Below are positions 1 to 64,000 of a stretch of DNA of 64,000 nt, piece by piece. The DNA comes from a candidate division FCPU426 bacterium. Lineage in GTDB: Bacteria > Oederibacteriota > JAAXVQ01 > JAUVAV01. The DNA is taken from NCBI GenBank assembly GCA_030591525.1, contig JAUVAV010000008.1, forward strand, positions 15,839 through 79,838, written 5' to 3'. The notes beneath the pieces were generated by a model. That model did not search any database, was not told where the DNA came from, and worked only from the letters and a program-made list of their open reading frames with translations. Within the stretch, counting starts at the first letter, position 1; the number at the start of each line of letters is the position of its first letter. Both the position numbers and the translations under genes were made by a program.

Positions 1-919
1 AGCCATGAGCGTGGGCGGCATGGAGCTTTATCACCGCCTGTATGCGCCTTTGCGCTTTAAATCCCTTCAGGCGCGTTCCCCAAATTGCCGGAGCTGTACT
101 CACAGAAAAACCGAGTTTACTTTTACTGCCCAAAACCCAGGCTGCCAACTGGAGTGCTTCTCCTCCATGGAGAAAATCCTGCGCCAGGAAAAAGACCGTC
201 TCGCAGCCGTGATTGTGGAACCCCTGATGCAGGGCGCCGGTGGTATATCATTTTATCCGGCGCAATATTTAAAGCAGTTGCGGGCCCTTACTTCGCAACT
301 GAATATTCTCTTAATTTTCGATGAAGTCGCCACCGGCTTTGGCCGGACCGGATCTATGTTTGCCTTTCAGCAGGCCAAGGTGGTGCCGGATTTCATCTGC
401 CTTTCCAAAGGCCTCACAGCCGGGTATCTGCCCCTGGCTCTGACCGTGACCCGTGAAAAAATTTACCAGGCCTTTTATTCGGATGACACCTCGGCCAAGA
501 CTTTTTTTCACGGCCACACCTACACAGCCAATCCTCTGGCCTGCGCGGCTGGCATTGAAAATTTAAAGCTTTTCAAACAAAAAAAACTCCCAGCCTCTCA
601 GGCCGCAGTAATGCGGCATTTCCATGGGAAACTGCGCGCTTTTAAAGACCTGGACTTTATTGGAGATATCCGCTATCTTGGCTTTATCGGCGCTGTGGAT
701 ATAGTCCGCAGCCGGAAAACTAAGACTCTTTTTGCTCCGGAATCCCGGATCGGATTCCAAATCTATGTCCAAGCTTTGAAAAACGGGCTGCTTTTGCGGC
801 CCCTGGGCGATACGATTTACTGGTTCCTGCCCCTGGTGGTCACACGAAAAGACATTGATATCATCATGACCAAAAGCCGGGAGTCCCTGCTGGCGGCCAT
901 CGCATCTGCAGACCGCTAA
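1..919 (+). CDS. bioA: Adenosylmethionine-8-amino-7-oxononanoate aminotransferase (class III PLP aminotransferase), 5'-truncated at the window edge
   Basis: The translation carries the PLP-aminotransferase class III core (DEVATGFGRTGSMFAFQ...LSKGLTAGYLPLA...THGHTYTANPLA). It is followed by bioF, bioG and bioC. The ORF runs to the window start, so the N-terminus is missing. Confidence 0.85.
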   Translation, partial: AMSVGGMELYHRLYAPLRFKSLQARSPNCRSCTHRKTEFTFTAQNPGCQLECFSSMEKILRQEKDRLAAVIVEPLMQGAGGISFYPAQYLKQLRALTSQLNILLIFDEVATGFGRTGSMFAFQQAKVVPDFICLSKGLTAGYLPLALTVTREKIYQAFYSDDTSAKTFFHGHTYTANPLACAAGIENLKLFKQKKLPASQAAVMRHFHGKLRAFKDLDFIGDIRYLGFIGAVDIVRSRKTKTLFAPESRIGFQIYVQALKNGLLLRPLGDTIYWFLPLVVTRKDIDIIMTKSRESLLAAIASADR

Positions 920-951
920 TTTATTAGCCGTTCGTTATGGCACCGGCAGTT

Positions 952-979
952 GTAGGGCGTTTAATTAAACGCCCCTACG
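952..979. terminator. Perfect GC-rich palindrome GTAGGG(G)CGTTTAATTAAACGCCCCTAC immediately 3' of bioA. It is a member of a recurring palindrome family.
   Basis: Inverted repeat read directly from the sequence. A nearly identical copy lies at 5649-5677. It sits 33 nt after the bioA stop codon. Confidence 0.5.
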
Positions 980-1083
980 TTTCGGTGGTGGACATCTCAG
1001 CTTTCGAGGGATTGAAAAAACAGCATGAAATATTTACGTGCAGAAAAGCGAATGGCTAATATATTACATGAAAGGTCAAGTTT

Positions 1084-2292
1084 ATGACATCACATTCTGA
1101 CCGCTATCAGGAATTCCACGCCGAACTGGAGCAGCTCAAAAGCCAAGACCAGTATCGCAGTTTGCGCCCCATAGAAAAACGAGAAGGTAAATACGTTTTT
1201 CTTAACAGCCAACCGCTGATTAATCTTTCTTCCAATGATTACCTTGGCCTGGCCACAGACCAGTCCTTGCACTTCCGGTTCTTCAGCGGCATCAATAATA
1301 ATAACGTAATCAATCATTTTGGGCTGGGCGCTTCGGCTTCCCGGCTTTTAACCGGCAGCCATGCCCCGTATGCCGCGCTGGAGCAAACTATTGCCACCCT
1401 TTACCAGCGCGAAGCGGCCCTGGTCTTTAATTCCGGTTATCACGCCAACCTGGGAATACTCCCCTCACTATTGGGACGGAAGGATGTCATTTTCTCTGAC
1501 CGGCTGAACCATGCCAGTCTGCTGGACGGCGCCCGGCTGTCCGGAGCCAAACTATATCGCTATCGCCATCTGGATTATAATCATCTTGAAAAACTTCTCT
1601 CCCAACACCGGGGAAATTTCAAGCGGGCCATAATTATATCGGAAAGCATTTTCAGCATGGACGGCGATCTGGTGGATTTGGCCAAACTGGTGGAACTAAA
1701 AACCCGGCATGATGCCTGGCTCTATATTGACGAAGCCCATGCCATGGGCGTACGCGGCCCCAGGGGGTTGGGTCTCTGCGAGGAACAAAATCTTATCCCA
1801 AAAATAGATCTTATCATGAGCACATTCGGCAAGGCCCTGGCTTCCCTGGGCGCTTTCGTGGCCGGAGACCGGGTAATTATAAATTACCTGGTCAATAAAA
1901 TGCGCCCGTTTATTTTTACCACTGCGCTGCCGCCCATTATAGTCTACTGGAATCTTCACCTGCTGCAGCAGGTCCCGGGATTTCAGGCTAAACGGGTCCA
2001 TTTGCGTCAATTAGCCTTACGTCTGCGGACCGCTTTCCAGGAAGCAGGCTTATCGACCTTGGGCGAGAGTCAGATTATCCCCCTGATAATCGGGGAGAGC
2101 TACCGGACTATAACCGCGGCGGAGAAACTGAAGGAAAAGGGCTTTCTGCTTTTCCCTATCCGGCCGCCCACGGTGCCGGTCAATACTTCCCGGCTCCGGA
2201 TTTCCCTGACAGCTAATTTAGACTGGGATGATGTCAAGGACCTGCCGGGCCTTGCGGCCCAAGCACTTCAGGAGGGAAAGAATACACCTTGA
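1084..2292 (+). CDS. bioF: 8-amino-7-oxononanoate synthase (alpha-oxoamine synthase family)
   Basis: 402 aa. PLP-dependent alpha-oxoamine synthase motifs are present (SNDYLGL, TGSHAPYAALEQ, FNSGYHANLG, DEAHAMG, STFGKALAS). It lies in the biotin cluster. Confidence 0.85.
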   Translation: MTSHSDRYQEFHAELEQLKSQDQYRSLRPIEKREGKYVFLNSQPLINLSSNDYLGLATDQSLHFRFFSGINNNNVINHFGLGASASRLLTGSHAPYAALEQTIATLYQREAALVFNSGYHANLGILPSLLGRKDVIFSDRLNHASLLDGARLSGAKLYRYRHLDYNHLEKLLSQHRGNFKRAIIISESIFSMDGDLVDLAKLVELKTRHDAWLYIDEAHAMGVRGPRGLGLCEEQNLIPKIDLIMSTFGKALASLGAFVAGDRVIINYLVNKMRPFIFTTALPPIIVYWNLHLLQQVPGFQAKRVHLRQLALRLRTAFQEAGLSTLGESQIIPLIIGESYRTITAAEKLKEKGFLLFPIRPPTVPVNTSRLRISLTANLDWDDVKDLPGLAAQALQEGKNTP

Positions 2293-2327
2293 AAGAACTG
2301 TCTTCCATAAGCCTTTTCTTCCAACCA

Positions 2328-2411
2328 TGTCATTCCGAGCAAAGCGAGGAATCTCTAAAATCCCTGGTTTTCGAGAAGATTCCTCGGTCGCTTCGCTTCC
2401 TCGGAATGACA
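2328..2411. repeat. Imperfect ~84-bp inverted-repeat hairpin element with arms TGTCATTCCGAGCAAAGCGAGGAATCT / AGATTCCTCG...CGGAATGACA (family A)
   Basis: Arms are read directly. Related copies lie at 5416-5505 and 61843-61934. It sits in the bioF-bioG spacer. The six-frame ORFs through it (e.g. 2228-2431, '..MSFRAKRGIS..') are produced by the repeat. Confidence 0.8.
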
Positions 2412-2455
2412 AAACCGGGGGAATGCTCTGAAAACCTGCTTGGGAGGTCTCTCCC

Positions 2456-3139
2456 TTGAACTCCTGCTGGCAAATCCGGGAAAACAGAAAAAAACTCCTG
2501 GTTTTTTTCAATGGCTGGGGTATGGACAGCCGCCCTTTTGCGCACCTGCGTAGCGGAAGTTTTGATGTTTTGATATTATACGACTATCGTTCTCTCTCCC
2601 TCCCGCTGGAATTCAGCCGGGATTTAGAGAACTACCAGGAAATATATATTCTGGCCTGGTCTCTGGGCGTCTGGGTCTGCCAAGCCTTGGGCGATATTTT
2701 CCCGAGCCAGCCGGTTTTTTCCCTGGCGCTTAACGGCACCGGCTCTCCCATCCATCCGCGTTATGGGATTCCGCCTGCCATCTTCAACACTACGCTTAAG
2801 AAACTTTCCCCCGCGGTCCTCGAAAATTTTTATGGCCGCATGTTTTCCCGGACGGAAGAAACCATAGGTTTCCTGCAAAATCCTCCGGAACGTCCCCTGT
2901 CCGAGCAAAGGGAAGAACTCGAATTCCTCCAACAGAGAATTTTAGCCGTTCCAACTTCCGGCCAAGAACAGCACTTTGACGCCGTGCTTATCTCTAAACA
3001 GGATCTTATCATGCCCGCACAAAACCAGCTGCGTTTCTGGAATAGCCGCTGCCCCTGCCATCTCCTGACTTCCGGTCATTTTCCTTTTTTTCGGTGGCAG
3101 CAATGGGAGTCTATTCTCGCTGAGGCCGGGTATGGATAA
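2456..3139 (+). CDS. bioG: Pimeloyl-ACP methyl ester esterase-like alpha/beta hydrolase (BioG/DUF452-like)
   Basis: 227 aa. Its N-terminus (LLVFFNGWGMDSRPFAHL) and a GxSxG-like nucleophile elbow (AWSLGVW) fit the small biotin-pathway esterases. It is positioned between bioF and bioC and overlaps bioC by 8 nt. The BioG versus BioH family assignment is uncertain. Confidence 0.5.
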   Translation: MNSCWQIRENRKKLLVFFNGWGMDSRPFAHLRSGSFDVLILYDYRSLSLPLEFSRDLENYQEIYILAWSLGVWVCQALGDIFPSQPVFSLALNGTGSPIHPRYGIPPAIFNTTLKKLSPAVLENFYGRMFSRTEETIGFLQNPPERPLSEQREELEFLQQRILAVPTSGQEQHFDAVLISKQDLIMPAQNQLRFWNSRCPCHLLTSGHFPFFRWQQWESILAEAGYG

Positions 3140-3881
3140 GGCCCGCATCCAACAGCGTTTTAAAAAATCCCTTTTGACATATAATACGCATGCCAAGGTT
3201 CAGGCACAAATGGCCGAGTGTTTAATTGAGCTTTTGATTAAAACCACAGGGCATACTTATAATCGTATTCTGGAGATCGGCTGCGGACCCGGCTTATTAA
3301 CCCGGAAACTTATGCAGCACTTCCGGGGAGCCCGCTTGTTCGCCAATGATCTGGTAGATGATTTTCAGGATCACATCCACCAAACTATTTCCCCGAATAT
3401 TCAATTCATTCCCGGCGATGCCGAGACCATCTCCGGTTTCCCCGGACAGCTTGACCTGGTTGTTTCCAATGCCGCTTTTCAATGGATGATTTCTCTGGAA
3501 ACCCTGCTGAAAAAACTCGAGCCCTTGCTCATGCCTAAAGGAATTATCGCCTTTTCTTCCTTTGGGCCGGGTCATTTTCCCGAGATTGCCCGGCTTCTGG
3601 GCCCCGGGCTCACATACCCGGATCCGGAGAATATGCCGGCACTTTGCGGATCAGCTTTTGATATTCTCTTCCGTCGCAGCGAGAGCATTGTCTTGTATTT
3701 TCCGAACGGCCTCGCGATGCTGCGGCATCTCAAGTCCACGGGCGTGAACAGCTTATACCAGACCGCCTGGTCAAAATCCGCGTTGCTCGCTTTTGCCGCT
3801 GATTACGAGCGCCGGTATAAATGCCCTCAAGGTGTATCTCTCACTTATCATCCTTTTTATTGTCTGCTGAGGAAAAAATAA
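3132..3881 (+). CDS. bioC: Malonyl-ACP O-methyltransferase (class I SAM methyltransferase)
   Basis: A SAM-binding motif I is present (ILEIGCGPGLLT). The protein is 249 aa, follows bioG with an overlapping start, and lies in a biotin operon context. Confidence 0.75.
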   Translation: MDKARIQQRFKKSLLTYNTHAKVQAQMAECLIELLIKTTGHTYNRILEIGCGPGLLTRKLMQHFRGARLFANDLVDDFQDHIHQTISPNIQFIPGDAETISGFPGQLDLVVSNAAFQWMISLETLLKKLEPLLMPKGIIAFSSFGPGHFPEIARLLGPGLTYPDPENMPALCGSAFDILFRRSESIVLYFPNGLAMLRHLKSTGVNSLYQTAWSKSALLAFAADYERRYKCPQGVSLTYHPFYCLLRKK

Positions 3882-3934
3882 CGGGCTATCCCAACAAAAT
3901 ATCGTTTCCATTTTTAAGTAATTATATTTATAAT

Positions 3935-4333
3935 ATGACCATGAATAAAGAAACAATAAACTGGCTTGATATGGTTGATTATGATATTACTACGGCTGAA
4001 GAAATGCTTAAAACTGGCCGGTATGTTTATGTTATTTTTATGTGCCATTTGGCAATAGAAAAAGCTCTTAAAGCTGTAGTGTGTGAAGCAACCAATAAAT
4101 TTCCTCCTAAAACCCATGATTTAATCCTGCTGGTTACTCTTAGTAAAATTGAGTTCGCCGATGTTTTATTGGATTTCATTGGGAAGATAAACAATGTTGC
4201 TATAGTTACCTGGTACCCCGAAGAATTATCAAAACTGGTTTCAAGTTACCCTAAAGAAATTGCTAAACAATATTTGGATAAAACCCTGGAGGCGATACGA
4301 TGTATAAAGCAGGATCCCAGGTTAAAGAGATAG
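3935..4333 (+). CDS. HEPN-domain protein (putative toxin of a HEPN/MNT pair)
   Basis: The sequence is helical and carries a conserved HEPN-like segment (HLAIEKALKAVV...KTHDL). The start was moved to ATG 3935 (MTMNKE...), downstream of the bioC stop. It overlaps the following MNT gene by 34 nt. Confidence 0.65.
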   Translation: MTMNKETINWLDMVDYDITTAEEMLKTGRYVYVIFMCHLAIEKALKAVVCEATNKFPPKTHDLILLVTLSKIEFADVLLDFIGKINNVAIVTWYPEELSKLVSSYPKEIAKQYLDKTLEAIRCIKQDPRLKR

Positions 4334-4623
4334 TAGAAAAATACAAAGAGACCCTGCAAAAGCGCGGTATTAAAGTTGACCGCATAATTCTCTATGGCTC
4401 TTTTGCGCAAGGCAGAGAAAGAGAGCATAGCGATATTGATCTGGTTGTGGTATCTGAAAATTTCCAAAAAATGAATCTTCGGGAAAGACTGGAAGTATTA
4501 GGCATGGCTGCCGCCAGGATTATGCAGCCTATTGAAGCAAAAGGTTATACTGCCGAGGAAATAGCATCTGCTCCTAACATTAGTTTTCTAAGTGAAATTT
4601 TAAAAGCGGGAGTTAACGTATAA
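4300..4623 (+). CDS. Minimal nucleotidyltransferase (MNT, Pol-beta superfamily) - putative antitoxin
   Basis: A GS...DxD nucleotidyltransferase signature is present (RIILYGSFAQGREREHSDIDLVVV). The protein is 107 aa and is translationally coupled to the upstream HEPN gene. Confidence 0.75.
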   Translation: MYKAGSQVKEIVEKYKETLQKRGIKVDRIILYGSFAQGREREHSDIDLVVVSENFQKMNLRERLEVLGMAAARIMQPIEAKGYTAEEIASAPNISFLSEILKAGVNV

Positions 4624-5205
4624 TCGGCTGATTCCATACTCACGAGCCAGTGCCAAAGAATCCGGATGTGCGGCCAGGCCGCGGCGCTTGAGATAATTAA
4701 GTTTGGCCCGGGCCACCGCGCTGACCGCGGCATCCAAATCCTTAAACGCCAGGACCCGGACGCGTTCTGCCGCGGCATGGGTGCGCAATTCTTCGCAATA
4801 GTCGGCAACATAGATTAACTTATCCAGCGGATGCATGCCCGGTCCTCCAATCGAGTGACGGGCTATGGCTCTTAATACTCCCGGATCTTTTACTCCGAAT
4901 TTGTGAAAAGCCAGGTAAGCGCCCACCGGATTATGCCACAGCTTAGGCTCGGCCCGAATGCCCGCATCCAGATAACGACCACTATATCTGTTTAAGAGTT
5001 TTTTCATCCGGCAATGATCTAAATCACGCGCGCAATCATGCAGTAGACCTGCCAGGTAAGCCCTCTGGCAGCCCACCCCAACTGCGGGAGCAAGTTCTGT
5101 TGCCAAACGAGCTGTGCTCAGGGAGTGCGCGTAGCGCCGGGCGGACAATAACGTCCGGAGTTTACGCTTAATACCGGAAAGGCCCTCCGGGTGGGCCGGG
5201 TTCAC
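4600..5205 (-). CDS. yqeK: HD-domain hydrolase YqeK (bis(5'-nucleosyl)-tetraphosphatase-like)
   Basis: An HD motif context is present (RYAHSLSTARLATELA...LAGLLHDCARD). The start was reassigned from the long ORF (5286) to an in-frame GTG at 5205. This GTG overlaps (GTGA) the stop of an upstream RBS-supported small ORF, and the upstream segment has no YqeK-like sequence. Confidence 0.75.
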   Translation of the reverse strand: MNPAHPEGLSGIKRKLRTLLSARRYAHSLSTARLATELAPAVGVGCQRAYLAGLLHDCARDLDHCRMKKLLNRYSGRYLDAGIRAEPKLWHNPVGAYLAFHKFGVKDPGVLRAIARHSIGGPGMHPLDKLIYVADYCEELRTHAAAERVRVLAFKDLDAAVSAVARAKLNYLKRRGLAAHPDSLALAREYGISRLYVNSRF

Positions 5206-5381
5206 CGCCCCAGGGCCAGCCACCCCAAAGCGCTGAGCAGAATACCCGCCGCCAACCAGATAATCAGTTTTCTTAGGGTATCCCAAGGTCCTACCGGAAT
5301 AGCCCGCAATTTGGCTGCATGTTCAGCAATGTCGAGTTCCTGCTTAACCGGCTTTTTAACCCGGGACTTCCTTCGAGCCAT
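5202..5381 (-). CDS. Small (59 aa) tail-anchored membrane protein, hypothetical
   Basis: The ATG is preceded by a perfect AGGAGG at a 5-nt spacing. The N-terminus is basic (MARRKSRVKKPVK) and one C-terminal transmembrane helix follows (LIIWLAAGILLSALGWLAL). The stop overlaps the yqeK GTG start. It falls below the cutoff of the supplied ORF track. Confidence 0.4.
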   Translation of the reverse strand: MARRKSRVKKPVKQELDIAEHAAKLRAIPVGPWDTLRKLIIWLAAGILLSALGWLALGR

Positions 5382-5415
5382 ATTAGCCTCCTAAAAAATG
5401 TTGTAAACGTATGCA

Positions 5416-5505
5416 TGTCATTCCGAGCGTTAGCGAGGAATCTCCACGAAAACGTTGAATTCAAGAGGCCGGTTGGAGATTTCTCGGCTGCGCCTCGAAA
5501 TGACA
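5416..5505. repeat. Family A inverted-repeat element (TGTCATTCCGAGCGTTAGCGAGGAATCTCC ... GGAGATTTCTCGGCTGCGCCTCGAAATGACA)
   Basis: It shares its termini with the copy at 2328-2411. It is adjacent to a half-copy of family C (5557-5600) and to the palindrome at 5649-5677. Confidence 0.8.
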
Positions 5506-5648
5506 AACTTGGTAAAATTGCTTAAAAATATTATTATGACACAGTCTCTCGAAGGAGAGGAATTATTTATATCTAAACCGACTAAATGCTCAGGCTCCTA
5601 CAACATGGAAATGTTGCATGCAACGTCTCTTCTATGCCACTCACGGGG

Positions 5649-5677
5649 TGTAGGGGCGTTTAATTAAACGCCCCTAC
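5649..5677. terminator. Palindrome GTAGGGGCGTTTAATTAAACGCCCCTAC (family D) downstream of the convergent ABC permease gene
   Basis: A perfect 11-bp stem read directly. It is identical to the copy at 952-979. Confidence 0.5.
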
Positions 5678-5702
5678 AAATGCCGGTGAAGTAAACCCGT
5701 TT

Positions 5703-6587
5703 TTAAACCTGCAGACCGTTGAAAACCACGCCCCGGACAATGTATCTTTGAAAAATAAAATATAGAAAAATCGTGGGCAGGGTAGTCAAGGTAACCACTG
5801 CCATAACCACGTTCCAGGGCTCACCGCCTTCGACCATCTTCTGTATCCCAACCATGAGAGTGTACATTTTAGGATCATTGAGCACGATCAAAGGCCAAAA
5901 GAAACTATTCCAGGTGGTTATAAACCCGAAAATCCCCAAGACCACCAGGATGGGTACCGATATCGGTAGAACGATTTTCCAAAATATCGTCCATTCGGAA
6001 CAACCGTCCAGGCGCCCGGCATCAATTAAATCCTTGGGTAAACGCCCAAAAAAGCTTTTCAATATTAAAATATTAAAAGCCGAGACCACGGTAGGAAGTA
6101 TCAAACCCCAGAAGGTGGAGATTAAGTTGGCATGCGGAAGATTCTGCGCTGGAAAACTCTTCATCACGAGATAAAGCGGAATTAGCAGGCTCTCGGCCGG
6201 AATCATTAAGGTGGACAGAAAAAGAATGAGCAGCAACTTGCCCCCGGGAGGACTCAATTTCGCCAGGGCATAAGCCGCCATAGCGGAAAGCAGCAATTGA
6301 CTGGCCACCACCCCGAAGCAATGTATCAGGGAGTTGAAAATATAGGTCGCAAACGGCACATACTTCCAGGCAATCATATAGGAAGTCCAGTCCAGATGAC
6401 CATAGAACCAGCGGGGCGGCCAACTAAACATGGCCTGGGCCGGAGCCAAAGAAGATGCCACCATCCAACTGAACGGGACCAGCGTCACTCCAGCGCCCAG
6501 GATGATAAACAAAATACCCAGCCCAAAAAATATTTTTACGGTTAGCCGTTTACGGTCGCTGACCGAGATCAGCCCGCTTGTCGCCAT
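5703..6587 (-). CDS. Carbohydrate ABC transporter permease (MalG/CUT1-type, 6 TM)
   Basis: A BPD-transporter inner-membrane component with the EAA-like region (LIDAGRLDGCSEWTIFWKIVLP). It is the last gene of the binding protein-permease-permease operon. Confidence 0.85.
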   Translation of the reverse strand: MATSGLISVSDRKRLTVKIFFGLGILFIILGAGVTLVPFSWMVASSLAPAQAMFSWPPRWFYGHLDWTSYMIAWKYVPFATYIFNSLIHCFGVVASQLLLSAMAAYALAKLSPPGGKLLLILFLSTLMIPAESLLIPLYLVMKSFPAQNLPHANLISTFWGLILPTVVSAFNILILKSFFGRLPKDLIDAGRLDGCSEWTIFWKIVLPISVPILVVLGIFGFITTWNSFFWPLIVLNDPKMYTLMVGIQKMVEGGEPWNVVMAVVTLTTLPTIFLYFIFQRYIVRGVVFNGLQV

Positions 6588-6590
6588 GGC

Positions 6591-8492
6591 TTATCCTCCT
6601 TCCGTTTCCAGCCGACGCAGCCGGAAAACCGTTATGAACAACAGCATAATCAAGAGCAGGATGGACAAGGCCGAAGCGTAACCTATATCCATATTAAAGA
6701 AAGCCTGTTTATATATGTACGTAGCGATGAATTCCGTGGAATTCATGGGCCCGCCATTGGTCATGATATAGACCTCGGTAAAGAGCTGCAGGGTGTTGAT
6801 GATGGTAATAATCAGCATAACGGCGATAACGCCCCGGAGGGCGGGAAAAGTTACATGCCGTACCTTATCCCATATGGAAGCACCATCGATCTCGGCTTCT
6901 TCATATATTGTCTCGTCAATATTTCCGAGCGCCGCAGAGTAAATTAAAATCGCCCATCCGGTGTTTTTCCAAATATATAACAGTACGAGAGAGAGCAGCG
7001 CCAGCTTGGGATTGGTCAGCCAGCCGATATGCGGATCCGCCACCCCGAGTAAGGCCACCAAGGCGTTAATCAGTCCATACCCTTGATCCATCATCCATTT
7101 CCAAAGAATCGCCGCGGGTACGGTAGGCATTAAAAATGGCAGAAAAAACAGGAATTTCAGCAGGCCTTTTCCCCAGCGAAGCTCATTAATAAAAATAGCC
7201 AGCACAATGGGAATCCAGAATCCCATGCCTAATGCCAAGACACAAAATCCCGTGGCATGCCACAAGGTACCCCAAAACATCTCATCCTGAAAAGCCCGGA
7301 CATAATTATCTATTCCGATAAACAGCGATTGTCCGGCCGGTTGGTAATCAAGAAATGAAAGCATCAGACCCTTTAGCATGGGATACCATGAAAAAAGAGA
7401 AAAAGCTATAAAGGCCGGCAAAAGGAAGAGCAGCGCAGCCCGGCGAATCCCGGACATGGTTTTCCGCCACTCCCCGGCCGGTCGCGCTCCCAGGTAATCA
7501 TCCAGCAGGGCCAGTTTGGAAGGCTTGACCGTTATTGACGGTACGGCTTTTGCCATCTTGGGAAGTTTAGGTTTGCGCTGCGGTCTTTCCCAACGCGCCT
7601 GCATCCGTTTACGCCGGAGTTCTTTCTGCGTAAGAAAAACCGGGGAGGGAGCAACCGGTGGTTTAGTTGCCGGCTCAGCCGGGGCCTGATCCTCCGGCCG
7701 CCCAACCTCTTCCGCCTTAGCGGAAACTTTAGCTATTCCAGGTGAAGTCTCAGCTGGCGGCGGCATGGGAGCTTCCGGCAGTTTAGAAACCTCGGTAATC
7801 TTCGGGGTTTCAGGAGCGCCGTGCACTCCGGGAGGCGGCGCACTGACAATTTTTGATATGGTTTCTTCCTCCGCCGCATCAATTTTCTCTGAAATCCGGA
7901 CGTCAGGTTCCAGCTGATTTTGATCGCGCAAATCAATAGTGGGCGGGGTTAGCTCAGTCTCGGTCTGCAAAAATTTATTTTTTAAAACCTGATCAGCGGA
8001 CGATTCCACCTCCTCAACCTCGGGGGGTAATCCTTCCGGCGGCATCGTCCCCAGCGGTTCCGGCGGTTCCGGCACTCCCGGCGGCTGGAAGGCATCGGGC
8101 GGTTCCGGCACTCCCGGCGGCTGGAAGGCATCGGGCTGCTCCGGCGACTCAACACTCGGCTCGATTTCATGAGTTTGCATCTGCCGCGTTCGGGGAATCA
8201 AGTCTTCCCAGGACGATTCCTCGTCTAAAACCGGCGTTTCTTCTTTTAGTTCTTCATCCCGGGTAACAATCGCCTCCTCTATTTTTCCCGACTGCATTCC
8301 TTTCCGATAACCCGCGCCCGCGATTGCCGGAGCCGGAGGACTTGGCGGTTCTTCCGGAACCATTTCTGAAGCCGAAGATATCTGTTCATCAACCAGAGAG
8401 CTGAGAAAATCATTTATTTGATTATCCGTTTGGTTGGACAGCAAACGATCAAAAAAATCCGTGGGTAATCTTTTTCTTCTTTGGGCTGACAT
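6591..8492 (-). CDS. Carbohydrate ABC transporter permease (MalF/CUT1-type) fused in frame to a ~340-aa Pro/Glu-rich disordered N-terminal extension
   Basis: The C-terminal ~290 aa form a typical permease (EAEIDGASIWDKVRHVTFP). The N-terminal 340 aa are acidic and proline-rich with a tandem QPDAFQPPGVPEPP repeat. Alternative internal starts (MAKAVPS / MSGIRRA) are possible. Confidence 0.8.
   Translation of the reverse strand: MSAQRRKRLPTDFFDRLLSNQTDNQINDFLSSLVDEQISSASEMVPEEPPSPPAPAIAGAGYRKGMQSGKIEEAIVTRDEELKEETPVLDEESSWEDLIPRTRQMQTHEIEPSVESPEQPDAFQPPGVPEPPDAFQPPGVPEPPEPLGTMPPEGLPPEVEEVESSADQVLKNKFLQTETELTPPTIDLRDQNQLEPDVRISEKIDAAEEETISKIVSAPPPGVHGAPETPKITEVSKLPEAPMPPPAETSPGIAKVSAKAEEVGRPEDQAPAEPATKPPVAPSPVFLTQKELRRKRMQARWERPQRKPKLPKMAKAVPSITVKPSKLALLDDYLGARPAGEWRKTMSGIRRAALLFLLPAFIAFSLFSWYPMLKGLMLSFLDYQPAGQSLFIGIDNYVRAFQDEMFWGTLWHATGFCVLALGMGFWIPIVLAIFINELRWGKGLLKFLFFLPFLMPTVPAAILWKWMMDQGYGLINALVALLGVADPHIGWLTNPKLALLSLVLLYIWKNTGWAILIYSAALGNIDETIYEEAEIDGASIWDKVRHVTFPALRGVIAVMLIITIINTLQLFTEVYIMTNGGPMNSTEFIATYIYKQAFFNMDIGYASALSILLLIMLLFITVFRLRRLETEGG
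8055..8140. repeat. Perfect 39-bp tandem duplication (ggcggttccggcactcccggcggctggaaggcatcgggc x2) inside the permease N-terminal extension
   Basis: Read directly from the sequence. It encodes the repeated peptide PDAFQPPGVPEPP. Confidence 0.85.
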
Positions 8493-8504
8493 CTCGATAC
8501 TCCC

Positions 8505-8632
8505 CTAGGAGTTTGAGCAATTGAAAATTGAACAATAGAAAATAGACCGCAATTGAGTTTTTTTATTGCTCTATTGTTCAATTTTCAATTGCTCAGAAAT
8601 AAAAAAATCAGACTAAATGCTCAGGCTCCTAT
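8505..8632. repeat. Family C miniature inverted-repeat element (variant copy) between the binding-protein gene and the permease gene
   Basis: Termini are CTAGGAGTTTGAGCAATTGA... and ...GACTAAATGCTCAGGCTCCTA, with an internal palindrome (aattgaaaattgaacaatag / ctattgttcaattttcaatt). They match the ends of the copies at 45685, 54633, 58511 and 61658. Confidence 0.8.
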
Positions 8633-9939
8633 GGCCTGGAAAAAAAATCCCGGTTTATCTGATAATTGAAATCCCGTATATAGGTCTCCAGGTCCAAATC
8701 CTTATCCACAAAAATGGCCTGGAGCGGTCCGTTATTCAACGCATCTTTGACTAAAATCCATTGCTCCAAATGCGGCTCATTGCGGACATATTGCAGTTCT
8801 TCCTTAACCATGGCGAATTCCGGCATATTTATAAGGTTGGCAGAAGCTGAAAAAGCCCCTGGAAATATCGTCATTTTCAACTCATTCATCCGTACCCATT
8901 TCCAGAGCTGATTGGCCGGAGAGATCTCAAATTCTATGTATTTCCAGGCAGCGGCCTGGCGTTCAGGAGAAATGGCGGAATTAATAATATACACTTTCCC
9001 GCCGGCATGCGAAGCCCGCAGCCCTCCGGGGCCGGCCGGCAAGGGAGCGATTCCGGCGGCTTTAAAATCCAATCCATATTTGTTAATCAGAGTGGGAAGT
9101 TGATTGGCCACCCCCATCATCATGGCCACGCGCCCCAGCGCGAACATCTGTGAAACGTCCTCATGGCTGGTTAAATCACTCGGCGGCAATACTCCGTACT
9201 TCAATTTCAAGTCCCGTAAAAACTCCAGCGTCTCGATCACCGGGGTGGTATCCAGAGTGGCCCGCCACCCGCCATGCGGAATACGCGCCACCAATTCTCC
9301 GCCGTTCTGCCAAACAAAATCCATAAAATTCCAGGTGCGGGACGGCCAGCCGAAACCGTATTGTCCCTTTTCGGGAAGCGTAAGGATTTCCGCGTATCGC
9401 ACCAATTCCTTCCAGTTGCGGGGCGGCCGTTCAGGATCCAGCCCGGCCCGGCGAAACAAGTCCTTACGGTAAAATAAAACCGTAAAATAAGTGTCCCGGG
9501 GTATCCCGTAAGTTTTCCCATCCACCCTGGCCGGCTGCCAGACCCTTTCGGGAATATAGTCCTTCTGATCCCAGTCCGTGATATATTCATCCAGAGGAGC
9601 AATAAAACCTTTGCGGGCCAATACGGGAAGAGTTCCCAGCCATATATGCATCACGTCCGGCCCTTTACCGCCGGCCATGGCGGTTATAAATTCCTGAGGT
9701 GAAAATTTACGTTCCAAACCCTTAATTTTAATGTCCGGAAATTCCTGTTCGAAACGCAGCAAGGTTTCCTTCCATAGTTTACGCGCTTTAACCTGCCGCG
9801 CGGAAGGTTTATTCCAGACCTCTAGAACCAGCCCTTCCCGGGGAAACTCGGTCACGAAATAGTAATTCTGTAACCAAACCGCTGCCATAAAAATGAATAA
9901 GCAGAACAGCCCTAAACTCCAGATTATCTTTTTAAGCAT
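8629..9939 (-). CDS. Extracellular solute-binding protein, family 1 (sugar ABC transporter substrate-binding protein)
   Basis: 436 aa. It has an N-terminal signal/anchor (MLKKIIWSLGLFCLFIFMAA) and family-1 SBP-like sequence. It is the first gene of the transporter operon. Confidence 0.8.
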   Translation of the reverse strand: MLKKIIWSLGLFCLFIFMAAVWLQNYYFVTEFPREGLVLEVWNKPSARQVKARKLWKETLLRFEQEFPDIKIKGLERKFSPQEFITAMAGGKGPDVMHIWLGTLPVLARKGFIAPLDEYITDWDQKDYIPERVWQPARVDGKTYGIPRDTYFTVLFYRKDLFRRAGLDPERPPRNWKELVRYAEILTLPEKGQYGFGWPSRTWNFMDFVWQNGGELVARIPHGGWRATLDTTPVIETLEFLRDLKLKYGVLPPSDLTSHEDVSQMFALGRVAMMMGVANQLPTLINKYGLDFKAAGIAPLPAGPGGLRASHAGGKVYIINSAISPERQAAAWKYIEFEISPANQLWKWVRMNELKMTIFPGAFSASANLINMPEFAMVKEELQYVRNEPHLEQWILVKDALNNGPLQAIFVDKDLDLETYIRDFNYQINRDFFSRP

Positions 9940-9990
9940 TCATAACCTTTCAACTTCATATTCATAAAAATCCGTGAAATTTATTCTATC

Positions 9991-10164
9991 CAGGAGCCTG
10001 AGCAATTAGTCCAGAATTCAAGTATTCCCCTCCCTTTTTGACGGGAGGGGACAAAGGGGAGGGTGATAAAAGTCTTTAAAAACGCACCCTCACCTAACCT
10101 CTCCCCTCAAGGGAGAGGAATTATTTATATTATATTAAAACCGACTAATTGCTCAAACTCCTAG
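9991..10164. repeat. Family C element with the same terminal inverted repeats (CAGGAGCCTGAGCAATTAGTC ... GACTAATTGCTCAAACTCCTAG) but a different 130-bp core
   Basis: The termini are shared with the other family C copies. The core contains its own inverted repeats (tcccctccc...gggagggg). The 3' sub-motif (gagaggaattatttatat...aaaccgactaa) recurs at 5557-5600. Confidence 0.75.
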
Positions 10165-10424
10165 TGCCGGGGCTTTTTACCCACGTGCCTGATTGCTTTG
10201 GTAAGCGCTACGACTACATCGGCATTAAATTGCTGTGCCATTTCCGCCACCCGGGTATAGGTGTGCCCCTTGTCCGTTACAACATACTTGGCCGGCAGAT
10301 GATTCAAGGCATAGGCTACTATATCCAGGCGGCAACGGCTGCACTTGCAGATACAATTTGTTTTATCCAATAATTCATCCAAAACATTTTGAACCGCGGT
10401 CTCCATATAATTCTTTAATTTCAT
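10161..10424 (-). CDS. comFB: ComFB-like late competence protein family (four-Cys motif)
   Basis: 87 aa. The pattern VxNVLDELL...CxCxxCxxDIxAxALNxLPxxY (CICKCSRCRLDIVAYALNHLPAKY) is characteristic of the ComFB family. Confidence 0.55.
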   Translation of the reverse strand: MKLKNYMETAVQNVLDELLDKTNCICKCSRCRLDIVAYALNHLPAKYVVTDKGHTYTRVAEMAQQFNADVVVALTKAIRHVGKKPRH

Positions 10425-10747
10425 GCTTCCTCCGTCCCCCGGTTTTTTACCATCCCTTAATACATCCCCGCGAATTCCCCGGGAAAATATACGCCTTGCT
10501 CCCTAATCATAGCGGAAATACTTTTCCGGGCCGTATTATATCATATAACTTTATTTTTTTTATAAAAAACATCTTTCCATTTATTTTTTTATCCCTCAAA
10601 TTTTCGCAATAAATTGACTAAAATTCTCTGATTAAATGGAAGATGTGTATGTTTTTTGTAGGGGGCAGGCCCCCTTGTCCTGCCTGTCCTGAGCGTAGCC
10701 GAAGGGTGTGCCTGCGCTGTATTATGTTTTTCGTAGGGGGCCGGCAC

Positions 10748-11122
10748 CTATTCTTTCTTCAGAATTTCTAAAACCTGCTCGCTCAGTTCGTAGGGATCGA
10801 AAGGCTTTATAATATAATCATCCGCACCGACTTTTAAACCCTGCATGGCATCTCCCCTCTGCCCTTTAGCCGTAAGCATAATCACTGGTATATGCCGGGT
10901 CGGGGTGTCGGCCTTGAGTCTTTGGCAGACTTCGAAACCGTTGATATCCGGCATCATAATATCCAGGAGAATAAGATCCGGCTTGGTACCCTGGACCTTA
11001 TCCAGAGCTTCCTGTCCGGAAAAAGCTTCGATAACCTCGAAATTCGCCAGCTCCAACGAAATTTTTACCAGTTTAACAATATCCGGTTCATCATCCACTA
11101 TCATAACTTTGTGTTTTTTCAT
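10748..11122 (-). CDS. Single-domain response regulator (CheY-like receiver)
   Basis: It has the DD...D...T...K receiver signature: VMIVDDEPDIV, LILLDIMMPDINGFEV, MLTAKG, DDYIIKPF. Confidence 0.85.
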   Translation of the reverse strand: MKKHKVMIVDDEPDIVKLVKISLELANFEVIEAFSGQEALDKVQGTKPDLILLDIMMPDINGFEVCQRLKADTPTRHIPVIMLTAKGQRGDAMQGLKVGADDYIIKPFDPYELSEQVLEILKKE

Positions 11123-11132
11123 TTCAACCTCC

Positions 11133-11417
11133 TCAGTTCCTGATCCGGTAATTATGACCTCTACCGCCTAGCGGAACTTCACGTGTCGTGTTGTCCCATA
11201 TCGCCTTGATAATCCGGCCGGAAGATACTCGGGTATCCCGGGCAGGCTCAAAGCAGGGTGAAGCCTCTAAAATCAGATTTTTAATTTCTTCCTTCCCCTG
11301 ACAATATTCCCCGGAAATTTCTTCCAGCATTTTAAAGCGAAAAATGCCTTTGCGCAATAATAAAAGGTTGCGCACCTTATGTTTAGGCTTGCCCGGGGGA
11401 TGACCGGTTCCCGCCAA
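11133..11417 (-). CDS. Hypothetical protein upstream of and co-directional with the receiver gene (start uncertain)
   Basis: The ORF ends 11 nt before the response regulator start. No motif was recognised. Confidence 0.25.
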   Translation of the reverse strand: MAGTGHPPGKPKHKVRNLLLLRKGIFRFKMLEEISGEYCQGKEEIKNLILEASPCFEPARDTRVSSGRIIKAIWDNTTREVPLGGRGHNYRIRN

Positions 11418-11501
11418 GCGGCCCTCCTGGGCTGATTAATTCCGGTTGTGGAAACGACAAATTCAAGCAACCTGAGCCAACCGCCAGGTTTTGAAGTGTC
11501 C

Positions 11502-11636
11502 GTCATTCCGGCATGGTTTTAGCCCTGGACTAAACTATCCCCTGGACTAATTCATCCCGGACAGGCAGGACAGGCCGGAATCCAGCGACTTTATAAGTAA
11601 AATCAGGCCTGGACCCCGGCTTTCGCCGGGGTGACG
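11502..11636. repeat. Family B element (GTCATTCCGGCATGGTTTTAGCCCTGGACTAAAC ... CCTGGACCCCGGCTTTCGCCGGGGTGACG)
   Basis: A near-identical copy lies at 41234-41343 and a shorter relative at 54511-54604. All begin with TGTCATTCCGGCATG and end with an inverted ...GGTGAC(G). Confidence 0.8.
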
Positions 11637-11805
11637 TAATGGGGATGCATTTGCCCGAAATTGCCTTTCCGCAATAGAAACTAATTAAGCTCCGAAAAAA
11701 CATTGCGCAAAATAACTGAATAACTGACCGGCTGTTTTTTTCTTTAAACTCTTCTATTTTTTAGTTTCGGATGAAAAATCAAGGAACTTGAGTCGCGGGG
11801 ATTCA

Positions 11806-12408
11806 CTATTTATAATAAAGGTTATGGCTGCGCAGATACCTGATTACCGGCTCCGGAACCAGGTAGCGTACCTCACGGCCGGTTCGGAGCAGTTTTCGGA
11901 TATTCGAAGCCGAGATGTCCAGCAGGCTGACCTGAAGAAAAATCGGTTCTTTACTCCATGACCGGAAGACCGGGGAGGCCGGTTTTCTTTTTACGGCTGA
12001 TATTTTCACTCCGGGACGCGAGATTACCACCAAACGGGCGTACTCGGAAATTTTATGCGGCTGGCGCCATTTATCCAGCTTGGCTATCTGGTCGATTCCC
12101 ACGATTAAAAATAATTCATTAAAAGGAGCTGAGCGGGCGAGTTCGGCCAGGGTATCCACGGTGTAGGATTTCCCGGCCCGCCGGATTTCCATATCCGAAA
12201 CCTCAAAAAGCGGATTATCCGCCACTGCCCGTTTGACCATGGCCAGACGGTGGGCCGCGGAAGCCTGGGGCGCACGGCGGTGCGGCGGACATCCGGCGGG
12301 AATAAACAGGACCCGGTCCAGTTCCAGTTTATCCGCCGCTTCCTGGGCGGCCCGTAAGTGACCTAGGTGAACGGGATCAAAAGTCCCGCCGAAGATTCCC
12401 ATGCGCAT
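11806..12408 (-). CDS. nadD: Nicotinate-nucleotide adenylyltransferase
   Basis: The (H/T)xGH motif is present (GIFGGTFDPVHLGHL). The start is chosen at MRMGIFGG. It follows proA as in the conserved obg-proB-proA-nadD arrangement. Confidence 0.85.
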   Translation of the reverse strand: MRMGIFGGTFDPVHLGHLRAAQEAADKLELDRVLFIPAGCPPHRRAPQASAAHRLAMVKRAVADNPLFEVSDMEIRRAGKSYTVDTLAELARSAPFNELFLIVGIDQIAKLDKWRQPHKISEYARLVVISRPGVKISAVKRKPASPVFRSWSKEPIFLQVSLLDISASNIRKLLRTGREVRYLVPEPVIRYLRSHNLYYK

Positions 12409-12424
12409 AGTTTCCGCCTTTACT

Positions 12425-13681
12425 CTATTCCCGTATCTGTCCCTGGCCGCGGACAATAAATTTCGTGGTTGTCAGTTCGCGAATCCCCATCGGTCCGCGG
12501 GCGTGCAGCTTTTGGGTGGAAATGCCGATCTCCGCTCCCAGGCCGAATTGCCCGCCATCCGTAAAACGCGTCGAGGCGTTTACCAGCACTGAGGAGGCGT
12601 CCACTTCGCGCAGCCAGCGTTCGGCATGCATATAATCCGAGGTAACTATCGCTTCCGAGTGTCCGCTTCCATACCGGTCGATATGTTCCATGGCCGCCGT
12701 CTGATCCTCTACCACGCGCACCGCTAAAATCAGGTCCAGGTATTCCGTTCTCCAATCATCCTCTTTGGCCGGTTGGGCGGCCGGATAAATTTCACGCGTA
12801 CGTTGGCATCCCCGCAGTTCCACTCCGGCCTCGTTAAAGCGGGATAGGAGGACCGGAAGAATCCGGGACGCAACCTCGGCATGCACCAGCAAAGTCTCAG
12901 CCGCATTGCACACCCCGGGACGCTGGAGCTTGGAATTAAGGGCGATTTTTTCCGCCATCGCCATGTCGACCGGCGAATCAATATAGACATGGCAATTGCC
13001 ATCGCCGTGGCGGATCACCGGAACCGTGGCCGTATGCGCCACCCACTGCAGGAATGATTTTCCGCCCCGCGGGATGACGCAGTCAATCAACCCTTCCAAA
13101 GTGATTAATTCGGTCACAGCCTGACGGTCAGTGGTCGCTACTACCTGAACCGCTTCGGCCGGTAGTCCGGCCGCCTGGACCGCTTCGGATACGCATTGCC
13201 CAATCGCCCGGCAGCTCCGGAGCGCTTCACTCCCGCCGCGCAGAATGACCGCATTCCCGGATTTAACGCAAAGCCCGGCGGCATCTGCCGTAACATTAGG
13301 CCGGGCCTCATAAACCATGCCCAGCACACCCAGGGGTACGCGCATTCGCCCCACGCGCAGGCCGTTAGGCCTTACCGTCTCCAACTCCACCTCGCCTATG
13401 GGATCCGGCAACCCCATCATCTCCCGCAGCCCTTTAACCATCTCTTGGATGCGCGTCTGGTTTAAGGTTAAGCGATCCAGCAAGGCGCCGGATATTCCCG
13501 CCTGCCGGGCAGCCGCCAGATCTTCCTCATTAGCCTTTAAAATTTCGGCCTGGCGGCGTTCAATAACTTGAGCCATATTCTGCAATGCCTGGTTTTTAGC
13601 CGCGGTTCCGGCGGCCGCCATTATTCTTGCCGCTTTTTTCGCTTTCCCGGCCATGGTTTGCAATTCTTCGCGAATGCTCAT
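12425..13681 (-). CDS. proA: Gamma-glutamyl phosphate reductase (glutamate-5-semialdehyde dehydrogenase)
   Basis: 418 aa of the aldehyde-dehydrogenase family with ProA-like sequence (NASTRFTDGGQFGLGAEIGIST). It lies in the proB-proA operon. Confidence 0.9.
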   Translation of the reverse strand: MSIREELQTMAGKAKKAARIMAAAGTAAKNQALQNMAQVIERRQAEILKANEEDLAAARQAGISGALLDRLTLNQTRIQEMVKGLREMMGLPDPIGEVELETVRPNGLRVGRMRVPLGVLGMVYEARPNVTADAAGLCVKSGNAVILRGGSEALRSCRAIGQCVSEAVQAAGLPAEAVQVVATTDRQAVTELITLEGLIDCVIPRGGKSFLQWVAHTATVPVIRHGDGNCHVYIDSPVDMAMAEKIALNSKLQRPGVCNAAETLLVHAEVASRILPVLLSRFNEAGVELRGCQRTREIYPAAQPAKEDDWRTEYLDLILAVRVVEDQTAAMEHIDRYGSGHSEAIVTSDYMHAERWLREVDASSVLVNASTRFTDGGQFGLGAEIGISTQKLHARGPMGIRELTTTKFIVRGQGQIRE

Positions 13682-13712
13682 GAATAACCTCCTACTCTAA
13701 TGTTGGCATGGT

Positions 13713-14840
13713 TTACTTCAGCAGCGCCAGGTCGTTGCGGTGAATTATTTCATCATTGCTCTTATATCCCAGAATACGTTCAATCTCCTGGGTCTTCACT
13801 CCGCACAGCCGCCCGATCTCGTCCGAGGCATAGTTTACCAGGCCGCGCGCAAATTCGCGGCCCGCCTGATCTTTCAGGCCCACGCAATCCCCCTGTTTAA
13901 ATTGTCCTTCCACGGATAAAATCCCTGAAGGCAGAAGGCTTCGGCCCTGTTTCTTAACAGCCGTGCCGGCGCCGGCATCCAGCAGCAGCACTCCCTTCTT
14001 GCGCAGGGCAAACGCAATCCAGCGTTTGCGCGCTCCCAGTTTATCGCCCTGGGGATAAAAAATAGTGCCGATCTCCCGGCCGGAAAGAATAAGCGGCAGA
14101 ACACGCTTCTGCCGGCCATTGGCTATCACCAATTCCTCTCCCATGCCGGTAACCATCTTGGCCGCTTGCAGCTTAGTCACCATGCCCCCGGTGCCTAAAT
14201 GATTGGTGGCAGCCGCAGCCATGCTCTCGATTTCCCGGGTGACCTTATCCACCTTGGAAATTAAAACAGCATCCGGATAATAACGTGGGTCCCGGGAATA
14301 TAAACCGTCTACGTTGGTCAGCACCACCAGGCAATCCGCTTCCGCCATATTGGTGATATGCGCAGACAGCACGTCATTATCGCCGAATTGTATCTCCTCC
14401 ACCGCGACTGTGTCATTCTCATTGAAAATGGGAATCGCACCTTGTTTTAAAATCGCTGACAAGGCGTTGCGGGCGTGGGAATACCGCTGTCGATTATGAA
14501 TATCTTCCGCGGTCAGAAGCACCTGGGCAATGATCAAGCCTTGACGCCCGAAAACCGCGGCATAAGCCTGCATTAAACGCGGCTGTCCGATGGCGGCCAG
14601 GGCCTGTTTAGCAGGAATCGTACGCGGACGTTCCTTGCTTTTCAAAACCGTCATGCCCGCGCCAATCGCGCCGGAGCTGACTAATATCACTTCCCGGCCC
14701 TGGCGGTGTAATTCCGCGATCTCCCGGGCCAATTTAGAAAGAAAAGCGGTATTCACTCCGCCGCTCTCCCGGCTCAGCAGTGCGCTGCCGATCTTAATGA
14801 CCAGGCGTTTAGCTTTTTTCAAAAGTTTCCTGCGATGCAT
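13713..14840 (-). CDS. proB: Glutamate 5-kinase with C-terminal PUA domain
   Basis: An amino-acid kinase fold is present (LVIKIGSALL...GDNDVLSA). The protein is 375 aa and lies in the operon. Confidence 0.9.
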   Translation of the reverse strand: MHRRKLLKKAKRLVIKIGSALLSRESGGVNTAFLSKLAREIAELHRQGREVILVSSGAIGAGMTVLKSKERPRTIPAKQALAAIGQPRLMQAYAAVFGRQGLIIAQVLLTAEDIHNRQRYSHARNALSAILKQGAIPIFNENDTVAVEEIQFGDNDVLSAHITNMAEADCLVVLTNVDGLYSRDPRYYPDAVLISKVDKVTREIESMAAAATNHLGTGGMVTKLQAAKMVTGMGEELVIANGRQKRVLPLILSGREIGTIFYPQGDKLGARKRWIAFALRKKGVLLLDAGAGTAVKKQGRSLLPSGILSVEGQFKQGDCVGLKDQAGREFARGLVNYASDEIGRLCGVKTQEIERILGYKSNDEIIHRNDLALLK

Positions 14841-14911
14841 GTTTTTCTCCGAATATAATTTCAGCCGATTTTTTCCGCACGTAAATATTTAGTGCTGTTT
14901 TTCCCACGCGT

Positions 14912-14940
14912 TGTAGGGGCGACGCATGCGTCGCCCCTAC
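14912..14940. repeat. Family D palindrome TGTAGGGGCGACGCATGCGTCGCCCCTAC between obg and proB
   Basis: Perfect inverted repeat read directly from the sequence. Confidence 0.6.
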
Positions 14941-14981
14941 CGGTGATACAATAACCCACGGCCAATCTTTTACGCATTATA

Positions 14982-16268
14982 TTACATATCTTCCCTATAA
15001 TAAAATTCTTCTTTACCCACCTTTACCGTATCTCCGGAAACCGCTCCCTGTTCCTTAAATGCCGCAGTTATTCCCAGACGGTAAAAAATATTTTTAAGCT
15101 TAGCTACTGCTTCTTCATTATTAAAATCCGTCATGGCGACCCATTTTTCCGCTTCACGCCCCTTAAGCCGCCAGCATCCCGAACCCATGGATTCCAGGAT
15201 AAACCGGGGTTGGGGTCCGGTCCGCGGTTCAACCGCCCGTGGAAAAAACGGAGCTTCAGTTGGAAGCGATTTGAGCAGGGTATAAGCCCGGCGGGCCAAA
15301 TCCAGAACACCTTGGCGCGCCGCCGCCGAGATAACAAAAACTTCGCGCCCGCCTTTTTTAAACCGGCGCACCAGCGCGTCAAGCTCCCCCGGCTTAATAA
15401 CCAGGTCGGCTTTATTCAGGGCAATTATCTGGGGACGTTTGGCTAAATCCGGGTGGTAACGCTCCAGTTCCAGATTTATGGTCTTAAAAGCCTGCAGCGG
15501 CTTTACTTCCGGGAATCCGATGTCCACCAGGTGGATAAGTAATCTAGTGCGTTCCACATGCCGAAGAAACTCATGACCCAATCCCTGACCCTGGGAAGCC
15601 TTCTCTATCAGGCCCGGAATATCCACCATTAAAAAACCCGCTTCCCCTCCGATTTTTACCTGCCCGAGATGCGGGGTCAGGGTCGTGAAGGGGTAAGCCG
15701 CAATTTTCGGCCGGGCCGCAGAAAGGGAGGATAAAAGCGTGGATTTCCCGGAATTGGGAAGGCCGATTAGTCCTACATCAGCCAGCAATTTTAATTCCAG
15801 TATGAGTTCCCGTTCTTCCCCGGGCTCGCCTTTCTCCGCCAATTTCGGCGCGCGCCGCAGAGCAGTGGCAAAGTGTACATTCCCACGGCCGCCGCGTCCG
15901 CCCTTGGCTATTACCTCGCGCTGGCCGGGCCGTGTCAAATCCGCAACCAGTTCGCCTTCCCGCGTCAGCACCACTGTCCCTACCGGCACCTGGACTACCC
16001 GATCCTGTCCCTGTTTCCCGTATTTTTTCTTTCCCATACCCGGATTGCCCGGCTGCGCCTTATGCTCTCTGCGATAAGAAAAATCCAGCAGCGTGTTTAA
16101 TCCTTCCTCCGCAATAAAAATCACGCTTCCCCCATGCCCGCCATCTCCGCCGTCCGGCCCGCCCAAGGGAACATATTTTGCCCGGTAAAAATGCGAAGCG
16201 CCGTTTCCTCCGTCCCCAGCCTGCACACTAATTACAGCCCGGTCGATAAAATTTTTTTTTATACTCAT
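14982..16268 (-). CDS. obg: GTPase Obg/CgtA
   Basis: An N-terminal Obg fold glycine-rich region is present (GDGGNGASHF...GGPDGGDGGHGGSV). G1 to G4 motifs follow (GLPNSGKST, DIPGLIE, NKAD). Confidence 0.9.
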   Translation of the reverse strand: MSIKKNFIDRAVISVQAGDGGNGASHFYRAKYVPLGGPDGGDGGHGGSVIFIAEEGLNTLLDFSYRREHKAQPGNPGMGKKKYGKQGQDRVVQVPVGTVVLTREGELVADLTRPGQREVIAKGGRGGRGNVHFATALRRAPKLAEKGEPGEERELILELKLLADVGLIGLPNSGKSTLLSSLSAARPKIAAYPFTTLTPHLGQVKIGGEAGFLMVDIPGLIEKASQGQGLGHEFLRHVERTRLLIHLVDIGFPEVKPLQAFKTINLELERYHPDLAKRPQIIALNKADLVIKPGELDALVRRFKKGGREVFVISAAARQGVLDLARRAYTLLKSLPTEAPFFPRAVEPRTGPQPRFILESMGSGCWRLKGREAEKWVAMTDFNNEEAVAKLKNIFYRLGITAAFKEQGAVSGDTVKVGKEEFYYREDM

Positions 16269-16334
16269 AAAAAACTCCTAAAAATAAAAAGAGCCCCAAG
16301 GCTTTCCTCGGGGCTCCGGAAAATATTTCAGATC

Positions 16335-16700
16335 CTAGGTATTCTGGATCCCCTCGGCGGCTGATGCTTCCGCCGAAACGCCGGGAGATCCGGCCGGCGA
16401 CGAAAGGGTTTCAGGGGCCACGGATGCCATCTCGGGTTTGGGCGCTTCCCTGGTAATAACCGAAATAAAGCGCCGCCCTTTCTCCTGGCCCAGATATTGC
16501 ACTTCACCGCTTATCTTAGCGTACAAGGTATCGTCCTTGCCTTGGCCCACATTCATGCCGGGTTTAAACCTCATGCCCCGCTGGCGGACCAGAATACTGC
16601 CGGCGCTTACTATTTGCCCGCTGAAGCGCTTGCATCCCAGTCTTTGGCCGGCTGAATCCCGGCCATTATGTGAAGAACCCTGTCCTTTTTTATGCGCCAT
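16335..16700 (-). CDS. rpmA: 50S ribosomal protein L27 with a ~35-aa low-complexity C-terminal extension
   Basis: The L27 signature is at the N-terminus ([22 protein letters not shown]). The C-terminal [16 protein letters not shown] tail lies beyond the conserved domain. Confidence 0.85.
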
Positions 16701-16710
16701 GAAAAACCTC

Positions 16711-17028
16711 CTACTTTCCTGTTATTACATCGAGAATCTTGAGCTGGGTATAATACTGGCGATGCCCCCGCAGCGTGGCCGAATGCTTGCGGGGTTTATA
16801 TTTATAAATCATCACCTTGGCGGCCCGGGCCTGACGCACCACCTCGCCGATCACTTTGGCGCCCTCTACAACCGGGCGTCCAATCGTAACCTTCTCCCCG
16901 TCATGCAGGAGCAGGACCTTATCCAACTCAACCGTTTTACCGCGCTCGGTATCCAACCGCTCTACTTTAAGCAAAGCCCCTTTATCGGCCTTATACTGCT
17001 TTCCCCCGGTTTCAATTACTGCATACAT
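16711..17028 (-). CDS. rplU: 50S ribosomal protein L21
   Basis: The protein begins [13 protein letters not shown]. The start was trimmed from the longer ORF to this conserved N-terminus. Confidence 0.85.
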
Positions 17029-17261
17029 AATTAATCTCCTCAAAACCCGGACAGGTCATCCGGAATTATCCTGATCCATCCTGTGGGCAACTATTTTTAC
17101 TCTTCCAAAAAGAGAAAAGGTAATATACTTTAAATACCATAGTTAGTCAAGACCTGAAAACTTCTTTTTTTATATCCGGCCGGTTATTCCCAAAGCTTTT
17201 CCGCCGCTACCTTGCGTTCGATTTCATTTAAATGACCGGCGGTCATCCGTCTATCAAACAT

Positions 17262-17717
17262 CTAAGGCCCTTCAATCATCAGTTGCAGTTCCAGGGCCTC
17301 CCGGGAATCCGGTCTTACTTTTAGCACGGAATTAATGTGAGTCCGGGCTTTTGCTTTATTGTTAATCGCTGCCTGCGCCTTGGCCATTTCTATTAATGAA
17401 TCCGGATTCTTGATTTCTCGGCGTTCCAGCTTTGAAAGTTTTTCAGCCAGCGCGGCACGAGCTTCAACGTTGTTTGGATTGCCTTTGACCTCATCAGTAA
17501 GTTTTTCAATGTTAAGCATGCCATTAGCTATTTTAACTTCTTGTATGCTGGGGTAGCCTATCATTATAATGGGAATAATAAAAAAAGGTAAGAGATTTTT
17601 AATCGCTTGCTTTTTGATGACTGAGTAGACAAGCACAAATAAAAGCACTATAAAAAACAAGACCCCTAAAACCAGAAGAACTATCTCATAAAAGTGGAGC
17701 CCATCAAAAAGATTCAT
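17262..17717 (-). CDS. Hypothetical membrane protein (two N-terminal TM helices plus a helical C-terminal domain)
   Basis: Hydrophobic segments (IVLLVLGVLFFIVLLFVLVY, LLPFFIIPIIMIGY) are followed by an Ala/Lys-rich helical tail. No family was recognised. Confidence 0.45.
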   Translation of the reverse strand: MNLFDGLHFYEIVLLVLGVLFFIVLLFVLVYSVIKKQAIKNLLPFFIIPIIMIGYPSIQEVKIANGMLNIEKLTDEVKGNPNNVEARAALAEKLSKLERREIKNPDSLIEMAKAQAAINNKAKARTHINSVLKVRPDSREALELQLMIEGP

Positions 17718-17976
17718 CTCCGCCGCCTTTCATTAAGGAATTATTTTCCGGGAAAAGTGTAACAACCTTCGGAGTAATACGTCAATGGCTAAAATACGGA
17801 TAGTAATCAGTTGCCAATTTCGCAGAAATCTCATACCGGTATCCACCTGGTTACTCAGAAAACAAAAAATTAAGACTTGACTAATTCAACCGTGAAGCAT
17901 AAAAAAATTACACTTTTTAATCTTCCCGGTGTCTGATTAACTAGTTAGTTCCTGTTGCGGAAAAAAGGAGATCATC

Positions 17977-18672
17977 ATGCTGCTTAAAATATACCTGCCA
18001 TTACTGATAGCATTCTTCAGCTTTTCCGCCCCGGCGTGGGCTCTGACCGGCAACGCCTCCGGGTTCCCCCTTTTCGCGCTTTTTACTCTGGGCGGACCCT
18101 TTATGTGGATCCTGCTGGTTTTCGCCATTATCTCCCTGGCTTATATTCTGGAACGCTTCTGGCATTTCTCCCAGCATAAATTCAAGATCGAGAGAGACGT
18201 CGGCGATTTTATTGAAAACTTTAAAAACGGCGGAAGCAGCGAGCGGCTTGAGCCTTGGGCGGCAAAGCACCCTAAAAATGATTTGATGCAAATTTTGGCA
18301 TTTGCCAATTCCAAACGGCACGGAGGGAGTGAGAAAGTCGAGAAAATTATTGCAGCCAAACTAGGGGTTGTCATCTCCCGGCTGGAACGCGGGTTAAACG
18401 TGCTCTCCTCCATCGGAAGCCTGGCGCCGCTCACCGGCTTCCTGGGCACGGTTTCCGGCATGATCAACGCCTTTCGGACGATTGCCAATGCCGACCAGGT
18501 CAACGCGCGCATGGTGGCCGGTGGTATATTCGAGGCCCTGATCACAACCGCTTTTGGCCTGATCATCGCCATCATTACCATCTCAGCTTACAACTACTTT
18601 GTTCATAAGATCAGCAACTTTACAAAAACCTGCGAGGAACTGGCTAATGAGTTTCTGGAAAACCTCGATTAA
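17977..18672 (+). CDS. exbB: MotA/TolQ/ExbB proton-channel family protein
   Basis: The conserved TolQ/ExbB C-terminal helices are present (APLTGFLGTVSGMINAF...GIFEALITTAFGLIIAI). Confidence 0.85.
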   Translation: MLLKIYLPLLIAFFSFSAPAWALTGNASGFPLFALFTLGGPFMWILLVFAIISLAYILERFWHFSQHKFKIERDVGDFIENFKNGGSSERLEPWAAKHPKNDLMQILAFANSKRHGGSEKVEKIIAAKLGVVISRLERGLNVLSSIGSLAPLTGFLGTVSGMINAFRTIANADQVNARMVAGGIFEALITTAFGLIIAIITISAYNYFVHKISNFTKTCEELANEFLENLD

Positions 18673-18735
18673 TTGCAATAAACCAGCCGTTCGACATGGC
18701 CGGACCATAACCGCCGGCCCCGAGACGGCCCCATC

Positions 18736-19137
18736 GTGAAAATTAAGCGCTTCGCCCAAATATCATCCGAAATCCCGGTAGCCTCCATGTCGGACATTGC
18801 CTTTTTGCTCATTGTCTTCTTCATGATTGTGGCCGTCTTCTCCATTGAGGCGGGTTTCTCGCTCAAACTGCCGGCCAAGGATAAACCGCCCTTGGAAGTT
18901 TCAGACCAAAGGATTATCGAACTGCGAATTTCCAGGGATAATTCCCTTACCTTGAATGGGAAATCGGTTTCCCCGGAAGAATTAGGCGCGCATCTTTCTC
19001 AACCCGGCTTTCGCAACCGCCAATTCGTTTCCATCAAGGCTCATGCCAAAAGCCGATACAAAACCGCGGTCCTGGTGATAGAACAGTTCAAGCGAAACGG
19101 TTTTGAAAAAATATCCTTGAAAAAGCTGAAACCATGA
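18736..19137 (+). CDS. exbD: ExbD/TolR biopolymer transport protein
   Basis: It has the ExbD N-terminus (IPVASMSDIAFLLIVFFMI) and is 133 aa. Confidence 0.8.
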   Translation: MKIKRFAQISSEIPVASMSDIAFLLIVFFMIVAVFSIEAGFSLKLPAKDKPPLEVSDQRIIELRISRDNSLTLNGKSVSPEELGAHLSQPGFRNRQFVSIKAHAKSRYKTAVLVIEQFKRNGFEKISLKKLKP

Positions 19138-19550
19138 AACTTAAAAACAGTTACCGCATCGTGAGTATCATTCCCGTGGCCAGTATGTCGGACATAGCTT
19201 TCCTGCTCCTGATATTCATGCTCCTGTCCTCTCTCCTCACTCCGCAGCCGCCCCTGCAAGTAGCGCCGCCTCAGGTGCCGAACACGGCTGAAGTCAAGGA
19301 GGAAAAAGGCACACGGATTTACCTTGACGCTTCCGGTCATATTGCGGTCAATGAGGAGCTGGGCCGCCTGGAAGATATAGCCGCTTTACTGGCCCGGCTC
19401 TCTGTTCCTAAAGATCAAATATACCTCTACGCCGACGCTGAATGTGCTTTTGAGAAAATCGATGAGGTCCTGGCCGCTTTAAAAGCCCAAGCCTTTGAAA
19501 AAGCCACCTTGATCTGCCGGGAAACCCCGAAAGGGAAAAAGCGTGATTAG
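19134..19550 (+). CDS. exbD: ExbD/TolR biopolymer transport protein (second paralog)
   Basis: It has the same ExbD N-terminus (IPVASMSDIAFLLLIFML). Its start overlaps the previous stop. Confidence 0.8.
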   Translation: MKLKNSYRIVSIIPVASMSDIAFLLLIFMLLSSLLTPQPPLQVAPPQVPNTAEVKEEKGTRIYLDASGHIAVNEELGRLEDIAALLARLSVPKDQIYLYADAECAFEKIDEVLAALKAQAFEKATLICRETPKGKKRD

Positions 19551-20142
19551 GCTGAACCCGGGAGAGAGAACGCGCTGGCCCGGGAGGATCGGCCTTTGCC
19601 TTAACGAAAACAAGCTGCGTATCACCCTGGCCCTTTCGGCCTTGCTTCACATAACTTGCCTCTTTTCATTTAAAATGCAGGCTCCCGCTAGCCGGCTGCG
19701 GCCTCTGCAAACCACGATTGAATTAATGGACCTGCGCGAAGATATTCCCACACCCCCTAAACCCCGTGAAATCGTGAAAAAAACCAGTGATGAACCGGCC
19801 AAAGAAATCGTCGAGCAAAAAGCCGCAATTCCTCCCGCTCCCCAAAAAATGATTTTTCTGCCTTTTTATAAAGTTGAGCAGCTTCCGGTTTTCAAAAACC
19901 GCATCCTGCCGGTATACCCGGATAAAGCGCGGAAATTAGGGCGAACCAGCCGGGTAATCCTGGAAGCTTATATTGACGCCCAGGGCCTGGTACGGCAGGT
20001 ACGGGTTTTAAAAAGCGGCGGCGAACATTTCGACCGGGCCGCCATGGCGGCTCTGAAAAAATCGAGTTTTACTCCGGCAAAAATAATGGGCCGGACCGTT
20101 TCGGTCTATATCCGTGTGCCCTATGATTTTTCCATAGAATAA
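19543..20142 (+). CDS. tonB: TonB-family energy transducer (C-terminal TonB domain)
   Basis: It has a Pro-rich linker and a TonB C-terminal domain (PVYPDKARKLGRTSRVILEAYIDAQGLV...FTPAKIMGRTVSVYIRVPYDF). Confidence 0.75.
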   Translation: MIRLNPGERTRWPGRIGLCLNENKLRITLALSALLHITCLFSFKMQAPASRLRPLQTTIELMDLREDIPTPPKPREIVKKTSDEPAKEIVEQKAAIPPAPQKMIFLPFYKVEQLPVFKNRILPVYPDKARKLGRTSRVILEAYIDAQGLVRQVRVLKSGGEHFDRAAMAALKKSSFTPAKIMGRTVSVYIRVPYDFSIE

Positions 20143-20165
20143 CCGGAAAGGAAGGTATCCCCAAC

Positions 20166-22409
20166 ATGCGCTTTACGATTTTAGCCATCCTACTTCTGGG
20201 AATCCCGTGCTTGCTCCAGGCCCATGCCTATTCCGGCCGGGTGATCGATAAAATAACCGGTGAAGGACTGCCCGGAGCCTCCCTTTCCGGCCTCTCGGGC
20301 GAGAGCGCGCGAACCGATGAGCAGGGATTTTTCACTTTGGATTGTGAACAACCAAAAGTACTGATACAAATGCCCGGATTCCAGGATAAATCCCATATCC
20401 TCCGGAAAAAAGATAATCTCATAGCGTTGGAATTACAGGGCGTTTATGATATCCCGGCCGTGGAAGTCAAGGCCAAACCGGATGCCAAAAAAGTAATTGT
20501 GAGTAAACAATCCCTGGAAAAAGAGGCGATTCAAAAAACCACTACCTCGCTTTTTCCTGACGTGGCCAAGGTCGTGCAAACCCTGCCCGGCGTAACCACG
20601 AACAGCGACTTTTCCAGCTTGCTCTACGTTCGGGGCGGAAATCCGGACGAGGTGGTCGCCATTTTGGATGACATGCTGATTATGAGTCCCTATATCTGGG
20701 GGGGCCGGCTCTCGGTCTTTAACCCCAACCTGGTGGAATCCGTGGATTTTTACGCCGGCGGATTTCCGGCCGAGGCCAACCAGGCTATGTCGGCCCTGCT
20801 TGATGTCAAAAACAAGACCGGCAACCCCAGGAAGTACGCCGGATTTATGGATTTATCCGCAGCCACGGCCGAGGCGCTGGCAGAAGGCCCCCTGGGAATC
20901 ACGGAAAACAGCTCGTTCATTCTCGGCCTGCGGCGCACCCATTACGACCTGATCATCAACTCTTTCGCTGATGACAACACGGTTTACCCCTACTTCTGGG
21001 ACGGCCAGGCTAAATTGACTCTGCCCTTACCTCACGGCGCCCTGACTTTCCAATCTCTTTACTCCTATCAAGGCATGCATCTTTTATTGTCTGAGACTGA
21101 AGGTTTCGGCGACGACCACGGGGTAGAAACCAGCTCTCAGTATCTTAACAAGAAATGCGACTCCAGCCTGGCTTATAATCACCAATGCTCCGATACCATT
21201 AGTGTCATGACGCTCCTGGGTCTATCCCTGGAAAGCGGGTTTTTCACTCTTACGGATTTTTATTCCCCTTTGGAAGCGAACTTTGATCAATCCTTGCTGC
21301 AGTTGCGTCATGTCTGGCAAATACTCCTGGGCGATAACCATATCGTTAAGGCCGGGCTATATGCCATTACCGGCCACGCCCTGGCCAAGGTGGATATAAC
21401 CCGCAAAATACCGACCCGGGACGGATATTATATCAAGCATATCGCAACTGATTTTAATTTTGATTGGCCGGTCTTCGCCGGCGGCTTTATACAGGATGAT
21501 ATGGAACTGCTCAAGGATTCCCTTTATCTTAATCCCGGAATAAATCTCCAGTATTATTCAGGAAACCAACAAATGGTAGTCAATCCCCGTTTGGGCGTTA
21601 AGTGGCAGGTCCTGCCGGATTGGGAATGGCACGCCGCTGCGGGAATCTACAGTCAGCACCCCATGGAGCCGAGCCGGTTGGATCAGGAGTACGGCAATCC
21701 CGGACTTCTGGCCCAGGAGGCCGTTCATTATATCCTGGGATCGAGAATAGATCTGGGCAGGGATTTCTTTATCCAAGGCGAGTTTTTTTACAAGGATTAT
21801 AACCACCTTATGGTCAGCGACGCGGATCCGGACATTAACTACACTAATAACGGCGAGGGTTATGCTTATGGATTTGATATCATTTTCCAGAAGAAACTCG
21901 GCGGCCCCTGGGACGGCTGGCTGACCTACAGCTACGTCTCTTCCCAACGAAAGATCACGGCCCGAAGTGATCCCCTGGATTTCGGAATGAATCAGGCCGT
22001 GGTCCCCCTGAATGAGTGGTATACCCCGGAAAGCGAACGGCCGCACGCCCTGAGCCTGGTCCTGAATTATACGGTTTCCGGAGACTGGAAGCTTGCCCTC
22101 ACCCAAAAATATATGTCCGGCTGTCCTTACACGCCGGTCACGGGGGCGTACTATGTGGCAGCAATTGATGAATACGTTCCGGAGTACGGCGATATAAACA
22201 GCGCGCGCCTGCCGGACTTTTTTACCACGGATATTAAACTGTCCATGCCTTTCTTCGGGCTTAAGGGGTGGAGCTCTTATGTTCAGACCTCTAACCTGTT
22301 TGGCAATAAAAACGTGGATTCCTATTATTACAACGAGGATTATTCGGAAAAACGCGCGCTTTACCAGCTGCCCCGCATGATAATCGGCGGTATTCGCTGG
22401 GAATTTTAA
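20166..22409 (+). CDS. TonB-dependent receptor-like outer-membrane protein with an N-terminal carboxypeptidase-regulatory-like domain
   Basis: It has a signal peptide, a CarbopepD_reg-like start (YSGRVIDKITGEGLPGASL) and a plug-like region. It is 747 aa with a C-terminal aromatic end (RWEF). It lies directly downstream of exbBDD-tonB. Confidence 0.7.
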   Translation: MRFTILAILLLGIPCLLQAHAYSGRVIDKITGEGLPGASLSGLSGESARTDEQGFFTLDCEQPKVLIQMPGFQDKSHILRKKDNLIALELQGVYDIPAVEVKAKPDAKKVIVSKQSLEKEAIQKTTTSLFPDVAKVVQTLPGVTTNSDFSSLLYVRGGNPDEVVAILDDMLIMSPYIWGGRLSVFNPNLVESVDFYAGGFPAEANQAMSALLDVKNKTGNPRKYAGFMDLSAATAEALAEGPLGITENSSFILGLRRTHYDLIINSFADDNTVYPYFWDGQAKLTLPLPHGALTFQSLYSYQGMHLLLSETEGFGDDHGVETSSQYLNKKCDSSLAYNHQCSDTISVMTLLGLSLESGFFTLTDFYSPLEANFDQSLLQLRHVWQILLGDNHIVKAGLYAITGHALAKVDITRKIPTRDGYYIKHIATDFNFDWPVFAGGFIQDDMELLKDSLYLNPGINLQYYSGNQQMVVNPRLGVKWQVLPDWEWHAAAGIYSQHPMEPSRLDQEYGNPGLLAQEAVHYILGSRIDLGRDFFIQGEFFYKDYNHLMVSDADPDINYTNNGEGYAYGFDIIFQKKLGGPWDGWLTYSYVSSQRKITARSDPLDFGMNQAVVPLNEWYTPESERPHALSLVLNYTVSGDWKLALTQKYMSGCPYTPVTGAYYVAAIDEYVPEYGDINSARLPDFFTTDIKLSMPFFGLKGWSSYVQTSNLFGNKNVDSYYYNEDYSEKRALYQLPRMIIGGIRWEF

Positions 22410-22578
22410 AAATCAGGCCCATAGAGTTGGGGCGATTCACGAAGCGCCCAATAAATGTAGGGGTAGGCCCCTGTGCCTACCCAATAGTATTAACCACAAA
22501 ACCTATAGGGGGCGTGTTGATCCTCCCCGAATACACAATTGCAAATCCAAATACCACGCTAAAAGGATAGAACACCGG

Positions 22579-22773
22579 ATGAATGGACAAAGAAGAGAGC
22601 ATATAAAACCCGGATTGAAGGTCGCGATTGTTTTGAAGCAGGATCAGCGAAGCGGAAGATTAACCGAGGGTGTGGTAAGCGGGTTGTTGACAAAATCAGC
22701 ATTTCATCCTCATGGTATAAAGGTTCGATTAACGGATGGACAGGTCGGCCGGGTTCAAAAGATTCTGGAGTAG
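22579..22773 (+). CDS. YwbE-like small conserved protein (DUF2196-like)
   Basis: 64 aa with the characteristic pattern GLKVAIVLKQDQRSGRLTEGVV...HPHGIKVRL.DGQVGRVQ. Confidence 0.5.
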   Translation: MNGQRREHIKPGLKVAIVLKQDQRSGRLTEGVVSGLLTKSAFHPHGIKVRLTDGQVGRVQKILE

Positions 22774-22806
22774 TTCTTTACTAATTGCTCAGACTTCTAT
22801 TCGCTC

Positions 22807-25290
22807 CTACTGTTTAATATATTTTTTATTCCTGGGATTATCGGGCCAGTGGTGTTTGGGGTATTTTCCTTCGAATTCTTTTTTAACTTCCGGATAGGTT
22901 TTCTCCCAAAAACTCTCAAGATCGCGGGTTAACTGCAGGGTGCGATTGGCCGGGCTGAGGATATCCAGCACCAATGGCTGATTGCATACAGTGGGTGTGG
23001 TCTGGCATCCGAAGAATTCCTGCAATCGCGCTGATAGTTTTGGGGTATCAGCGGTCTGGTAATTCAGGCTTTTCTTAAAGCCTGCGGCCAGGCGAATGAC
23101 TTCCGGCGCAAGTTCATTGAGCAGAGCTTGCTGCGCGGGTTTCAAATAACGTTTCAATCCATTAAGCAGTGATTGTTCGGTCCAGACATCACCACCGGTC
23201 CAGTTGCCGGCCGGTAATAACCATTGCCCGGCCTGGGCTAATAAGCGCTCTTCACTGAAAGCCGGCCAGTCCGGTTGGGTCCCCCATTTTTCTATAAAGC
23301 GGCAGCGGGCTAAATAACGTTCCGTCGCCGCGTTCCAGGGCAATTGGGAAAACCCTTTGGCGCCGAGTTTTTTCAATGCTTCTGCTTGAAGTACTTCTTT
23401 GGCAGGCAGACCGCCTGGTTCTTCTTTTAAAACAATGGAGCCGATTTTTATTTCTGACTTGCCTTTGGGTTTCCAGCCTTTCCAATCAATACGCCAGCAT
23501 TCTTTAACGGCAACCGCCGGACTGGCTAATAACTCTTTTTGCGTAATGGGAGCAGCTGAAAAGATTTTGGCGTTTTGCTGACCACCATCCAGATCGGCTA
23601 CCACCAAATAATCCTCTTGAGAGAGGCTGCCTGTGAGCAAACCACCTCTGCCGGTTGCCAGCAGCCACCGGGATGTAATGGGATCATCGCGCCGGGTCCG
23701 CTTGGCCAAGCGGTCGGGATAGGCAGCTAAAAGCAGACGGCCGATAACATGAACATTGATATGCAATGCTTTCGGTGCATGAACCTGTTTGCCTAGCGTG
23801 CGTAAAATACGGTAACATTCTTCCCAAATACGCTTTAACAAGCCTATATTGCTATGCGGTTCTTTACCATCGGACCAATCCTTAAATAGTTGAACTCTTT
23901 CACGAAAATCAGGATCTTTACGGGACAATAAATCATCGCTTTCCAATAAAGCGGCAATCAACGCAGCGGTATCGATAAAATTGGTATCCTTAAAAGTAAG
24001 GACCATTCTGGCTAAGCGGGGATGTATGGAAAATCGATTGGTGCGGCGGCCTAACTCGGTAATTTTGCCTTGAGCATCGAGAAGATCAAGCTCTTTTAAT
24101 AATCCCGTTGCCTGGGAAAGCGCGGCCGCCGGCGGCACTGTGAGCCAGGAAAGATCTGTCGGTGAAGCGGCTCCCCAGGCAGCGGTTTCCAGTACAAGTG
24201 GCGCCAGATCAGCTTCGGCTATTTCGGGAAGAGCAAAAGGTTCGCGAAAATCGGTTTCCTTCCACCAGCGAAAGCAAATGCCCGGGCCTAAGCGTCCGGC
24301 CCGGCCTTTGCGCTGCTCAGCCGAAGCCAGGCTGATGGGCAGTGTATCCCAGTGATCCATTCCCGTACGAGGTAAAAAACGCACCCGCCTTTCAAGACCA
24401 ATATCTACCACCGCTTTAACGCCGGGAATAGTGAGACTGGTCTCTGCCACATTGGTGGCAAGTATGATGCGGTGGTTATTGGCATTGGCAGGATCAAGCA
24501 CCACCCGCTGTTCCTGAGGCGGCATCTGTCCATGTAAAAGGTGAATAGCGTTTTTCAGGGCAGGACATTTTTCTCTCAAAATAGCATAGGCTTGATGCAT
24601 CTCATAGTAACCGGGCAAAAAACAGAGAATGGTGGCCGGTGAGTTTGATGACACGTGTTGTAGCGCTTCCCGGCTGAGCCGGGCAGCAGCCTGCCAGGGT
24701 TTTTCCTGGGATGAAACCGGTGGCCGGTAAAAAAGCTTTATGGGATGCACTCTGCCGGGTACTGCGATTAAGGGGAAGCCCGGGAAAACCTCTGAAATAT
24801 CTTTTGCCGGCAAGGTCGCAGAGAGCAGGGCGATTTTCAAATCCGGCCGCAGAAGTTTTCTGGTCTCCCAAGCCAGTGCCAGTCCCAGATCACCTTGCAG
24901 GCTGCGGGTATGAAATTCATCGAATAAAAGCGTACCATAGCCCGACAAGGCGGGATCATTCTGCAGCAAACGGGTCAGGACACCTTCGGTAACCACTTCC
25001 AAACGTGTCCGGGAACTTACCCGGGTCTCAAGACGGGTGCGAATTCCCACGCTCTGCCCGACGGATTCTGATAAAAAGGATGCGATTCTCTCCGCGGCCG
25101 CCCTGGCTGCCAGGCGGCGCGGCTCCAATAAAAGAATTTTCTCCTGGTTGCATTCGGGATGTTGCATTAATTTCCAGGGAAACAGGGTGGTTTTACCGGC
25201 ACCGGTCTCGGCCATGAGGAGAAGCAGGCCGTCTTTGAGAAATAATCCGGTAATTTCATCCAGCTTGGAAAATATGGGCAGCTTATCCAT
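22807..25290 (-). CDS. hrpB: ATP-dependent RNA helicase HrpB (DEAH/DExH-box)
   Basis: Motif I (AETGAGKTT), DEFH (LLFDEFHTR), SAT and QRKGRAGR are present. The protein is 827 aa with the HrpB C-terminal domain. Confidence 0.85.
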   Translation of the reverse strand: MDKLPIFSKLDEITGLFLKDGLLLLMAETGAGKTTLFPWKLMQHPECNQEKILLLEPRRLAARAAAERIASFLSESVGQSVGIRTRLETRVSSRTRLEVVTEGVLTRLLQNDPALSGYGTLLFDEFHTRSLQGDLGLALAWETRKLLRPDLKIALLSATLPAKDISEVFPGFPLIAVPGRVHPIKLFYRPPVSSQEKPWQAAARLSREALQHVSSNSPATILCFLPGYYEMHQAYAILREKCPALKNAIHLLHGQMPPQEQRVVLDPANANNHRIILATNVAETSLTIPGVKAVVDIGLERRVRFLPRTGMDHWDTLPISLASAEQRKGRAGRLGPGICFRWWKETDFREPFALPEIAEADLAPLVLETAAWGAASPTDLSWLTVPPAAALSQATGLLKELDLLDAQGKITELGRRTNRFSIHPRLARMVLTFKDTNFIDTAALIAALLESDDLLSRKDPDFRERVQLFKDWSDGKEPHSNIGLLKRIWEECYRILRTLGKQVHAPKALHINVHVIGRLLLAAYPDRLAKRTRRDDPITSRWLLATGRGGLLTGSLSQEDYLVVADLDGGQQNAKIFSAAPITQKELLASPAVAVKECWRIDWKGWKPKGKSEIKIGSIVLKEEPGGLPAKEVLQAEALKKLGAKGFSQLPWNAATERYLARCRFIEKWGTQPDWPAFSEERLLAQAGQWLLPAGNWTGGDVWTEQSLLNGLKRYLKPAQQALLNELAPEVIRLAAGFKKSLNYQTADTPKLSARLQEFFGCQTTPTVCNQPLVLDILSPANRTLQLTRDLESFWEKTYPEVKKEFEGKYPKHHWPDNPRNKKYIKQ

Positions 25291-25298
25291 CCGGAGGA

Positions 25299-25967
25299 TC
25301 AGATACTCGTTGGGAGAATGTGCTGTGCTTCGGCCGGATTGATGACTTTGAATTTATTTTCATCCCGGTTAAAAGCATAAATTTCCACCTCTGCAATGTC
25401 AAACCACCAGGCGTGCAGCGACGTCTGCTTTTGCCGCAATGCGGATTGAACTATCTCATACGTTTTTAAATGCTCGAGTTGGAGGAGGACGTTTTTTTGC
25501 GAGATGCGGTCGGAAGGAGACCAGTCTTTGTCATACGTGAGCGGATAATCAAAGGTGTCGAGCGCCGCCTTGGCATGGCCAAGCCAGGATTTCAAATGGG
25601 GAGCGGTGGGCATGGGCGTGTTCTCGCAAATGGCCTGGATGGCGCCGCAATTGGAATGACCGCAGATAATGATATCTTTGACTTTAAGGTATTGGAGAGC
25701 ATATTCCAGCGCTGCAATTTCCGAGTCGTCTGTCTGGGAATAACCCGAGTGATCGCAGCAGGGCGGCACCACATTACCTACATTGCGTATGACAAAGAGA
25801 TCACCCGGATTGGTTGAGGCCAGGAGATTGGGCACCACCCGGCTGTCACTGCAGGTAATGAAAAGCGCATCAGGGTTCTGCTGTTTGGCCAGAGGGTTGA
25901 ATAATAGATCAAAACCAGCCTCGCGCTTAGTGTGGAAATCCAGAATGCCGGCCAGTAATTTCCGCAT
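25299..25967 (-). CDS. Beta-class carbonic anhydrase
   Basis: The zinc ligands CSDSR...HxxCG (CSDSRVVP, GHSNCGAI) are diagnostic for beta-carbonic anhydrases. Confidence 0.8.
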   Translation of the reverse strand: MRKLLAGILDFHTKREAGFDLLFNPLAKQQNPDALFITCSDSRVVPNLLASTNPGDLFVIRNVGNVVPPCCDHSGYSQTDDSEIAALEYALQYLKVKDIIICGHSNCGAIQAICENTPMPTAPHLKSWLGHAKAALDTFDYPLTYDKDWSPSDRISQKNVLLQLEHLKTYEIVQSALRQKQTSLHAWWFDIAEVEIYAFNRDENKFKVINPAEAQHILPTSI

Positions 25968-26053
25968 TATTCCTCCGGAGAATCATATCAGATGATGATA
26001 GCAACCTGGACAAGCATGATACCCAGAACCGGGAGTGTAAACCATAAAGCGGG

Positions 26054-26413
26054 CTAATTGGTTTTGTCGCTTGTGTCGCTCCGGTAGGCCCATACCTTTA
26101 CCTTTTCCAGGGTGATCATCCCCTCTTGCATCATGCCGTCCAGCCGGGGTAAAAAGGCGTGTATTTTATCCGCCTGGTCCACGATTTCGACCACTAGGGG
26201 CAAGTCCTCGGACAAACGCAGGATTTTCGCGGAGTGTAAGTGGCTTTCCGCCCCGAATCCCATAATTCCGCGCAACACCGTGGCCCCGGCCAGACCGGCC
26301 TCGCGGGCCGCGGCCACAATGGCCGTTGACAAGGGCTGCCCCTGAAACCTGTCCTTTTCCCCGAAAAAGATTCTTAACAACGCCGCATCTTGGGGGGCTT
26401 TCATGGCTGACAC
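26054..26413 (-). CDS. DUF190 (PII-like) protein that commonly accompanies CrcB
   Basis: 119 aa with a DUF190-like sequence (LLRIFFGEKDRFQGQPL...ATVLRGIMGFG). It is immediately 3' of crcB with a 4-nt spacer. Confidence 0.65.
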   Translation of the reverse strand: MSAMKAPQDAALLRIFFGEKDRFQGQPLSTAIVAAAREAGLAGATVLRGIMGFGAESHLHSAKILRLSEDLPLVVEIVDQADKIHAFLPRLDGMMQEGMITLEKVKVWAYRSDTSDKTN

Positions 26414-26417
26414 TCTC

Positions 26418-26795
26418 CTATATCCAGCGGCCCATGGTCAACCCTGCAAACAGGCATACCAGGCCCGCGCCATTTTGTACCGCTAAATTGCCCAGGGCTT
26501 TCCACCATTCCGCAGCCTGCATCAGCGTGCCGCATTCGAAAATAAACGTCGAGAAGGTGGTAAACGCTCCCATAAATCCCACCAGGATAATCGCCCTGAC
26601 TTCACCTGTAATGGTGTACCGCATTTCCATAAGCGACCACAACACGCCAAAAACAAAGCAGCCGATCAGATTGACCGTCAGCGTCCCCCAGGGAAAAGCG
26701 CCGCCGGTCCATCGCTGTACCAGCCCGGCCAGTCCGTACCGGCTCAGCGTACCCAAGCTTCCGGCCAATGCCAGAAGTAATACTTTCTGCAACAC
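26418..26795 (-). CDS. crcB: Fluoride ion channel CrcB/Fluc
   Basis: 125 aa with 4 TM helices and the conserved motif GxLGxxxRY (GSLGTLSRYG), GAFTTFSTF. Confidence 0.85.
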   Translation of the reverse strand: MLQKVLLLALAGSLGTLSRYGLAGLVQRWTGGAFPWGTLTVNLIGCFVFGVLWSLMEMRYTITGEVRAIILVGFMGAFTTFSTFIFECGTLMQAAEWWKALGNLAVQNGAGLVCLFAGLTMGRWI

Positions 26796-27124
26796 GGATA
26801 TCTCCCCTCCTGCGAATTGCCTTGATTATGGCCCTGAATGACCGCAAAAGTCAAGCCGCGATATTATCGGGCAGGAACAGGTGAGAATTATGGGATGCTT
26901 GCCAGATTAAGTCGCAACTATTGCAGTTAAGTTTACAAAGTTGACACCGTCCCCCATTCCACAAGTTTAATTCTAAAATCAAGATTGGTATGGTTTATTG
27001 TAATTTGACAAGCTGGTGGCAGAAAGGAGGGATAACAGCTTTGGGAATCGCGGGGGCGATATTATAATGGCCTGCGGGAACCGCCGTGAAAATGTAATCG
27101 CTAACCCCGTCCCCTGCTTGGCTT

Positions 27125-28099
27125 TTAAAACCGAAACATGAAGCCGGCGACCATGTACAAGCCGCCCAAATCCACGGTAACCAGCTCTCCATCGCTTAAC
27201 AGCGGCTGGGAAAAACCGGTTGCGCTATTTTCATCCACATACGCCAGATCCACTTCAAGTATCCTTAGACCCATATCCACATTCACTCCAAAGTTCTCTC
27301 CGAACATCAGGTCCAAGCCCCCGGCTATGCCGAATCCGAAACCAGGCGAGGGCGTAAATTCCAGATCATACCAGGGCGAGGTATAATAACCGCTGACCCA
27401 GCCCATCAACATGCTGGGAACCAGCTTGAGCCACAATCCGGTCTCATCTCCCAGCGAGAACCTCACGGGCATATTGACGGAAATGATCTGAGGATCCAGG
27501 ACCACTTCCTGCCGGCCGCCGTAAAAAAGATAACTGCCCCACAAAGAATGGGACGCCGGAAAAATCATATCCAAACCAGTGCCTATCTCAACTCCCGCAT
27601 CTAGCTCAAAATCCAGCTCCAGGCCTGCTTTGAAAAAAGTCGTCGCCCCGGCGTCCACAGCATTATTCGGAATGCCGGTACGTTCGGCAAACCATTGATC
27701 TAATTTGCCCCGGTTGTAAGAATTCATCAGCGTGCCTTGCACATACATGACAAAATGCTGCTCTTTCTTTCCCGCTTGCGGAAAGGCCGGCGGTTTGACC
27801 GGTGCCGGTTGATCCTGTCCCATGGTTCTGTCCGGCTGGGCGCTCGTGGCTGCGCCGGTTTTCAATAATTGCTCGTATTCCAGTTTGGCTTTGCTCTCAG
27901 TGTCAAAGATCTCCTTAATTTGACTGCGCAATATGTTTCGGGCTTTTTGCTCCACAGCCAGCACCAATTTTTCCTCCGTGACTCCCAGTAAATTGCCCTG
28001 TAAAACCACCGCATCGTTTAAAACGACTGTCAATATTTTAGCCTGCAGTGGCATAGCCCATAACAGCATTGCAATTACAATGAATTTTAAGGTGCGCAT
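27125..28099 (-). CDS. Hypothetical outer-membrane beta-barrel protein
   Basis: It has a signal peptide (MRTLKFIVIAMLLWAMPLQA), a C-terminal half rich in alternating Gly and aromatic residues, and a terminal Phe (..GFMFRF). Confidence 0.45.
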   Translation of the reverse strand: MRTLKFIVIAMLLWAMPLQAKILTVVLNDAVVLQGNLLGVTEEKLVLAVEQKARNILRSQIKEIFDTESKAKLEYEQLLKTGAATSAQPDRTMGQDQPAPVKPPAFPQAGKKEQHFVMYVQGTLMNSYNRGKLDQWFAERTGIPNNAVDAGATTFFKAGLELDFELDAGVEIGTGLDMIFPASHSLWGSYLFYGGRQEVVLDPQIISVNMPVRFSLGDETGLWLKLVPSMLMGWVSGYYTSPWYDLEFTPSPGFGFGIAGGLDLMFGENFGVNVDMGLRILEVDLAYVDENSATGFSQPLLSDGELVTVDLGGLYMVAGFMFRF

Positions 28100-28571
28100 T
28101 TTAGCCCTCCTGAATAAAATCTTGATCGGCTTGAGCTGCCGGGAATTAACTTTAACTGAGGTGAGTGGGCCAAAGGAACTTCCTTTATCAATTTATGCAG
28201 CTTATCTGCGGGGCATTAGAAATTTTCTTTTCAAAACAAACTTATCATTCCTGCCAAAAAGCGTCAATTAGTTTATTCCGCACCATCCCCAACCTACTAA
28301 AACCGACTTTCTCCTTTCCGGCTTTTGGTTGTCCTTCGCCGGTTTAAGCTAAGCTTCACGCGTATGGAATATTTTTTTAAGATGGTTCTTTCCTATCCGC
28401 AGGCTGATTCCTCTTCCGGTTAATAAATCATGTCGTCATCCTTCGGATCATCAAAATTCATTGCCCTGCTCCCCAAGTACCTCCTAGTTTAAATTTTAGG
28501 ATTTTTTTCTAGTAATAATAGCATTAAATGCTGTATAGTTTGATCTTTAATTAAAATGGGAGGATATAAAC

Positions 28572-29258
28572 ATGGAAAATAACACTGCAACCAATAACCT
28601 GCCGCTCATCGGAGATCCGGCACCGCAATTCAAGGCCAGCACAACCCAAGGCCCGATTGATTTTCCCAAGGATTACAAGGACAAGTGGGTTATTTTATTC
28701 TCCCACCCTGCTGACTTCACCCCGGTCTGCACGACCGAGTTTATGACCTTCGCCACCATGCAAGAGGATTTCAAGGCCCTCAACTGTGAACTGATCGGAC
28801 TTTCCATTGACAGCCATTTTAGTCATATCGCCTGGCTGAGAACCATAAAAGAAAAAATCGAATATAAAGGCATGAAAAATGTGGAAGTGAATTTTCCGGT
28901 TATCGCGGATTTAAAGATGGAAGTAGCTAAAGCTTTTGGTATGCTTCAGCCCAGTGCCAGCGATACGCAAGCTGTACGGGCCGTGTTTATTATAGATCCC
29001 AAATCCAAAGTTCGTGCCATTCTTTATTATCCTTTATCCAACGGCCGAAATATGGAGGAAATTAAACGGTTGTTGACGGCTATGCAGCGCTCTGACGCCC
29101 ATCAGATTGCCACGCCGGCCAATTGGCAGCCAGGTGAAGACGTGATTGTGCCGCCCCCGGGTTCCTGTGGCGCCGCCAAAGACCGCATGGCAGAAAGCGG
29201 CAAAGACTTTCACTGTTTGGATTGGTTCTTATGCCTGAAAAAAGATCCCGGGAAATAG
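28572..29258 (+). CDS. Peroxiredoxin (1-Cys Prx/Prx6-like, AhpC-TSA family)
   Basis: It has the peroxidatic-cysteine motif FTPVCTTE and thioredoxin-fold context (FSHPADFTPVCTTEF...GLSIDSHFSHIAW). Confidence 0.85.
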   Translation: MENNTATNNLPLIGDPAPQFKASTTQGPIDFPKDYKDKWVILFSHPADFTPVCTTEFMTFATMQEDFKALNCELIGLSIDSHFSHIAWLRTIKEKIEYKGMKNVEVNFPVIADLKMEVAKAFGMLQPSASDTQAVRAVFIIDPKSKVRAILYYPLSNGRNMEEIKRLLTAMQRSDAHQIATPANWQPGEDVIVPPPGSCGAAKDRMAESGKDFHCLDWFLCLKKDPGK

Positions 29259-29398
29259 GCAAGTCAAAAAATATAGGACATTATGGGAAACATAATGTCC
29301 TATTCTAAACCCGGCAGCTTAAAGAAACTAGACGCTGGTGGGGTGAATATTATTTCAAATAAAGCAGGGTATGCTTAAATTATTACATAACCGTATTA

Positions 29399-30976
29399 CT
29401 ACTTTAAAATGGCTATTTTTTGCATGGGATGGACTGTTACCGCGCCGCTGGTCGTGGTTATCATCCGGCAGAAATAAATGCCCGGCGCGATCCCCTGCAA
29501 AGACCAGACCACAGCTTGGCCTGGATTGTCCTGCTTGACTTCCATCACCTGCTCTCCCAAAACATTGAACACCTTGATTTGTATGGACGTCACCCCAACG
29601 GTTTGCCAGGTGAAGCGGACCTCGTTTTGGGCGGGATTGGGATAGGCCAGGATGACCCGCGTGGATAATGCGCCTAGTACCGTCGGGGTCGGCGTGGGCG
29701 AAACCGTCGTGACTGGCGTGGATGAAACCGCCGGGGTCGGCGTGGACGAAACCGTCGTGACTGGCGTGGATGAAACCGCCGGGGTCGGCGTGGACGAAAC
29801 TGTCGTGACTGGCGTGGACGAAACTGTCGTGACTGGCGTGGGCGAAACCGTCGTGACTGGCGTGGATGAAACCGCCGGGGTCGGCGTGGACGAAACCGTC
29901 GTGACTGGCGTGGATGAAACCGCCGGGGTCGGCGTGGACGAAACCGTCGGAGTCGGCGTGGACGAAACTGTCGTGACTGGCGTGGACGAAACTGTCGTGA
30001 CTGGCGTGGACGAAACCGCCGGGGTCGGCGTATACGGCTTGGTATTGGCCGTGTATATCACCGTGTCCATGACCGTGCCGTCCGCCCGGATATGGCGCAA
30101 GGTGGCTTGGGCGCCGTTTACGCTGATTTCCGTGTATCCATAATAGGCGGGTTGCGCCTCATCGAACGAATAGGCGACCATATAGCCATTGTTGTCGTGA
30201 TTCTCGTCCACGGCGTACAGCGGCGCGCCGCCATTGCCTGTGACGATCTGTGCAGTGCCGGCGAGCGGATCGAGCGGCGGATTCTTGTCCCCGTTAAGGT
30301 CGAGTTTAAGCGTGCGAACGTAATAATGCGCATGCCCGGCAAAAATGACGTCACAGCCGCCTTGATACAGCGGTACGCCCCAGGTGGTGTGGAGGGTGCT
30401 TTCGTACACCTTGGGCCCGAAATCAAAGATCGGTGGATGCCAGATCGCGAACAGCCAGTCCTGCGGATTATTCTGAATGGCCTGCTGAAGCATGGTGTAT
30501 TGCGCACCGGTCAGGGACTCGTAGGGATTCAGAATGATGAAGCGGGCGTTCTCGTAATCAAAAGTAAAAAACGTGCCGTTGTTGCCAAATTGGCTGTTCT
30601 GGCCAGGCAGGTAAGTGTTCCAGTTGGCCAGCCCGGCCGGCACGGTAACTTGATCGTGATTCCCCGGCACGGACATATACTTTGGGGGAACCGCGCTCTG
30701 GCCAGTGCCACCCAGGGTCTCATTACAGGCTTGCTGCCAAATATTCCACTGGGACGCTTGCGTGCCGTCCTCAACCACGTCGCCCACGCTGATGATGAAG
30801 CAGTAGTCGGGCGTGTTGGCCTGGATGGCGTTGAGTACGCTGCGGTGAGCTGTATCGTCCGTGCGCGTGTCCCCGTATACCACGAATTTCCAGGGGGTCG
30901 CGGCCTGGGCTTGTGCGCCTGTTAATATCAGCAGCGCCAGCAGTGCCAGCGCCCTGGGTGTAACTTTCCTACGCAA
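29399..30976 (-). CDS. Secreted calcineurin-like metallophosphoesterase with a Thr/Pro/Val-rich repeat linker and a T9SS-type C-terminal sorting domain (CTD)-like tail
   Basis: It has a signal peptide (MRRKVTPRALALLALLILTGAQAQA) and metallophosphatase motifs (GDTRTDD, GDVVEDG, GNHD, AGHAHYY). The linker is (SSTPVTTV/SSTPTPAV)n. The tail has YPNPAQNEVRF...GIYFC...ILK. The start is TTG at 30976. Confidence 0.7.
   Translation of the reverse strand: MRRKVTPRALALLALLILTGAQAQAATPWKFVVYGDTRTDDTAHRSVLNAIQANTPDYCFIISVGDVVEDGTQASQWNIWQQACNETLGGTGQSAVPPKYMSVPGNHDQVTVPAGLANWNTYLPGQNSQFGNNGTFFTFDYENARFIILNPYESLTGAQYTMLQQAIQNNPQDWLFAIWHPPIFDFGPKVYESTLHTTWGVPLYQGGCDVIFAGHAHYYVRTLKLDLNGDKNPPLDPLAGTAQIVTGNGGAPLYAVDENHDNNGYMVAYSFDEAQPAYYGYTEISVNGAQATLRHIRADGTVMDTVIYTANTKPYTPTPAVSSTPVTTVSSTPVTTVSSTPTPTVSSTPTPAVSSTPVTTVSSTPTPAVSSTPVTTVSPTPVTTVSSTPVTTVSSTPTPAVSSTPVTTVSSTPTPAVSSTPVTTVSPTPTPTVLGALSTRVILAYPNPAQNEVRFTWQTVGVTSIQIKVFNVLGEQVMEVKQDNPGQAVVWSLQGIAPGIYFCRMITTTSGAVTVHPMQKIAILK
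29682..30040. repeat. Tandem ~30-nt periodic repeats (gtggacgaaaccgtcgtgactggc / gtggatgaaaccgccggggtcggc variants) encoding the TP-rich linker
   Basis: Read directly from the sequence. At least 12 units with two alternating variants. Confidence 0.85.
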
Positions 30977-31095
30977 CCTGCACTCCCCCCCCCTTATACT
31001 TGCCGGCTGTCCGGTTCATTGTGATGAATTATACTCCACAGGCGCCCCTGTTACTAGCTTTTTTCCGGCTGCAGGGTGATTTGGGTTTGACGACT

Positions 31096-31167
31096 GAAAA
31101 TCATTATAAAGCGGTTCATATGCAATATCCGGGGCAACAGGTTCTGGCGAGGCACGCGTTCTATTCC
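31096..31167. repeat. Left copy of a 72-bp direct repeat bounding a ~3.5 kb island
   Basis: The sequence GAAATCATTATAAAGCGGTTCATATGCAATATCCGGGGCAACAGGTTCTGGCGAGG(C/T)ACGCGTTCTATTCC is identical, apart from one mismatch, to 34562-34632. Confidence 0.85.
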
Positions 31168-31300
31168 AGAACAGAATCAGTCCAGAGATTAAATTACTCC
31201 ACCCCAAGGGCGGAGAATTTGATCCGAGATGTAGAAAGTCATTATTTTTATAGCCGCTTCATCCCCGCCTTGAACATGCATATCAATAATAATCTTCATC

Positions 31301-32013
31301 TCATGTCACGAAGTCAAGGCGGGGAATTCGCGGTGACGTATTAAGATGCCTAAGTATCTTTTCTACGATTTCGCTGTCATCCAGCAAAGCTATTATTTTC
31401 ATCTCTCCACCACAAGCGGGAGAGATGAGAGGATCAACCTCCCAGATTTTTTTGATCAATTCCCGCCATTGCTTTGACGGCACTTGCGGTGCTTGGTATG
31501 CCGATATGTCTATTAAATTTTTGAGCATTTGAGCAGGTGATCAGTTGACCGCAGCTTTTCTACTGCTCTCCTGATCAACTGTTCGGCTGCTCTGATTTTC
31601 GCAAAGCGAAAATCAGGTATGTGCTGCGTTATCGCTCCTATGAATTCCCCTGCAGTAAATACTTTGAAGTTTCCTTTGACCTTGGGTTTTGGTTTGGAGC
31701 AGTATATCACACTTCCTGTCTTTTCATTATAAATCATCTTTTCTTCTGAAAATGGATTTCGAATTATATACTGTGCCAATCGTTCCAGGCCTGACCTTTC
31801 TTCCCTTTTGACCGGTTCTCCCTTATGCACACTGAAGCCGCTATGTTGCCAGGCACGCAGTTTCCTGGCTAAATCTTCTATCGGTCTCAAATAGCCATGG
31901 CTTTTTTCATACTTCTCTTTATAATGCTTAAGGTAATCGGCAAAGTGAGCATGCAAACATTGCCACAACTTTGTTCTTTTAGGCTGGCGGGGTTTATAGA
32001 CTTTTTCTTCCAT
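31301..32013 (-). pseudogene. Degraded IS91/ISCR-family (HUH Y2 rolling-circle) transposase, C-terminal portion only, frameshifted
   Basis: Two frames carry the fragments. Frame A (31513-32013) has LAQYIIRNPFSEEKMIY. Frame B (31301-31528) has the characteristic C-terminal zinc ribbon ..ISPACGGEMKIIALL.DSEIVEKILRHL. No HUH N-terminal domain was found upstream. Confidence 0.5.
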
Positions 32014-32374
32014 GTCTTTTTAGACATGGGATTCAGCTTTTTCTTGCTGAAAATATTACCAAACACTGAAGTTGTATGCATCGTGCCAAGACGGTCGGCC
32101 ATTACGATTCATGGCGGCCACTTTTTCTTAAGATAAGAGGTCAGAAAGATTTGCCGGGCGCTTAAGCTGAAATTCGGGGATTTCATTCAGGAATTCAAGC
32201 GGGAATTAAAATAAGTTAATTTGTTATTTTAGCTAATGGACTTCACCCAGAATTACATCAATTACGCAATCAGGGACAGGAGCCGTTTGGTTTCTTTTGT
32301 ATCGTGGATCACGAGCGGGACCGCCCCCTGAAGCCTTGAAGCTTTTTTATTGTTGAAAGAGACACGAGGGATCA

Positions 32375-33199
32375 ATGATCGACCAACTATGCGTCCAATT
32401 CTTGAAATGGTGTTTACCGAATCTGCGCCTGAAATGGTCAGGGTTCCAAAAAGTCCGAAGGCATGTCTGCAAGCGGATTTACTCTCGCTGTCACGAAATT
32501 GGCATTTCCACGCTTTTGGAGTATCAAAAATATCTTGAAAACCATGGCCAAGAGTGGGAAATTCTTGACACCCTCTGCCGAATTACCATCTCCCGTTTCT
32601 ACCGCGATCGTCAAGTGTTCGAGACCTTGCGTAACCAGGCGCTGCCCCTCCTCATTCAAAAAGCCGTCGCCGGAGGAGAACAAGCACTTTATGGCTGGAG
32701 TCTCGGATGTTGTAATGGTGAAGAGGCTTATTCCCTGCAGATCCTCTGGCAGCTGGGAATTAAGCCGAACTTTCCAGAAGATTTACGGCTTCGACTGATA
32801 GCTACCGATGTGAATGCACATTTGCTGGAACGCGCTTCCCAAGGCTGTTATGTTCAAAGCAGCCTGAAGGACCTTCCACCAGAATGGATTGACCAGGCTT
32901 TTGAACAAACCGGGAGGCAGTATTGCATCAAGGAAAGTTACAAAGAGAATCTTCAATTTGTAAAGCAGGATATTCGGCACCAACTGCCTGAAGGCCGGTT
33001 TCATCTTATCCTTTGTCGCAATCTGGTTTTTACCTATTTTGAAAAAAGCCTCCAACTGGCAATACTGGCCAAATTGGTAGAAAAGCTTATCCCCGGAGGT
33101 TTTTTAGTGATTGGAAGTCATGAGAAACTGCCTGGAGGAAGCCCTGATCTACAATCTTCCCCGGCGATGCCAAGTATTTATCAAAAAACGATTATCTAA
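32375..33199 (+). CDS. CheR-type SAM-dependent methyltransferase (protein-glutamate O-methyltransferase-like), orphan
   Basis: The CheR N-terminal helical domain (ISRFYRD) and a class I MTase core (YGWSLGCCNGEEAYSL, IATDVNAHLLERA) are present. There are no neighbouring chemotaxis genes. Confidence 0.65.
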   Translation: MIDQLCVQFLKWCLPNLRLKWSGFQKVRRHVCKRIYSRCHEIGISTLLEYQKYLENHGQEWEILDTLCRITISRFYRDRQVFETLRNQALPLLIQKAVAGGEQALYGWSLGCCNGEEAYSLQILWQLGIKPNFPEDLRLRLIATDVNAHLLERASQGCYVQSSLKDLPPEWIDQAFEQTGRQYCIKESYKENLQFVKQDIRHQLPEGRFHLILCRNLVFTYFEKSLQLAILAKLVEKLIPGGFLVIGSHEKLPGGSPDLQSSPAMPSIYQKTII

Positions 33200-33330
33200 G
33201 AATGCTTCGAAACCACCCGGCGCGCTAGGGAAACCTGCCCCTGCTTCTGAATTAATGCCGCAAAACAGCCAGCGAACCAAGACCCGTTTTTTAGATTGAA
33301 ATTTATATAAGGGTTCCAATTTGAATGATC

Positions 33331-34062
33331 CTACTTCGGGACCGGAGGCTTTCTCTGGGACAGGTTCAGGATTTTATTCTTTAATTCACGATTAATTGGG
33401 AAACCCAGAATATTAACCACTGGCCATCTCACATCTTGACTCTCGTTCCCCGCATAGACGATCCCGGCCAGACGATAAGATCCATCCTTCCCAATGCGAA
33501 AAATCGGGCTTCCGCTCAAGCCCCCTAAATTCCATCTTTTCTCCCGGGGGTTTAAACGAGATTCCAGCCAGATTTTCCGATCCGAAAAAAGCCGACACGT
33601 GGCCCAGAGATGTTTCGCCTTTGACGGAGATCTCTTATTCCCTGGGAACCCCACCACCAAGACTTCTTCGTCCTCTTGGATTCGGGGGCTGTCTTCTTCG
33701 AGCTGATAGAAATTCTTGCCCCCGCTGAGAATCACATCTCTATCCAGCCCAAAGACAGCGATGTCAAACGGAAGATCAAAATCTTTGCGTTGGGAGGAAA
33801 AGATGAGGCGACCGGGAAGCGGGCGAGGTCTTGGCAGGGCCAGTGTGAAGAGGAGTTGTTGGGAATTCCAGCGATATTTTTCAGCAACCACATGTTGGTT
33901 GGTGATGCCCAAGCAGCGGCCCTTCCATTCCACAAAAGTCAAGGTGGCGTTGGTCAGTCGGGACTTCGGGCCGGCTTCAAGCTTGCTTATCCTCAGTTCG
34001 GCACAAAACTTAGCCGTTGCCGAAGAAAGCTTGGTTTCAAAACGCGCATCCTGGTTTAACAT
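33331..34062 (-). CDS. Cytoplasmic trypsin/chymotrypsin-fold serine peptidase (no signal peptide)
   Basis: A His-Asp-Ser triad is in the usual context (GITNQHVV ... DIAVFGLD ... GLSGSPIF). The protein is 243 aa and convergent with the CheR-like gene inside the island. Confidence 0.55.
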   Translation of the reverse strand: MLNQDARFETKLSSATAKFCAELRISKLEAGPKSRLTNATLTFVEWKGRCLGITNQHVVAEKYRWNSQQLLFTLALPRPRPLPGRLIFSSQRKDFDLPFDIAVFGLDRDVILSGGKNFYQLEEDSPRIQEDEEVLVVGFPGNKRSPSKAKHLWATCRLFSDRKIWLESRLNPREKRWNLGGLSGSPIFRIGKDGSYRLAGIVYAGNESQDVRWPVVNILGFPINRELKNKILNLSQRKPPVPK

Positions 34063-34561
34063 CTTTCGACCCCGACGTTAAGATAAAGTTGAAGCGAGAG
34101 CTAGAGAAATTTGGGCTTTCTACCTCGATCGCTTCATTCCTCTGACGATCAACTGCGGGTTTGCAAAAAAAGAAAGCCAATCTGCGGTTTAGAGGAACAA
34201 TTGTTTAGTCGGGTTTAATATCGCGGCCTTTCACCGAAGATCAAAGGGATACGAATAAAATGATGGCAGAGAAATTTATTCTAATCCCCGGAAGAAGATG
34301 CCTTAGGTTTAATTCGTTCTGCTCTCAGCTGATAAGAATTTACTTTTGAAGGATAGTGTAACAAAGGCTGAAATAGTACGTCAACGGCAAAATTTCGGGC
34401 TGAGGATGTTATACTCAGACTGGTAAAAACTCTAATCTCGTGTTGGGCAAAGATTTTCCAGCGGCTTTTCTACAATTTCCGGTAAAAATGGCCTTTCTGA
34501 TAGACTGTTGAGACAGTTCTTTCCTATTCCCCCTAGCTACCGATTCTTCCGGATCTAACTG

Positions 34562-34632
34562 GAAATCATTATAAAGCGGTTCATATGCAATATCCGGGGC
34601 AACAGGTTCTGGCGAGGTACGCGTTCTATTCC
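34562..34632. repeat. Right copy of the 72-bp direct repeat. It overlaps the last two codons and the stop of phoR.
   Basis: See 31096-31167. Sequence identity stops exactly at the phoR stop codon. Confidence 0.85.
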
Positions 34633-36398
34633 GGCAGCTTAATCGTAAAAACACTGCCTTGGCCCGGAGCGCTCTCTACGGATACGGAACCGCCGTGCGC
34701 CTGCGCGATATGCTTGACAATGGCCAGGCCTAAACCAGTTCCGCCCAGCTCGCGGCTGCGGGCCCTGTCGACCCGGTAAAAACGCTCAAAAATCCGGACG
34801 AGGTGCTGGCTCTCGATTCCGCATCCCTGGTCGCGAACGCGCACTATTACTTCTCTTTCTCCGCGCTCCGCCTCCACGGTTATTACTTTGCCCGGCTCGC
34901 TGTATTTGACGGCATTATCAATTAAATTGATAAGTGCCTGCTCCAGGAGAGGTATATTGGCTTGCGTGCCAAGGTCTTCCGGGCAGTCAATCTTAATTTC
35001 ATGCTTTTGGCTTGCCGTCCGGGCTTCGTAAAGCAGGATGACCGATTTTAGAACATCCTTTATCTTACAGCTTTCCAGGCGAATCTCTTTTTTTTCAGCT
35101 TCCTGTTCAATCCGCGAGAGATTTAAAAGATCTTCAATAATGGCATTTAGCCGCTCAGCGTATTTTAAGATTATTTCCAGGAATCGTCGGCTCTCCTGGG
35201 GCTTGTTTATGGCCCCGTCCAGCAGAGTTTCCACAAAACCCTGGATACCGGTAATCGGCGTTTTAAGTTCATGGGAAACATTGGCCACAAAATCCCGGCG
35301 CATTCTTTCCAAACGGCGCAGACGGGTAATATCATTTAATACTATCAGCGCGCCTATGCCTTTTCCCTGCTCATCCCGCAGAGTAGTGCCGTGAACATGC
35401 ATGATGCATTCGGTGTTATATTTATAAAGAACGATCTCGTCTTCCAGCACAGTTTGCGAGGCCAGGGTTTTGGTCACAAAACGCTGGAGATCAGTATTCC
35501 GCACAACTTCCTGGAGGCTCCGCCCTCTGACCCGGCCGGTCTGGATCCCGAACATATCCGCGGCCGCGCTGTTTATATTGAGAAGGCATTCATCAGCATC
35601 CACTGCCAGAACACCCTCCACCATGCTGGACAAAACCGCTTCCTGCTCATGACGCTGCCGCAGTATGGTCCGGATGCGCTCATCCAGCTGGCCGGCCATC
35701 TGGTTTAAAGTCTCGGCCAGTCCGCCGATCTCCTCTGAATTGGGGATGGGTAATTTATGGTCCAAATCCCCCCTGGCAAAACGTTCTGCACCATTTTTCA
35801 TTTCCCTTAAGGGGCGGCTGATTTGATAGGAAACCGCCAGGCTGACAGCCGCTGCCAATAAGGCAATCAACAGTCCTGCCAGAGCCAGCTTCAGATAAAT
35901 TCCTTTTAGTGACTGCCGGATAGAGGTTATGGGGATTGCCAGCCGGATAACCGCCGGTATGCTATTGCCGCGGATATGGGGAATAGCAAGATACATCATG
36001 TCTTTCCGCAAGGTATGGCTGAACCGGTTGGATATTCCCACCTGGCCGTCCAGGGCTGCCATGACCTCGGGCCGGTCAGCGTGATTATCCATGCGAACGG
36101 GATCCTCTTGGGAGTCGCCCATGACCTTTCCGGATGGAAGGATTATTGTGAGGCGGGCGCCCACGGTTTGGCTTAATTCCCGGCAGAGCCGGTTAACCGC
36201 AGCACTGTCTCCGGCAGATATGATTCCCTGCATCTCTCTTTCTATCAAGCCGGCTTGAGATTTAAGATGCTGCCTGATTTCCGTTAAATATAATTGGCGC
36301 AGAAAGCCGGCGGCAATCCAGCTGACTGCCAGGAGAGACATAAGTATAATCAGCAGGTAGGATGGATAAAGCTGCCAGAGGAGACGTTTTTTTCGCAT
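34626..36398 (-). CDS. phoR: Phosphate-regulon sensor histidine kinase (TM-HAMP-PAS-HisKA-HATPase)
   Basis: It has an H-box (FVANVSHELKTP), and N, G1 and G2 boxes (DNAVKYS, DQGCGI, GGTGLGLAI). It is the last gene of the pst-phoU-phoB-phoR array. Confidence 0.85.
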   Translation of the reverse strand: MRKKRLLWQLYPSYLLIILMSLLAVSWIAAGFLRQLYLTEIRQHLKSQAGLIEREMQGIISAGDSAAVNRLCRELSQTVGARLTIILPSGKVMGDSQEDPVRMDNHADRPEVMAALDGQVGISNRFSHTLRKDMMYLAIPHIRGNSIPAVIRLAIPITSIRQSLKGIYLKLALAGLLIALLAAAVSLAVSYQISRPLREMKNGAERFARGDLDHKLPIPNSEEIGGLAETLNQMAGQLDERIRTILRQRHEQEAVLSSMVEGVLAVDADECLLNINSAAADMFGIQTGRVRGRSLQEVVRNTDLQRFVTKTLASQTVLEDEIVLYKYNTECIMHVHGTTLRDEQGKGIGALIVLNDITRLRRLERMRRDFVANVSHELKTPITGIQGFVETLLDGAINKPQESRRFLEIILKYAERLNAIIEDLLNLSRIEQEAEKKEIRLESCKIKDVLKSVILLYEARTASQKHEIKIDCPEDLGTQANIPLLEQALINLIDNAVKYSEPGKVITVEAERGEREVIVRVRDQGCGIESQHLVRIFERFYRVDRARSRELGGTGLGLAIVKHIAQAHGGSVSVESAPGQGSVFTIKLPE

Positions 36399-36401
36399 AA
36401 C

Positions 36402-37091
36402 TTATTCCTGAAAGCGGTAACCTACGCCGCGCACGGTTTCAATATGCTTCCCGGCCGTACCGAGTTTCCGGCGTAAGCCGACAATCTGGACATCCACCGA
36501 ACGCTCGGTGACTGAGTAGTCTTCCCCGCGCACGGCATCTACCATTTGGTAGCGGGTAAATACCCGGCCGCGGTTTTTAGCTAAAAAATGGAGCAGGCGG
36601 AATTCCGTGAGTGTCAGGTTAAGGGGTTTTCCCTTAACCATTACCTCATGCCGGGCTTGGTTGATACTCAACTCGTGGATGGTAAGCGGGCCGGCCTCAT
36701 CCGCCTCCCGGCTTTGGTCCCTGCGCCGCAAAACCATGCGCAGACGCGCAATTAAAACCCGGGGACTAAAGGGCTTGGTAATATAATCCTCTGCTCCCAA
36801 CTCCAACCCGGCAATAATATCCGATTCCTCGCCCTTGGCTGTCAGCATGATAATTGGAATATACCGGGTCCGGTCGTCTCTTTTCAGTATCCGGCAGATT
36901 TCCAAACCATCCATGCCCGGCAGCATTAAATCCAGAATAATAAGGTCCGGAACTTTTGACTTGATCAGCTTAAGACCCTCTTCGCCGCTCCGGGCGCTAC
37001 TGACCTGATAGCCTTCCTGTCCCAGATTATACTTGAGCAATTCCCGGATATGTTCATCATCTTCAATCACAAGTATCCTGGCTTTTGGCAT
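36402..37091 (-). CDS. phoB: Phosphate regulon response regulator (OmpR/PhoB family, winged helix)
   Basis: It has a receiver domain (ILVIEDDEHI..DLIILDLMLPGMDG) and a trans_reg_C domain (LTLTEFRLLHFLAKNRGRVFTRYQM...VDVQIVGLRRKL). Confidence 0.9.
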   Translation of the reverse strand: MPKARILVIEDDEHIRELLKYNLGQEGYQVSSARSGEEGLKLIKSKVPDLIILDLMLPGMDGLEICRILKRDDRTRYIPIIMLTAKGEESDIIAGLELGAEDYITKPFSPRVLIARLRMVLRRRDQSREADEAGPLTIHELSINQARHEVMVKGKPLNLTLTEFRLLHFLAKNRGRVFTRYQMVDAVRGEDYSVTERSVDVQIVGLRRKLGTAGKHIETVRGVGYRFQE

Positions 37092-37099
37092 TCCTTACC

Positions 37100-37771
37100 T
37101 CAATCCTCTTTTTCAACCTCGGCTTGGTGCCGGATGATCCGGCCTTCGATCAGGTAAATCACATCCTCTGCGATGTTGGTGGCGTAATCCGCAATGCGTT
37201 CCAACTGGCGGGAGACGGATAAGAGCCGGAGCAAAGCCGGCGTCCGGTCGGTTTTTTTCCGGATTCCCTCCTGCACCTGTACATACATTTGACGGTTAAT
37301 GGCATCCACCTCATCGTCAGAGCCTAATACTTTCCGGGCCAGCCCGGCATCCAGGTTAACCAGGGCATCCAGGCTGGTTCTGAGCATGGCCTGGGTTTTC
37401 CGGGCCATGCCAATAAAATCAAAAGGCATGCCCACCGGTTCCTGCCCGGCCAGGGCGCATGCCTGCTCGGCAATGTTTACCGCTAAATCCCCGATTCTTT
37501 CCAGATCATTGTTGACCTTCAACACTGCTATAACATAGCGCAGATCAATGGCCACCGGCTGGTGCAGGGCCAGGATTTTCAGGCATTCCTCCTCGACCTC
37601 TACCTCCATCTCATCGATCCCGGCATCCGCCTCTATTACCTGCCGGGCCAGTTCTGTATTCCGCGTGCCGACTGATTTGACGGCTTTTTGAAAACTCTCT
37701 TCCACTATGGCGCAGAGCGAGAGAATCTTTTTTTTGAGTTTTGCGATCTCGGTTTGCAAATGCTGAGACAC
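37100..37771 (-). CDS. phoU: Phosphate transport system regulator PhoU
   Basis: It has two PhoU repeats (..NNDLERIGDLAVNIAE.. / ..SVSRQLERIADYATNIAED..). Confidence 0.9.
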   Translation of the reverse strand: MSQHLQTEIAKLKKKILSLCAIVEESFQKAVKSVGTRNTELARQVIEADAGIDEMEVEVEEECLKILALHQPVAIDLRYVIAVLKVNNDLERIGDLAVNIAEQACALAGQEPVGMPFDFIGMARKTQAMLRTSLDALVNLDAGLARKVLGSDDEVDAINRQMYVQVQEGIRKKTDRTPALLRLLSVSRQLERIADYATNIAEDVIYLIEGRIIRHQAEVEKED

Positions 37772-37788
37772 CTTATTCTTCTCCTTTC

Positions 37789-38571
37789 TTACCCGAAACG
37801 TCCGGTAATATAATCTTCGGTTTGTTTTTGATCCGGTTTGGTAAATATTTTCTGCGTCTCGCCAAATTCGATTAGCCGGCCTTCATAGAAAAAACCGGTA
37901 TAATTCGAGACCCGGGCCGCCTGTTGCATATTATGCGTGACAATCACAATAGTATATTTTTTTCGCAGCTCCCCGATCAGGTCCTCGACTTTGGCGGTCG
38001 AGCGCGGGTCCAGGGCCGAGGCCGGCTCATCCATAAGGATAATTTCCGGATTAATGGCCAAGGCCCGCGCAATGCATAAGCGCTGCTGCTGTCCGCCCGA
38101 GAGCGCCAGGGCGCTGCCCTCCAGCCGGTCTTTTACCTCGTCCCAGAGGTTGGCGCGAACCAGGCTATTTTCCACGATTTCCGCCAGTACCTGCCTATCC
38201 CGGGTTCCATGAATTCTGGGCCCATAGCACACGTTCTCAAATATTGATTTGGGAAAGGGGTTGGATTTTTGAAAAACCATGCCCACGGTTTTACGCAAAC
38301 CAACCACGTCAATGCCGTTCTTATAAATATCCTGGTTGTCAATTATAACCCGCCCTTCCTGCCGGGTGTTTTCGATTATATCATTCATGCGGTTAAGTGT
38401 GCGCAAAAAGGTCGATTTTCCGCATCCCGAAGGACCGATCAGAGCCGTAACCTGGCAGGCGGGAATCTCCATATCCACTCCGAACAGGGCCTGGGTGGGA
38501 CCGTAATAGAAATTAAGCTTTTCAACCTTTATCTTTACTTCCATAGAGATCTCCTTGTTTGGCATACCCAC
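37789..38571 (-). CDS. pstB: Phosphate ABC transporter ATP-binding protein
   Basis: It has Walker A (GPSGCGKST), the signature LSGGQQQR, Walker B (ILMDEP) and a PstB-type N-terminus. Confidence 0.9.
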
Positions 38572-38574
38572 ACT

Positions 38575-39426
38575 TTACCATTTATATTTTTTCCGGAAAT
38601 GGCTTCGCAGAAAAATAGCAAACAGATTGATTCCCAACACCAAAGCGATCAGCACCAGCGCGGTTCCGTACTGCAAAGGCCGGACCAGATCCATTTCGTG
38701 GTGCTGGGTGGCTAAAATGTACAAGTGATACGGCAGAACCATTACCTGATCGAATATGGACCCGGGCAACCTGGGCAGATAAAAAGCCGCTACAGTCAGC
38801 AAAATAGGCGCGGTCTCGCCGGCCACACGTCCAACCCCCAGAATCGAGCCGGTCAGCATGCCGGACACGGAATAAGGCAGCACGTTCTTATATATGGTCT
38901 GCCATTTGGTCGCGCCCAAGGCCAGGCTGCCCTCGCGCAGCCCCAGGGGCACTGCCCGCAGCGCCTCTTCGCTGGATACAATAATCGTAGGCAGAATCAT
39001 GCAAGCCAGGGTCAGTATCCCTGCCAGGATGGAGGTGCCGAAATTCAAAAAAATCACGAATAATCCCAATCCGAATAAACCGAAAACAATCGAGGGCACC
39101 CCGGCCAGGGTTACAATCGCCAGGCGGATAGCACGTGTAAAACGGCCGGGCTTGGCGTACTCGGAAAGATATACCGCGCTCAACATTCCCAAGGGCAAGG
39201 CTATCAGTATGGTACCCAAAACCAGGCAGAGAGTGCCTATAATCGCCGGAAAAATGCCGCCCTTGGTTCCGCCTCCGCTGGGCGCGGTAAACAGGAATTC
39301 CCAGCTGATGACCGGCAGTCCTTTTATTACAATATCAAAAATAATCCAACTGATAGTTAAAATTATAAAATAGGTGGTAATCCGGAATGCCCAGTAGATC
39401 CATTTTTCCGTCCATCGGCTTTTCAT
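38575..39426 (-). CDS. pstA: Phosphate ABC transporter permease PstA
   Basis: It has 6 TM helices and the second permease position of the pst operon. Confidence 0.85.
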   Translation of the reverse strand: MKSRWTEKWIYWAFRITTYFIILTISWIIFDIVIKGLPVISWEFLFTAPSGGGTKGGIFPAIIGTLCLVLGTILIALPLGMLSAVYLSEYAKPGRFTRAIRLAIVTLAGVPSIVFGLFGLGLFVIFLNFGTSILAGILTLACMILPTIIVSSEEALRAVPLGLREGSLALGATKWQTIYKNVLPYSVSGMLTGSILGVGRVAGETAPILLTVAAFYLPRLPGSIFDQVMVLPYHLYILATQHHEMDLVRPLQYGTALVLIALVLGINLFAIFLRSHFRKKYKW

Positions 39427-39433
39427 TTATGCT

Positions 39434-40309
39434 TCACCTTTGTTGGTAAGTATGCAAAACCTTTTGCGCAATATAATTGATAATGAAAGTCGCAAAAAGC
39501 AGAACCAGCCCGACCCAGAACAAGGCCCCGTAATGTTCCGACCCAAAAGCCACCTCGCCCATTTCCGACGCAATTACGGCAGTCATGGTATAAACCGGCT
39601 CAACCGGGGACAACGTAACAATCGGCGCATTGCCCGTACACATAAGCACTGCCATGGTCTCGCCGATGACCCGGCCCATGCCCAGCATAACCGCGGCAAT
39701 TATGCCGGAAAGTGCGGCTGGAACAATGACCTTGATAATGGTCTGCATCCGGGTAGCTCCCATGGCCAGGGAGGCTTCCTTGTAAGATTGGGGAACGCTT
39801 TTAATCGCGTCCTCGGAAATAGTAATTATAGTTGGGATTGACATCAGGGCCAGGAGCAGGGCGCCGGTTAGCGCGGTGAGCCCGGAACTCAGGCCGAATA
39901 TTTCCTTTATAATCGGCCCGAGCACAATCAGTCCGAAAAAGCCTATTACCACCGAGGGTATGCCGGCCAGCAGTTCAATAAAAGGCTTGAAAATTTCGCG
40001 CTCCCAGGGAGCGGCAATCTCGGCAATATAAATGGCTCCGCACACGCCGAACGGAATTGCGATCAAGGTAGCCACCATGGTTACCACCAGTGATCCGGTA
40101 ACCAGGGGCAGCAATCCAAACCGTTCTTGAACAAACGAGACCGGCGCCCAGCGGCTGTCCAGCAGTTTCCCCAGTCCGGGCTCCTGCAAAAAAGGGACGG
40201 CCTCTTTGCCCAGGAAACCGAATATCAGCAGCACTATAAGAATGCTGGTGGAGGCCGCCCCTAAAAAGCAGTATTTGATAAGCTTGTCTTTAACCGGACC
40301 GGGAAGCAT
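39434..40309 (-). CDS. pstC: Phosphate ABC transporter permease PstC
   Basis: It has 6 TM helices and the first permease position after pstS. Confidence 0.85.
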   Translation of the reverse strand: MLPGPVKDKLIKYCFLGAASTSILIVLLIFGFLGKEAVPFLQEPGLGKLLDSRWAPVSFVQERFGLLPLVTGSLVVTMVATLIAIPFGVCGAIYIAEIAAPWEREIFKPFIELLAGIPSVVIGFFGLIVLGPIIKEIFGLSSGLTALTGALLLALMSIPTIITISEDAIKSVPQSYKEASLAMGATRMQTIIKVIVPAALSGIIAAVMLGMGRVIGETMAVLMCTGNAPIVTLSPVEPVYTMTAVIASEMGEVAFGSEHYGALFWVGLVLLFATFIINYIAQKVLHTYQQR

Positions 40310-40312
40310 TAT

Positions 40313-41149
40313 TTATTTAACCGCTACAAATCCTGCCTGGGTAACTACCTGCTGGCCCGTTTCGCTCAGGATTAAATCCAAATACTTTTTCGCCGTGCCT
40401 TTGGGTTTGCCAACTGTGTAAAGGTAGAGCGGGCGATTTATGACATACGAATTATCCACCACGGTTTTCTGGGAAGGCGCCACGCCCTCTACCTTGAGTC
40501 CCTTAACTTTGTCTTTGTTTTTAGCCAGGTAGCCCAGGCCTACATAACCAATAGCCCATTTATCCTGGGTAATTGTCTGTATAATGGCGGAATTGGAGGC
40601 CAGGTTCATCATTCTATCCGAATAATCCTCTTTTTCGCAGACCTTCTTATTAAAGAAAGCATACGTACCTGAAGCGGTATTGCGGCCGGTCAGAACGATC
40701 TTTTTGTTCGGTCCGCCCACTTTTTTCCAATTGGTATACGCTCCCACATATATCTTCTTGAGCTGCTCCAGGCTGAGATCGCTTACCGGATTCTTGGGAT
40801 TTACAATTACGGCTATGCCGTCACGCGCCACTGTATGTTCCTTGATATCCAGACCTTTCTTTTTCGCGAGTTTTAATTCCTTGGCTTTAATCTTGCGTGA
40901 GGCATTGGCAATATCAGCCGTGCCATTAAGCAGGGCCGCTATCCCGGTTCCGGAGCCGCCGCCGGTTACCGCGATATCCGCGCTCTTATTCTCCTGCATG
41001 AATATTTCCGCCCACTCGGTCGCCATATGTACTATTGTGTCCGAGCCCTTCACCTGCAGGCTCGTTTTTTTTGCGGCCGCGTTATCCACTGCCAGACCGC
41101 TTCCCATTAAAAGTGCTGCGCTTAGCATTACTGCCAGTCTTTTTTTCAT
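40313..41149 (-). CDS. pstS: Phosphate-binding protein PstS
   Basis: It has a signal peptide and periplasmic-binding-protein sequence (GSDTIVHMATEWAE...TGGGSGTGIAAL). It is the first gene of the pst operon. Confidence 0.85.
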   Translation of the reverse strand: MKKRLAVMLSAALLMGSGLAVDNAAAKKTSLQVKGSDTIVHMATEWAEIFMQENKSADIAVTGGGSGTGIAALLNGTADIANASRKIKAKELKLAKKKGLDIKEHTVARDGIAVIVNPKNPVSDLSLEQLKKIYVGAYTNWKKVGGPNKKIVLTGRNTASGTYAFFNKKVCEKEDYSDRMMNLASNSAIIQTITQDKWAIGYVGLGYLAKNKDKVKGLKVEGVAPSQKTVVDNSYVINRPLYLYTVGKPKGTAKKYLDLILSETGQQVVTQAGFVAVK

Positions 41150-41233
41150 TTTTTCTCTCCTTTTTTTAATTTAAGTTGCGAATCGCAACCCCTGTCTTAT
41201 TTCTTCTGCAATTCAGACAGTAGCAAAACCTTC

Positions 41234-41343
41234 TGTCATTCCGGCATGATTTTAGCCCTGGACTAAACCCTCCAGGACAGGCCGGAATCCAGGGAATTTA
41301 TCGGTCAAATCCATCCTGGACCCCGGCTTTCGCCGGGGTGACG
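41234..41343. repeat. Family B element (second copy) between the porin and pstS genes
   Basis: Near-identical to 11502-11636, including the CCTGGACCCCGGCTTTCGCCGGGGTGACG terminal hairpin. Confidence 0.8.
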
Positions 41344-41451
41344 ACTATAGAAGGCCCAAAGATAGTTACTGTCCGAACCGCAGTTATTTCGTTTATATAT
41401 TACTTTTCTAATGTTAGGATTTGGTTAGCATTCTATTAGCTTTTCATAAGT

Positions 41452-42582
41452 TTAAAACACATACTGGGTCTGAACGAACAACTCATTCATATTATTGCCG
41501 TCCACCCCATCCCGGTTTTTGCCCATCTGGTAAGTAAGCTGCAATTTAACGTCATGCTTTAATATAAAATAGTTTAACCCCACTGACGAAGCAGACCAAA
41601 TAAACTCATATCCGGCCGCGTCCTGGACTTGATATCCCAGCACAATTTCCAGGGTCTTTGGCAGGATCATGTAACCTGCTTCAATGGCCGCATTTTTCAA
41701 CTCGGTTCCACTGTCCAGGTATATACCGCTGTCAATGCCCGGTTCTATCAGTCCGGCCTGGAAATAATTATACTCGGCATCCAGGGAAATCCCAAATCCC
41801 CGGAAACCGGCATGGCCTTCAAAAGCGCCGACATAATCCACGTCCTTTTTGCTTCTGCCTGCGTCCAGGTTGTCCCCATCATTTTTCCAATTGAAACCGG
41901 CCACGCCGATGAGCACTTTGGGCTCGCCTTTAAAATCGCCCTGTTTGGCCTTAAAATGCCCCAAAGGATACCAGTCAATATTGGCGCCGCCTATGACGCC
42001 CTGGCTCCAATCACTGCCCGCACCGATGTGAATCGGAGTGTCAAAATCCAGCTTTTTATTATCCGGATCAACCGCGCCCATGGCCACGGAAGCCGCCCAG
42101 TTGATGGTCTTTTCCTCAAAATGACCGCTTACATGAATACCCGGCTGCCGGTCTGGCGTTCCATAGTTATGATCGCCGACAAAGGTACGCTCAACCAACT
42201 GCTGATATTTTGAGGAAGTACGCCCTTCCAGGGAAAACGGAAAGACCATATTGCCAATACCAACATTGATATCTTCCCAGCCTTTATATTGGAAATAAGC
42301 ATCCTTAATACTGACGCCGCCTTTTCCCATGTCCCACTGAAACTTTCCTTTCCAGTTTTTGTGTACGCTCCCTTCGATATAAGGCCGCAAGCGCCGGAAT
42401 AATATCTTGTCACTGCGCTCGCCGCCCTCGGGATCTTTCCAATGATATTGCAGCTGGATCCGGCCCCCGAGTTTGACATAATCGCCCTCCTCGGTCTTGT
42501 ATTTCACCCCGCCGGCAATGGCCGCCTGCCAACCCGCCAGGCTGAACATTAACCCTAAAGTTATTACTATAATTCTTTTCAT
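41452..42582 (-). CDS. Phosphate-selective porin O/P family outer-membrane protein
   Basis: It has a signal peptide, a beta-strand-rich sequence and a C-terminal Phe (..QTQYVF). Its position heads the pst locus, as in OprO/OprP. Confidence 0.65.
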   Translation of the reverse strand: MKRIIVITLGLMFSLAGWQAAIAGGVKYKTEEGDYVKLGGRIQLQYHWKDPEGGERSDKILFRRLRPYIEGSVHKNWKGKFQWDMGKGGVSIKDAYFQYKGWEDINVGIGNMVFPFSLEGRTSSKYQQLVERTFVGDHNYGTPDRQPGIHVSGHFEEKTINWAASVAMGAVDPDNKKLDFDTPIHIGAGSDWSQGVIGGANIDWYPLGHFKAKQGDFKGEPKVLIGVAGFNWKNDGDNLDAGRSKKDVDYVGAFEGHAGFRGFGISLDAEYNYFQAGLIEPGIDSGIYLDSGTELKNAAIEAGYMILPKTLEIVLGYQVQDAAGYEFIWSASSVGLNYFILKHDVKLQLTYQMGKNRDGVDGNNMNELFVQTQYVF

Positions 42583-42903
42583 GCAATTTTCCTCCTCAGA
42601 TTATTTGTAATTAGTAATAGTAGCTTTGCCTTAGGTAATTATTAACTCTTTACTATCATTCCCGCCCTTCTTCTATTGTCACCTCCCTTAAGTTGTTTTC
42701 CTTCCCGCTTTCGCTGATCTCGGCGGATAATATATTTTCGTGATTAGGATTTTGTTAGGGAAGTGCTAAAATTATGTAAGCTTTTTGACCTTTCAGCACC
42801 GACCGGCGCAAACCGGCTAAATGTTTTTGTGAATTATAGCAGAACTCAAATCAGGTTTTCGTGAGGAATGAATGTTTTTCGTTAAAATTGCAGGTAAAGG
42901 GAG

Positions 42904-43596
42904 TCATTTATTTCTCCGCTTGGTGCTCCGCACCCGGTAAAGGCGTTCGGTAAAACCACCCTCGTTTTCAAAATCCGCAGCCAGTCTCACAATCTGACGA
43001 TCGAGAAAATAGCAGGCTAAATTCAACAAAGAGAGCGTGGCATTAGCAACCAGGCAGGCAGATGACAAGGACTCGCACGGACCATCACTGACATTCACAG
43101 ACTCCTTAACTTGCAAGACCGGCCGATTCACATTGGTGTCCGTGTTCGTCCGTGAGTCTCTGTCAGTCTGTGTCTGTCCCTGTTTGTCCGTGTCTATCCC
43201 ATTTCGGCGTTCCTCCGCAACCCACTGTTGCAATTCGTCCAGTGTCTGGCAACGTCGCTCCTTAAACCGGATCAGAACCGGGTGCTGCGGTTCCAGCATC
43301 TCCAGTCCGCGCTGCCTTAAAAAATCCTCATAGTCCAGCTTCAATTCCTCCAGGCTGGCCCGCGCTACACTTGTCAACTTCAGTTCAAATTTTTTCGATG
43401 TACCCGACGCCTGGCTCCCCTCGGCGATATTCTGCACGCCTGAGCGTGCCGCCTGCACCATCTGATCATGCGTGCGGCTTCGTCTGTCGATGTAACGGTC
43501 ACAAAACCGCACTGTTACGTCATAGGCAAGTTGCGCAATCTGAAAGCTCTTCAGCTTCCGGTAACCGCCGTGTTTCGGGATTAATGGTTCAGACAT
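42904..43596 (-). CDS. Four-helix-bundle protein (23S rRNA intervening-sequence protein family) with a C-terminal suffix domain and a low-complexity insert
   Basis: It has the family core ..QIAQLAYDVTVRFCDRY...QMVQAARSGVQNIAEGSQ...ARASLEEL. It is 230 aa with a TD/TN-rich insert encoded by the gtc(c/t)gtgtct repeats at 43125-43200. Confidence 0.6.
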   Translation of the reverse strand: MSEPLIPKHGGYRKLKSFQIAQLAYDVTVRFCDRYIDRRSRTHDQMVQAARSGVQNIAEGSQASGTSKKFELKLTSVARASLEELKLDYEDFLRQRGLEMLEPQHPVLIRFKERRCQTLDELQQWVAEERRNGIDTDKQGQTQTDRDSRTNTDTNVNRPVLQVKESVNVSDGPCESLSSACLVANATLSLLNLACYFLDRQIVRLAADFENEGGFTERLYRVRSTKRRNK

Positions 43597-43687
43597 TTAT
43601 TTTTCTCCATGCTTGTCAATGTTTCCCTGTTGGGTTCAATTTGTAGATGCTCCAGGTTTCAAGTCCTTGAATTTATCAATGATTGTG

Positions 43688-43873
43688 TCAAGCACTTAAG
43701 ACCCTTCTCCTTGACCCCTCCTGCTTCTCTGCCGCCATCAGCTTCTGTGTCAGCCAGACAGTTTTATCTTCATATCGAACCTCAATGCTCTCTTCCCCGC
43801 TTTGGGCAGTAAAAATAATAAATTCAGCCGTGCTATTGTGTATTTGCAATTTGTTACGAGCTTTCTTTTTCAT
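43688..43873 (-). pseudogene. Remnant of a RhuM-family (virulence protein RhuM-like) gene, N-terminal ~45 aa only
   Basis: The segment IIFTAQSGEESIEVRYEDKTVWLTQKLMA matches the conserved RhuM N-terminus. The frame then diverges and terminates after 61 aa. Confidence 0.4.
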
Positions 43874-43977
43874 CTCTAAATCTCCTTTAGTTACTCCGCC
43901 ACTCTCAGTGTCTGTAAACCAAGCACCCGGTACAGGTATCCATAACTATTATTTCATCCACATAAAACAATCAAAAC

Positions 43978-45270
43978 TTACCGCATTTTTCGCATTTTAC
44001 CTTCCCAAGCCAGCACTAACGCTTTATTGCCTCTTGATGCTTCAGAAATAACAGCAGACAATATTTGAGTTTCTGCACGATGAGTGCCAATATAACCGGA
44101 ACGAATCAGACCAACAATATCTGCTTCCCTCAAGTATATACCCTTCAAGGCATTATAACTCAAACGTATTCCACCTCTTGGCCCCGCGGCCACAGGAGAC
44201 TCCAGTATCTGATTTAAGTGGTGAAGGGAAATCACAAAAGACTGGCAGGAATCTTGTTCAACGCTTCTTTTCACAAATTTAAAGAAAAAAGGGTTACTAT
44301 TCAGACGGTAGTCTGATATTTTAGTTTTAAAATCCGGAAATTTCATCCTTTTAATTTCATTTTTTAACTGTTTATCAGGTCTAAACACCCAGTCTTTATT
44401 TCCGGATTCACTTCGCGCTTTTTCCAACATTTTATATTGGATCATAACAATATTTCCGCTGATTTCGTTAACATAGATCAGATCCACTCCAAACATCTTT
44501 TCCAAAGGCAACTTGTTCGCTGTATAAATCACGAGCCGTTCATCGCGCTTCTCGAAAACAGCCCTCCCCGTAATATCTTGTTCAATCGCATCAAACCCTG
44601 GCAGCTGGCAGGCATCTTTCCGAATAACATTGTCTTCATATAAATAAGATCCAATCGAGCTAACTTCTGACGCTGCATTTGTTTTTACTGCAACGTCGGT
44701 CGGGATTTGGTTTGCATGAAGACCGAAAGCTGACATTGCAGAACGAATGGCATTCTCCTGAGCCCAATTTATATTTGGAGTACGTACTAACTGAGGCAAT
44801 TGCTTAGCTGCGGTTTCCATTGCACTTTGATTTCTCTGGTCTTTTGCGAGCATATCTATCAATTGAACGCTCAACTTTGGCGTGAGCGCAGAAAAAAGAA
44901 CCTCGTCTGATATTTTTCTATTAAATAAGTTGCGAAAGCGGTTATTTGATAATTTTTGTCCAATTGCTTTAAGCGCAGAGGGCTTAATCAATCTGAGCTT
45001 TTTTATCGTTAGGCGAGAGTCAAAAGTGCTTACCGCTTTTTTTACCTTTGCAGTTCCAAGGTAACACTTGGTTTTGTTCTGCTCTTGAGTCTCCAGCAAA
45101 CATAATGTCGGCAGTTTAAAATCACCAAAAACCAAGTGTGATCGCGCAATGGTTAGATGCTCAAATCCTTGTCGCGACTCATTTAGAAAGTTTGATAATC
45201 CTTCATCAAACCTAATCAGAACAACAGGTTTCTTTTCAACCCACCTGGAAATTTCGTTTGCAATGTTCAT
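43978..45270 (-). CDS. Hypothetical protein with a C-terminal PD-(D/E)xK-like nuclease motif (candidate Shedu/DUF4263-like defence nuclease)
   Basis: 430 aa with no TM or signal peptide. The motif ..ERLVIYTANK..GVDLIYVNEISGNIVMIQYK.. has the spacing of the PD-(D/E)xK motifs II and III. ATG 45270 is preferred over the tool's TTG at 45276. Confidence 0.45.
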   Translation of the reverse strand: MNIANEISRWVEKKPVVLIRFDEGLSNFLNESRQGFEHLTIARSHLVFGDFKLPTLCLLETQEQNKTKCYLGTAKVKKAVSTFDSRLTIKKLRLIKPSALKAIGQKLSNNRFRNLFNRKISDEVLFSALTPKLSVQLIDMLAKDQRNQSAMETAAKQLPQLVRTPNINWAQENAIRSAMSAFGLHANQIPTDVAVKTNAASEVSSIGSYLYEDNVIRKDACQLPGFDAIEQDITGRAVFEKRDERLVIYTANKLPLEKMFGVDLIYVNEISGNIVMIQYKMLEKARSESGNKDWVFRPDKQLKNEIKRMKFPDFKTKISDYRLNSNPFFFKFVKRSVEQDSCQSFVISLHHLNQILESPVAAGPRGGIRLSYNALKGIYLREADIVGLIRSGYIGTHRAETQILSAVISEASRGNKALVLAWEGKMRKMR

Positions 45271-45684
45271 TAACAATACACTCCTTCAATTTCTCCGCCA
45301 TCTTCACTTTTCAGATAAATAACATTCAGGTCTATTAGCTTGCATTTGGCACCTAACCCTATTTCAACCATCCCGAGGAAGTCCTTAAAATGGTCTGCAA
45401 CATCATATCCACTGTTTGTACACATTTCTTTAGCTCACTCAATAACAGCGTGGTTGCATTCATCTCTGAATTCCCTGGAGCTTCTTCTTCATTTCCACCT
45501 TAACCCCAACCAGCTCTTTTTCCAGTGTATCAATTTCTGCTTCTTCCTCAAAAGGCTGAATTGTAACTCATATTGTGACAAATTCAACTCAAATTCCTTC
45601 TGCTATGTGTAAATTGCAAAACCATTTTATCAGCTAATTTATAGCCCAATATTTTATAGGAGACATGGTGCTTTCTCCTTTTTT

Positions 45685-45822
45685 CCAGGAGCTTGAGCAT
45701 TTAGTCTGCTTTTTGAGAGTAGATAGTAGAAAGTAGACCGCATTTGAGATATTTTATCTAATTTCTACTATCGAATCTCAAATGCTCTGAAGCCTGAGTA
45801 ACTAGTTGCTCAGGCTTCTAGG
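45685..45822. repeat. Family C miniature inverted-repeat element (canonical copy). Its right terminal inverted repeat overlaps the stop codon of the giant gene.
   Basis: The sequence is CCAGGAGCTTGAGCATTTAGTC-...AGTAGATAGTAGAAAGTAGACCGCATTTGAGATATTTTATCTAATTTCTACTATCGAATCTCAAATGCTC...-GAGCCTGAGTAACTAGTTGCTCAGGCTTCTAGG. Confidence 0.85.
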
Positions 45823-48800
45823 CCGCGCCGGCGTATGACAAAGACATTTCCCGGATACGACGAGGCGGACGTAACTGCTGCCCATTGGAGTGAAAGATTT
45901 CGTCGTCGTACAAGGTCATCAACTGTTCCTTGAGAAGATCGTCTTTCAAAAGCCGGGCGGGTATTACGCGCTTGATCAAACCTGCCTGGCCGGCGCGAAA
46001 TTGAAGGACTTGCTGGTTGGCCGGGTCAATATGCCGGAAGATCAGTAAAATATGGTCGCGATATGCCAGATCACCCGCCAGCTTGGCACGCCGCATTTCT
46101 TTCATAAGATGGTGCATGATGGATGTGAGAATCTCGCCGTTTTGCGGCGAGTTATCCAACCGGTGCAGGGTACGCATCAGCCAGGCGTCCTGGTTCAAGC
46201 AGCGTTCCCGGATCCGGCGGGAAATAACCGATTTATCATGCAGTTCGGGATCTGCGGCCAGGACTTCTTGTAAGTAACGGCCGGGCGCCAGGTAAAAAGC
46301 GGTTCCATTGATTTTATTCGCATGGTAAATGATCATCTTCAAATGATGATCGATTTCATCAGCTTGAGTATGGGTTATCCGCAGTATCCATAGGAAAACA
46401 GGCGAACGATTCATCAATTTCCGGCCGTCGTGCCATTGCTTTTTTATATGGTCATTCTCCGGAACCGCGTGCCAGGCGCGGCCGTTAACCACTTTTAAGA
46501 TGTCTTTTATGGCTTTCCAAAAAGCCGGCTGCCGCATAAGAAGAATAACCAACAGGATTCCGGGAAGCTTGCGTTGGGAAACGCCAAGCTTCAGGTGCAG
46601 GGAATGTTGTCCGGCCTTTTTAAGCGCCCGGGATCCCATCACCAGTGCCAAGACGAAAAGCACCAGCCGTGATACTTTTTTGCGGGCGGCTATGGCGGTA
46701 TCAGCGCCGGTTTCCTCTCCCGGCAGGCGAATTCCTTCTTTTTCAAGGCCGGAGAATCCGGCAGACCGTCCCGCCACGCCGGCCGCCGCGCTTCGGAAAT
46801 CCGCAAAGGGTGCCTGCAGCGCTTCTTCAGAAATTACCGGTACCGGGCCTTGGCGGAAAACAGCTATACGATAAAGATCATCGCGGTAATGTGTCCGCCG
46901 GATGGCTTCCGCTTCATCCTTTGAAAAGTCCAACCGCCCGGAACTCTGTTCCTCCCGGACGCGCTGTTCAAAGGCGGCCTGCGCGGCTTGATTATCCGCC
47001 AAACCGGCTGCCGCCTCTCCCACCGAGGCGTGCATATCGGATGCCAGACTTTGCTTTTTTGCCCACCAGGCCAGGCGGTCCAGATCTACACCGTCTTTCC
47101 ACCCGTGGGCTCCAGGGCAATAATTAATAAACATGATACTGCCGGCCTTCAATTTGCGGGAAGCTTGCGTCATAACTTGGTAAGGAGTAAACCAGCAGAC
47201 TGCCACGCCGTCCTGGGCCTTACGGGCTTGGGCCTGCAAAATCTTCCGGCGTTCTTTGAAATAAGCGTTCAGCCCGGGTATGCCATCTAACTCAACCTCC
47301 CGGTTATCCGCCGCAATAAACCGAACCTTACCGGCACTGTTCATTTCTATCCGGACTGTGTTTTGATATTGCCCGCTCAGGATAATCATGCCTTTGAAAG
47401 CAGCCATGCTCTCCAGAGCGGCCGGCGTTTGCTCTCCCGCGGGAATATTAACCAGGCGCATATTCTTTAAAAAATCCCGATAGGTTTGCGCCGCCCCGGG
47501 ACGGATTTCCATGCGCTGGTTGAAGTAAGCTGTAATATCTTCCTGCAAACCGTCAATGTCCGTAACCAAGGTATATTTGCCCTTAAATTTCGCCGGGCCG
47601 CCTAATTGTTTCCACTGCCGGAAGGCGTACTCGGCAATCGCCGGACCCTGCCCCCGGTGCAGAATCCGCTGGTATGCGCTGTAGCCGGCTTGCAATCGTT
47701 CTTCCGCCTCCTGACTTGCCAGAGAATCAGGCTCCGGGTAAAACGTATCTGCCCGGGCTGCCAGGAAACCCAAATGTACCAGCCCCGCAGACACGCCGTT
47801 GCCAATAACCCGGCCTCCCAGCCAGCCGGCCGCAGCGCTCCAGACGGCCGCCAATCCGGTTAAGATCCACTCTTTCCGGCGGAAGCGTTTGAACCCGGAT
47901 CCAATCAAGGATAAGAATAGGCGCTGGTCCGGCTGAATTGGTTCCAGCATAAACCGCAACTTTTGGCCCAGAGGGCTGGTTTTAAAACGGAGCCAGGGCC
48001 GGATCAGAAAGAAACGCTGCCATTGGCCGGACCCCGGGGGTTGAGGTTTGATATTAAGCTCACGGTGGCGTTCCATAAGATTTATCAAAGACGCAGATTC
48101 TTCCTGCCTGAGCTGCTGCGCCATAGTCCCCGGAGACTTCCGGCTCCACTTCTGAAGCCAATCATCAGCCAGTCTTCCGGCGATCCCGCGAAACCTCTCA
48201 CGCGCTGCTTCCAGCTGGCCGGAATCGTAGACAGCATACGGTTCCGGCCAGGGATGAGCCAGCCGGGTGATTCCCGCCTTCTGGATTAAACGGCTGAATC
48301 CTTCCTCTTTGGTCAAGTCCTTGCTAGGGCAGTTGCTGGAGACCGCGGAAAGAGTAATCGGAACTTTGGAATAGCGGTTAATACGTTCCTTCAGAGTCTG
48401 CAGAAACAGAGGCGCCGCCTGGTTTAAATTCCGGACAACCAGCAAGCGTCCCAACTGCTCCTCCTCAATATGCATAAGCAGCGCGGGCAGCACCCAAGGA
48501 TGACAGGAATTTATTTCGGGCGCTTCTATTTTATATTCAATATCCAAAAGATGTGTGATTTCCGGGCAAACCACAACGATTCGGATTTTTTCCTTGTCAT
48601 AGACATGCCGGGGAGGCGCCCGGCTGATGAAAACCGCGGGTTCAAATTTTTTCAGCCGGCCTAAAAAGCTCAGTCGTTCAATAACTAACCGCTCCAAGCC
48701 GAAAAAACTCAACACCCAGGGGGCCGCTTTTTCATAAAGCAGATAGCCATCGGCATTTTTAACCTCAGAATTAATCGCATAGCGTTTTTGCAGAGCCCTG

Positions 48801-51800
48801 ATTTTTTTTAAATAATGAAAACTGAAAAGATTTTTACCTCCTCCGGAAAGTCTGTGCGGCATGGCTATAGGCTTTAATTTGCCCTGGTCTATCACAACTT
48901 TTTTATGTTGGTTCGCCTGGGCCCGGCACAGAAAATAACGGGCCCGGAATAAGCTGGCCTCGACCCACTCGGCCATTTCCCGGGAAGTAATCTGTTGTTC
49001 TCTTTGCTTCCGATTTAATTCCCGGCGTCTTGGTTCGGAATACACCAAGGAGGCCTTGGTAACTCCAAAAATGATTTCCGGAACAGGGAGAAATTCGCCG
49101 CATCCGGCCGGTGAACTTATCGGTTTTTCCGGGCCGGGTTGACTTATGGCCTGAAGCGTAATCGGCTCCAACTTCAGACCCAGGCTCTGTTCGGTCACCT
49201 GGTGCAGCAACCGGCCCGGCCGGGGACGCCATGCCCTATTTTGCAGGATATTTGCTTTTTCGGACCAAGGTAAGCTTTCAAGATAATTCTGGACTAAGTC
49301 GTGCCGATTGACGCGCAACAAAAGACGTACGCCGTGGAGCTCATCCTGCAACACCCTGACCAACTGATCGTCTCCCATGGTTTTACAAAGCCGGGCGGCG
49401 GCTTCTTCTACCTGTTGCAAAGTCATGGTTTTCTCCCAATCGCTTGCCGGGCGTACCAGGACGTACTTCTCCTCAAATTCCTGAGCCAGGATGCTTCGGA
49501 CATGCTGCAGAGCTGCGCTCACGCTATCGGCTGATAAGGTATGATCCATTAAAAAGGCCGCCCGTCCGTGAATGCCAAAACGCTCAATTTCCTGAAAACC
49601 TCTCCGGCCGTTCAGCCGGCGCATGAACTCCGTGTTTAGTATCCGGTGGATGTGGTCTGAAATATCCTGTTCGAGCATGCAGGCCACATCTTTCCCATAG
49701 ACTTGCTTGATGCTGAGGATATTCTCCAGTCCGGCCAGACCGATCCAGGCATCGCCTTTTTTCTGCAGGATACCGCGAAAGCGCGCGGTTTTTGTCTCTG
49801 GTTTCTTCCGAAGCAGAGCTTGATTAACCAACTTGATCGCTTCCGGAACTGGCAGGTACCGCATATCCAACAGTATGGCATCCGGATGAGGGTGAGCCGC
49901 TTCCTTGGGATTATGGTCGATTACATAAAATCGCGCGGCTTTTTCCGCCTGGTTCTCGAATAATCTAAATGATGGCGTCCGGCGGTGTCCCACTACAATG
50001 AGATTTTTTTCCTGGGCGGCATGATCCACCAAGCATTGATCTACCTGACCGCTGAAATGATCGCGGAGCATATCTTCTGTAAAAATCCGCTTTACCATAG
50101 CCTTGACTTCCGGCTGCATGATTTCTTCCATTTCCGGCTGATCGTGATGCGGTTTTCCGTTCGCGCCTTCATATTCTACCAGCATGCTGTTTTCACCTGT
50201 TCGGGAATTGAATTGAGGCGTGATATTTATTCGGGAGATGGTTTTTTGTATGCCGATCAGCCGGGCCGGAGTAAGCGGTGACCGGCCATCCAGACCTTTC
50301 TGCCGCTGTACGTCCAGCACTTTCCAGGCCAAGGCCCGGCGCATGAATTCCACGTTAACATAACTGTACCCATATTGGCGTGCCATCAGGGCCGCCAGTT
50401 GGTGCTTATGAAAAGTTCCCGGTCCGTCCAGGGTTATAATATGGCGTATTTGTTTATGGGAATAATTATAGGCACCCCAGATGGCCGTTAATCCGGCGGC
50501 GGCCGCTATCAACCAAGCCGCAGGCAAGCTCAAAATTATGCCTGAGACGCCGGCCCCCAGCCCTATGGCTCCCAGCACGAGCATACGGAGCGCGTCTCTC
50601 TGCCTCGGGTGCAAAAAGCCGCTCCAAATTCGATGAAATATGCGCGCCAGGGAAAGATACTCCAAAAAGGTAGCCGTATAATAGCTGCGGCCGACCTGGA
50701 TATCCAATAAATATTTGAGTACCGCCATTTGGCCATCGTGGGTTAATTTAAGCAAATTGGGATTCAACAAAATCTTGCCATCATCCCCAATATCGCCTAT
50801 GGTCCCAAAAGTCTGACCCCATTTTAGTTTCTCCGACGGCAGAACGCCGAAATGCGGCTTTTCCGGATACATCCCCGGATGCCGGGCCTGCAGTCCCGTA
50901 AAGAGCGGGGCCATGAACTCTACGATGTTTTCATTGGTTAAGCGGACCGCGTTCTTTTTTCTTTCTCTGAGTAAGGGTAACCTGTCCAGGCCGGGAATGC
51001 GGTTCAAGCTGGAATTCAGATAGGCGAATAAAAAACAGAAATAGTAATACATGCGAGGCCCGGAATTGAAAAACATATAGCCGCCGGATCCCAGGGACCA
51101 ACTGGTTGCAAATGTAAGGGATACCTGAGGCACAAAGAGCATGCCGAGCATTATTATAATAACCAAGGGAAAGAACAGCTTGACCATGCCGGTGCCATAG
51201 GCCTGTACCACGGCCTTGTGAAAAAGCGGGGGCGCGGTTTCACTCTTCCACGCAACCAAATATTTGTAGGTACCTTTGGTTAACTCGTAGACCAGTTTAA
51301 TCAGCACATGAACGGGAGACAAGGACAGATTACAGGGTCCTGACCACATGGCATCGGTAACCGACATGTCCAGCTTGGTGTGGGGATTGACTTTACGGAT
51401 AGCGTAAAAGTTTAGGGCCGCCATGCCTGCCACAAAAACCGCTGCCACCAAAATCCCGAGCGTAGGAAGTGCTGGGGATAACAAGGCCAGGATGAGACTT
51501 AAATACATGATGGTAAATATCCATCCGTAAGATTCGCTGATATGGCCTTTCCGGACCAAAGCTGCGGGATAAAACCAGGGCTCCAGGAGATGGGATAATC
51601 CTGCCGAAATGAAAATATTCCAAATATAATAACCCGGCGGTGGGCGCTGCAATTTTTCCTCAGCCTCTTGGGCTGCGGTCCGGTATGCCGCCAGACTGCG
51701 GTACTTGAAAAAACGGCTAATCGCAGGCCGGCGCAACAGCCCGTCGATCGCCTGATTAATAAAATAATGAGCATAAAGCTGGTAGGCCACGACAAAGAAC

Positions 51801-54223
51801 GGCGCTTCAATATTTTCCCGTAGCTTTTCCTGTCCGGCAGGCTGCGCGCCACGCAGCGGCTCCACCAGCGTGCCTTGTTCGTGATCCTCATAGACCACGG
51901 CTTCATCTATTTGTTCCAGACCGGCCAGCCCGTAGGTTTGATAAAGTTTGTAAACCACCCAGAAAAATCTCGATACGCTGACGACCAGATAAAAAACCAA
52001 GAAACCCGCCAATGCGGGCAAAAAGCTTCCCCCTATGCAAACCAAAACGGCTATAAGAACTGTTGCCCAGGTTTCCCGCAGGGTCATCCCTCCAGTATCG
52101 TATTTGTCTTTACTCCCACTGCCTCTCCGCATATTGAGCAAAGTAACTACCGTGGCGACGCTCCAAATTCCAAAAAAAATGCCCGGCAGGTTCGGTCCCA
52201 GAACCAAGACCGGCAGGATACCGGCCGCCATGGTCCCCAGGCCGTAGCGCGCTGACTTTGATGCGGATCGAAAAGAAAACCATTGCCGCCTCTTTTCATA
52301 TATTCCGGCCGCGATTTCCTTTCCTCTTTCCGCAAGCTGTTTGGTATAAGCTGCTGTGGGGGATAGCCGGGTTTGGTCCGGGGATTTCCATTTTTTCTTC
52401 GCAGTCCGGACGTGTGCCCATCCCGGCTTTTTCCCGTAAGCTCGCCGGCTTAGTCCCAGCATTTTGGCCAGAGTTTTTTCGTCACTCACTACATCGGCCT
52501 TCACAACATCAAAAACACTTCCCTTTCCCTCCAGGACCTGACTGTCTACGCAAGGGTAGGCGGGCGATTCCCGGGAAGGCCTCAAAATAATCCAGAAATA
52601 GTTTCCGTTCAATCTATCCTGGACCTTAAACGCAAATACCTTTCTGGCCGGGTCGCTCCAGGCTGAATCCATGTTCACTTGTACGGTTTCGTCGTTTTCT
52701 TTCCAGGACGTCAGGGTGCGTTGGAAATGACTTTTCAAGGTTTCTTTCCCGGTTTCGCCTTGGTTAATATGAAAATTCAAAATACTGATTTTACTGACTA
52801 CGTCCATAAGCCGCTGAGCCGTGAAGTCATTGAACAGGCTGGACGTCTTGAAATATTGCTCTTTTTCTTTCAGCAGCTTTTCCAGGGGTGTGCGCCGGCC
52901 ACGCAAAAGCGCAAAATAGGGATTCGATATATCCGGGCGCGTAAGCCGGGGTCTTACCGAAATAAAGGAAATATTGTGCCGCTTCAGCGCTTTCTCCACC
53001 AGAGCGGCATGAAAGCCGCCGGCGACCAGGGCGGCCAGACTCTGATTTTTCTTTTCCATTTTCTCCAGAAGATTTTGCACAAAGGCCTGGGAACGGGTAT
53101 CAGCCAGGGAATAAAAATTCATGGCGGACTCAAGATAGTGGTCCATCTCCCCCACACCGGGATCGAGATCCAAATCCAGGCCGCCGGTATATGACCATTT
53201 CTCCAGAAAAGCCAGCAGCGTCTTCACCGAGCATTCCTGCGGGTGGGACCGAAAATAATCCAACTCCTCCGGCTCAGCGCTGATGGCTATCATCTTTTCC
53301 ATGATCGTCAGCAGGTAAAGGCAATGATCCAGTTCGCGCTGTTGCGGGGATAGATAGGAAGCTTCCCGCAGCGCTTTTTCCAGGCATCGCAGTTTGACAC
53401 GCTCTTCCTCCGCATCCGGCCATCCGGAGTGCATCAGGTCCGCGCTGAACGCAAAGACGAGTCCTCTGCGCCGCGCTTCCTTCCGGAGAAAATTACCATA
53501 CTTTTTCAGGGAGATGCCTTGGCACTCATAACTTTCTTTCATATGGTCCAGCTTGGCCAAATCCAGGCTGTAAATGGAAGGCTTTATTTTTTGAAAAGCA
53601 TGGCGCAGGTCCGCGCACAGGCCTTGGCTGGCATAGTTTAAAAAACCGTCCAAGGCGCTCTTCTCAGCGGCGTAGAGTTCCGGTGATTCCACGCCTTGAA
53701 GCTCCAGAGGAAAATTGCTGGTAATGGCCGCATATTCCGCGCCGGTAATATACCCGCGTTTTAAAAAGTATTCAGCCACGTCCATCTTGACGCGCCTAAT
53801 CGGAAGGGTTGCTAGCTTGTCCACGTCTACCCGACGGCTGTCCCCTTCCACGCCTACCAGACGCAAATCATGGCCGCGGGCCAAACGCTCCAGAATTTTA
53901 GAGATGTGGCTTTGAATTTCATGATGACAATGCAGATCATGGACAAAAACCACCATCCGCCCGGCACTGCCCTGGTTACTGCTGGTGACACACCCCAGAT
54001 CCGGCAAGATATTCGAAGCCACAGATTGAAGGACGCGGGAAACATTTCCCCGTTCCCAACCAACTCCGGCACGGAAGGCGGACCCGTCAAAGGCAAAACC
54101 CAAAGTGGGAAAAATCAATCCCACGGCAAGCAGCAAAGTCAGGGCACGATTTAGACACTGCCCCATCGGACTTCTTCGCCAAAAGATCAATCCCGGCCGG
54201 GCTTTTTCCATTGGCTTTTTCAT
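45818..54223 (-). CDS. Giant (~2800 aa) multidomain membrane protein of unknown function
   Basis: It is an 8.4-kb uninterrupted ORF. The likely start, ATG 54223, is preceded by AAGAGAGG. A 28-codon upstream in-frame extension to 54307 is possible. Hydrophobic blocks lie at aa ~50-70, ~690-780, ~895-1100, ~1240-1280, ~2040-2075 and ~2560-2620. A degenerate cytidylate-kinase-like segment (IITLDGPGTFHK...YGYSYVNVEFMRRALAW) is present. A TraB/GumN-like pair of motifs occurs near the N-terminus (VVFVHDLHCHH ... LVAGGFHAAL). Confidence 0.8.
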   Translation of the reverse strand: MKKPMEKARPGLIFWRRSPMGQCLNRALTLLLAVGLIFPTLGFAFDGSAFRAGVGWERGNVSRVLQSVASNILPDLGCVTSSNQGSAGRMVVFVHDLHCHHEIQSHISKILERLARGHDLRLVGVEGDSRRVDVDKLATLPIRRVKMDVAEYFLKRGYITGAEYAAITSNFPLELQGVESPELYAAEKSALDGFLNYASQGLCADLRHAFQKIKPSIYSLDLAKLDHMKESYECQGISLKKYGNFLRKEARRRGLVFAFSADLMHSGWPDAEEERVKLRCLEKALREASYLSPQQRELDHCLYLLTIMEKMIAISAEPEELDYFRSHPQECSVKTLLAFLEKWSYTGGLDLDLDPGVGEMDHYLESAMNFYSLADTRSQAFVQNLLEKMEKKNQSLAALVAGGFHAALVEKALKRHNISFISVRPRLTRPDISNPYFALLRGRRTPLEKLLKEKEQYFKTSSLFNDFTAQRLMDVVSKISILNFHINQGETGKETLKSHFQRTLTSWKENDETVQVNMDSAWSDPARKVFAFKVQDRLNGNYFWIILRPSRESPAYPCVDSQVLEGKGSVFDVVKADVVSDEKTLAKMLGLSRRAYGKKPGWAHVRTAKKKWKSPDQTRLSPTAAYTKQLAERGKEIAAGIYEKRRQWFSFRSASKSARYGLGTMAAGILPVLVLGPNLPGIFFGIWSVATVVTLLNMRRGSGSKDKYDTGGMTLRETWATVLIAVLVCIGGSFLPALAGFLVFYLVVSVSRFFWVVYKLYQTYGLAGLEQIDEAVVYEDHEQGTLVEPLRGAQPAGQEKLRENIEAPFFVVAYQLYAHYFINQAIDGLLRRPAISRFFKYRSLAAYRTAAQEAEEKLQRPPPGYYIWNIFISAGLSHLLEPWFYPAALVRKGHISESYGWIFTIMYLSLILALLSPALPTLGILVAAVFVAGMAALNFYAIRKVNPHTKLDMSVTDAMWSGPCNLSLSPVHVLIKLVYELTKGTYKYLVAWKSETAPPLFHKAVVQAYGTGMVKLFFPLVIIIMLGMLFVPQVSLTFATSWSLGSGGYMFFNSGPRMYYYFCFLFAYLNSSLNRIPGLDRLPLLRERKKNAVRLTNENIVEFMAPLFTGLQARHPGMYPEKPHFGVLPSEKLKWGQTFGTIGDIGDDGKILLNPNLLKLTHDGQMAVLKYLLDIQVGRSYYTATFLEYLSLARIFHRIWSGFLHPRQRDALRMLVLGAIGLGAGVSGIILSLPAAWLIAAAAGLTAIWGAYNYSHKQIRHIITLDGPGTFHKHQLAALMARQYGYSYVNVEFMRRALAWKVLDVQRQKGLDGRSPLTPARLIGIQKTISRINITPQFNSRTGENSMLVEYEGANGKPHHDQPEMEEIMQPEVKAMVKRIFTEDMLRDHFSGQVDQCLVDHAAQEKNLIVVGHRRTPSFRLFENQAEKAARFYVIDHNPKEAAHPHPDAILLDMRYLPVPEAIKLVNQALLRKKPETKTARFRGILQKKGDAWIGLAGLENILSIKQVYGKDVACMLEQDISDHIHRILNTEFMRRLNGRRGFQEIERFGIHGRAAFLMDHTLSADSVSAALQHVRSILAQEFEEKYVLVRPASDWEKTMTLQQVEEAAARLCKTMGDDQLVRVLQDELHGVRLLLRVNRHDLVQNYLESLPWSEKANILQNRAWRPRPGRLLHQVTEQSLGLKLEPITLQAISQPGPEKPISSPAGCGEFLPVPEIIFGVTKASLVYSEPRRRELNRKQREQQITSREMAEWVEASLFRARYFLCRAQANQHKKVVIDQGKLKPIAMPHRLSGGGKNLFSFHYLKKIRALQKRYAINSEVKNADGYLLYEKAAPWVLSFFGLERLVIERLSFLGRLKKFEPAVFISRAPPRHVYDKEKIRIVVVCPEITHLLDIEYKIEAPEINSCHPWVLPALLMHIEEEQLGRLLVVRNLNQAAPLFLQTLKERINRYSKVPITLSAVSSNCPSKDLTKEEGFSRLIQKAGITRLAHPWPEPYAVYDSGQLEAARERFRGIAGRLADDWLQKWSRKSPGTMAQQLRQEESASLINLMERHRELNIKPQPPGSGQWQRFFLIRPWLRFKTSPLGQKLRFMLEPIQPDQRLFLSLIGSGFKRFRRKEWILTGLAAVWSAAAGWLGGRVIGNGVSAGLVHLGFLAARADTFYPEPDSLASQEAEERLQAGYSAYQRILHRGQGPAIAEYAFRQWKQLGGPAKFKGKYTLVTDIDGLQEDITAYFNQRMEIRPGAAQTYRDFLKNMRLVNIPAGEQTPAALESMAAFKGMIILSGQYQNTVRIEMNSAGKVRFIAADNREVELDGIPGLNAYFKERRKILQAQARKAQDGVAVCWFTPYQVMTQASRKLKAGSIMFINYCPGAHGWKDGVDLDRLAWWAKKQSLASDMHASVGEAAAGLADNQAAQAAFEQRVREEQSSGRLDFSKDEAEAIRRTHYRDDLYRIAVFRQGPVPVISEEALQAPFADFRSAAAGVAGRSAGFSGLEKEGIRLPGEETGADTAIAARKKVSRLVLFVLALVMGSRALKKAGQHSLHLKLGVSQRKLPGILLVILLMRQPAFWKAIKDILKVVNGRAWHAVPENDHIKKQWHDGRKLMNRSPVFLWILRITHTQADEIDHHLKMIIYHANKINGTAFYLAPGRYLQEVLAADPELHDKSVISRRIRERCLNQDAWLMRTLHRLDNSPQNGEILTSIMHHLMKEMRRAKLAGDLAYRDHILLIFRHIDPANQQVLQFRAGQAGLIKRVIPARLLKDDLLKEQLMTLYDDEIFHSNGQQLRPPRRIREMSLSYAGAA

Positions 54224-54510
54224 CAGGCCTCTCTTTGCTTTTTTAAAATATGCTCCTGTATTTTTTTGCAAACGCGGTAATAGAGAAATCCCATCACGCC
54301 TATGCAAAGTAAAACTATCAACCCTAAAACAATTTCCATTTTTCTATTCTCCTGTTTTTATTCAGATTAATTATAGCTTCTGTTGGTTAAGAAAATATTT
54401 CGGAAATGTGTTTTTTGTGTGAATATTTATCAGATGCTTTAGAGAGATCGCTGGAGAAAATACTAAATTGCACTAGTGTCGTGTTTCATAAGTACGTTGA
54501 ATTAATGTTT

Positions 54511-54604
54511 TGTCATTCCGGCATGCTCTAAGCCGGAATCCAGGGGCTTTGTCCTTGAAAAATAATGTTTTTCTGGGCCCCGGCTAAAATCATGCCAGGG
54601 TGAC
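54511..54604. repeat. Family B-related short element (TGTCATTCCGGCATG ... CATGCCAGGGTGAC)
   Basis: It shares the terminal inverted repeat of family B and is adjacent to a family C copy. Confidence 0.7.
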
Positions 54605-54632
54605 TTACTAATAGAATTTCTGAAACGCGACA

Positions 54633-54770
54633 CTAGGAGCTTGAGTATTTAGTCAGTTTTTTGAGAGTAGATAGTAGAAAGTTGACCGCATTTGAGATAT
54701 TTTATCTAATTTCTACTATCGAATCTCAAATGCTCTGGAGCCTGAGCAACTAATTGCTCAGGCTCCTGGG
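54633..54770. repeat. Family C miniature inverted-repeat element between the giant gene start and the PHP-GT4 gene end
   Basis: About 95% identical to 45685-45822 and 58511-58645. Confidence 0.85.
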
Positions 54771-54777
54771 TAATATA

Positions 54778-57159
54778 TTATTGTAAAACCTGATCCCGTT
54801 TTTGCTCCTCGCCGAATAAATTTCCCAGGCTCTTTTCCCAGGTGTATTTCCGCAGAACATTTTCGCGCGCCTTAGCCTGCATTATGGCAAAAGCTTTGGG
54901 ATGATTCTTTTTAATATCCAACAGTTTGTTTATTGCCAGGGTCCAGGCTTCCAGGTAATTGGCCGGCAAAACCATGCCGGTTTCCTGATGAATTACAATT
55001 TCCTTCGGACCACCTATGTTTGATACGACCGCCGGCAAACCGCAAGCTTGCGCTTCCAATACCGCCATACCGAAAGTATCCGTGGTGCTTGGAAAAACCA
55101 AAAGATCGGCGGAACAGTATAATTCCGGAAGAGCCTCCCGGGGCAAGCGTCCAAAAAATTTGATCCCCGGAATTTTAATATATTTACTTTTTAGCCTTTC
55201 CAGGCAAGGTCCGTCTCCGGCAATAATAAGCTGCATATCCGGATTAACTCCCGTTAATTCCTCGTAAATTTTGAACAGGAAATCAATATTTTTATCTTTA
55301 GAAACCCGGCCGGAGTATAAAAGCGTGGGTTTTACAGCCTTTTTCCCTCCAAACTTGCGCGTTTGAATTTCAGGCTTAAACACTGCCGTTTCCACAGCTT
55401 TATTATAGTATGCCAGTTTATGCAGCGGATAATTGCGTGCTTTAAGAATATCCAGATAGGCTTTGGTCGGCACTTTTATCTCATCCATAAGGGAATAGAA
55501 CCACTTTATATATTGTTCAACCGTGCCGGCCAAATCATCCTGTCCGCTGATTTGAATAATCTGCGAAGAAAAATCTGTATGGTAAATTCCAGAACATGGC
55601 AAATTCAGCAGCTTGGCTGCCAGCACTCCCAGTAAACCAATTGGCCCTGGCGCGGAAACAAGTATCCTGTCAGGTTCTGCCTGATAAATAAGTTCCACCG
55701 CTTTAAGCACTGACGGTATAAAAAGATAAAGATTTTCATAATACGGCAAAGAAAAGGTATGAAAATAAGGCAGTATAAGGGTGTTCGGCGGAAGGCAGGC
55801 TTTATCACTTTTAGCGTCTATCGCCGCAGCGATTTGCACCTCAAACATTTTTTCATGTGCCAGCCGGCCGGTTTGTTTAATCGTCTCCGCAACCCCGTTC
55901 ATGTCCAGCAGCGTATCCGTAAACCATAATATCTTTTTTCTGCCTTTCCGGGAAACCGGCACATACTCCCTTCGCATATGATTAATCATGGTCCGGCTGC
56001 GAAACATATGCCGCAAACTTGTAAAAAACGGGATTGAGATAAAAACCGCAGGAATTGCCGAGGAAACATCCCGGATTATCTTGCTGATATCACCCCTTTT
56101 AATGTCCTTTTCCAAGACCTTAAATAACTCCTTCAAAAAGCCATCCGCAGCATTGGCAATATATTGAAACATGATCTGAAACTTCCGCTCATAGTCATCC
56201 TTCCCCCCGCTTCTAAACTCTTCCATCAGCCTTAGGAACGCTTCCTGGCCTTCATCCTTGCTCTTTAACCACTTCCACCGGCTTAATGGCAGGCGGTCTT
56301 TCCAGGAAAACCTGGCTCCCTGGAAAAGGCTATTATGTAATTGTTCGAGCAAAGGCTGGGATATGATCAATTTTTTATCTTCAGAAAAATCGTAAGCTAT
56401 CTTGTATATAGTAAAAACAAAGGTCCGGTAATTATTATGGCGGCCGCCAACCGTGGTAAGTTTATCCTTCAAGCAGAAGAGGTATTCCTCCGGAGAGAAA
56501 GCACCGGCTGTGGTATGGGTCGCTCCAATGAAAAGACCGGCGTGATCATCGCTGCCTCCGGTTATACCCTTTACCCAGGAATCATCACTAATCGGGTTTA
56601 TGCCGTGTTTTTTCTGCAGTGTGGCCAGGCGCTCTGGCGTAAGATTTTTTAAAATTCCCATCCAGCCAAAGTTGCTCATTTTATCCCGGCTGCCGTTGAT
56701 TCCTTCAAAAATATCGAAAAGCAGAATCAGCTTTTCGAGGTGGCTCTGCGTCAGACGGTCGTTCACCGAATAAGCGGCATGCGCGACTGAATAGGCCAAA
56801 TCCCGGCGCTTAATATAATCGCGCAAGTTGTAGATGTTCTGCCGGAGCGAATCAATTTCTTCCCACTCCTGGCGGCTAAAACCGTAGATAAGCAAATGCA
56901 CTTTACACCCGTCTTCCGGGAAATAGGTAGTCGCCTCAACTCCGGTAAAGCAATCCTTTGGGTACTTATTTTTTAAATATAAGGCTCCCTCGATTTTATT
57001 GTGGTCAGTAAGCGTGACAAAACGCATGCCCTTGGCTTTGGCTTGGCAATAAACTTCATCCGGACTGGTATAGGATTCATAAGCCCCTAATTTCTTCAGG
57101 AACCAGTCCGCGGCATGACGCGAATGTATGGAATGAACGTGCAAATCGGCTTTGGCCAT
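54778..57159 (-). CDS. PHP-domain (polymerase/histidinol-phosphatase-like metallophosphoesterase) fused to a GT4 (group 1) glycosyltransferase
   Basis: The N-terminus carries the PHP signature (ADLHVHSIHSRHAAD...TDHN). The C-terminus carries the GT4 EX7E region (SADLLVFPSTTDTFGMAVLEAQACGLPAV). The protein is 793 aa. Confidence 0.7.
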   Translation of the reverse strand: MAKADLHVHSIHSRHAADWFLKKLGAYESYTSPDEVYCQAKAKGMRFVTLTDHNKIEGALYLKNKYPKDCFTGVEATTYFPEDGCKVHLLIYGFSRQEWEEIDSLRQNIYNLRDYIKRRDLAYSVAHAAYSVNDRLTQSHLEKLILLFDIFEGINGSRDKMSNFGWMGILKNLTPERLATLQKKHGINPISDDSWVKGITGGSDDHAGLFIGATHTTAGAFSPEEYLFCLKDKLTTVGGRHNNYRTFVFTIYKIAYDFSEDKKLIISQPLLEQLHNSLFQGARFSWKDRLPLSRWKWLKSKDEGQEAFLRLMEEFRSGGKDDYERKFQIMFQYIANAADGFLKELFKVLEKDIKRGDISKIIRDVSSAIPAVFISIPFFTSLRHMFRSRTMINHMRREYVPVSRKGRKKILWFTDTLLDMNGVAETIKQTGRLAHEKMFEVQIAAAIDAKSDKACLPPNTLILPYFHTFSLPYYENLYLFIPSVLKAVELIYQAEPDRILVSAPGPIGLLGVLAAKLLNLPCSGIYHTDFSSQIIQISGQDDLAGTVEQYIKWFYSLMDEIKVPTKAYLDILKARNYPLHKLAYYNKAVETAVFKPEIQTRKFGGKKAVKPTLLYSGRVSKDKNIDFLFKIYEELTGVNPDMQLIIAGDGPCLERLKSKYIKIPGIKFFGRLPREALPELYCSADLLVFPSTTDTFGMAVLEAQACGLPAVVSNIGGPKEIVIHQETGMVLPANYLEAWTLAINKLLDIKKNHPKAFAIMQAKARENVLRKYTWEKSLGNLFGEEQKRDQVLQ

Positions 57160-57270
57160 TGATTATCACCTGCTTGTATTTTTAAGCAGAGCTTACAGGC
57201 AAGGTGTTCGGATTTGATTAGTTTTTTATTAAATTTTGAATAGGCTTCTGAAGGGAAGGCGTGCGCTTTC

Positions 57271-58083
57271 TTAAGGCAATAAATCTTCCAGCCTCTGTCT
57301 GCTTTCCTTGATATATTCAAAATAGCGGGGCCTTACTTCCATTACCAGAAGGCAACCTGCCGGTTCTAATGCTTGAACGGCTTTTTCAAAAGGAATTTCT
57401 CCCCAGCCAGGCGGCATATGCATATCTCCCCGGCCGTGGGCGACCAGGAGATCCTGGTCTTTCTCCTGAAAATACGAGGGACGGCCGCAGTTATCCTGCA
57501 GGTGCATATGTTTAAGCCGAGGTTTTACTTTGGCAATGGTCCTTATAAAATCCTGGTTGTATAACATGGTTGAAAGATACGCATGTCCGATATCCAGGGT
57601 GATTCCTATATTTTCCTCGTCAATATCCTTTACCTGTTTTGCTAATTCCCCGATTTCTTCGGCATAAGTGTAACCTTTTTCGCCGATAAAAGGCCGGGCA
57701 TTCTCCATGCCAAGAATTACCTTCGCTTGCCTTAAAAGCACGGAGAATTCTTTTAGAATATTCCGCTCTCTCTTCTTCCCTTCCACCTTTTCCAAAGGGC
57801 TCAATCTTTTTCTCTGGCTTAACCGGATCTCAACCTCGGACTTAAATCTTCCCGGATGATAGACTAAAATACGCGAGCCAATCTCGTGTGAAAACTCAAC
57901 CAATGATTTAAACACTGCCTTTTCTGCGGCTATTTCCTCCCGGTTCATTAAATTAAGGCTTTCCGGACAGTGAACAGAATAAGCGAAAGGGTAATCTTTA
58001 AGAAGGTTTTTTATTGCTTTTAGTCTTTGGTCTCTGATTCTTCCTCCTACAATCACATCCAATCCATGAAGGGGAAGTTCCAC
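57271..58083 (-). CDS. Sugar-phosphate isomerase/epimerase (xylose-isomerase-like TIM barrel, AP-endonuclease 2 fold)
   Basis: It has the metal-ligand pattern typical of this fold (..VYHPG.. , ..DIGHAY.., ..MHLQDN..). It is 270 aa. Confidence 0.65.
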   Translation of the reverse strand: MELPLHGLDVIVGGRIRDQRLKAIKNLLKDYPFAYSVHCPESLNLMNREEIAAEKAVFKSLVEFSHEIGSRILVYHPGRFKSEVEIRLSQRKRLSPLEKVEGKKRERNILKEFSVLLRQAKVILGMENARPFIGEKGYTYAEEIGELAKQVKDIDEENIGITLDIGHAYLSTMLYNQDFIRTIAKVKPRLKHMHLQDNCGRPSYFQEKDQDLLVAHGRGDMHMPPGWGEIPFEKAVQALEPAGCLLVMEVRPRYFEYIKESRQRLEDLLP

Positions 58084-58510
58084 TACATCAAAACCGGCAT
58101 AACCGCAACCCTCCTGTCAGCCATGCAAACTGTGATGCATCAGGCACCAGGTCAGGAGTTGGGCCCGGCGTTCGTCTTCCAACCATGTAAGAAAGGTCTC
58201 CGGTTTTCCCATTCTGCGCTCCCCGGGATTTTCAGCTGCGGGCCGAGGTTTATTTTTGGATTTGTCTCGGCGCGGCAGAGGACGCGTTTTCGGCCCGTCC
58301 GGCCGGCAGCGGCTCAACGGTCGGCCACTGGGATAAAGATCCGTTCTTGTCCGCAATTTTCGCAAATCCGGGCAATCCATAACCGGCATGGTGTTTTTCT
58401 CCTTTCAATATTTTTGCGAAGTATAGCAGAACTCAGATAATGTTTCCGTAAGGAGGATGTTAGAATTGGATAATATTTTACGGGTATAATTGATTGGATT
58501 TATAGACGTA

Positions 58511-58645
58511 GGGGGCTGAGCAATTAGTCGGTTTTTTGAGAGTAGATAGTAGAAAGTAGACCGCATTTGAGATATTTTATCTAATTTCTACTATCGAATC
58601 TCAAATGCTCTGGAGCCTGAGCAACTAATTGCTCAGGCTCCTAGG
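58511..58645. repeat. Family C miniature inverted-repeat element between the TIM-barrel and ClC genes
   Basis: It ends in GAGCCTGAGCAACTAATTGCTCAGGCTCCTAGG, which is itself a perfect 12-bp-stem hairpin. Confidence 0.85.
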
Positions 58646-58668
58646 GGACATGGTAATCTTCCCCCAGG

Positions 58669-60507
58669 TTATAAATACCCGCCGCGCTTGGCGGTTTTTG
58701 TCCTGGCCAGGTTCAGAGCTTCCATTTTCTGATTATAGGTATAGATAACATCATGCTTAGTCAGCAACCCTCTGAGCTCGCCATGCTCGTTTTCCAGCAC
58801 CGGCAGTTCATCCATGCCGTATTGCGAAAACATCGTAATCGCCTGTTGCAGATTCTCATGCGGGGTAATAAAGGGGAAGTCGGTCTTGGCCACATCCGCG
58901 GCTATTACCAGGTTGAGATCCAAGTTTCCTTCAAAAAGCACTTCGCGCAAATCATCAAAGTAAATCATGCTGGTCACCAGGTTTTCCTGGTCAACCACGG
59001 GCACGGAATTCTGCTTGCGTCCGCTCATCAGTTTCAGCATTTCCGCGAGGGGGGTCACGGCTCTTATGCTGATTGGCCGGCTTTCCATAACCTTGGTATC
59101 CCGCAATGACAGGCCGGCTAAGAGGTCGATAATGAAATCCCCGCGGTGGGCGGGCGAATCAATCGTGCTTAAAGCCTGCTTTTCATACAGGCTGAAATGC
59201 CGGGTGAAAAGCACGGCAATGGCCGATACCAGCATCATGGGCACCAACAGTCCATAATCTCCCGTCATTTCCGAAACCATAATCAGGCTGGCTATCGGCA
59301 CCTTGGCGACTCCGGCAAAAAAGCCGCCCATGCCCACTATGACCATGGCGGTTGGATCTGGAACGAACTTCGGCGGTAAAATATCCGCGAGCAACATGCC
59401 GGTGGCTCCTCCCAGCATGGCTCCTATGAATAAAGAAGGAGCGAAGACGCCGCCTGATCCGCCGGAGCTGATGGTAAATGAGGTAGCGAATATTTTGCCC
59501 GCGACCAAAAGCAACATAAGCGAAATGGCCAGCTTGTGTTCCATGGCCTGCTGAATAAACTGATAACCGCCGCCCCATACCTGGGGAAGTGCAAGCACCA
59601 GCAGACCCAGCAGAAGACCGCCTAAAGCAGGCTTGGACCAGGCTGGGATAGGCAACGGCTTGAAAAACCGGTCCCGCATCCCATAAAATAATTTAATATA
59701 AACAATGCCGGCCAGCACGCAGAGCAAGCCCAGCACGGTATAGGCGAGCAACTCCTCGGCGCGCTCAAACCGCAAGGGCGGAATGTTAAAAAGCCGCTCC
59801 TGCCCCACCAGCCGGGTATATAATGAATAAGCGGTCAGGGAGGCAATGACGCTGGGAATCAGGGCCTCGGTTTCCAATTCGTGATTGCGGTAAAGCACCT
59901 CGGTGGTAAAAATCGCGCCGCCCAAGGGAGCCTGGAAAATTGCGGATATGCCCGCGGCCGCGCCTGCCAAAACCATGAGCCGCCGGTCCTTTACCGGGAC
60001 TTTAAGCAGCTTCCCCAGCAAAGATCCAAAACCCGCGCCAATCTGGGCAATGGGCCCTTCGCGGCCGGCCGAGCCGCCGGTTCCTATAACGGCCGCCGAG
60101 GCCAGCGTCTTAATGATTGGTACGCGGACCCTGATGTGTCCGCGATTATGATGAAAACTGTGAATGACTGCATCAGTTCCATGCCCCTCAGCCTCGGGCG
60201 CGCCAAAATATACCAGCAGGCCTGAAACCACTCCTCCGATTACCGGAATTAAAGGCACGAGCCACCATCCGGGGGCCTTAATCAAGGGCATGAAATGTCC
60301 GGGAAGATGTGCGGCCTGCGGAACTATATTGTAAAGCAATCCTTCGGTAAAGACGCCTCGGGAGAAATTTAAACAGAGCATAAAAATCCAGGCTCCCAGG
60401 CCTCCCACCAGGCCGATTAATATTCCATAAAAGATCCATTTTCCTATAACATTAATCTCTATTTTCTGCATGGCTTTCCGGAATTTTATAAAAATATCGT
60501 TAATCAT
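58669..60507 (-). CDS. ClC-family voltage-gated chloride channel/transporter with C-terminal tandem CBS domains
   Basis: It has the selectivity-filter motifs GSGIP-like, GREGP (GREGPIAQIG) and GxFxP (GGVFAPSLFIG). It is 612 aa with a CBS pair in the last ~150 aa. Confidence 0.85.
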   Translation of the reverse strand: MINDIFIKFRKAMQKIEINVIGKWIFYGILIGLVGGLGAWIFMLCLNFSRGVFTEGLLYNIVPQAAHLPGHFMPLIKAPGWWLVPLIPVIGGVVSGLLVYFGAPEAEGHGTDAVIHSFHHNRGHIRVRVPIIKTLASAAVIGTGGSAGREGPIAQIGAGFGSLLGKLLKVPVKDRRLMVLAGAAAGISAIFQAPLGGAIFTTEVLYRNHELETEALIPSVIASLTAYSLYTRLVGQERLFNIPPLRFERAEELLAYTVLGLLCVLAGIVYIKLFYGMRDRFFKPLPIPAWSKPALGGLLLGLLVLALPQVWGGGYQFIQQAMEHKLAISLMLLLVAGKIFATSFTISSGGSGGVFAPSLFIGAMLGGATGMLLADILPPKFVPDPTAMVIVGMGGFFAGVAKVPIASLIMVSEMTGDYGLLVPMMLVSAIAVLFTRHFSLYEKQALSTIDSPAHRGDFIIDLLAGLSLRDTKVMESRPISIRAVTPLAEMLKLMSGRKQNSVPVVDQENLVTSMIYFDDLREVLFEGNLDLNLVIAADVAKTDFPFITPHENLQQAITMFSQYGMDELPVLENEHGELRGLLTKHDVIYTYNQKMEALNLARTKTAKRGGYL

Positions 60508-60583
60508 CGCTTTTCTCTCACCATTTTTATTTCTGGTAATCCAGATGCTCGCAACGCGTCCGGACAGCGGTTTCCACGCCGGG

Positions 60584-61618
60584 TTAAACCACGACTTTCA
60601 ATGCCCGGGCTACCACCTTGATTTTCAGCGGCATACGGCCAAAATAGTCGCCGTCTATCTGGACATGCTGTTTCCGGTCCAGCACTTCAATTTTTCGGCA
60701 CTGTGAATATTCCACGTCCAGAAATTTGCCCAAGGCTCCGAGACGCAAACCCCAAAAGTAGGCCAAAAAACTGAAAAACCCCCGCTTTTTAAAAACACAG
60801 ACGTCCAACAAACCATCCTGCATATTCGCGTGGGGCAGGAGCACCGTATTGCCGCCGTAATACTTGATGTTTCCGATGATTAATAAATAACCTCTTTGAA
60901 TCGGCGCCTGGCCGTCAATCCGGAAATGCACATGTCGAAACGGGTACACAAATAAGCTGGCAACTCCGGCCACCAGGTAGGCCAGGGCCCCGATGATTTT
61001 TTTGAGCTTCCAATCAGTCTGTTTGATTACAAACGCATCAAAACCTACGCCCGTCCAGCAGGTAAAATACCGATTATCGACCTTTCCCAGATCAATGGTG
61101 ATTTGTCTGCCCTGGGCGATTCGCTGACAGGCGCCCGGTAAATCAGCGGGAATTTTCATTTGCAGGCCGAAGATGTTCGCGGTTCCGGTAGGGATGACTC
61201 CCATGGCGGTTTGGGAACCTGCCAGTCCGTTGGCAACGGCATTGATTGTACCGTCCCCCCCGGCCACAATAACCAGAGCATAATTTTCCCGGGCGCAATA
61301 ACGGGCCATGGCCGTGGCGGCAGCAGGCGACATGATCGTAGCCGGTTCAGGATCAATGCCGTGGACTTGAAGTTGTTTGAGGATTTTCCTCAGGTGTTCT
61401 CCCGGGCGAGTGATCTTGAACAACCGTTTTTTCTTATCGGGGAATAATAAATTCGAAAAAAGCGGCAGGATCAATCCCGAGCCGGATCGGGGATTAAAGA
61501 TCAGCTTTATTTTCGAGCTCTTCTTGGCCGCAGGGGATCCGGATTTGCGGCGAGGAGAAGATTTATGAATAATTTTTTTTTTGATCGGTTTTTTTTCTAA
61601 CATATTCATCTCCTGCAA
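60584..61618 (-). CDS. Diacylglycerol-kinase catalytic-domain lipid kinase (YegS/BmrU/DagK family) with a Lys-rich N-terminal tail
   Basis: DAGK_cat motifs are present (LIFNPRSGSG ... VIVAGGDGTINAVANGL). The N-terminal 40 aa are K/S-rich. Confidence 0.75.
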   Translation of the reverse strand: MQEMNMLEKKPIKKKIIHKSSPRRKSGSPAAKKSSKIKLIFNPRSGSGLILPLFSNLLFPDKKKRLFKITRPGEHLRKILKQLQVHGIDPEPATIMSPAAATAMARYCARENYALVIVAGGDGTINAVANGLAGSQTAMGVIPTGTANIFGLQMKIPADLPGACQRIAQGRQITIDLGKVDNRYFTCWTGVGFDAFVIKQTDWKLKKIIGALAYLVAGVASLFVYPFRHVHFRIDGQAPIQRGYLLIIGNIKYYGGNTVLLPHANMQDGLLDVCVFKKRGFFSFLAYFWGLRLGALGKFLDVEYSQCRKIEVLDRKQHVQIDGDYFGRMPLKIKVVARALKVVV

Positions 61619-61657
61619 TCCAGATGCTCCTAATACGTCGAGTTCGTTTAGTTAGTT

Positions 61658-61792
61658 TAGGAGTTTGAGCATTTAGTCGGTTTTTTGAGAGTAGATAGTA
61701 GAAAGTAGACCGCATCTGAGATGTTTTATCTAATTTCTACTCTCGAATCTCAAATGCTCTGGGGCCTGAGCAACTAATTGCTCAGGCTCCCA
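61658..61792. repeat. Family C miniature inverted-repeat element immediately 5' of the lipid-kinase gene
   Basis: It has the same terminal inverted repeats and core as the other copies, with a few substitutions. Confidence 0.85.
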
Positions 61793-61842
61793 GGCAAGCG
61801 GGACATACTTAATTTAAGATTCTGCTGCAAAACTCCCTAGAA

Positions 61843-61934
61843 GTCATTGCGAGCGACCGTAGGGAGCGCGGCAATCTGATTTTATCCTTATAAAATCGAG
61901 ATTGCTTCGTCGCTACCGCTCCTCGCAAAGACAG
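61843..61934. repeat. Family A-like inverted-repeat element (GTCATTGCGAGCGACC... / ...CCTCGCAAAGACA) nested in a longer inverted repeat (GATTCTGCTGCAAAAC ... GTTTTGCAGCAGAATC, 61818-61957)
   Basis: Read directly from the sequence. The six-frame ORF 61809-62114 lies inside it and is treated as spurious. Confidence 0.7.
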
Positions 61935-62076
61935 CAAAAAGGGTTTTGCAGCAGAATCATTTTTCAGCTTAATAAATAATAACTTAAGAGCGCTGAAAAA
62001 CAAAATTAAGCGGTGTTCTCCCTTCCGGGAGTTGGTGAAGTCAAGGTATACAAAGCAGGGTATCCCGCTTGGTCGA

Positions 62077-62790
62077 TTATGTAAAATATTTTTGTATGTC
62101 CAAAACCGTGACATAAATAATTATGCCAAAAAGCAGCAACAGACCGGCCAGTGTAACTGGAATTTGCCAACGCGGCACGCTGGGATGAATTTTTTCCAAA
62201 AGGTACAGCATAATTTTACCGCCATCCAGACCGGGAATCGGCAATAAATTTAGAACCGCTAAATTGAGACTTATAATAATTGTAAACCACAAAGCTTTTC
62301 CCATATCCGCGGCAATAAAATCCGCGCCTTGCGAAACAATCCCTACTATGCCGCTGAGTTGACCGGGGTGGGTAAACAAAAGCGGCAGGGACATGATAAT
62401 GTGATTAAACTGAAGAATCGTTTGGGACCAGGGATGGATAAACAGCCCGGCTAAAGTCATTCCTTCCTGGATAAAATTCACAACGCTAAAAAGCAGGACG
62501 GGTAATATCAGGTTAGCGAGCGGACCCCCGAGCGCAAATATCATGCGGCGACGTATCGGAATTTTAAAATATTCGGTTTCGGATGCCAGGGCCGGCAATA
62601 CATACCCGCCTAAAGGAATCCAGGAAATCCTAAATTCCGTCTCCCCGATTTTTCTCGACATAAGTTTGGGGCCAAACCCGATCGAAAAAACAGCTATGGG
62701 GATTTTCATAATTCGTCCGGCGATTAAATGTCCAATTTCATGCACCAATATCAAAATTCCGATAATGAAAATAATTATCAGGTAGTGCAT
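62077..62790 (-). CDS. Site-2-protease family zinc metalloprotease (peptidase M50), short form without a PDZ domain
   Basis: HExxH lies in the first TM helix (LVHEIGHLIAG). A second conserved region (NLAVLNLLPIPGLDGG) is present. It is a 237-aa polytopic membrane protein. Confidence 0.75.
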   Translation of the reverse strand: MHYLIIIFIIGILILVHEIGHLIAGRIMKIPIAVFSIGFGPKLMSRKIGETEFRISWIPLGGYVLPALASETEYFKIPIRRRMIFALGGPLANLILPVLLFSVVNFIQEGMTLAGLFIHPWSQTILQFNHIIMSLPLLFTHPGQLSGIVGIVSQGADFIAADMGKALWFTIIISLNLAVLNLLPIPGLDGGKIMLYLLEKIHPSVPRWQIPVTLAGLLLLFGIIIYVTVLDIQKYFT

Positions 62791-62833
62791 GCTGCCTCCT
62801 TTTTTATAGCTTCTCCATTTTTTTCTTTTGGCT

Positions 62834-63688
62834 CTAATTTATCGGCGGCCAATTTCCTTGGCGCACCGCCTGCTCAAAATCACTTGCCAGGTCGTGGAAA
62901 GATATTTTAAATGCAGCCAAAAACAGGGCTTTATGCTGTTCCGGCTTCTGGTTGGTTTTCCTGACATACTCCAGAACTGTCTTCTGGCTAAACCGGTGGA
63001 TGAGATAACTGAAAAAATATCCATATTCCGCATAGCGAAACCTGTGCCGTTTCTCAATTGGTATTTTTTCGGCCTCGCGCTCGTCCCCAATGCGAAACAA
63101 GTAGCCTTCCTCCAGGGCTAATTTACGGAACTCCTCCGGGCCGGGGTAGTCGGAAGCATTCCCGAAATACACTGCCACGCCTTCATCCAGCCAACCCAGT
63201 TCACGACTGATATGGAAGTAAGCCTGTAGCAAGTTGGTATTCTGATAACGAATCGCGTGGGAAAGCTCGTGTTTTAGCAGATTCCTGAGATTCCGGCCCG
63301 AATCCTTGAGTCCGGGCGAGAAATAAATCACTGTTCCGGTTGCTATTGCGCATGCCAAGGGACCGCCGGGACGCAGCCCCAGGGAACTTAACCGGCCCCT
63401 TTGGAATAGTCCCCAGGAATTGCAAAAAATAATCTTGATCCTGCCTTGAAACTCCAAGCCGTGGAACTCCTCTGCTTCGGACATTATTTCTTCTATCCCG
63501 ATACCTTTGCTCGGACAAATTGTATAGACCGGGAAATAGACCGAGGCCCGGGAAAACGCCTGCTTAACATAGCCGATTTTAATGGGAGACCAAGGGAAAA
63601 GCGGCCCGGAAAGGAAAGCCATACATATCAGGGTAATAATCAATAAAAGCAAAACTTTTAAGATCATCTTCCATGGCTTTTTAGTCAT
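62834..63688 (-). CDS. Membrane-anchored putative zinc metallopeptidase (HExxH, LKHELSHAI) of unknown family
   Basis: It has an N-terminal TM anchor (ILKVLLLLIITLICMAFL) and a single HExxH motif followed by a downstream Glu (..LDEGVAVYFG). Confidence 0.4.
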   Translation of the reverse strand: MTKKPWKMILKVLLLLIITLICMAFLSGPLFPWSPIKIGYVKQAFSRASVYFPVYTICPSKGIGIEEIMSEAEEFHGLEFQGRIKIIFCNSWGLFQRGRLSSLGLRPGGPLACAIATGTVIYFSPGLKDSGRNLRNLLKHELSHAIRYQNTNLLQAYFHISRELGWLDEGVAVYFGNASDYPGPEEFRKLALEEGYLFRIGDEREAEKIPIEKRHRFRYAEYGYFFSYLIHRFSQKTVLEYVRKTNQKPEQHKALFLAAFKISFHDLASDFEQAVRQGNWPPIN

Positions 63689-63740
63689 GACGCCTCCTAC
63701 ACCGTTCCGGGGTTCCCTTTGGGGGATAAAATCAATATTT

Positions 63741-64000
63741 TCAGTGTCCTCGTTTGTGGGCCAGGGCGTAAACCTCGGCCCGGGGCAGACCTCTCTCCCT
63801 GGCCGCTCTGGCCACGGCCTGGTTTAGGGTCAGTCCCTCGGCTTGTAAATTACCGAGATGATCGTGAAGTCTCTCGGGAAACTCCGTCCCGGATTTGCCG
63901 CCTCCGGCAATTACCAAGGTATACTCTCCGCGGGCCGGCTTCTCCCTGGCAGTGGCAACAAGTTCGGATAACCGGCCTTTTAAAAACTCTTCATGGATTT
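63741..64000 (-). CDS. rsmI: 16S rRNA (cytidine1402-2'-O)-methyltransferase, C-terminal ~86 aa (5' part beyond the window)
   Basis: The reverse-strand translation ..IHEEFLKGRLSELVATAREKPARGEYTLVIAGG...LTLNQAVARAARERGLPRAEVYALAHKRGH* matches the RsmI C-terminal region. It is not in the ORF track because no start lies inside the window. Confidence 0.55.
   Translation of the reverse strand, partial: IHEEFLKGRLSELVATAREKPARGEYTLVIAGGGKSGTEFPERLHDHLGNLQAEGLTLNQAVARAARERGLPRAEVYALAHKRGH

Follow-up and report, generated by a model that had tools for sequence, protein, structure and literature searches.

The first permease of a CUT1-type ABC importer encoded in the window (the whole stretch of 64,000 nucleotides that was analysed, from a candidate division FCPU426 bacterium) carries an N-terminal extension of about 345 residues which, judging from comparative sequence evidence, is almost certainly real, translated and conserved. 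This tail consists of a basic tip, an acidic helix-break-helix of about 30 residues, a predicted-disordered linker of about 250 amino acids and a basic juxtamembrane helix. It may represent a tethered docking or regulatory peptide, and for the docking mechanism as such we see roughly equal chances of being right and wrong.

Bacterial ABC importers are usually regulated through their ATPase subunit, as in the interaction of MalK with EIIAGlc, the C2 domain of MetN or the CBS domain of OpuA. A conserved tail with an invariant motif on the membrane subunit would constitute a different route for the regulation or assembly of a transporter. The tail also offers a clean natural case of a conserved tip on a fast-evolving disordered tether, in uncultivated phyla. 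For now, the finding is descriptive.

Table 1. Positions in the window of the extended permease gene, its parts and its neighbours
Feature	Coordinates	Strand	Remarks
Whole ORF of the extended permease	6591..8492	-	633 aa + stop; first permease of a CUT1-type ABC importer, with N-terminal extension
Shine-Dalgarno-like GGGGAG	8500..8505	-	7 nt 5' of the ATG at 8492-8490; read from sequence
Island 1, aa 4-39 (QRRKRLPTDFFDRLLSNQTDNQINDFLSSLVDEQIS)	8376..8483	-	near-invariant basic patch, then acidic helix-break-helix; 21 sequences
Island 2, aa 69-82 (GKIEEAIVTRDEEL)	8247..8288	-	short conserved motif
Island 3, aa 98-104 (LIPRTRQ)	8181..8201	-	short conserved motif
Variable linker, aa ~105-288	7629..8180	-	acidic, Pro-rich; predicted disordered, indel-rich
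Perfect in-frame tandem duplication, 36-bp unit (PDAFQPPGVPEP)	8062..8136	-	unit of 12 aa, 2.08 copies; within the linker
Basic juxtamembrane helix, aa 289-301 (QKELRRKRMQARW)	7590..7628	-	AF2 helix, pLDDT 75-85
Island 4, aa 308-317 (PKLPKMAKAV)	7542..7571	-	basic conserved motif ahead of TM1
Six-helix transmembrane domain, aa ~339-633	6594..7478	-	PF00528; six TM helices in the AF2 model, pLDDT >90
EAA coupling motif, aa 531-551 (EEAEIDGASIWDKVRHVTFPA)	6840-6902	-	read from sequence
Substrate-binding protein gene (SBP_bac_1)	8629..9939	-	PF01547/PF13416; upstream; opens the cassette; synteny kept at all related loci
Second permease (MalG/UgpE/SugB position)	5703..6587	-	294 aa, PF00528; starts 4 nt past the stop of the extended permease
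Conserved 59-aa ORF	5202..5381	-	basic N-terminus, C-terminal TM helix; between second permease and yqeK
YqeK-type HD hydrolase	4600..5205	-	always last gene in the cluster; TIGR00488, 122 bits vs cutoff 70
Palindromic intergenic element ('family C element')	8506..8628	-	~120 nt; separates the binding-protein stop from the permease Shine-Dalgarno

The extension and its start codon

The sequence-only reading proposed an ORF with a long extension before the first transmembrane helix (TM1), and this stands: some 345-354 residues lie upstream of TM1 in an ATG-started ORF. The ATG is the first start downstream of the preceding stop in the ORF list, and an equivalent AAGGGAG and ATG are kept at the permease start in the two closest relatives, L003 and L004. 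Since canonical relatives have just 9-58 residues ahead of TM1, an artefact has to be considered, be it a mis-called start (the true one being MAKAVPS or MSGIRRA, that is M314 or M346), a gene fusion created by assembly or frameshift, or non-coding upstream DNA. Two further facts would suit such an artefact: an exact look-up of the 633-aa protein in the public protein collection retrieved no record, and a Logan contig from an independent assembly of the same organism (L024) starts inside a tandem repeat of the extension. However, L024 is identical to the window from this repeat to the membrane domain, with the frame unchanged.

Coding evidence from the window itself also contradicts an artefact. 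The extension frame contains no stop, while the other five frames have 8-25 each (P ~6e-7), and none of 20,000 shuffles matched this stop-free frame. Codon-usage log-odds are positive solely in the frame shared by permease and extension. The 1 kb upstream of the permease domain thus displays the clear coding signal that non-coding DNA would lack, and the tail is under purifying selection throughout. The internal starts put forward earlier can be set aside, as neither M314 nor M346 is conserved (M314 is replaced by Leu in most homologues) and no Shine-Dalgarno site occurs in the sequence upstream of either.

The fusion, with the identical start Met, recurs in about 25 distinct homologues from independent assemblies of Candidatus Firestonebacteria, FCPU426, Goldiibacteriota and further MAGs. 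Start Met, N-terminal motif and permease are found together at 13 of 13 genome loci, whose GC content ranges from 47 to 67%, at 3 of 3 metagenome loci and in all 17 full-length database proteins, so the comparison of orthologues returns the extension every time. We consider the artefact reading effectively refuted. Gene callers and curators should leave this permease start untrimmed.

A six-helix permease related to SugA and AlgM1

The membrane domain is a SugA/AlgM1/UgpA-like six-helix CUT1 permease and not MalF proper. The earlier label 'MalF-type' is loose: the AF2 model has six TM helices instead of eight and no P2 domain, and the MalF equivalog (NF008232; cutoff 392) gives 58 bits, with only model positions 260-513 aligned. 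Pfam family PF00528 (BPD_transp_1) covers aa 427-623 only, at 56 bits versus a cutoff of 26.4. The best NCBIfam match is UgpA, the sn-glycerol-3-phosphate permease (NF007852; 103.5 bits, below the cutoff of 335). Using phmmer, we retrieved AlgM1 (2e-28) and SugA (1e-24), and Foldseek superposed the model on SugA (7cad_A) with a TM-score of 0.88 and an rmsd of 2.9 Å. The EAA motif, of pattern EAAxxDGAxxxxxFxxIxxP, lies in a cytoplasmic loop; residues E531, A533, G537, A538 and P550 each reach 90% conservation or more among 107 sequences.

SugA, from the mycobacterial LpqY-SugABC system (PDB 7CAD, 8JA7), and AlgM1, from the alginate importer of Sphingomonas (PDB 4TQU), share the six-helix type I fold and the EAA motif, and both are likewise the first permease in a cassette composed of a binding protein and two permeases. 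However, their identity to the window protein is merely 25-28%, and their chains of about 300 aa have short N-termini, whereas the N-terminus of the window protein is longer by about 345 residues. No counterpart of the extension was found in solved structures, either by PDB profile search or with Foldseek. E. coli MalF (MalFGK2) is also a member of the CUT1 superfamily and has the same operon position, and its TM3-TM8 core aligns with the window domain. It differs by its eight TM helices and large periplasmic P2 loop, and what it has in addition at the N-terminus consists of membrane helices, unlike the soluble disordered tail described here.

Organization and constraint of the tail

The extension contains 15.7% Pro and 17.7% Asp and Glu, with 70% of disorder-promoting residues, and lacks any hydrophobic segment (maximum KD19 0.57). 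In the full-length AF2 model, 204 residues have a pLDDT below 50, and helices are predicted in the tail at residues 13-19, 21-37 and 289-301. The acidic, Pro-rich and disordered character noted in the sequence-only reading is therefore borne out by composition and by the predicted disorder of the linker. It is not uniform, however: conservation is concentrated in four islands (Table 1), the last of which has the family consensus RKPKxPKLA. Between islands 3 and 4, the linker has a pLDDT mostly below 50, a net charge of about -22 and gapped, poorly conserved alignment columns, with a single semi-conserved patch, SAPPPGVHGAPE.

The extension probably faces the cytoplasm, given the positive-inside rule, the lack of any hydrophobic stretch or signal, and the N-in topology seen in structures of its relatives SugA and MalF. 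A Tat or Sec signal was considered for the N-terminal RRKR and rejected because no hydrophobic h-region follows it.

Residues 4-39 are more strongly constrained than the membrane domain. Compared to L003, dN/dS is about 0.07 for aa 1-40 (0.033/0.448 for island 1), 0.19 for the transmembrane domain and about 0.6 for the linker; against more distant relatives, the dS of aa 1-40 is saturated. Polar positions N20, Q21, T22, D23, Q25, N27, D28, S32, E36 and Q37 are invariant in this motif, and the hydrophobic face of the helix-break-helix is conserved as well (F13, F14, L17, L18, I26, L30, L33, V34 and I38). A profile of aa 1-110 searched against 1.84e9 representatives matched the extended-permease family exclusively, and the motif occurred in no other protein architecture among them. 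Searching PDB with aa 1-110 of the window family produced chance-level matches only. The 110-residue N-terminal profile thus provides a specific marker of the operon.

Extensions measure 256-354 aa in the window's family, while two sister clades have shorter tails of about 140-190 aa. We modelled one sister-clade member with AF2 and obtained the same layout as in the window protein, with a fivefold shorter linker and an equivalent of the juxtamembrane helix at residues 93-106. We also scanned the N-terminal tail portions from all three clades with Pfam and obtained chance-level matches only, at E-values up to 10. With hhalign, the tails of the three clades gave colinear alignments, but E-values were 0.014-0.087 with probabilities below 5%, and tail homology among the clades is not statistically established at the level of sequence profiles. 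The extended tail is known only from a few candidate phyla, and in our literature search we found neither a tail of this kind nor this extended-permease family described.

Linker turnover by tandem duplication

In-frame tandem duplications, of which the 36-bp repeat is one, make the linker drift in both sequence and length. This repeat matches perfectly across 75 bp. This element was first described as a perfect 39-bp repeat at 8062-8139. The perfect tandem is confirmed, but the unit is 36 bp long and the repeat ends at 8136, 3 bp earlier: the '39 bp' corresponds to how far the sequence matches itself when offset by 36 bp. Another proposed repeat, PPEGLPPEVEEVE, turned out to occur only once. 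The 36-bp repeat is missing from L003 and L004, whose linkers contain different repeats at other sites, likewise perfect and in frame, of 15, 18, 21 and 24 bp. These differences between relatives, and the break of L024 inside the repeat, lend indirect support to the slippage and length variation suggested earlier. An exact search of metagenome contigs for the 36-bp unit had no match, and look-ups via neighbouring proteins reached short contigs only, one of them ending inside the repeat.

Could the whole extension be a functionless, lineage-specific insertion, with neutral drift of the disordered part and an N-terminus conserved through constraints on translation initiation or mRNA? The rapid turnover of indels and repeats, the linker dN/dS of about 0.6 and the narrow taxonomic range are what one would expect in this case. 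However, dS in aa 1-40 is normal (0.45) and dN is 0.03, so the constraint acts on the protein rather than on the mRNA, and the motif is kept over the full 47-67% GC range. Islands 2-4 are conserved too, and the confinement of the extension to 256-354 aa within the family would be surprising for neutral sequence. We thus hold a functionless insertion to be very improbable.

Possible roles: docking peptide, electrostatic switch or clustering scaffold

The suggestion that the tail is a docking or regulatory region would fit the invariant N-terminal motif. Under the docking model, this peptide would bind a conserved cytoplasmic protein, which the flexible linker would keep close to the transporter, and docking would either recruit the partner or gate transport. 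Selection would then bear on the length, acidity and flexibility of the linker and not on its sequence, which would explain the turnover of repeats, with close relatives presenting different perfect in-frame repeats. The invariant polar residues look like a protein-protein interface, which a lipid-binding helix would not need. The motif also has a net charge of -5, which argues against binding to an anionic membrane, and a membrane-binding amphipathic helix is therefore unlikely. Further points in favour of docking are the far stronger conservation of the terminal peptide (dN/dS 0.07, versus 0.6 for the linker), the restriction of the motif to this family with no Pfam or PDB match, and the retention of the layout on the much shorter linker of the sister-clade protein. 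On the other hand, the motif helices have a pLDDT of just 52-68 in the full-length AF2 model and so give no sign of being docked, and a 250-residue tether far exceeds the reach needed for the transporter's own ATPase. The weak statistics of the three-clade alignment also count against this model.

The C-terminal linker and peptide of FtsZ and the C-terminal tail of SSB share the design of a conserved terminal peptide carried by a variable linker. Linkers in these proteins are rich in Pro, Ala and Glu and vary by indels, while the tip is invariant. The comparison is an analogy only: the proteins and the terminus involved are different, and there is no sequence similarity to the window tail.

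Charge is unevenly distributed along the tail, with a net -36 over aa 10-285 and +12 over aa 286-345. These blocks are compatible with an intramolecular electrostatic switch, in which the acidic motif and linker would fold onto the basic juxtamembrane helix or the membrane surface with no partner, gating the transporter by ionic strength or crowding, much as OpuA and BetP are regulated through charged domains at their termini. Two parts of the tail stand out as best conserved and best predicted, namely the acidic N-helix and the basic juxtamembrane helix; they occur together in the window's family and in the sister-clade member that was modelled, and sequences of the other sister clade follow the same pattern. 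However, switches of this electrostatic kind usually accept sequence changes that preserve charge, whereas the uncharged polar residues N20, Q21, T22, Q25, N27, S32 and Q37 are invariant here. A fold-back latch would not need a 250-residue linker, and AF2 confidence is not high for the N-terminal helices in the full-length context. Both the folding back and the gating that would follow thus appear unlikely. OpuA has an anionic C-terminal tail on its ATPase subunit. In BetP, N- and C-terminal domains tune activity, according to a citation in PMC10710835. These short charged cytoplasmic tails that tune transporter activity resemble the window tail in their charged nature, but they are tens of residues long and belong to an ATPase subunit (OpuA) or a secondary transporter (BetP). 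Neither system has a 345-aa N-terminal tail with an invariant terminal motif on the membrane subunit of an importer.

Alternatively, the tail may act as a scaffold for self-association, in which the helical hairpins of different transporters would pair with one another, and clusters or condensates would form through the multivalent linker. The helix-break-helix with its conserved hydrophobic face and the long low-complexity linker with several conserved islands would be suitable for this purpose, and Rv1747 of M. tuberculosis provides a precedent: its cytoplasmic N-terminal module, with FHA domains joined by a disordered region of about 150 aa, is involved in regulation and clustering (PMC7761784). 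Rv1747 is likewise an ABC transporter with a long disordered linker in its N-terminal module, which is cytoplasmic in Rv1747. Unlike the window protein, however, it works as an exporter, its nucleotide-binding domain is fused, and its module holds two folded FHA domains as well as phospho-threonine sites. In the window protein, neither an FHA nor any other Pfam domain was found in the extension at E-values up to 10, and no other interaction domain is recognised. Valency would be low because each transporter has one tail, and the net charge of -36 over aa 10-285 disfavours self-condensation. This makes a clustering role quite improbable. The disordered module of Rv1747 is also listed in the literature together with phase separation.

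The gene cluster and possible partners

The order binding protein, extended permease, second permease and HD hydrolase was found at every locus examined, with the 59-aa ORF ahead of the HD gene in most related loci. In the window, yqeK likely has a GTG start at 5205 that overlaps the stop of the 59-aa ORF, whose product may be an accessory component. No cognate ATPase gene is present in the operon at any locus examined. Neither did we find an ATPase of the MalK, MsiK or UgpC type in the 64-kb window, where the sole ABC_tran protein detected belongs to the Pst phosphate operon. The lack of a nucleotide-binding subunit in the operon implies that the ATPase is presumably encoded elsewhere. CUT1 systems that borrow such an ATPase are known, for instance UspABC of M. 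tuberculosis (PMC7761784). UspABC and the MsiK/MsmK-dependent cassettes also combine a binding protein with two six-helix permeases and no nucleotide-binding subunit, but their permeases have ordinary short N-termini, and neither a tether nor a 59-aa accessory protein has been described for them.

Candidate partners for the docking peptide would be the ATPase missing from the operon, the co-operonic 59-aa membrane protein, YqeK or a regulator. The conserved ATPase-less gene order, mostly including the 59-aa ORF, supports docking in this respect. However, this order may mirror general synteny rather than function, because BioG and a methyltransferase are syntenic as well, and the sister-clade locus L017 has the extension but not the 59-aa ORF. 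One may tentatively go further and imagine a new regulatory device for importers, in which the tethered peptide would capture an unlinked shared ATPase, the 59-aa tail-anchored protein or YqeK, and thereby control transporter assembly or activity. The five-gene cluster (binding protein, extended permease, second permease, 59-aa protein and YqeK) would then function as a single unit, peculiar to Firestonebacteria, FCPU426 and Goldiibacteriota. We regard this extended scenario as possible, though rather doubtful.

As noted in the sequence-only reading, the permease ORF begins next to a family C element, a palindrome located about 20 nt upstream that forms a perfect 26-bp stem (8514-8539 / 8570-8595). 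This hairpin has no T-tract and received no terminator call, and an Rfam scan of positions 5200-11900 produced only sub-threshold hairpin look-alikes, at about 30 bits versus a gathering score of 99. The element is missing from L003 and L004, where the spacer measures 13 nt, and its end module is common to other copies in the window.

A CUT1 permease with a translated N-terminal extension

The extended permease, a 633-aa ORF with an ATG start on the minus strand (6591..8492), contains a single Pfam domain, BPD_transp_1 (aa 427-623). Hydropathy and an AlphaFold2 model place TM1 at about aa 339-378, and therefore some 345 residues lie upstream of the membrane domain. The sequence-only reading had described a disordered extension of about 340 residues, and this extension is genuine. 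It is rich in Pro (15.7%) and Asp+Glu (17.7%), without any hydrophobic segment, and its frame is free of stop codons, against 8-25 in each of the other frames over that stretch. An artefact is effectively excluded. The probability of such a stop-free frame arising by chance is about 6e-7 (0 of 20,000 shuffles matched it), and codon-usage log-odds, with confident window genes as reference, are positive only in this frame. GC contents at codon positions 1/2/3 are similar in the tail (0.66/0.47/0.52) and in real genes (0.59/0.41/0.58). The upstream 1 kb or so, whose lack of a coding signature would have counted against the extension, thus carries one.

The permease ATG is the first start following an in-frame stop, and GGGGAG is found 7 nt 5' of it. 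Two internal starts had been considered as alternatives, M314 and M346. Conservation is lacking at both (most homologues have Leu in place of M314), and neither is preceded by a Shine-Dalgarno site.

The closest matches of the membrane domain are AlgM1 (2e-28), SugA (1e-24) and the MalF C-terminal core (5e-15) by sequence, and SugA by fold (TM-score 0.88). The best NCBIfam matches, UgpA, GlcT and MalF, all score well under their cutoffs. The protein has six TM helices and an ordinary EAA motif at aa 531-551, and lacks the P2 loop of MalF. The initial label of 'MalF-type' is loose: this is a generic CUT1 first permease, not MalF proper.

Orthologues and range of the family

A query with the tail only (aa 1-345) retrieved ten proteins, namely nine PF00528 permeases of 535-602 aa and one N-terminal fragment. 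Scanning one genome per species yielded 13 loci, in MAGs labelled Candidatus Firestonebacteria, candidate division FCPU426, Candidatus Goldiibacteriota or 'uncultured bacterium', and three further loci came from JGI metagenome contigs. The ORF is complete (572-616 aa) in 11 of the 13 genome loci, the contig ending after 264 and 501 codons in the other two. All 13 share the same start Met and motif, in DNA of 47-67% GC, so that the extension is carried by the orthologues, none of which was seen to lack it. The nearest relative of the window is a Firestonebacteria MAG (locus L003), with matching gene order and Obg, ProB and ProA 89-92% identical.

A search with the membrane domain gave a graded set of clades: the window's family (identity to the window at least 62%, 256-354 residues before TM1), a sister clade (50-56%, 137-191 residues), a second sister clade (41-49%, 136-177 residues) and canonical permeases (at most 40%, 9-58 residues). 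In both sister clades the tail opens with a segment that is acidic and amphipathic (KLFDELL..., or DDIFGKVGSDLSENAIKGMVDDEL), followed by a hydrophobic-basic motif (LPRLRL or LPIIKLKL) and a basic region at the end. In an AlphaFold2 model of a second-sister-clade member, an N-terminal helix (12-30), disorder (31-82) and a basic helix (93-106) precede TM1; this is the layout of the window protein, with a linker of only about 50 residues. Profile-profile comparison of the tails was colinear without reaching significance. By parsimony the tails likely share one origin, and the linker of the window's family looks like a form expanded some fivefold.

The 110-residue N-terminal profile has no match outside the family among 1.84 billion representative proteins, and none in Pfam or the PDB; our literature search found no description of such a tail or permease family. 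The extended permease represents a novel, lineage-restricted form of a familiar transporter subunit; its structural logic is clear and testable, its function putative.

Anatomy of the tail

Judged from sequence, the tail is translated, conserved and built as a tip, a tether and a basic helix. Aligning 21 full-length members of the family reveals four conserved islands (see table); the linker between islands 3 and 4 is gap-rich and scarcely alignable. Could the tail be a neutral insertion? The substitution rates measured segment by segment bear on this rival: they indicate that the tip is more tightly constrained at the protein level than the transporter core, and that the linker is relaxed yet still coding.

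Positions of tail segments (aa, extended permease) and of palindromic elements (nt, window), with dN and dS against the nearest relative
Feature	Position	Description	dN	dS
Island 1	aa 4-39	QRRKRLPTDFFDRLLSNQTDNQINDFLSSLVDEQIS in window; identity at least 95% at most positions		
Island 2	aa 69-82	GKIEEAIVTRDEEL in window		
Island 3	aa 98-104	LIPRTRQ in window		
Island 4	aa 308-317	PKLPKMAKAV in window (family consensus RKPKxPKLA)		
Tail segment	aa 1-40		0.033	0.448
Tail segment	aa 41-110		0.157	0.533
Linker			0.26	0.43
Tail segment	aa 291-345		0.154	0.429
Membrane domain			0.054	0.288
Palindromic copy	45686-45822	137 nt, intergenic		
Palindromic copy	54634-54770	137 nt, intergenic		
Palindromic copy	58509-58645	137 nt, intergenic		
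Palindromic copy	61658-61794	137 nt, intergenic		
End module	5575-5611	shorter, related		
End module	8603-8642	shorter, related		
End module	10137-10174	shorter, related		

The AlphaFold2 model, built on a 107-sequence alignment, shows a confident membrane domain of six helices and a helix at 289-301 (pLDDT 75-85). Helices are also predicted at 13-19 and 21-37 (pLDDT 52-68), and 204 residues fall below 50. Charge is distributed in blocks: +4 (aa 1-9), -5 (10-39), -9 (40-110), -22 (111-285) and +12 (286-345). With such a pattern, a rival reading would make the tail an intramolecular acidic-basic switch. The tail is probably cytoplasmic, given the basic block beside TM1, the lack of a hydrophobic segment or signal, and the fact that solved relatives have an N-in topology.

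We infer that the tip may be a docking peptide, because ten polar residues and a hydrophobic face are invariant across three candidate phyla, while the linker is free to vary in sequence and length. FtsZ and SSB tails, in which an invariant tip is borne on a variable linker, have the same design. A clustering device, as in Rv1747, is a rival use of such a tail; membrane binding by the motif is argued against by its negative net charge. Candidate docking partners would be an unlinked ATPase, the 59-aa protein described below, YqeK or some regulator. The original proposal of a docking or regulatory extension is borne out as to the extension, corrected in its details, and partly supported as to its interpretation.

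Repeats in the linker and elsewhere

The linker contains a tandem repeat, as first reported. The repeated unit, however, measures 36 bp (PDAFQPPGVPEP), with a perfect match across 75 bp (8062-8136); the 39 bp given initially corresponds to the length that agrees when the sequence is offset by 36 bp. PPEGLPPEVEEVE, also reported as a repeat, occurs once. The duplication sits in the linker's least conserved part, which is gapped in half or more of the family. It is missing from L003, with a 55-residue gap at that place, and from the second closest locus, L004, with a 16-residue gap across one repeat unit. These linkers have in-frame tandem repeats of their own at other positions, with 15-, 21- and 18-bp units matching at 97-100% in L003 (8345-8737 of that locus) and a perfect 24-bp unit in L004 (3658-3712). 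In the Firestonebacteria branch, replication slippage, already suspected from the window, is thus a recurrent source of change in linker length. L024, an independent Logan assembly from the window's own organism, shows no difference from the window between the last repeat unit and its end within the membrane domain. Its contig begins within that unit; a break at a tandem duplication is expected of a de Bruijn assembler.

Other repeats occur in the window. A minus-strand ORF (29399-30976), whose product is a calcineurin-like phosphoesterase bearing a Por secretion tail, contains a long tandem array of 24-nt units (29631-30079; more than 13 registers, identity 70-93%). A 75-nt direct repeat (31093-31167 and 34558-34632, 97% identity, 3.5 kb apart) encloses a Y2-transposase fragment, CheR and a trypsin-like ORF, and may mark mobile-element boundaries.

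The cassette and its neighbours

Gene order is the same in all three clades and at every locus examined: binding protein, extended permease, second permease and a YqeK-type HD hydrolase. None of the cassette loci examined has an ATPase gene, and no MalK/MsiK-type ATPase is encoded within the 64-kb window; the transporter presumably borrows an ATPase encoded at another locus, an arrangement already described for UspABC (PMC7761784).

The second permease and yqeK are separated by a 59-aa ORF in the window's family and in the second sister clade; in the window it occupies 5202-5381 on the minus strand (MARRKSRVKKPVKQELDIAEHAAKLRAIPVGPWDTLRKLIIWLAAGILLSALGWLALGR) and has AGGAGG 6 nt upstream. Our ORF list, with its 60-aa minimum, does not include it. 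The protein starts with a strongly basic region, ends in a TM helix and contains a conserved QELDxAEHAxRLR segment. Among 5.8 billion proteins it makes up 36 clusters, all contigs checked having the same operon, and no Pfam match was found. Its TGA is overlapped by a GTG at 5205, likely the true yqeK start, which gives 201 aa as called in two related loci (L022 and L023); the longest-ORF call (4600-5286, minus strand, 228 aa, TTG at 5286) probably overextends the gene. This overlap suggests that the two genes may be translationally coupled.

The cassette is linked to yqeK in all related loci, and nadD lies upstream in the window and L003 only (the L004 contig is too short to show this). BioG and methyltransferase neighbours are likewise syntenic across these phyla, so adjacency alone is a weak sign of functional linkage. 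nadD and yqeK are usually neighbours in other bacteria; here (4600-12456, minus strand) a comFB gene and the ABC cassette lie between nadD (11806-12456) and yqeK. Directly upstream of the cassette, several loci of two clades (L001, L002, L017 and L025) have a gene for a large protein with FlgD_ig and OmpA domains (about 750-780 aa), absent at that place in the window.

A palindromic insertion in the cassette

The 136-nt spacer between binding-protein and permease genes contains a palindrome of about 120 nt (~8506-8628) with a perfect 26-bp stem (-55.6 kcal/mol, z = -6.7). The same spacer is 13 nt in L003 and L004, so the palindrome was inserted in the window's lineage, sparing stop codon, Shine-Dalgarno site and ATG. 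It has no T-tract, and no terminator was called there. REP elements in malE-malF affect the ratio of binding protein to permease; any such effect of the palindrome would be conjectural.

Its end module, GACTAAATGCTCAGGCTCCTA, is found again in two shorter elements and four MITE- or REP-like copies of 93-100% identity (see table); the shorter modules border each of the cassette's three intergenic regions. The region's best promoter-like site (TTGAGC, 16 nt, TATAAT; 10/12 matches) lies upstream of the binding-protein gene (10129-10156, minus strand), its -35 hexamer falling within a repeated end module. A second intergenic family, unrelated to the palindromic one (GTCATTCCGGCATG...GCCGGAATCCAG...CCCCGGCTTTCGCCGGGGTGACG), occurs at 11498-11636, 41231-41343 and 54508-54560. 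A giant 2829-aa ORF (45818-54307, minus strand) has 137-nt palindromic copies on either side.

Follow-up and report, generated by a model that had tools for sequence, protein, structure and literature searches.

Probable IS1182-type MITEs with a common 21-nt end, CTAG targets and varied cores in the gene spacers of an FCPU426 contig

Several described families of small mobile repeats are relevant to the elements reported here. In the archaeon Methanosarcina acetivorans, the MITEs of the IS1182-family insertion sequence (IS) ISMac2 are 160-169 bp long, have terminal repeats of 25-26 nt and occur in multiple copies; one of them, 160 bp long, combines an inverted repeat of 26 nt with a direct repeat of 4 nt (PMC3852290). 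MITEPsy1 of Pseudomonas syringae, a 100-nt partner of ISPsy2 (IS5 family), has been shown by experiment to be mobile, and its insertion duplicates 'CTAG or YTAA' (PMC3189936). Another IS1182-family member, IS1272 of Staphylococcus, transposes by replacing stem-loops, with insertions immediately 3' of genes. It makes no target duplication, its hairpin targets are varied, and it has variants in which one side of the terminal repeat is duplicated (PMC5678879). For the Correia elements of Neisseria, promoter creation, IHF binding and cleavage by RNase III have all been shown (PMC2649163). Together with these, the MITE-like repeats RUP, BOX, ERIC and REP were included in our comparison (PMC2229807, PMC3184786, PMC10969869).

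Here we analyzed a family of repeats in a 64-kb stretch of DNA (the window, meaning the whole of that stretch). These repeats very probably constitute an IS1182-type MITE family, that is, non-coding elements with the 21-bp ends of an IS1182 subgroup, insertion at CTAG, a composite type-1 form and swappable interiors. The family adds a new member to a familiar kind of selfish DNA and does not represent a novel kind of system. An earlier note, made by reading the sequence alone, had not recognized it as a described element; this holds for the sequence, which is undescribed, while the kind of element is already known.

The terminal repeat and the elements it bounds

In the window, 13 sites match the 21-nt terminal inverted repeat, TAGGAGCCTGAGCAATTAGTC, with three or fewer mismatches, compared with 0.00 expected, the mean of 100 dinucleotide-preserving shuffles of the window. 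The repeat bounds four type-1 copies, one type-2 copy that is a diverged homologue of these, and one type-3 element with an unrelated core, and it also occurs as two solo ends:

45686..45822, + strand: type-1 MITE, 135 nt between TA dinucleotides, with the left repeat at 45686-45706
45712-45737 / 45757-45782, + strand: core hairpin arms of the copy at 45686..45822
~45789-45820, + strand: internal extra repeat and right repeat of the same copy, together forming a hairpin
45818-45820: terminal CTA of the same copy, which is the TAG stop of a 2829-aa ORF on the - strand
54634..54770, + strand: type-1 MITE, its right end 8-10 nt 3' of the stop of a glycosyltransferase gene (54778..57159, - strand)
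58509..58645, + strand: type-1 MITE, 25 nt 3' of the stop of a CLC channel gene
61658..61794, + strand: type-1 MITE, 40 nt 5' of the DAGK start codon
8505..8631, + strand: type-2 MITE, homologous to the type-1 core but diverged from it and lacking the internal extra repeat; it lies between the stop codon of the solute-binding protein (SBP) gene (8629-8631, within the element end) and the RBS of the next permease gene
8514-8539 / 8570-8595, + strand: perfect 26-bp stem of the type-2 copy
9991..10163, + strand: type-3 element, the common terminal repeats around an unrelated core of other short palindromes
10161-10163: terminal CTA of the type-3 element, which is the TAG stop of an 87-aa ComFB gene
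5548..5600, + strand: solo right end, with the repeat at 5580-5600 (1 mismatch) preceded by ~25 nt of type-3 core
22779..22799, + strand: degenerate solo right repeat (3 mismatches), 8 nt 3' of the stop of an HrpB-like helicase gene (22807..25290, - strand)

The repeat family claimed in the earlier note is therefore real, and its positions agree with ours to within 2 nt. What had been called fragments (5557-5600 and 22775-22800) are the two solo right-hand ends, at 5580-5600 and 22779-22799; a search for a left end belonging to the first of these found none. The copies at 8505 and 9991, which had been set apart as a variant and as having another core, are indeed a diverged homologue and an element with the common ends around an unrelated core, respectively.

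Type-1 copies are 135-137 nt long. The four in the window, previously judged ~95% identical, have 93-94% identity to the reference copy and 90.4-94.1% identity to one another, and the five copies known from the window and the related locus L115 are 90-96% identical. The left end of the copy at 58509..58645 reads GTAGG (58508-58512). Each 135-nt type-1 element is a composite, in which a minimal two-repeat hairpin is joined to a 5'-truncated element with the long hairpin core. The composite would then have spread as a single unit through its outermost repeats. When the type-1 core (CARAGCATTTGAGAKTCGA) was scanned metagenome-wide, the 13 matches were all chance matches, each without the terminal repeat, and no copy was gained.

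All window elements, at 125-173 bp, are within MITE size (under ~300 bp), and the ORF listing contains no ORF internal to them. Left and right ends pair up in the 6 window elements and in ~35 elements at other loci. Cores of 45-372 bp, many of them unrelated, are flanked by the identical repeat in Firestonebacteria, FCPU426, Elusimicrobia and one unclassified MAG. Reading inward from any element end, all three frames meet a stop codon (TAG, TGA and TAG) inside the first 19 nt.

Partner insertion sequences and target sites

The identical 21 nt end a 1762-bp IS, found in at least seven copies in one Dehalococcoidia MAG. Its protein scores 399.8 bits against the NCBIfam model NF033551, 'IS1182 family transposase' (cutoff 270 bits), and contains the Pfam domains DUF772, DDE_Tnp_1_6 and DDE_Tnp_1. 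Two other ISs have the common ends, one of 2039 bp in an Elusimicrobiota MAG (L116) and one of 1753 bp (L117), and their transposases are 68% and 67% identical to the Dehalococcoidia protein, respectively. Both are on record with the same Pfam families, and the L116 protein is named 'IS1182 family transposase' by a source. ISs with these ends are thus 1.75-2.04 kb long and come from Dehalococcoidia, Elusimicrobiota and metagenome contigs; a transposase of this type was absent from the 64-kb window and from the 8-kb loci of the host's relatives. When the subterminal regions of the MITEs were aligned with those of the three ISs, the alignment ended at 21-22 nt. Since similarity stops with the repeat, the MITEs are not simple internal deletions of those three ISs; the host lineage may contain a nearer parent. 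The motif CAATAG...AGACCGC, which the type-2 core has in common with the Dehalococcoidia IS at the end distal to its transposase, was discarded as evidence of descent, as it is missing from the other two ISs.

Presence/absence polymorphism was seen as two filled/empty pairs, plus one additional copy in L115. The copy at 58509-58645 is missing from the orthologous site in L095 (93% nucleotide identity), where the empty site reads ATAGACCTAGGGGA in the context ...GACCTAGGGGA..., and the copy at 8505-8631 is missing from L115 (95-98% identity), where it reads CCAGGCCCTAAGGGAGC in the context ...GGCCCTAAGGGAGC.... The targets at these empty sites are CTAG in L095 and CTAA in L115. Comparison with them reveals the target-site duplication that the earlier note had suggested looking for. 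Its length is ambiguous, either TA (2 nt) or CTAG (4 nt), because the element starts with G and finishes with C. The copy at 61658..61794 and the DAGK gene are both missing from L095, and the exact-protein look-up loci contained no separate empty site for the copies at 45686 or 54634, or for the one at 61658 alone.

Of 111 non-redundant ends, 93 (84%) have G as the base next after the terminal TA, which fits a CTAG target, and no flank preference was found beyond that G. A wider palindromic or hairpin target like that of IS1272 was ruled out on these grounds. Where elements are adjacent, and also where ISs are in tandem, the neighbors have one CTAG in common. The tetranucleotide is eight-fold depleted in the window, with 29 occurrences observed and 249 expected.

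The earlier reading of these repeats as MITEs is supported by their identity to the ends of IS1182-family ISs, by the two empty sites, by the duplicated CTAG, and by the many copies and cores. A transposase of the IS1182 subgroup (IS5-related, DDE), encoded elsewhere, would recognize the two outermost repeats and mobilize the element in trans; it would move the element, by excision or by copying, into the CTAG palindrome, or sometimes CTAA, duplicating the target. Within this scheme, direct observation covers the repeats and their identity to full-length IS ends, the target and its empty sites, how the composite is built, and the interior swap described below.

Hairpins, gene ends and replaced interiors

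Between the arms at 45712-45737 and 45757-45782, complementarity is 88%, and the element folds with -55 to -60 kcal/mol (z-score -8.8 for the - strand, -7.6 for the + strand). The nested inverted repeats described in the earlier note are thereby confirmed. About one third of the positions differ between the type-1 and type-2 stems, and complementarity is still 23/26 and 26/26. That these diverged stems stay complementary shows the hairpin itself to be maintained, a result not predicted by plain selfish decay. The hairpin formed by the repeat and its inverted partner has compensatory changes at 4 of 21 pairs. Such stability, and such paired changes in both kinds of stem, would suit a functional RNA or DNA hairpin kept by the host as an mRNA stabilizer, RNase III site or read-through attenuator, for which REP in malE-malF and the Correia elements are precedents; the transposon ends would then be secondary or, in a weaker form, some copies would have been exapted. 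However, matched arm changes are also expected if one transposase must fit both arms, and the two strands fold about equally well.

Three window genes stop on an element's terminal TAG, namely the 2829-aa ORF (45818-45820), the SBP gene (8629-8631) and the 87-aa ComFB gene (10161-10163), rather than the single overlap reported earlier. Counted over all loci, an open frame of 80 codons or more finishes on one of the repeat's three stops at 41 ends: the terminal TAG is used by 21 of them, TGA by 11 and the inner TAG by 9. Because CTAG is both rare and contains TAG, many of the available targets are C-TAG stop codons, and this explains copies on or just past stop codons. Since the repeat has stops in three frames, an insertion changes no more than a few residues of the protein encoded upstream, and insertion at gene ends is therefore harmless. 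Such insertions would be tolerated even within operons, and this tolerance may be the reason for the positions observed.

The hairpin end adjoins the stop codon in 6 of 7 gene-end copies, a bias that is not significant (two-sided binomial p ~0.13) and that hints at orientation selection. It would favor a hairpin kept by the host, as would the type-2 copy between the SBP gene and the permease gene, a classic place for a stabilizing hairpin. On the other hand, the neighboring gene in L092 approaches from the opposite end of the element, a type-1 copy in L115 (1565-1703) is located in a divergent promoter region, and at two sites the element is missing from a close relative (L095 and L115). Rfam gave no match in the window at gathering thresholds, and a permissive search returned only generic hairpin (microRNA) models far below threshold. 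Neither strand of the type-1 and type-2 elements contained a hairpin followed by a T-run, and scans of the element for promoter-like sequences and terminators were at chance level. The terminator or processing RNA that the earlier note offered as an alternative thus gained no positive support, having neither an Rfam match nor a T-run hairpin, and with one relative's copy in a divergent promoter. We consider host maintenance of a functional hairpin unlikely as an explanation of the family; the hairpin may have some effect on mRNA.

An IS1182-type MITE family is therefore the reading we prefer, and its cores can be followed at one orthologous site. In the spacer between the ComFB and SBP genes, the window/L114, L115 and L027 all have conserved outer ends, down to the variants specific to this site, around interiors that differ. 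Inside the outer ends that hold the type-3 core in the window (9991..10163), L115 and L027 have a type-2 composite. Conserved ends around differing interiors at a single site indicate that cores are swappable in place, in support of the core exchange suggested earlier. By analogy with IS1272, IS1182-type elements might replace the interiors of resident MITE hairpins, with the hairpin-first orientation and the upkeep of the stems reflecting host use of mRNA structure at 3' ends or between cistrons. We regard this combined proposal as doubtful. If true, a fixed pair of ends at a stop codon would be a reusable docking site with its cargo turning over. In-place core replacement is the one aspect of the family that might repay experiment.

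REP/REPIN palindromes are moved by a RAYT, an IS200/IS605-like tyrosine transposase and not a DDE enzyme, and they too are short palindromic units 3' of genes. The hairpin formed by paired repeats looks like a REP doublet, and one left end here is GTAGG (58508-58512). This origin is very improbable, as the same 21 nt terminate full ISs whose transposase is a DDE enzyme of the IS1182 family, the target is duplicated here whereas REPs are without a duplication, and the scanned window ORFs include no Y1 transposase, an unrelated Y2_Tnp fragment at 31513..32013 being the sole tyrosine-type match.

Integron attC sites marking gene cassettes (the elements, as imperfect palindromes, share one orientation and follow co-directional genes) or a collapsed-repeat assembly artefact (short-read contigs from the same samples break within the element, L118 beginning at window 58546) have a negligible probability, given flanking genes that are large or of housekeeping type (CLC channel, M50 peptidase, ABC transporter, 2829-aa ORF) and in part syntenic in element-free relatives, no integrase among the scanned ORFs, ends of CTAGGAGCC...GGCTCCTAG, i.e. 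CTAG/GAGCC, in place of the core sites RYYYAAC ... GTTRRRY, and copies that differ by 6-10% within unique flanks. Independent assemblies reproduce the sequence: exact-protein look-ups mostly led to the same organism, with identity to the window of 99.8-100% for L114 and 100% for L118-L120, and an independent JGI contig carries the type-2 and type-3 elements in context at 99.8-100% identity. The assembly artefact that the earlier note had raised against its own reading is ruled out by these data, and CRISPR and tRNA/rRNA-fragment readings were also rejected. CLC-channel homologues at 70-73% identity (L096-L100) had no synteny with the window locus.

Comparison with described elements

These results provide an annotation for repeats that litter the spacers of Firestonebacteria, FCPU426 and Elusimicrobia, all poorly known candidate phyla, and that break short-read assemblies, and tie them to one subgroup of transposases with a 21-nt end conserved between phyla. 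They also offer a natural example of a rare palindromic transposon target, CTAG, coinciding with stop codons. As several stop codons sit inside the element end, the repeats are useful for gene calling, and they bear on CTAG avoidance.

Like the window elements, the ISMac2 MITEs are small, non-coding and multicopy, with long repeats common to an IS1182-family IS. They differ in sequence and belong to an archaeon, whereas the present family inhabits candidate bacterial phyla, its partner ISs having been seen only in other lineages. The window family also has highly diverse cores and one form with a third, internal repeat. The target of MITEPsy1 is the one found here, which is CTAG for the copy at 58509 and CTAA/CTAG for that at 8505, with 84% of ends having G at +1. 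The terminal repeat of MITEPsy1, GGAAGGTCTGAAAAAGCC, is unrelated, and its mobility is experimental, while ours is deduced from empty sites.

The duplicated repeat side of IS1272 variants parallels the internal extra repeat of type-1. Replacement of a resident palindrome by IS1272 with the flanks unmoved may, by analogy, resemble the in-place core swap at 9991-10163, which could come about by that mechanism or by recombination between repeats. In contrast to IS1272, the window elements target a CTAG tetranucleotide, which is duplicated, and have flanks without a wider palindrome. With Correia, RUP, BOX, ERIC and REP repeats they share a size of 100-160 bp, terminal inverted repeats, a TA-containing target, abundance in the spacers between genes and between cistrons, folding into long hairpins on co-transcription, and insertion beside and into each other. 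They have no sequence similarity to these repeats, and, unlike them, their cognate transposase family can be identified.

Family C copies and their layout

Family C is a family of IS1182-type MITEs with CTAG as its insertion target. Its 21-nt terminal repeat, TAGGAGCCTGAGCAATTAGTC, has 13 matches on both strands of the window at up to three mismatches, while 100 dinucleotide-preserving shuffles of the window gave a chance expectation of none. The repeated copies noticed in the earlier note are thus real, and resolve into elements and solo ends.

Family C elements and solo ends in the window
45686-45822: type-1 element, bounded by an inward-facing repeat pair
54634-54770: type-1 element, bounded by an inward-facing repeat pair
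58509-58645: type-1 element, bounded by an inward-facing repeat pair
61658-61794: type-1 element, bounded by an inward-facing repeat pair
8505-8631: type-2 element
9991-10163: type-3 element
5580-5600: solo right-hand end
22779-22799: solo right-hand end

Type-1 window copies are 93-94% identical to the reference copy and 90.4-94.1% identical pairwise. An assembly artefact was ruled out: the copies differ from one another, their flanks are unique, and independent assemblies of the window organism reproduce them (99.8-100% identical in L114, 100% in L118).

An alignment in gene orientation shows homology between the five type-1 copies, the type-2 copies (at 8505 in the window, in the loci L027 and L115, and truncated in L082) and a relative of 220 nt in L092, with a common layout of five parts.

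Shared layout of the homologous elements
Part 1: outer repeat
Part 2: inner reversed repeat copy, forming a 13-bp hairpin with the outer repeat (GGAGCCTGAGCAA/TTGCTCAGGCTCC)
Part 3: 5'-truncated repeat (AGAGCAWTTGA...)
Part 4: 26-bp stem, with a loop containing the conserved CTCAAWTGCGGTCTA
Part 5: distal repeat

L027 and L115 have the whole inner reversed copy, type 1 a trimmed one, and the 8505 copy none. The 135-nt form may have arisen by the joining of a minimal element to a truncated neighbour, and would then have spread as a single unit. The core contains nested inverted repeats as first described, and either strand folds far more stably than shuffled controls (-55.1 kcal/mol, z -8.8 for the minus strand; -60 kcal/mol, z -7.6 for the plus strand). 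The two arms of the long stem pair at 23/26 positions in type 1 and at 26/26 in type 2, even though the arms of one type match those of the other at only 18/28, and compensatory changes occur at 3 of 12 pairs in the repeat/repeat' hairpin. Hairpin potential has therefore been maintained, for which selection, the fitting of both arms to one transposase, or arm-to-arm correction could be responsible.

Among the matches listed, Family C ends surround non-coding interiors of many kinds, 45-372 bp long, in the unclassified MAG CBDUZI01 (dozens of copies), Elusimicrobia MAGs and FCPU426. Minimal elements are two repeats back to back, 48 bp alone in the locus L064 and 45 bp at the opening of the L027 composite. 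Others enclose 'GTCATTCC...GGAATCCAG' palindromic modules, found without Family C ends in the window at 11498-11636, 41231-41343 and 54508-54560. The palindromic family at these three positions, GTCATTCCGGCATG...CCGGAATCCAG...GACCCCGGCTTTCGCCGGGGTGACG, forms the interiors of Family C-ended elements in CBDUZI01. More short palindromic repeats lie in intergenic spacers of the window (955-978, 5650-5673, 5416-5547, 61837-61960 and 31183-31279), for example GTAGGGGCGTTTAATTAAACGCCCCTAC and a unit of 130 nt with 92% identity to one in the FCPU426 MAG L019; one such unit is also found in the relatives L095 and L115.

Insertion sequences with Family C ends, and the target site

A scan for the end pattern ACTAAWTGCTCARRCTCC across one genome per species returned at least 94 loci. 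A Dehalococcoidia MAG has at least seven identical copies of an element whose Family C ends are exactly 1762 bp apart. The ORF within scores 399.8 bits against NCBIfam NF033551, 'IS1182 family transposase' (cutoff 270), and matches Pfam DUF772, DDE_Tnp_1_6 and DDE_Tnp_1. A 2039-bp IS in an Elusimicrobiota MAG (L116) and a 1753-bp IS on an ENA contig (L117) have the same 21-nt ends and proteins 67-68% identical to the Dehalococcoidia one. Since all three carry these ends, the Family C terminal repeat is the conserved end of a widespread IS1182 subgroup. Compared with the 1762-, 2039- and 1753-bp ISs, the MITEs show no similarity past 21-22 nt, and the 64-kb window encodes no IS1182-type transposase gene. 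At L007 767-4288 (Dehalococcoidia MAG CBDFKS01), two identical 1762-bp copies lie head to tail with a single CTAG in common; in every copy of this IS the transposase frame is open up to the TAG of the element's own terminal CTAG.

Two sites filled in the window are empty in relatives. The copy at 58509-58645 is missing from L095, which has 93% identity over the CLC gene (empty, ...ATAGACCTAGGGGA...; filled, ...ATAGACG|TAGGGGGCTGAGC...GGCTCC|TAGGGGA...), and L115, 95-98% identical, lacks that at 8505-8631 (empty, ...CCAGGCCCTAAGGGAGCATCGAGATG...; filled, in gene orientation, ...CCAGGCCATAG[GAGCC...AACTC]CTAGGGGAGTATCGAGATG...). The solute-binding protein ends in ...FSRP-stop in both relatives, so the element was inserted exactly at the stop codon, 14 nt before the ATG of the next gene, and the stop was regenerated. 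The target-site duplication that the earlier note had proposed to look for shows up by comparison with these empty sites as TA or CTAG, the two being indistinguishable because the element starts with G and ends with C. In a set of 111 non-redundant ends, G follows the terminal TA at 93, with no flank preference seen beyond it, and neighbouring elements have a single CTAG in common; the target is therefore CTAG (or CTAA). Subgroup ends, empty sites, the CTAG target and many interiors together bear out the earlier reading of a non-autonomous MITE, and the activity of Family C is recent enough to have left polymorphism among relatives 93-98% identical.

Base composition predicts 249 CTAG sites in the window and 29 are present, a depletion of about 8-fold; six of those present are inside or at Family C ends. 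Low counts are also seen for TCGA, GTAC and ACGT, and a 3-fold enrichment for CCGG.

Stop codons and genomic setting

One copy had been reported to overlap a stop codon; three ends do.

Stop codons in Family C ends
45818-45820: stop of a 2829-aa ORF
8629-8631: stop of the solute-binding-protein gene
10161-10163: stop of the 87-aa ComFB gene

Because CTAG contains TAG, C-TAG stop codons are natural targets where a genome has few CTAG sites. Read inward, the repeat itself holds TAG (1-3), TGA (9-11) and TAG (17-19), one per frame. Among the matches listed for all loci, 41 ends close open frames of at least 80 codons with a repeat stop (terminal TAG 21, TGA 11, inner TAG 9): a DUF5320 gene in L082, an FCPU426 MAG, stops on the terminal TAG, and a lipid A acyltransferase gene in L092 on the TGA. 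We infer that insertions at stop codons are nearly neutral, and that near-neutrality, not function, accounts for their positions. How the CTAG target, the stop codons and the repeat's three-frame stops interact is worth following up.

The window is ordinary chromosome: among others, it has obg, L27, proline and biotin genes, a Pst/PhoU phosphate system, TonB/ExbBD and ABC transporters. Between 9199 and 18236, five blocks align at 85-89% nucleotide identity with 8 kb of sequence from a 'Candidatus Firestonebacteria' MAG (L027). The best match of the CLC protein is 96% identical and carries no source name; the next-best homologues are 65-73% identical, two of them named as FCPU426 MAGs.

Several other features were observed. 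The 2829-aa ORF (45818-54307, minus strand) has no Pfam match at E<=0.001, and likewise the next ORF (43978..45276, 432 aa). At 3821-4623 (plus strand), a HEPN-domain ORF and a neighbouring minimal nucleotidyltransferase ORF share a 34-nt overlap, an arrangement like that of HEPN/MNT toxin-antitoxin pairs. A 166-aa ORF at 31513-32013 (minus strand) has a Pfam Y2_Tnp match suggestive of an IS91-type transposase fragment; its area is bracketed by a pair of direct repeats of 75 nt with 97% identity (31093-31167 / 34558-34632). The minus-strand ORF 29399..30976, which combines calcineurin-like phosphoesterase and Por-secretion C-terminal sorting domains, contains a tandem repeat whose 24-nt unit is present at least 13 times (29631-30079). 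A diacylglycerol-kinase-like gene (60584..61618) and the adjoining MITE are missing from the 93% identical L095 (window 60560-61969 vs. L095 1330-1471), where the order is M50 peptidase gene, 300-nt spacer, CLC gene. A 50-nt leader-like direct repeat (60511-60560 / 61590-61639, 70% identical) precedes the CLC and kinase start codons.

Core exchange, mRNA and known elements

The core exchange proposed earlier is upheld at the ComFB-SBP spacer, where window/L114, L115 and L027 have outer ends at identical positions and common site-specific end variants (GTTTGAGC on one side, CTCCTG on the other), with different interiors. Window/L114 hold the type-3 core; L027 (Firestonebacteria) holds a minimal hairpin plus a type-2 core, a composite of ~130 nt; and L115 has the same plus a nested repeat of ~110 nt. 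The duplicated target copies differ, TA vs. TG, in all three lineages, which indicates a single ancestral insertion with later replacement of the interior. Recombination between repeats, or IS1272-like replacement of a resident palindrome (PMC5678879), could have swapped the core, and such in-place replacement merits follow-up.

Family C may, secondarily, affect mRNA. The most suggestive case is the type-2 copy lying between the gene for a binding protein and that for its permease, and the hairpin end lies next to the stop codon in six of seven gene-end copies, L092 being the exception (not significant, p ~0.13). However, the two strands fold with about equal stability, relatives lack the element at two sites, and one type-1 copy lies in a divergent promoter region (L115 1565-1703). 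The earlier suggestion of a structured RNA used as an intercistronic terminator or processing site finds no support: the element contains no hairpin-plus-T-run, and Rfam gave no family at threshold, a permissive search returning only generic hairpin (microRNA) models far below it. Promoter-like matches in the element are at chance level. Any mRNA effect would resemble that of REP in malE-malF and of Correia elements (PMC2649163, PMC10969869).

As a mobile element, Family C is a sequence not described before, from little-studied phyla, of a well-known kind. Its target agrees with the 4-nt 'CTAG or YTAA' duplication shown experimentally for MITEPsy1, which is IS5-type (PMC3189936), and its duplication with the 4-nt repeat listed for an IS1182-associated MITE (PMC3852290).

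Follow-up and report, generated by a model that had tools for sequence, protein, structure and literature searches.

The window, the 64,000-nt stretch of DNA analyzed in this work, carries on its minus strand a gene for a predicted exported phosphoesterase with a purple acid phosphatase (PAP)-like fold, joined through a long Thr/Pro/Ser linker to a T9SS type A C-terminal sorting domain (CTD) and encoded beside a complete set of Pho genes. The locus as a whole is probably explained by an exported PAP-fold enzyme that, equipped with a spacer and a type A CTD, liberates phosphate outside the cell. Its most likely role would be to release phosphate from external organic phosphoesters, with both the substrate and control by the Pho system presumed.

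The host is uncultured, diderm and related to candidate division FCPU426. Its Obg protein shares 63-64% identity with Obg from two FCPU426-named records, the nearest full-length matches bearing a taxon name, and the best named ortholog of the phosphoesterase (79% identity) comes from an FCPU426 MAG. Close relatives in metagenome contigs were limited to a 72% homolog. To our knowledge, the FCPU426 phylum has no cultured members.

Gene and domain organization

The phosphoesterase coding sequence (29399..30976, minus strand; 525 residues), delimited from the list of open reading frames and by direct reading, starts with TTG (30974-30976) and stops with TAA (29399-29401). The gene is real and ordinary, and translation probably starts from the TTG. 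The same start is used by the JGI gene call (P0001) on a near-identical contig, and at the corresponding position two FCPU426 orthologs carry an ATG (MRRIV.. and MLKRVTK..). Because both of these proteins begin there with no upstream extension, the TTG form is sufficient. About 100 nt past the stop codon, between convergent genes, a consensus scan located a terminator-like hairpin of 13 pairs followed by a T run (29273..29303, minus strand). The exact 525-residue product is absent from the protein collection with either M or L as first residue, while neighbors from the same NCBI contig are present; the depositors' annotation of this product may be different.

From N- to C-terminus, the protein consists of a Sec-type signal peptide, a metallophosphoesterase domain, a disordered Thr/Pro/Ser linker and the type A CTD; accordingly, the AF2 model comprises two confident domains with a disordered linker between them. 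The putative signal peptide (30902..30976, minus strand; residues 1-25, MRRKVTPRALALLALLILTGAQAQA then A) reads as a basic n-region and a hydrophobic core, with AQA preceding the predicted cut. A helix is modeled over residues 2-21, within this segment, and all homologs have a comparable N-terminus. Both the reading and the model point to the N-terminal Sec signal peptide expected of T9SS cargo, which would carry the enzyme across the inner membrane via Sec.

A PAP-fold catalytic domain without the purple-making tyrosine

The catalytic domain (30038..30895, minus strand; about residues 28-313) was delineated with PF00149, PF14008 and Foldseek and is modeled at pLDDT >90. The Metallophos profile PF00149 matches residues 30-219 with 40.2 bits (cut-off 21.5; E 6.6e-10), covering profile positions 2-191 of 191, and Metallophos_C (PF14008) matches residues 240-305 with 26.1 bits (cut-off 23). 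The calcineurin-like catalytic domain proposed in the initial annotation is therefore borne out by profile searches as well as by the structure model. Against the PDB, each of the best 30 Foldseek matches is a purple acid phosphatase (1xzw, E 7.8e-15; 1ute, TM 0.71, target-normalized), and plant PAPs are the nearest solved structures by sequence too. Model and profiles together thus indicate a PAP fold that includes the C-terminal Metallophos_C region.

All metal-binding motifs of PF00149 (D, GD, GNH[D/E], H, GHxH) are present. Across 31 homologs, D36, H44, D66, N106, H107, H180 and H217 are invariant and H215 is nearly so; by analogy with the family, D36, D66, N106/H107, H180, H215 and H217 are the probable metal ligands. 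Motif II reads GDVVE, with E69 in place of the tyrosine ligand of GDxxY, and this position is variable across the family and falls outside its conserved columns. The motif II tyrosine gives the Fe(III)-tyrosinate chromophore that is responsible for the purple color of true PAPs. Since it is missing here, the enzyme is not to be classed as a true PAP. The catalytic part would be a binuclear metallophosphoesterase of PAP fold, its canonical metal-binding motifs complete except for the purple-making tyrosine. The subfamily to which it belongs amounts to 47 clusters (50% identity, E<=1e-30) among 1.84 billion representatives.

The linker is a tandem array of 24-nt units

The linker spans 131 residues, compared with 20-24 residues in most family members, and is modeled at pLDDT <50 over residues 318-439. 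Its core is a tandem array (29678..30031, minus strand) in which 14 complete 24-nt units are joined by a partial one. The unit encodes SSTPVTTV or SSTPTPAV, and alternation of the two subtypes creates a 48-nt higher-order period. TRF reports period 24 with 13.7 copies and period 48 with 7.4 copies, at a score (543) far beyond chance. The tandem array of TP repeats described in the initial annotation was confirmed, but its unit of about 30 nt was not: the repeat measures 24 nt, or eight residues. The O-glycosylation-like character given to the linker in the initial annotation is unsupported. Bacteroidota O-glycosylation occurs at the motif D-(S/T)-(A/I/L/V/M/T), which the linker cannot hold because, as read, it has no Asp. 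Several units share identical DNA, which argues for recent amplification. The 131-residue disordered spacer, which would serve to keep the enzyme away from its sorting domain, probably arose when a 24-nt unit was recently amplified in tandem.

Real variation of the array between 14 and 8 units, in line with the hypervariable-looking linker of the initial annotation, can be proposed only tentatively; it would stem from recombination or slippage between repeats in the population and would tune the reach of the enzyme from the cell surface. The single other copy of the locus available for comparison, contig L001 of a second assembly (JGI 3300040952), has 8 units; it equals the window over 4177 nt, the sole difference being one in-frame deletion of 144 nt, or 6 units. 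Searches by way of the adjacent peroxiredoxin and Obg yielded nothing but short JGI and Logan contigs. The DNA-identical units fit with such variation, as does the range of linker lengths among the closest homologs (21 to 131 residues) and the fact that the 79% ortholog (locus L018) carries a different TP repeat of its own. However, two perfect repeats of 110 nt flank the missing 144 nt exactly, as expected from the collapse of a repeat by a short-read assembler, and L001, a fragmented contig of 4.2 kb, itself terminates in another repeat. Such arrays do defeat assemblers, since the contig of L018 likewise breaks off within the linker repeat. Moreover, the two assemblies may come from the same or related samples. 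The difference between 14 and 8 units thus reflects either real recombination or assembly collapse, and collapse predicts the observed pattern equally well.

Pho neighborhood and substrate

Upstream of the phosphoesterase lies a complete Pho cluster (34626..42582, minus strand), identified with NCBIfam and Pfam models: a phosphate-selective porin, pstS, pstC, pstA, pstB, phoU, a phoB-like regulator gene and the kinase gene phoR/PnpS. PstB (402 bits), PstA (293.5), PstC (291.6), the PstS family (286), PhoU (200.4) and PnpS (403.5) all score above their cut-offs, and the porin matches Porin_O_P with 54.4 bits. For the regulator, PhoB is the best model at 263.5 bits, under its cut-off of 296. The phosphoesterase gene is on the same strand and directly follows phoR except for a 3.46-kb insertion. 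This insertion is bracketed by a pair of 75-nt direct repeats found by a repeat search (copy A, 31093..31167; copy B, 34558-34632; 97% identical), has a GC content of 45%, and contains IS91/Y2_Tnp fragments, a CheR-like methyltransferase gene and a trypsin-like peptidase gene. The 75-nt repeat preserves the final 7 nt of phoR, which implies a former distance of 184 nt between phoR and the phosphoesterase gene.

A role in phosphate scavenging is suggested by this position directly downstream of porin-pstSCAB-phoU-phoB-phoR. The alternative, that the enzyme acts on another ester during breakdown of extracellular polymers and sits next to the Pho genes by accident, is unlikely but draws on several observations. 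In Calditrichota and related MAGs, homologs are embedded in clusters that also encode a TonB-dependent receptor, PorV, GH3, GH88, heparinase II/III and sulfatases. Because these more distant members occupy such polysaccharide-utilization-like settings, with sulfatases and heparinases, the family may have a substrate other than a simple scavenged phosphate ester. Pho adjacency was found in the window alone: tblastn of all Pho proteins against about 45 related loci revealed no pst or phoU neighbor, and the genes next to the 79% ortholog encode an M48 peptidase and a CHASE2 cyclase. The GC content of the phosphoesterase gene (58.7%) exceeds that of the window (49.6%) and of the neighboring genes, suggesting that it may have come to lie next to the Pho genes only recently, and the IS91-like insertion marks a rearranged junction between phoR and the phosphoesterase gene. 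Both pstS and the porin gene are preceded by repeats of sCTAAyM with 11-bp phasing, which we take as a candidate Pho box; upstream of the phosphoesterase gene, a weight matrix derived from these repeats recovered a single half-site only (GCTAGTA at 31058). Against an accidental neighborhood stands the arrangement before the insertion, in which the gene followed phoR by 184 nt on the same strand. In addition, the PAP-like fold and the intact metal-binding motifs favor hydrolysis of phosphoesters, and secreted phosphatases are classic members of the Pho regulon. Phosphate release by an exported phosphoesterase is accordingly the reading that we retain.

The C-terminal sorting domain and the predicted route to the surface

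The T9SS-like C-terminal tail noted in the initial annotation holds up when the CTD models are searched directly. The type A CTD (29402..29650, minus strand; residues 443-525) is identified by PF18962, TIGR04183, the solved chain 8glj_D, AF2 and Foldseek. PF18962 (37.6 bits, cut-off 27) and TIGR04183 (35.6 bits, cut-off 23) both exceed their curated cut-offs over residues 445-512 of 525, at the extreme C-terminus, and 8glj_D, a T9SS CTD, matches by sequence with E 2e-4. AF2 folds the domain as a beta-sandwich of eight predicted strands (pLDDT 82-95), which Foldseek matches to the CTD of PorU (6za2_B). Following Sec-dependent passage, the type A CTD would hand the enzyme over to a T9SS-type outer-membrane route, ending at the cell surface or in release.

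That the domain is merely a generic beta-sandwich module, in a lineage without a translocon and with no T9SS export, appears quite unlikely. Reviews describe the T9SS as specific to Bacteroidota or to the FCB superphylum (PMC12398890, PMC9170169), and NCBI places FCPU426 among unplaced candidate phyla. About 40 window ORFs scanned with Pfam and NCBIfam contain no T9SS component, and a custom HMM of the CTD, searched against every six-frame ORF of the window, matches the phosphoesterase alone, with no second CTD protein. Two further candidates in the window were rejected: a 2829-residue ORF considered as a SprA/Sov-like translocon has zero family matches, and a 324-residue outer-membrane-like neighbor considered as PorV has no NCBIfam match and is dissimilar to the PorV-like protein of FCPU426. 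In an FCPU426 MAG, the 1215-residue neighbor of the PorV-like gene is not matched by the PorU model beyond its own CTD. On the other side, the phosphoesterase CTD clears both curated thresholds, and an ortholog in this MAG is clustered with two further CTD proteins that flank it and with an outer-membrane protein of the PorV/PorQ family (142.8 bits, cut-off 90), whose gene is two genes away. PorV genes also adjoin distant homologs. Furthermore, existing annotation assigns FCPU426 CTD proteins such as P0045 to the T9SS type A sorting-domain proteins. A literature search for T9SS in FCPU426 or Goldbacteria found nothing. Delivery of the phosphoesterase by a T9SS-type route remains the preferred reading of its CTD.

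The G9 tract as a probable extension of an ancestral ribosome-binding site

A run of exactly nine G on the coding strand (30985..30993, minus strand) is separated from the TTG by 8 nt (AGTGCAGG), in agreement with the initial annotation, and has the same length in contig L001. It is the sole G/C run of at least 8 in the 64 kb, in which G/C runs of length 6, 7, 8 and 9 number 5, 2, 0 and 1, respectively. Since a first-order Markov model expects 1.6 runs of at least 9 per window, the existence of the tract is not significant in itself; the G9 stands out for its position right before a start codon.

The probable Shine-Dalgarno core is GGGAG (30983..30987, minus strand), 6 nt before the TTG, a motif class and spacing found at other genes of the window: GGAG, GAGG or AGGA occurs within -20..-4 at 24 of the 43 longest-ORF starts. 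The L018 ortholog has GGGGAGTGCAGGTTG at equal spacing with just four G (GGGGAG), and GGGGAGTGCAGGTTGCG is 100% conserved there. Pairwise DNA alignment with L018 places a 19-nt insertion (GCCGGCAAGTATAAGGGGG) in the window at 30989..31007 (minus strand), which takes G4 to G9. The proposal that the G9 must serve as the Shine-Dalgarno sequence is thus only partly correct: it holds for GGGAG at the 3' end of the tract, whereas this site does not require the five extra G, a 5' extension. The G9 is best described as an ancestral GGGGAG ribosome-binding site lengthened on its 5' side in this lineage only, with no demonstrated role as a switch. Further upstream, reading and alignment reveal a candidate -10 element, TATAAT (31028..31033, minus strand), conserved with L018; a consensus scan finds no full promoter at this TATAAT, a good -35 element being absent. 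The predicted leader fold leaves the tract unpaired, and a structured leader or riboswitch is not indicated: the fold is weaker than that of shuffled sequences (z = +1.47), and Rfam yields no match.

Phase variation of expression by slippage, as put forward in the initial annotation, is unsupported, and a contingency role for the tract, in which slippage among G8, G9 and G11 alters ribosome loading or the frame of an upstream ATG, is highly improbable. The tract has a length at which slippage can occur (about 8 or more) and is the lone long G/C homopolymer in a window where runs of at least 7 are depleted (3 observed, 17 expected). The upstream ATG (31017..31019, minus strand) follows the conserved TATAAT by 8 nt. 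With G9, it opens a 16-codon out-of-frame uORF that ends at TAG (30969-30971), 5 nt beyond the TTG, overlapping the start; translations of G7 to G11 put it in frame with the gene for G8 or G11, as it is in L018, and the resulting N-terminal extension (MNRTAGKYKGGECR-LRRKV...) matches MNRTGECRLRTKV of L018. In the Helicobacter pylori tlpB/RepG system, regulation is known to target a G-repeat of variable length in the mRNA leader (PMC8295292). Several lines of evidence oppose this role. As the tract is extended 5' of GGGAG, slippage leaves this motif and its 6-nt spacing to the TTG intact, and the tract is outside the ORF that begins at the TTG; a change in length would shift only the frame of an upstream ATG that has no Shine-Dalgarno site. 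The tract therefore sits where its length affects neither the frame of the gene, its promoter nor its Shine-Dalgarno spacing. Moreover, G9 is found in both assemblies, a G tract is absent from all 10 related upstream regions, and exact flanking patterns with a 4-16 nt gap, which would catch other tract lengths, had 0 matches in the public metagenome and genome contig collections. The upstream ATG was also rejected as the true start, given that it lacks a Shine-Dalgarno site and that two orthologs begin at the TTG position with no upstream extension. A literature search on homopolymers at Shine-Dalgarno sites found nothing. It is likewise highly improbable that G8/G9/G11 slippage makes the conserved upstream AUG, which may be leaderless, alternate between an in-frame long form of the protein and the 16-codon uORF overlapping the TTG, setting surface phosphatase output translationally and, with real copy-number variation in the linker, making a doubly hypermutable surface-enzyme gene.

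Significance

The locus represents a routine gain in annotation: a fairly small, uncharacterized PAP-fold subfamily that is repeatedly fused to T9SS sorting domains. It adds a T9SS-type cargo data point in a lineage outside NCBI's FCB superphylum and provides a candidate phosphate-scavenging enzyme for FCPU426. Should tract or repeat length prove polymorphic in reads, it would exemplify contingency-type variation in a free-living, uncultured organism; a G-tract switch combined with linker variation would constitute a doubly hypermutable surface-enzyme gene outside any pathogen.

Comparison with known systems

Plant and mammalian PAPs (1xzw, 4dhl, 1ute, 6gja) have their fold in common with the phosphoesterase (TM 0.55-0.73, target-normalized; E down to 8e-15), together with the motifs GD, GDxx, GNHD, xxxH and GHxH. 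They differ in that identity is just 12-19%, the motif II tyrosine is replaced in the phosphoesterase by a variable residue (E69), its invariant H44 has no assignable PAP counterpart, and the N-terminal fibronectin-like domain is missing from it. A solved structure exists for no member of the phosphoesterase's subfamily.

The order of parts is that of T9SS type A cargo, such as gingipains and the secreted enzymes of Flavobacterium: a Sec signal, a functional domain, a linker and a C-terminal beta-sandwich of ~80 residues. The cargo landmarks are also in place, with YPNP near the start of the CTD, G-I-Y-F near its end and a terminal K-x-x-x-x-K. The phosphoesterase, however, belongs to an FCPU426-related host rather than to Bacteroidota, and the window ORFs scanned revealed no export machinery. 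Its linker, built of 14 units in perfect tandem repetition, is roughly sixfold longer than the 20-24 residues usual in the family. The Pro/Thr-rich linkers ('PT boxes') of secreted bacterial glycoside hydrolases likewise form a disordered spacer between a catalytic and a C-terminal module, and similar TP-rich linkers precede the CTD in related FCPU426 proteins, e.g. P0045. Unlike PT boxes, the phosphoesterase linker is a nearly perfect tandem repeat at the DNA level.

The secreted phosphatases of the Pho regulon encoded near pst/phoBR (PhoA, PhoX, PhoD) offer a parallel for an exported phosphoesterase next to pstSCAB-phoU-phoBR and a porin. They belong to a different enzyme family, and the phosphoesterase departs from them in having no recognizable Pho box, an unconserved adjacency and a 3.46-kb mobile-element remnant before the gene. 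Finally, contingency loci and leader G-repeats, as represented by H. pylori tlpB/RepG (PMC8295292), likewise place a G homopolymer of slippage-prone length in the 5' leader beside the ribosome-binding site. The tract described here, unlike those loci, has the same length in two assemblies, is unconserved, and precedes a Shine-Dalgarno spacing that is insensitive to slippage.

Phosphate-acquisition neighbourhood

The most useful new fact on the phosphoesterase gene is its neighbourhood: upstream, on the same (minus) strand, lies a complete phosphate-acquisition cluster (34626-42582) comprising a phosphate-selective porin (41452-42582), pstS, pstC, pstA, pstB, phoU, a PhoB-like regulator and a PhoR/PnpS kinase (34626-36398). 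A 3.46-kb segment (31093-34632; GC 45%), placed directly after the phoR stop codon, separates phoR from the phosphoesterase gene. Low in GC, this segment lies between two 75-nt direct repeats sharing 97% identity, and carries IS91/Y2_Tnp transposase fragments (31301-32013), a CheR-like methyltransferase (32375-33199) and a trypsin-like peptidase (33331-34062). The repeat copy adjoining the phosphoesterase gene still holds the final 7 nt of phoR, which puts the distance between the two genes prior to the insertion at 184 nt. Because the Pho cluster adjoins the gene, with phoR at that distance before the insertion, phosphate scavenging is the most economical guess for the role of the enzyme.

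Three to four 11-bp-phased sCTAAyM repeats, found upstream of both pstS (41412-41440) and the porin gene (42742-42781), look like candidate Pho boxes of the lineage; only one half-site is present upstream of the phosphoesterase gene. Neither pst nor phoU was found near the related genes at about 45 loci, and the neighbours of a 79% identical ortholog are unrelated to Pho genes. Distant family members on two Calditrichota-like contigs (L004 and L005) sit inside polysaccharide-utilisation-like clusters with PorV, a TonB-dependent receptor, a BNR/sortilin protein, a beta-helix protein bearing a T9SS type A C-terminal domain (CTD), GH3, GH88, heparinase II/III and sulfatases, which hints at the breakdown of modified glycans by these members.

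Start codon and gene product

The open reading frame (525 aa, minus strand) has its TTG start at 30974-30976 and its TAA stop at 29399-29401, as seen in the ORF list and by direct reading. An in-frame stop lies at 31016-31018, with no further start codon between it and the TTG. Two other FCPU426 orthologs (N-termini MRRIV... and MLKRVTK...) carry ATG at the same position, which supports the TTG as the probable homologous start. The N-terminus, MRRKVTPRALALLALLILTGAQAQA/A, reads as a predicted Sec-type signal peptide. The exact 525-aa product was not found in a 15-billion-protein collection; the neighbouring peroxiredoxin, a 324-aa protein, PhoR and Obg are all present there, with NCBI among their sources and 87,187 nt as their longest contig. 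The depositors' annotation may list the gene as a pseudogene or with a different start. The phosphoesterase and peroxiredoxin genes are convergent and probably have a common terminator in the interval between them (29273-29303), where a hairpin of 13 pairs precedes a T run.

The G tract and the leader

The coding strand carries exactly nine G at 30985-30993, as initially annotated, followed by AGTGCAGG and the TTG. The proposal that this tract serves as the Shine-Dalgarno sequence holds for its 3' end, where the last three G and the adjoining AG form GGGAG 6 nt before the TTG; GGAG, GAGG or AGGA occurs within -20 to -4 of 24 of the 43 longest-ORF starts in the window. It does not extend to the 5' part of the tract: the 79% ortholog on the FCPU426 contig L018 has G4 at the same spacing, and a 19-nt insertion in the window, GCCGGCAAGTATAAGGGGG (30989-31007), extends G4 to G9 at its 5' end, so that neither the ancestral ribosome-binding site nor its spacing is altered. 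Tract slippage would likewise be predicted to leave the site and its distance to the start in place. G9 is the sole G/C run of at least 8 in the window, against 1.6 runs of 9 or more expected under a first-order Markov model; only its position is therefore notable.

The leader aligns with that of L018 with TATAAT, ATGAACCGGACA and GGGGAGTGCAGGTTGCG identical; the first two elements occupy 31008-31033 (L018 5985-6010), GGGGAGTGCAGGTTGCG lies further downstream, and the adjoining downstream coding sequence has diverged. The leader appears to be under some nucleotide-level constraint. It is not unusually structured (z = +1.47), leaves the G tract unpaired in the predicted fold and has no Rfam match.

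The length of the G tract could set the frame of a conserved upstream ATG (31017-31019), located 8 nt after the conserved TATAAT: this ATG shares the frame of the gene in L018 but is out of frame in the window, where it opens a 16-codon uORF ending 5 nt past the TTG, and G8 or G11 would put it back in frame. The reading is kept at low probability because no Shine-Dalgarno site precedes the upstream ATG and because two orthologs are without an N-terminal extension of this kind. Phase variation by slippage, as first suggested, is mechanistically unlikely on the anatomy seen, and is not supported: G9 recurs in L001, the one further assembly that covers the locus, pattern scans of two public collections found no other tract-length alleles, none of the ten related upstream regions compared has the tract, and the Shine-Dalgarno spacing is unmoved. 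GGGAG at the 3' end is the probable Shine-Dalgarno core.

The repeat linker

The tandem Thr/Pro repeats noted at first form a real array, with a period of 24 nt rather than ~30 nt: Tandem Repeats Finder reports 13.7 copies of 24 nt and a higher-order 48-nt period in 7.4 copies (score 543). Cut codon-wise on the coding strand, the array (29678-30031, minus strand) comprises a leading partial unit and 14 full 8-aa units, chiefly of the subtypes SSTPVTTV and SSTPTPAV; many of the units have the same nucleotide sequence. L001 (JGI 3300040952, 4177 nt) differs from the window only by one in-frame 144-nt deletion that leaves 8 units versus 14, and the deletion corresponds to the exact interval between the copies of a 110-nt perfect repeat at 144-nt offset inside the array. 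Such a difference is expected from homologous recombination or slippage, and equally from short-read assembler collapse. L001 is short and ends in another repeat, terminating within one copy of the 75-nt repeat, and the L018 contig ends inside its own TP repeat. Over evolutionary time the linker clearly varies: it measures 131 aa in the window, members of the nearest clade all have TP-rich linkers of 21-66 aa, and most family members have linkers of 20-24 aa that are not TP-rich. Similar TP-rich linkers occur in another FCPU426 CTD protein (P0045).

Family, host lineage and T9SS

The closest protein is a JGI gene call of 477 aa on a near-identical contig (P0001), followed by homologs of 72-50% identity. 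Many homologs are ~420 aa long and have the same order of parts, in which a short linker joins the catalytic domain to a CTD. When 1.84 billion cluster representatives were scanned in full with HMMER, only 47 clusters reached E<=1e-30, with 609 at E<=1e-10; the subfamily is modest in size and uncharacterised. Among GTDB species representatives, it occurs in MAGs labelled FCPU426, Ignavibacteria, Calditrichota, Bacteroidota, Gemmatimonadota and others, with the best match (79%) in the FCPU426 MAG of L018. The window Obg is 63-64% identical to two FCPU426-named records, the closest full-length taxon-named matches, and 65% identical over 83% of the query to a partial Firestonebacteria Obg, with identity to Firmicutes and Chloroflexi down to about 53-55%; the host is therefore an FCPU426-related bacterium. 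NCBI places FCPU426 among unplaced candidate phyla, and one paper links its 16S clade to Goldbacteria (PMC7031533). The phosphate-selective porin and TonB/ExbB genes of the window, with ExbD on the matching JGI contig L013, identify the cell as diderm.

No T9SS component was detected among the window ORFs scanned, nor a second CTD in any other window ORF. In the FCPU426 MAG GCA_040756875.1, the genes after an ortholog encode a CTD protein of 864 aa, then an outer-membrane protein of the PorV/PorQ family (NF033709, 142.8 bits, cut-off 90) and a further CTD-bearing protein of 1215 aa, which makes CTD-dependent sorting plausible in the lineage on gene content. According to reviews, T9SS is restricted to Bacteroidota or to the FCB superphylum (PMC12398890, PMC9170169).

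Other window genes were inspected. A 2829-aa ORF with a TTG start (45818-54307, minus strand), considered as SprA/Sov, is not recognisable as such; it encodes an orphan giant protein with no significant Pfam or NCBIfam match. The 324-aa protein (27125-28099, minus strand) begins with a signal peptide and its C-terminus reads ...FRF, which gives it the look of an outer-membrane protein; no protein family matched it, and it does not resemble the PorV-like protein found in the FCPU426 MAG. A 793-aa protein (54778-57159, minus strand) is an unusual fusion: its C-terminal part is a GT4 glycosyltransferase, and its N-terminal part weakly matches a CehA/McbA-type metallohydrolase.

Domain architecture and known relatives

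The calcineurin-like catalytic domain initially proposed is borne out by Pfam matches to Metallophos (residues 30-219, E 6.6e-10) and Metallophos_C (residues 240-305, 26.1 bits, cut-off 23). Likewise, the T9SS-like tail matches CTD profiles above their cut-offs: Por_Secre_tail (residues 445-509, 37.6 bits versus 27) and the NCBIfam T9SS type A sorting domain TIGR04183 (35.6 bits versus 23). In an AlphaFold2 model built from 31 homologs, the catalytic domain (residues 29-310) has block-mean pLDDT mostly >90, segment 318-439 falls below 50, and the C-terminal domain forms an eight-strand beta-sandwich (pLDDT 82-95).

The top 30 Foldseek matches in the PDB are purple acid phosphatases (PAPs; 1xzw, E 7.8e-15), with TM 0.71, normalised to target, for the pig and human enzymes; weaker, separate matches to the tail include the PorU CTD (6za2_B). 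By sequence, plant PAPs are the nearest solved structures (E 7e-8), and the T9SS CTD chain 8glj_D matches the tail (E 2e-4). D36, R38, H44, D66, N106, H107, H180 and H217 are invariant in the 31 homologs and H215 nearly so; on this conservation, the predicted binuclear-metal motifs are intact. The label of purple acid phosphatase was set aside: the fold is that of a PAP, but E69 occupies the tyrosine-ligand position, and the residue there is variable across the family. The phosphoesterase is a further example of a T9SS-type cargo and of a PAP-fold metallophosphoesterase, both of which are already known.
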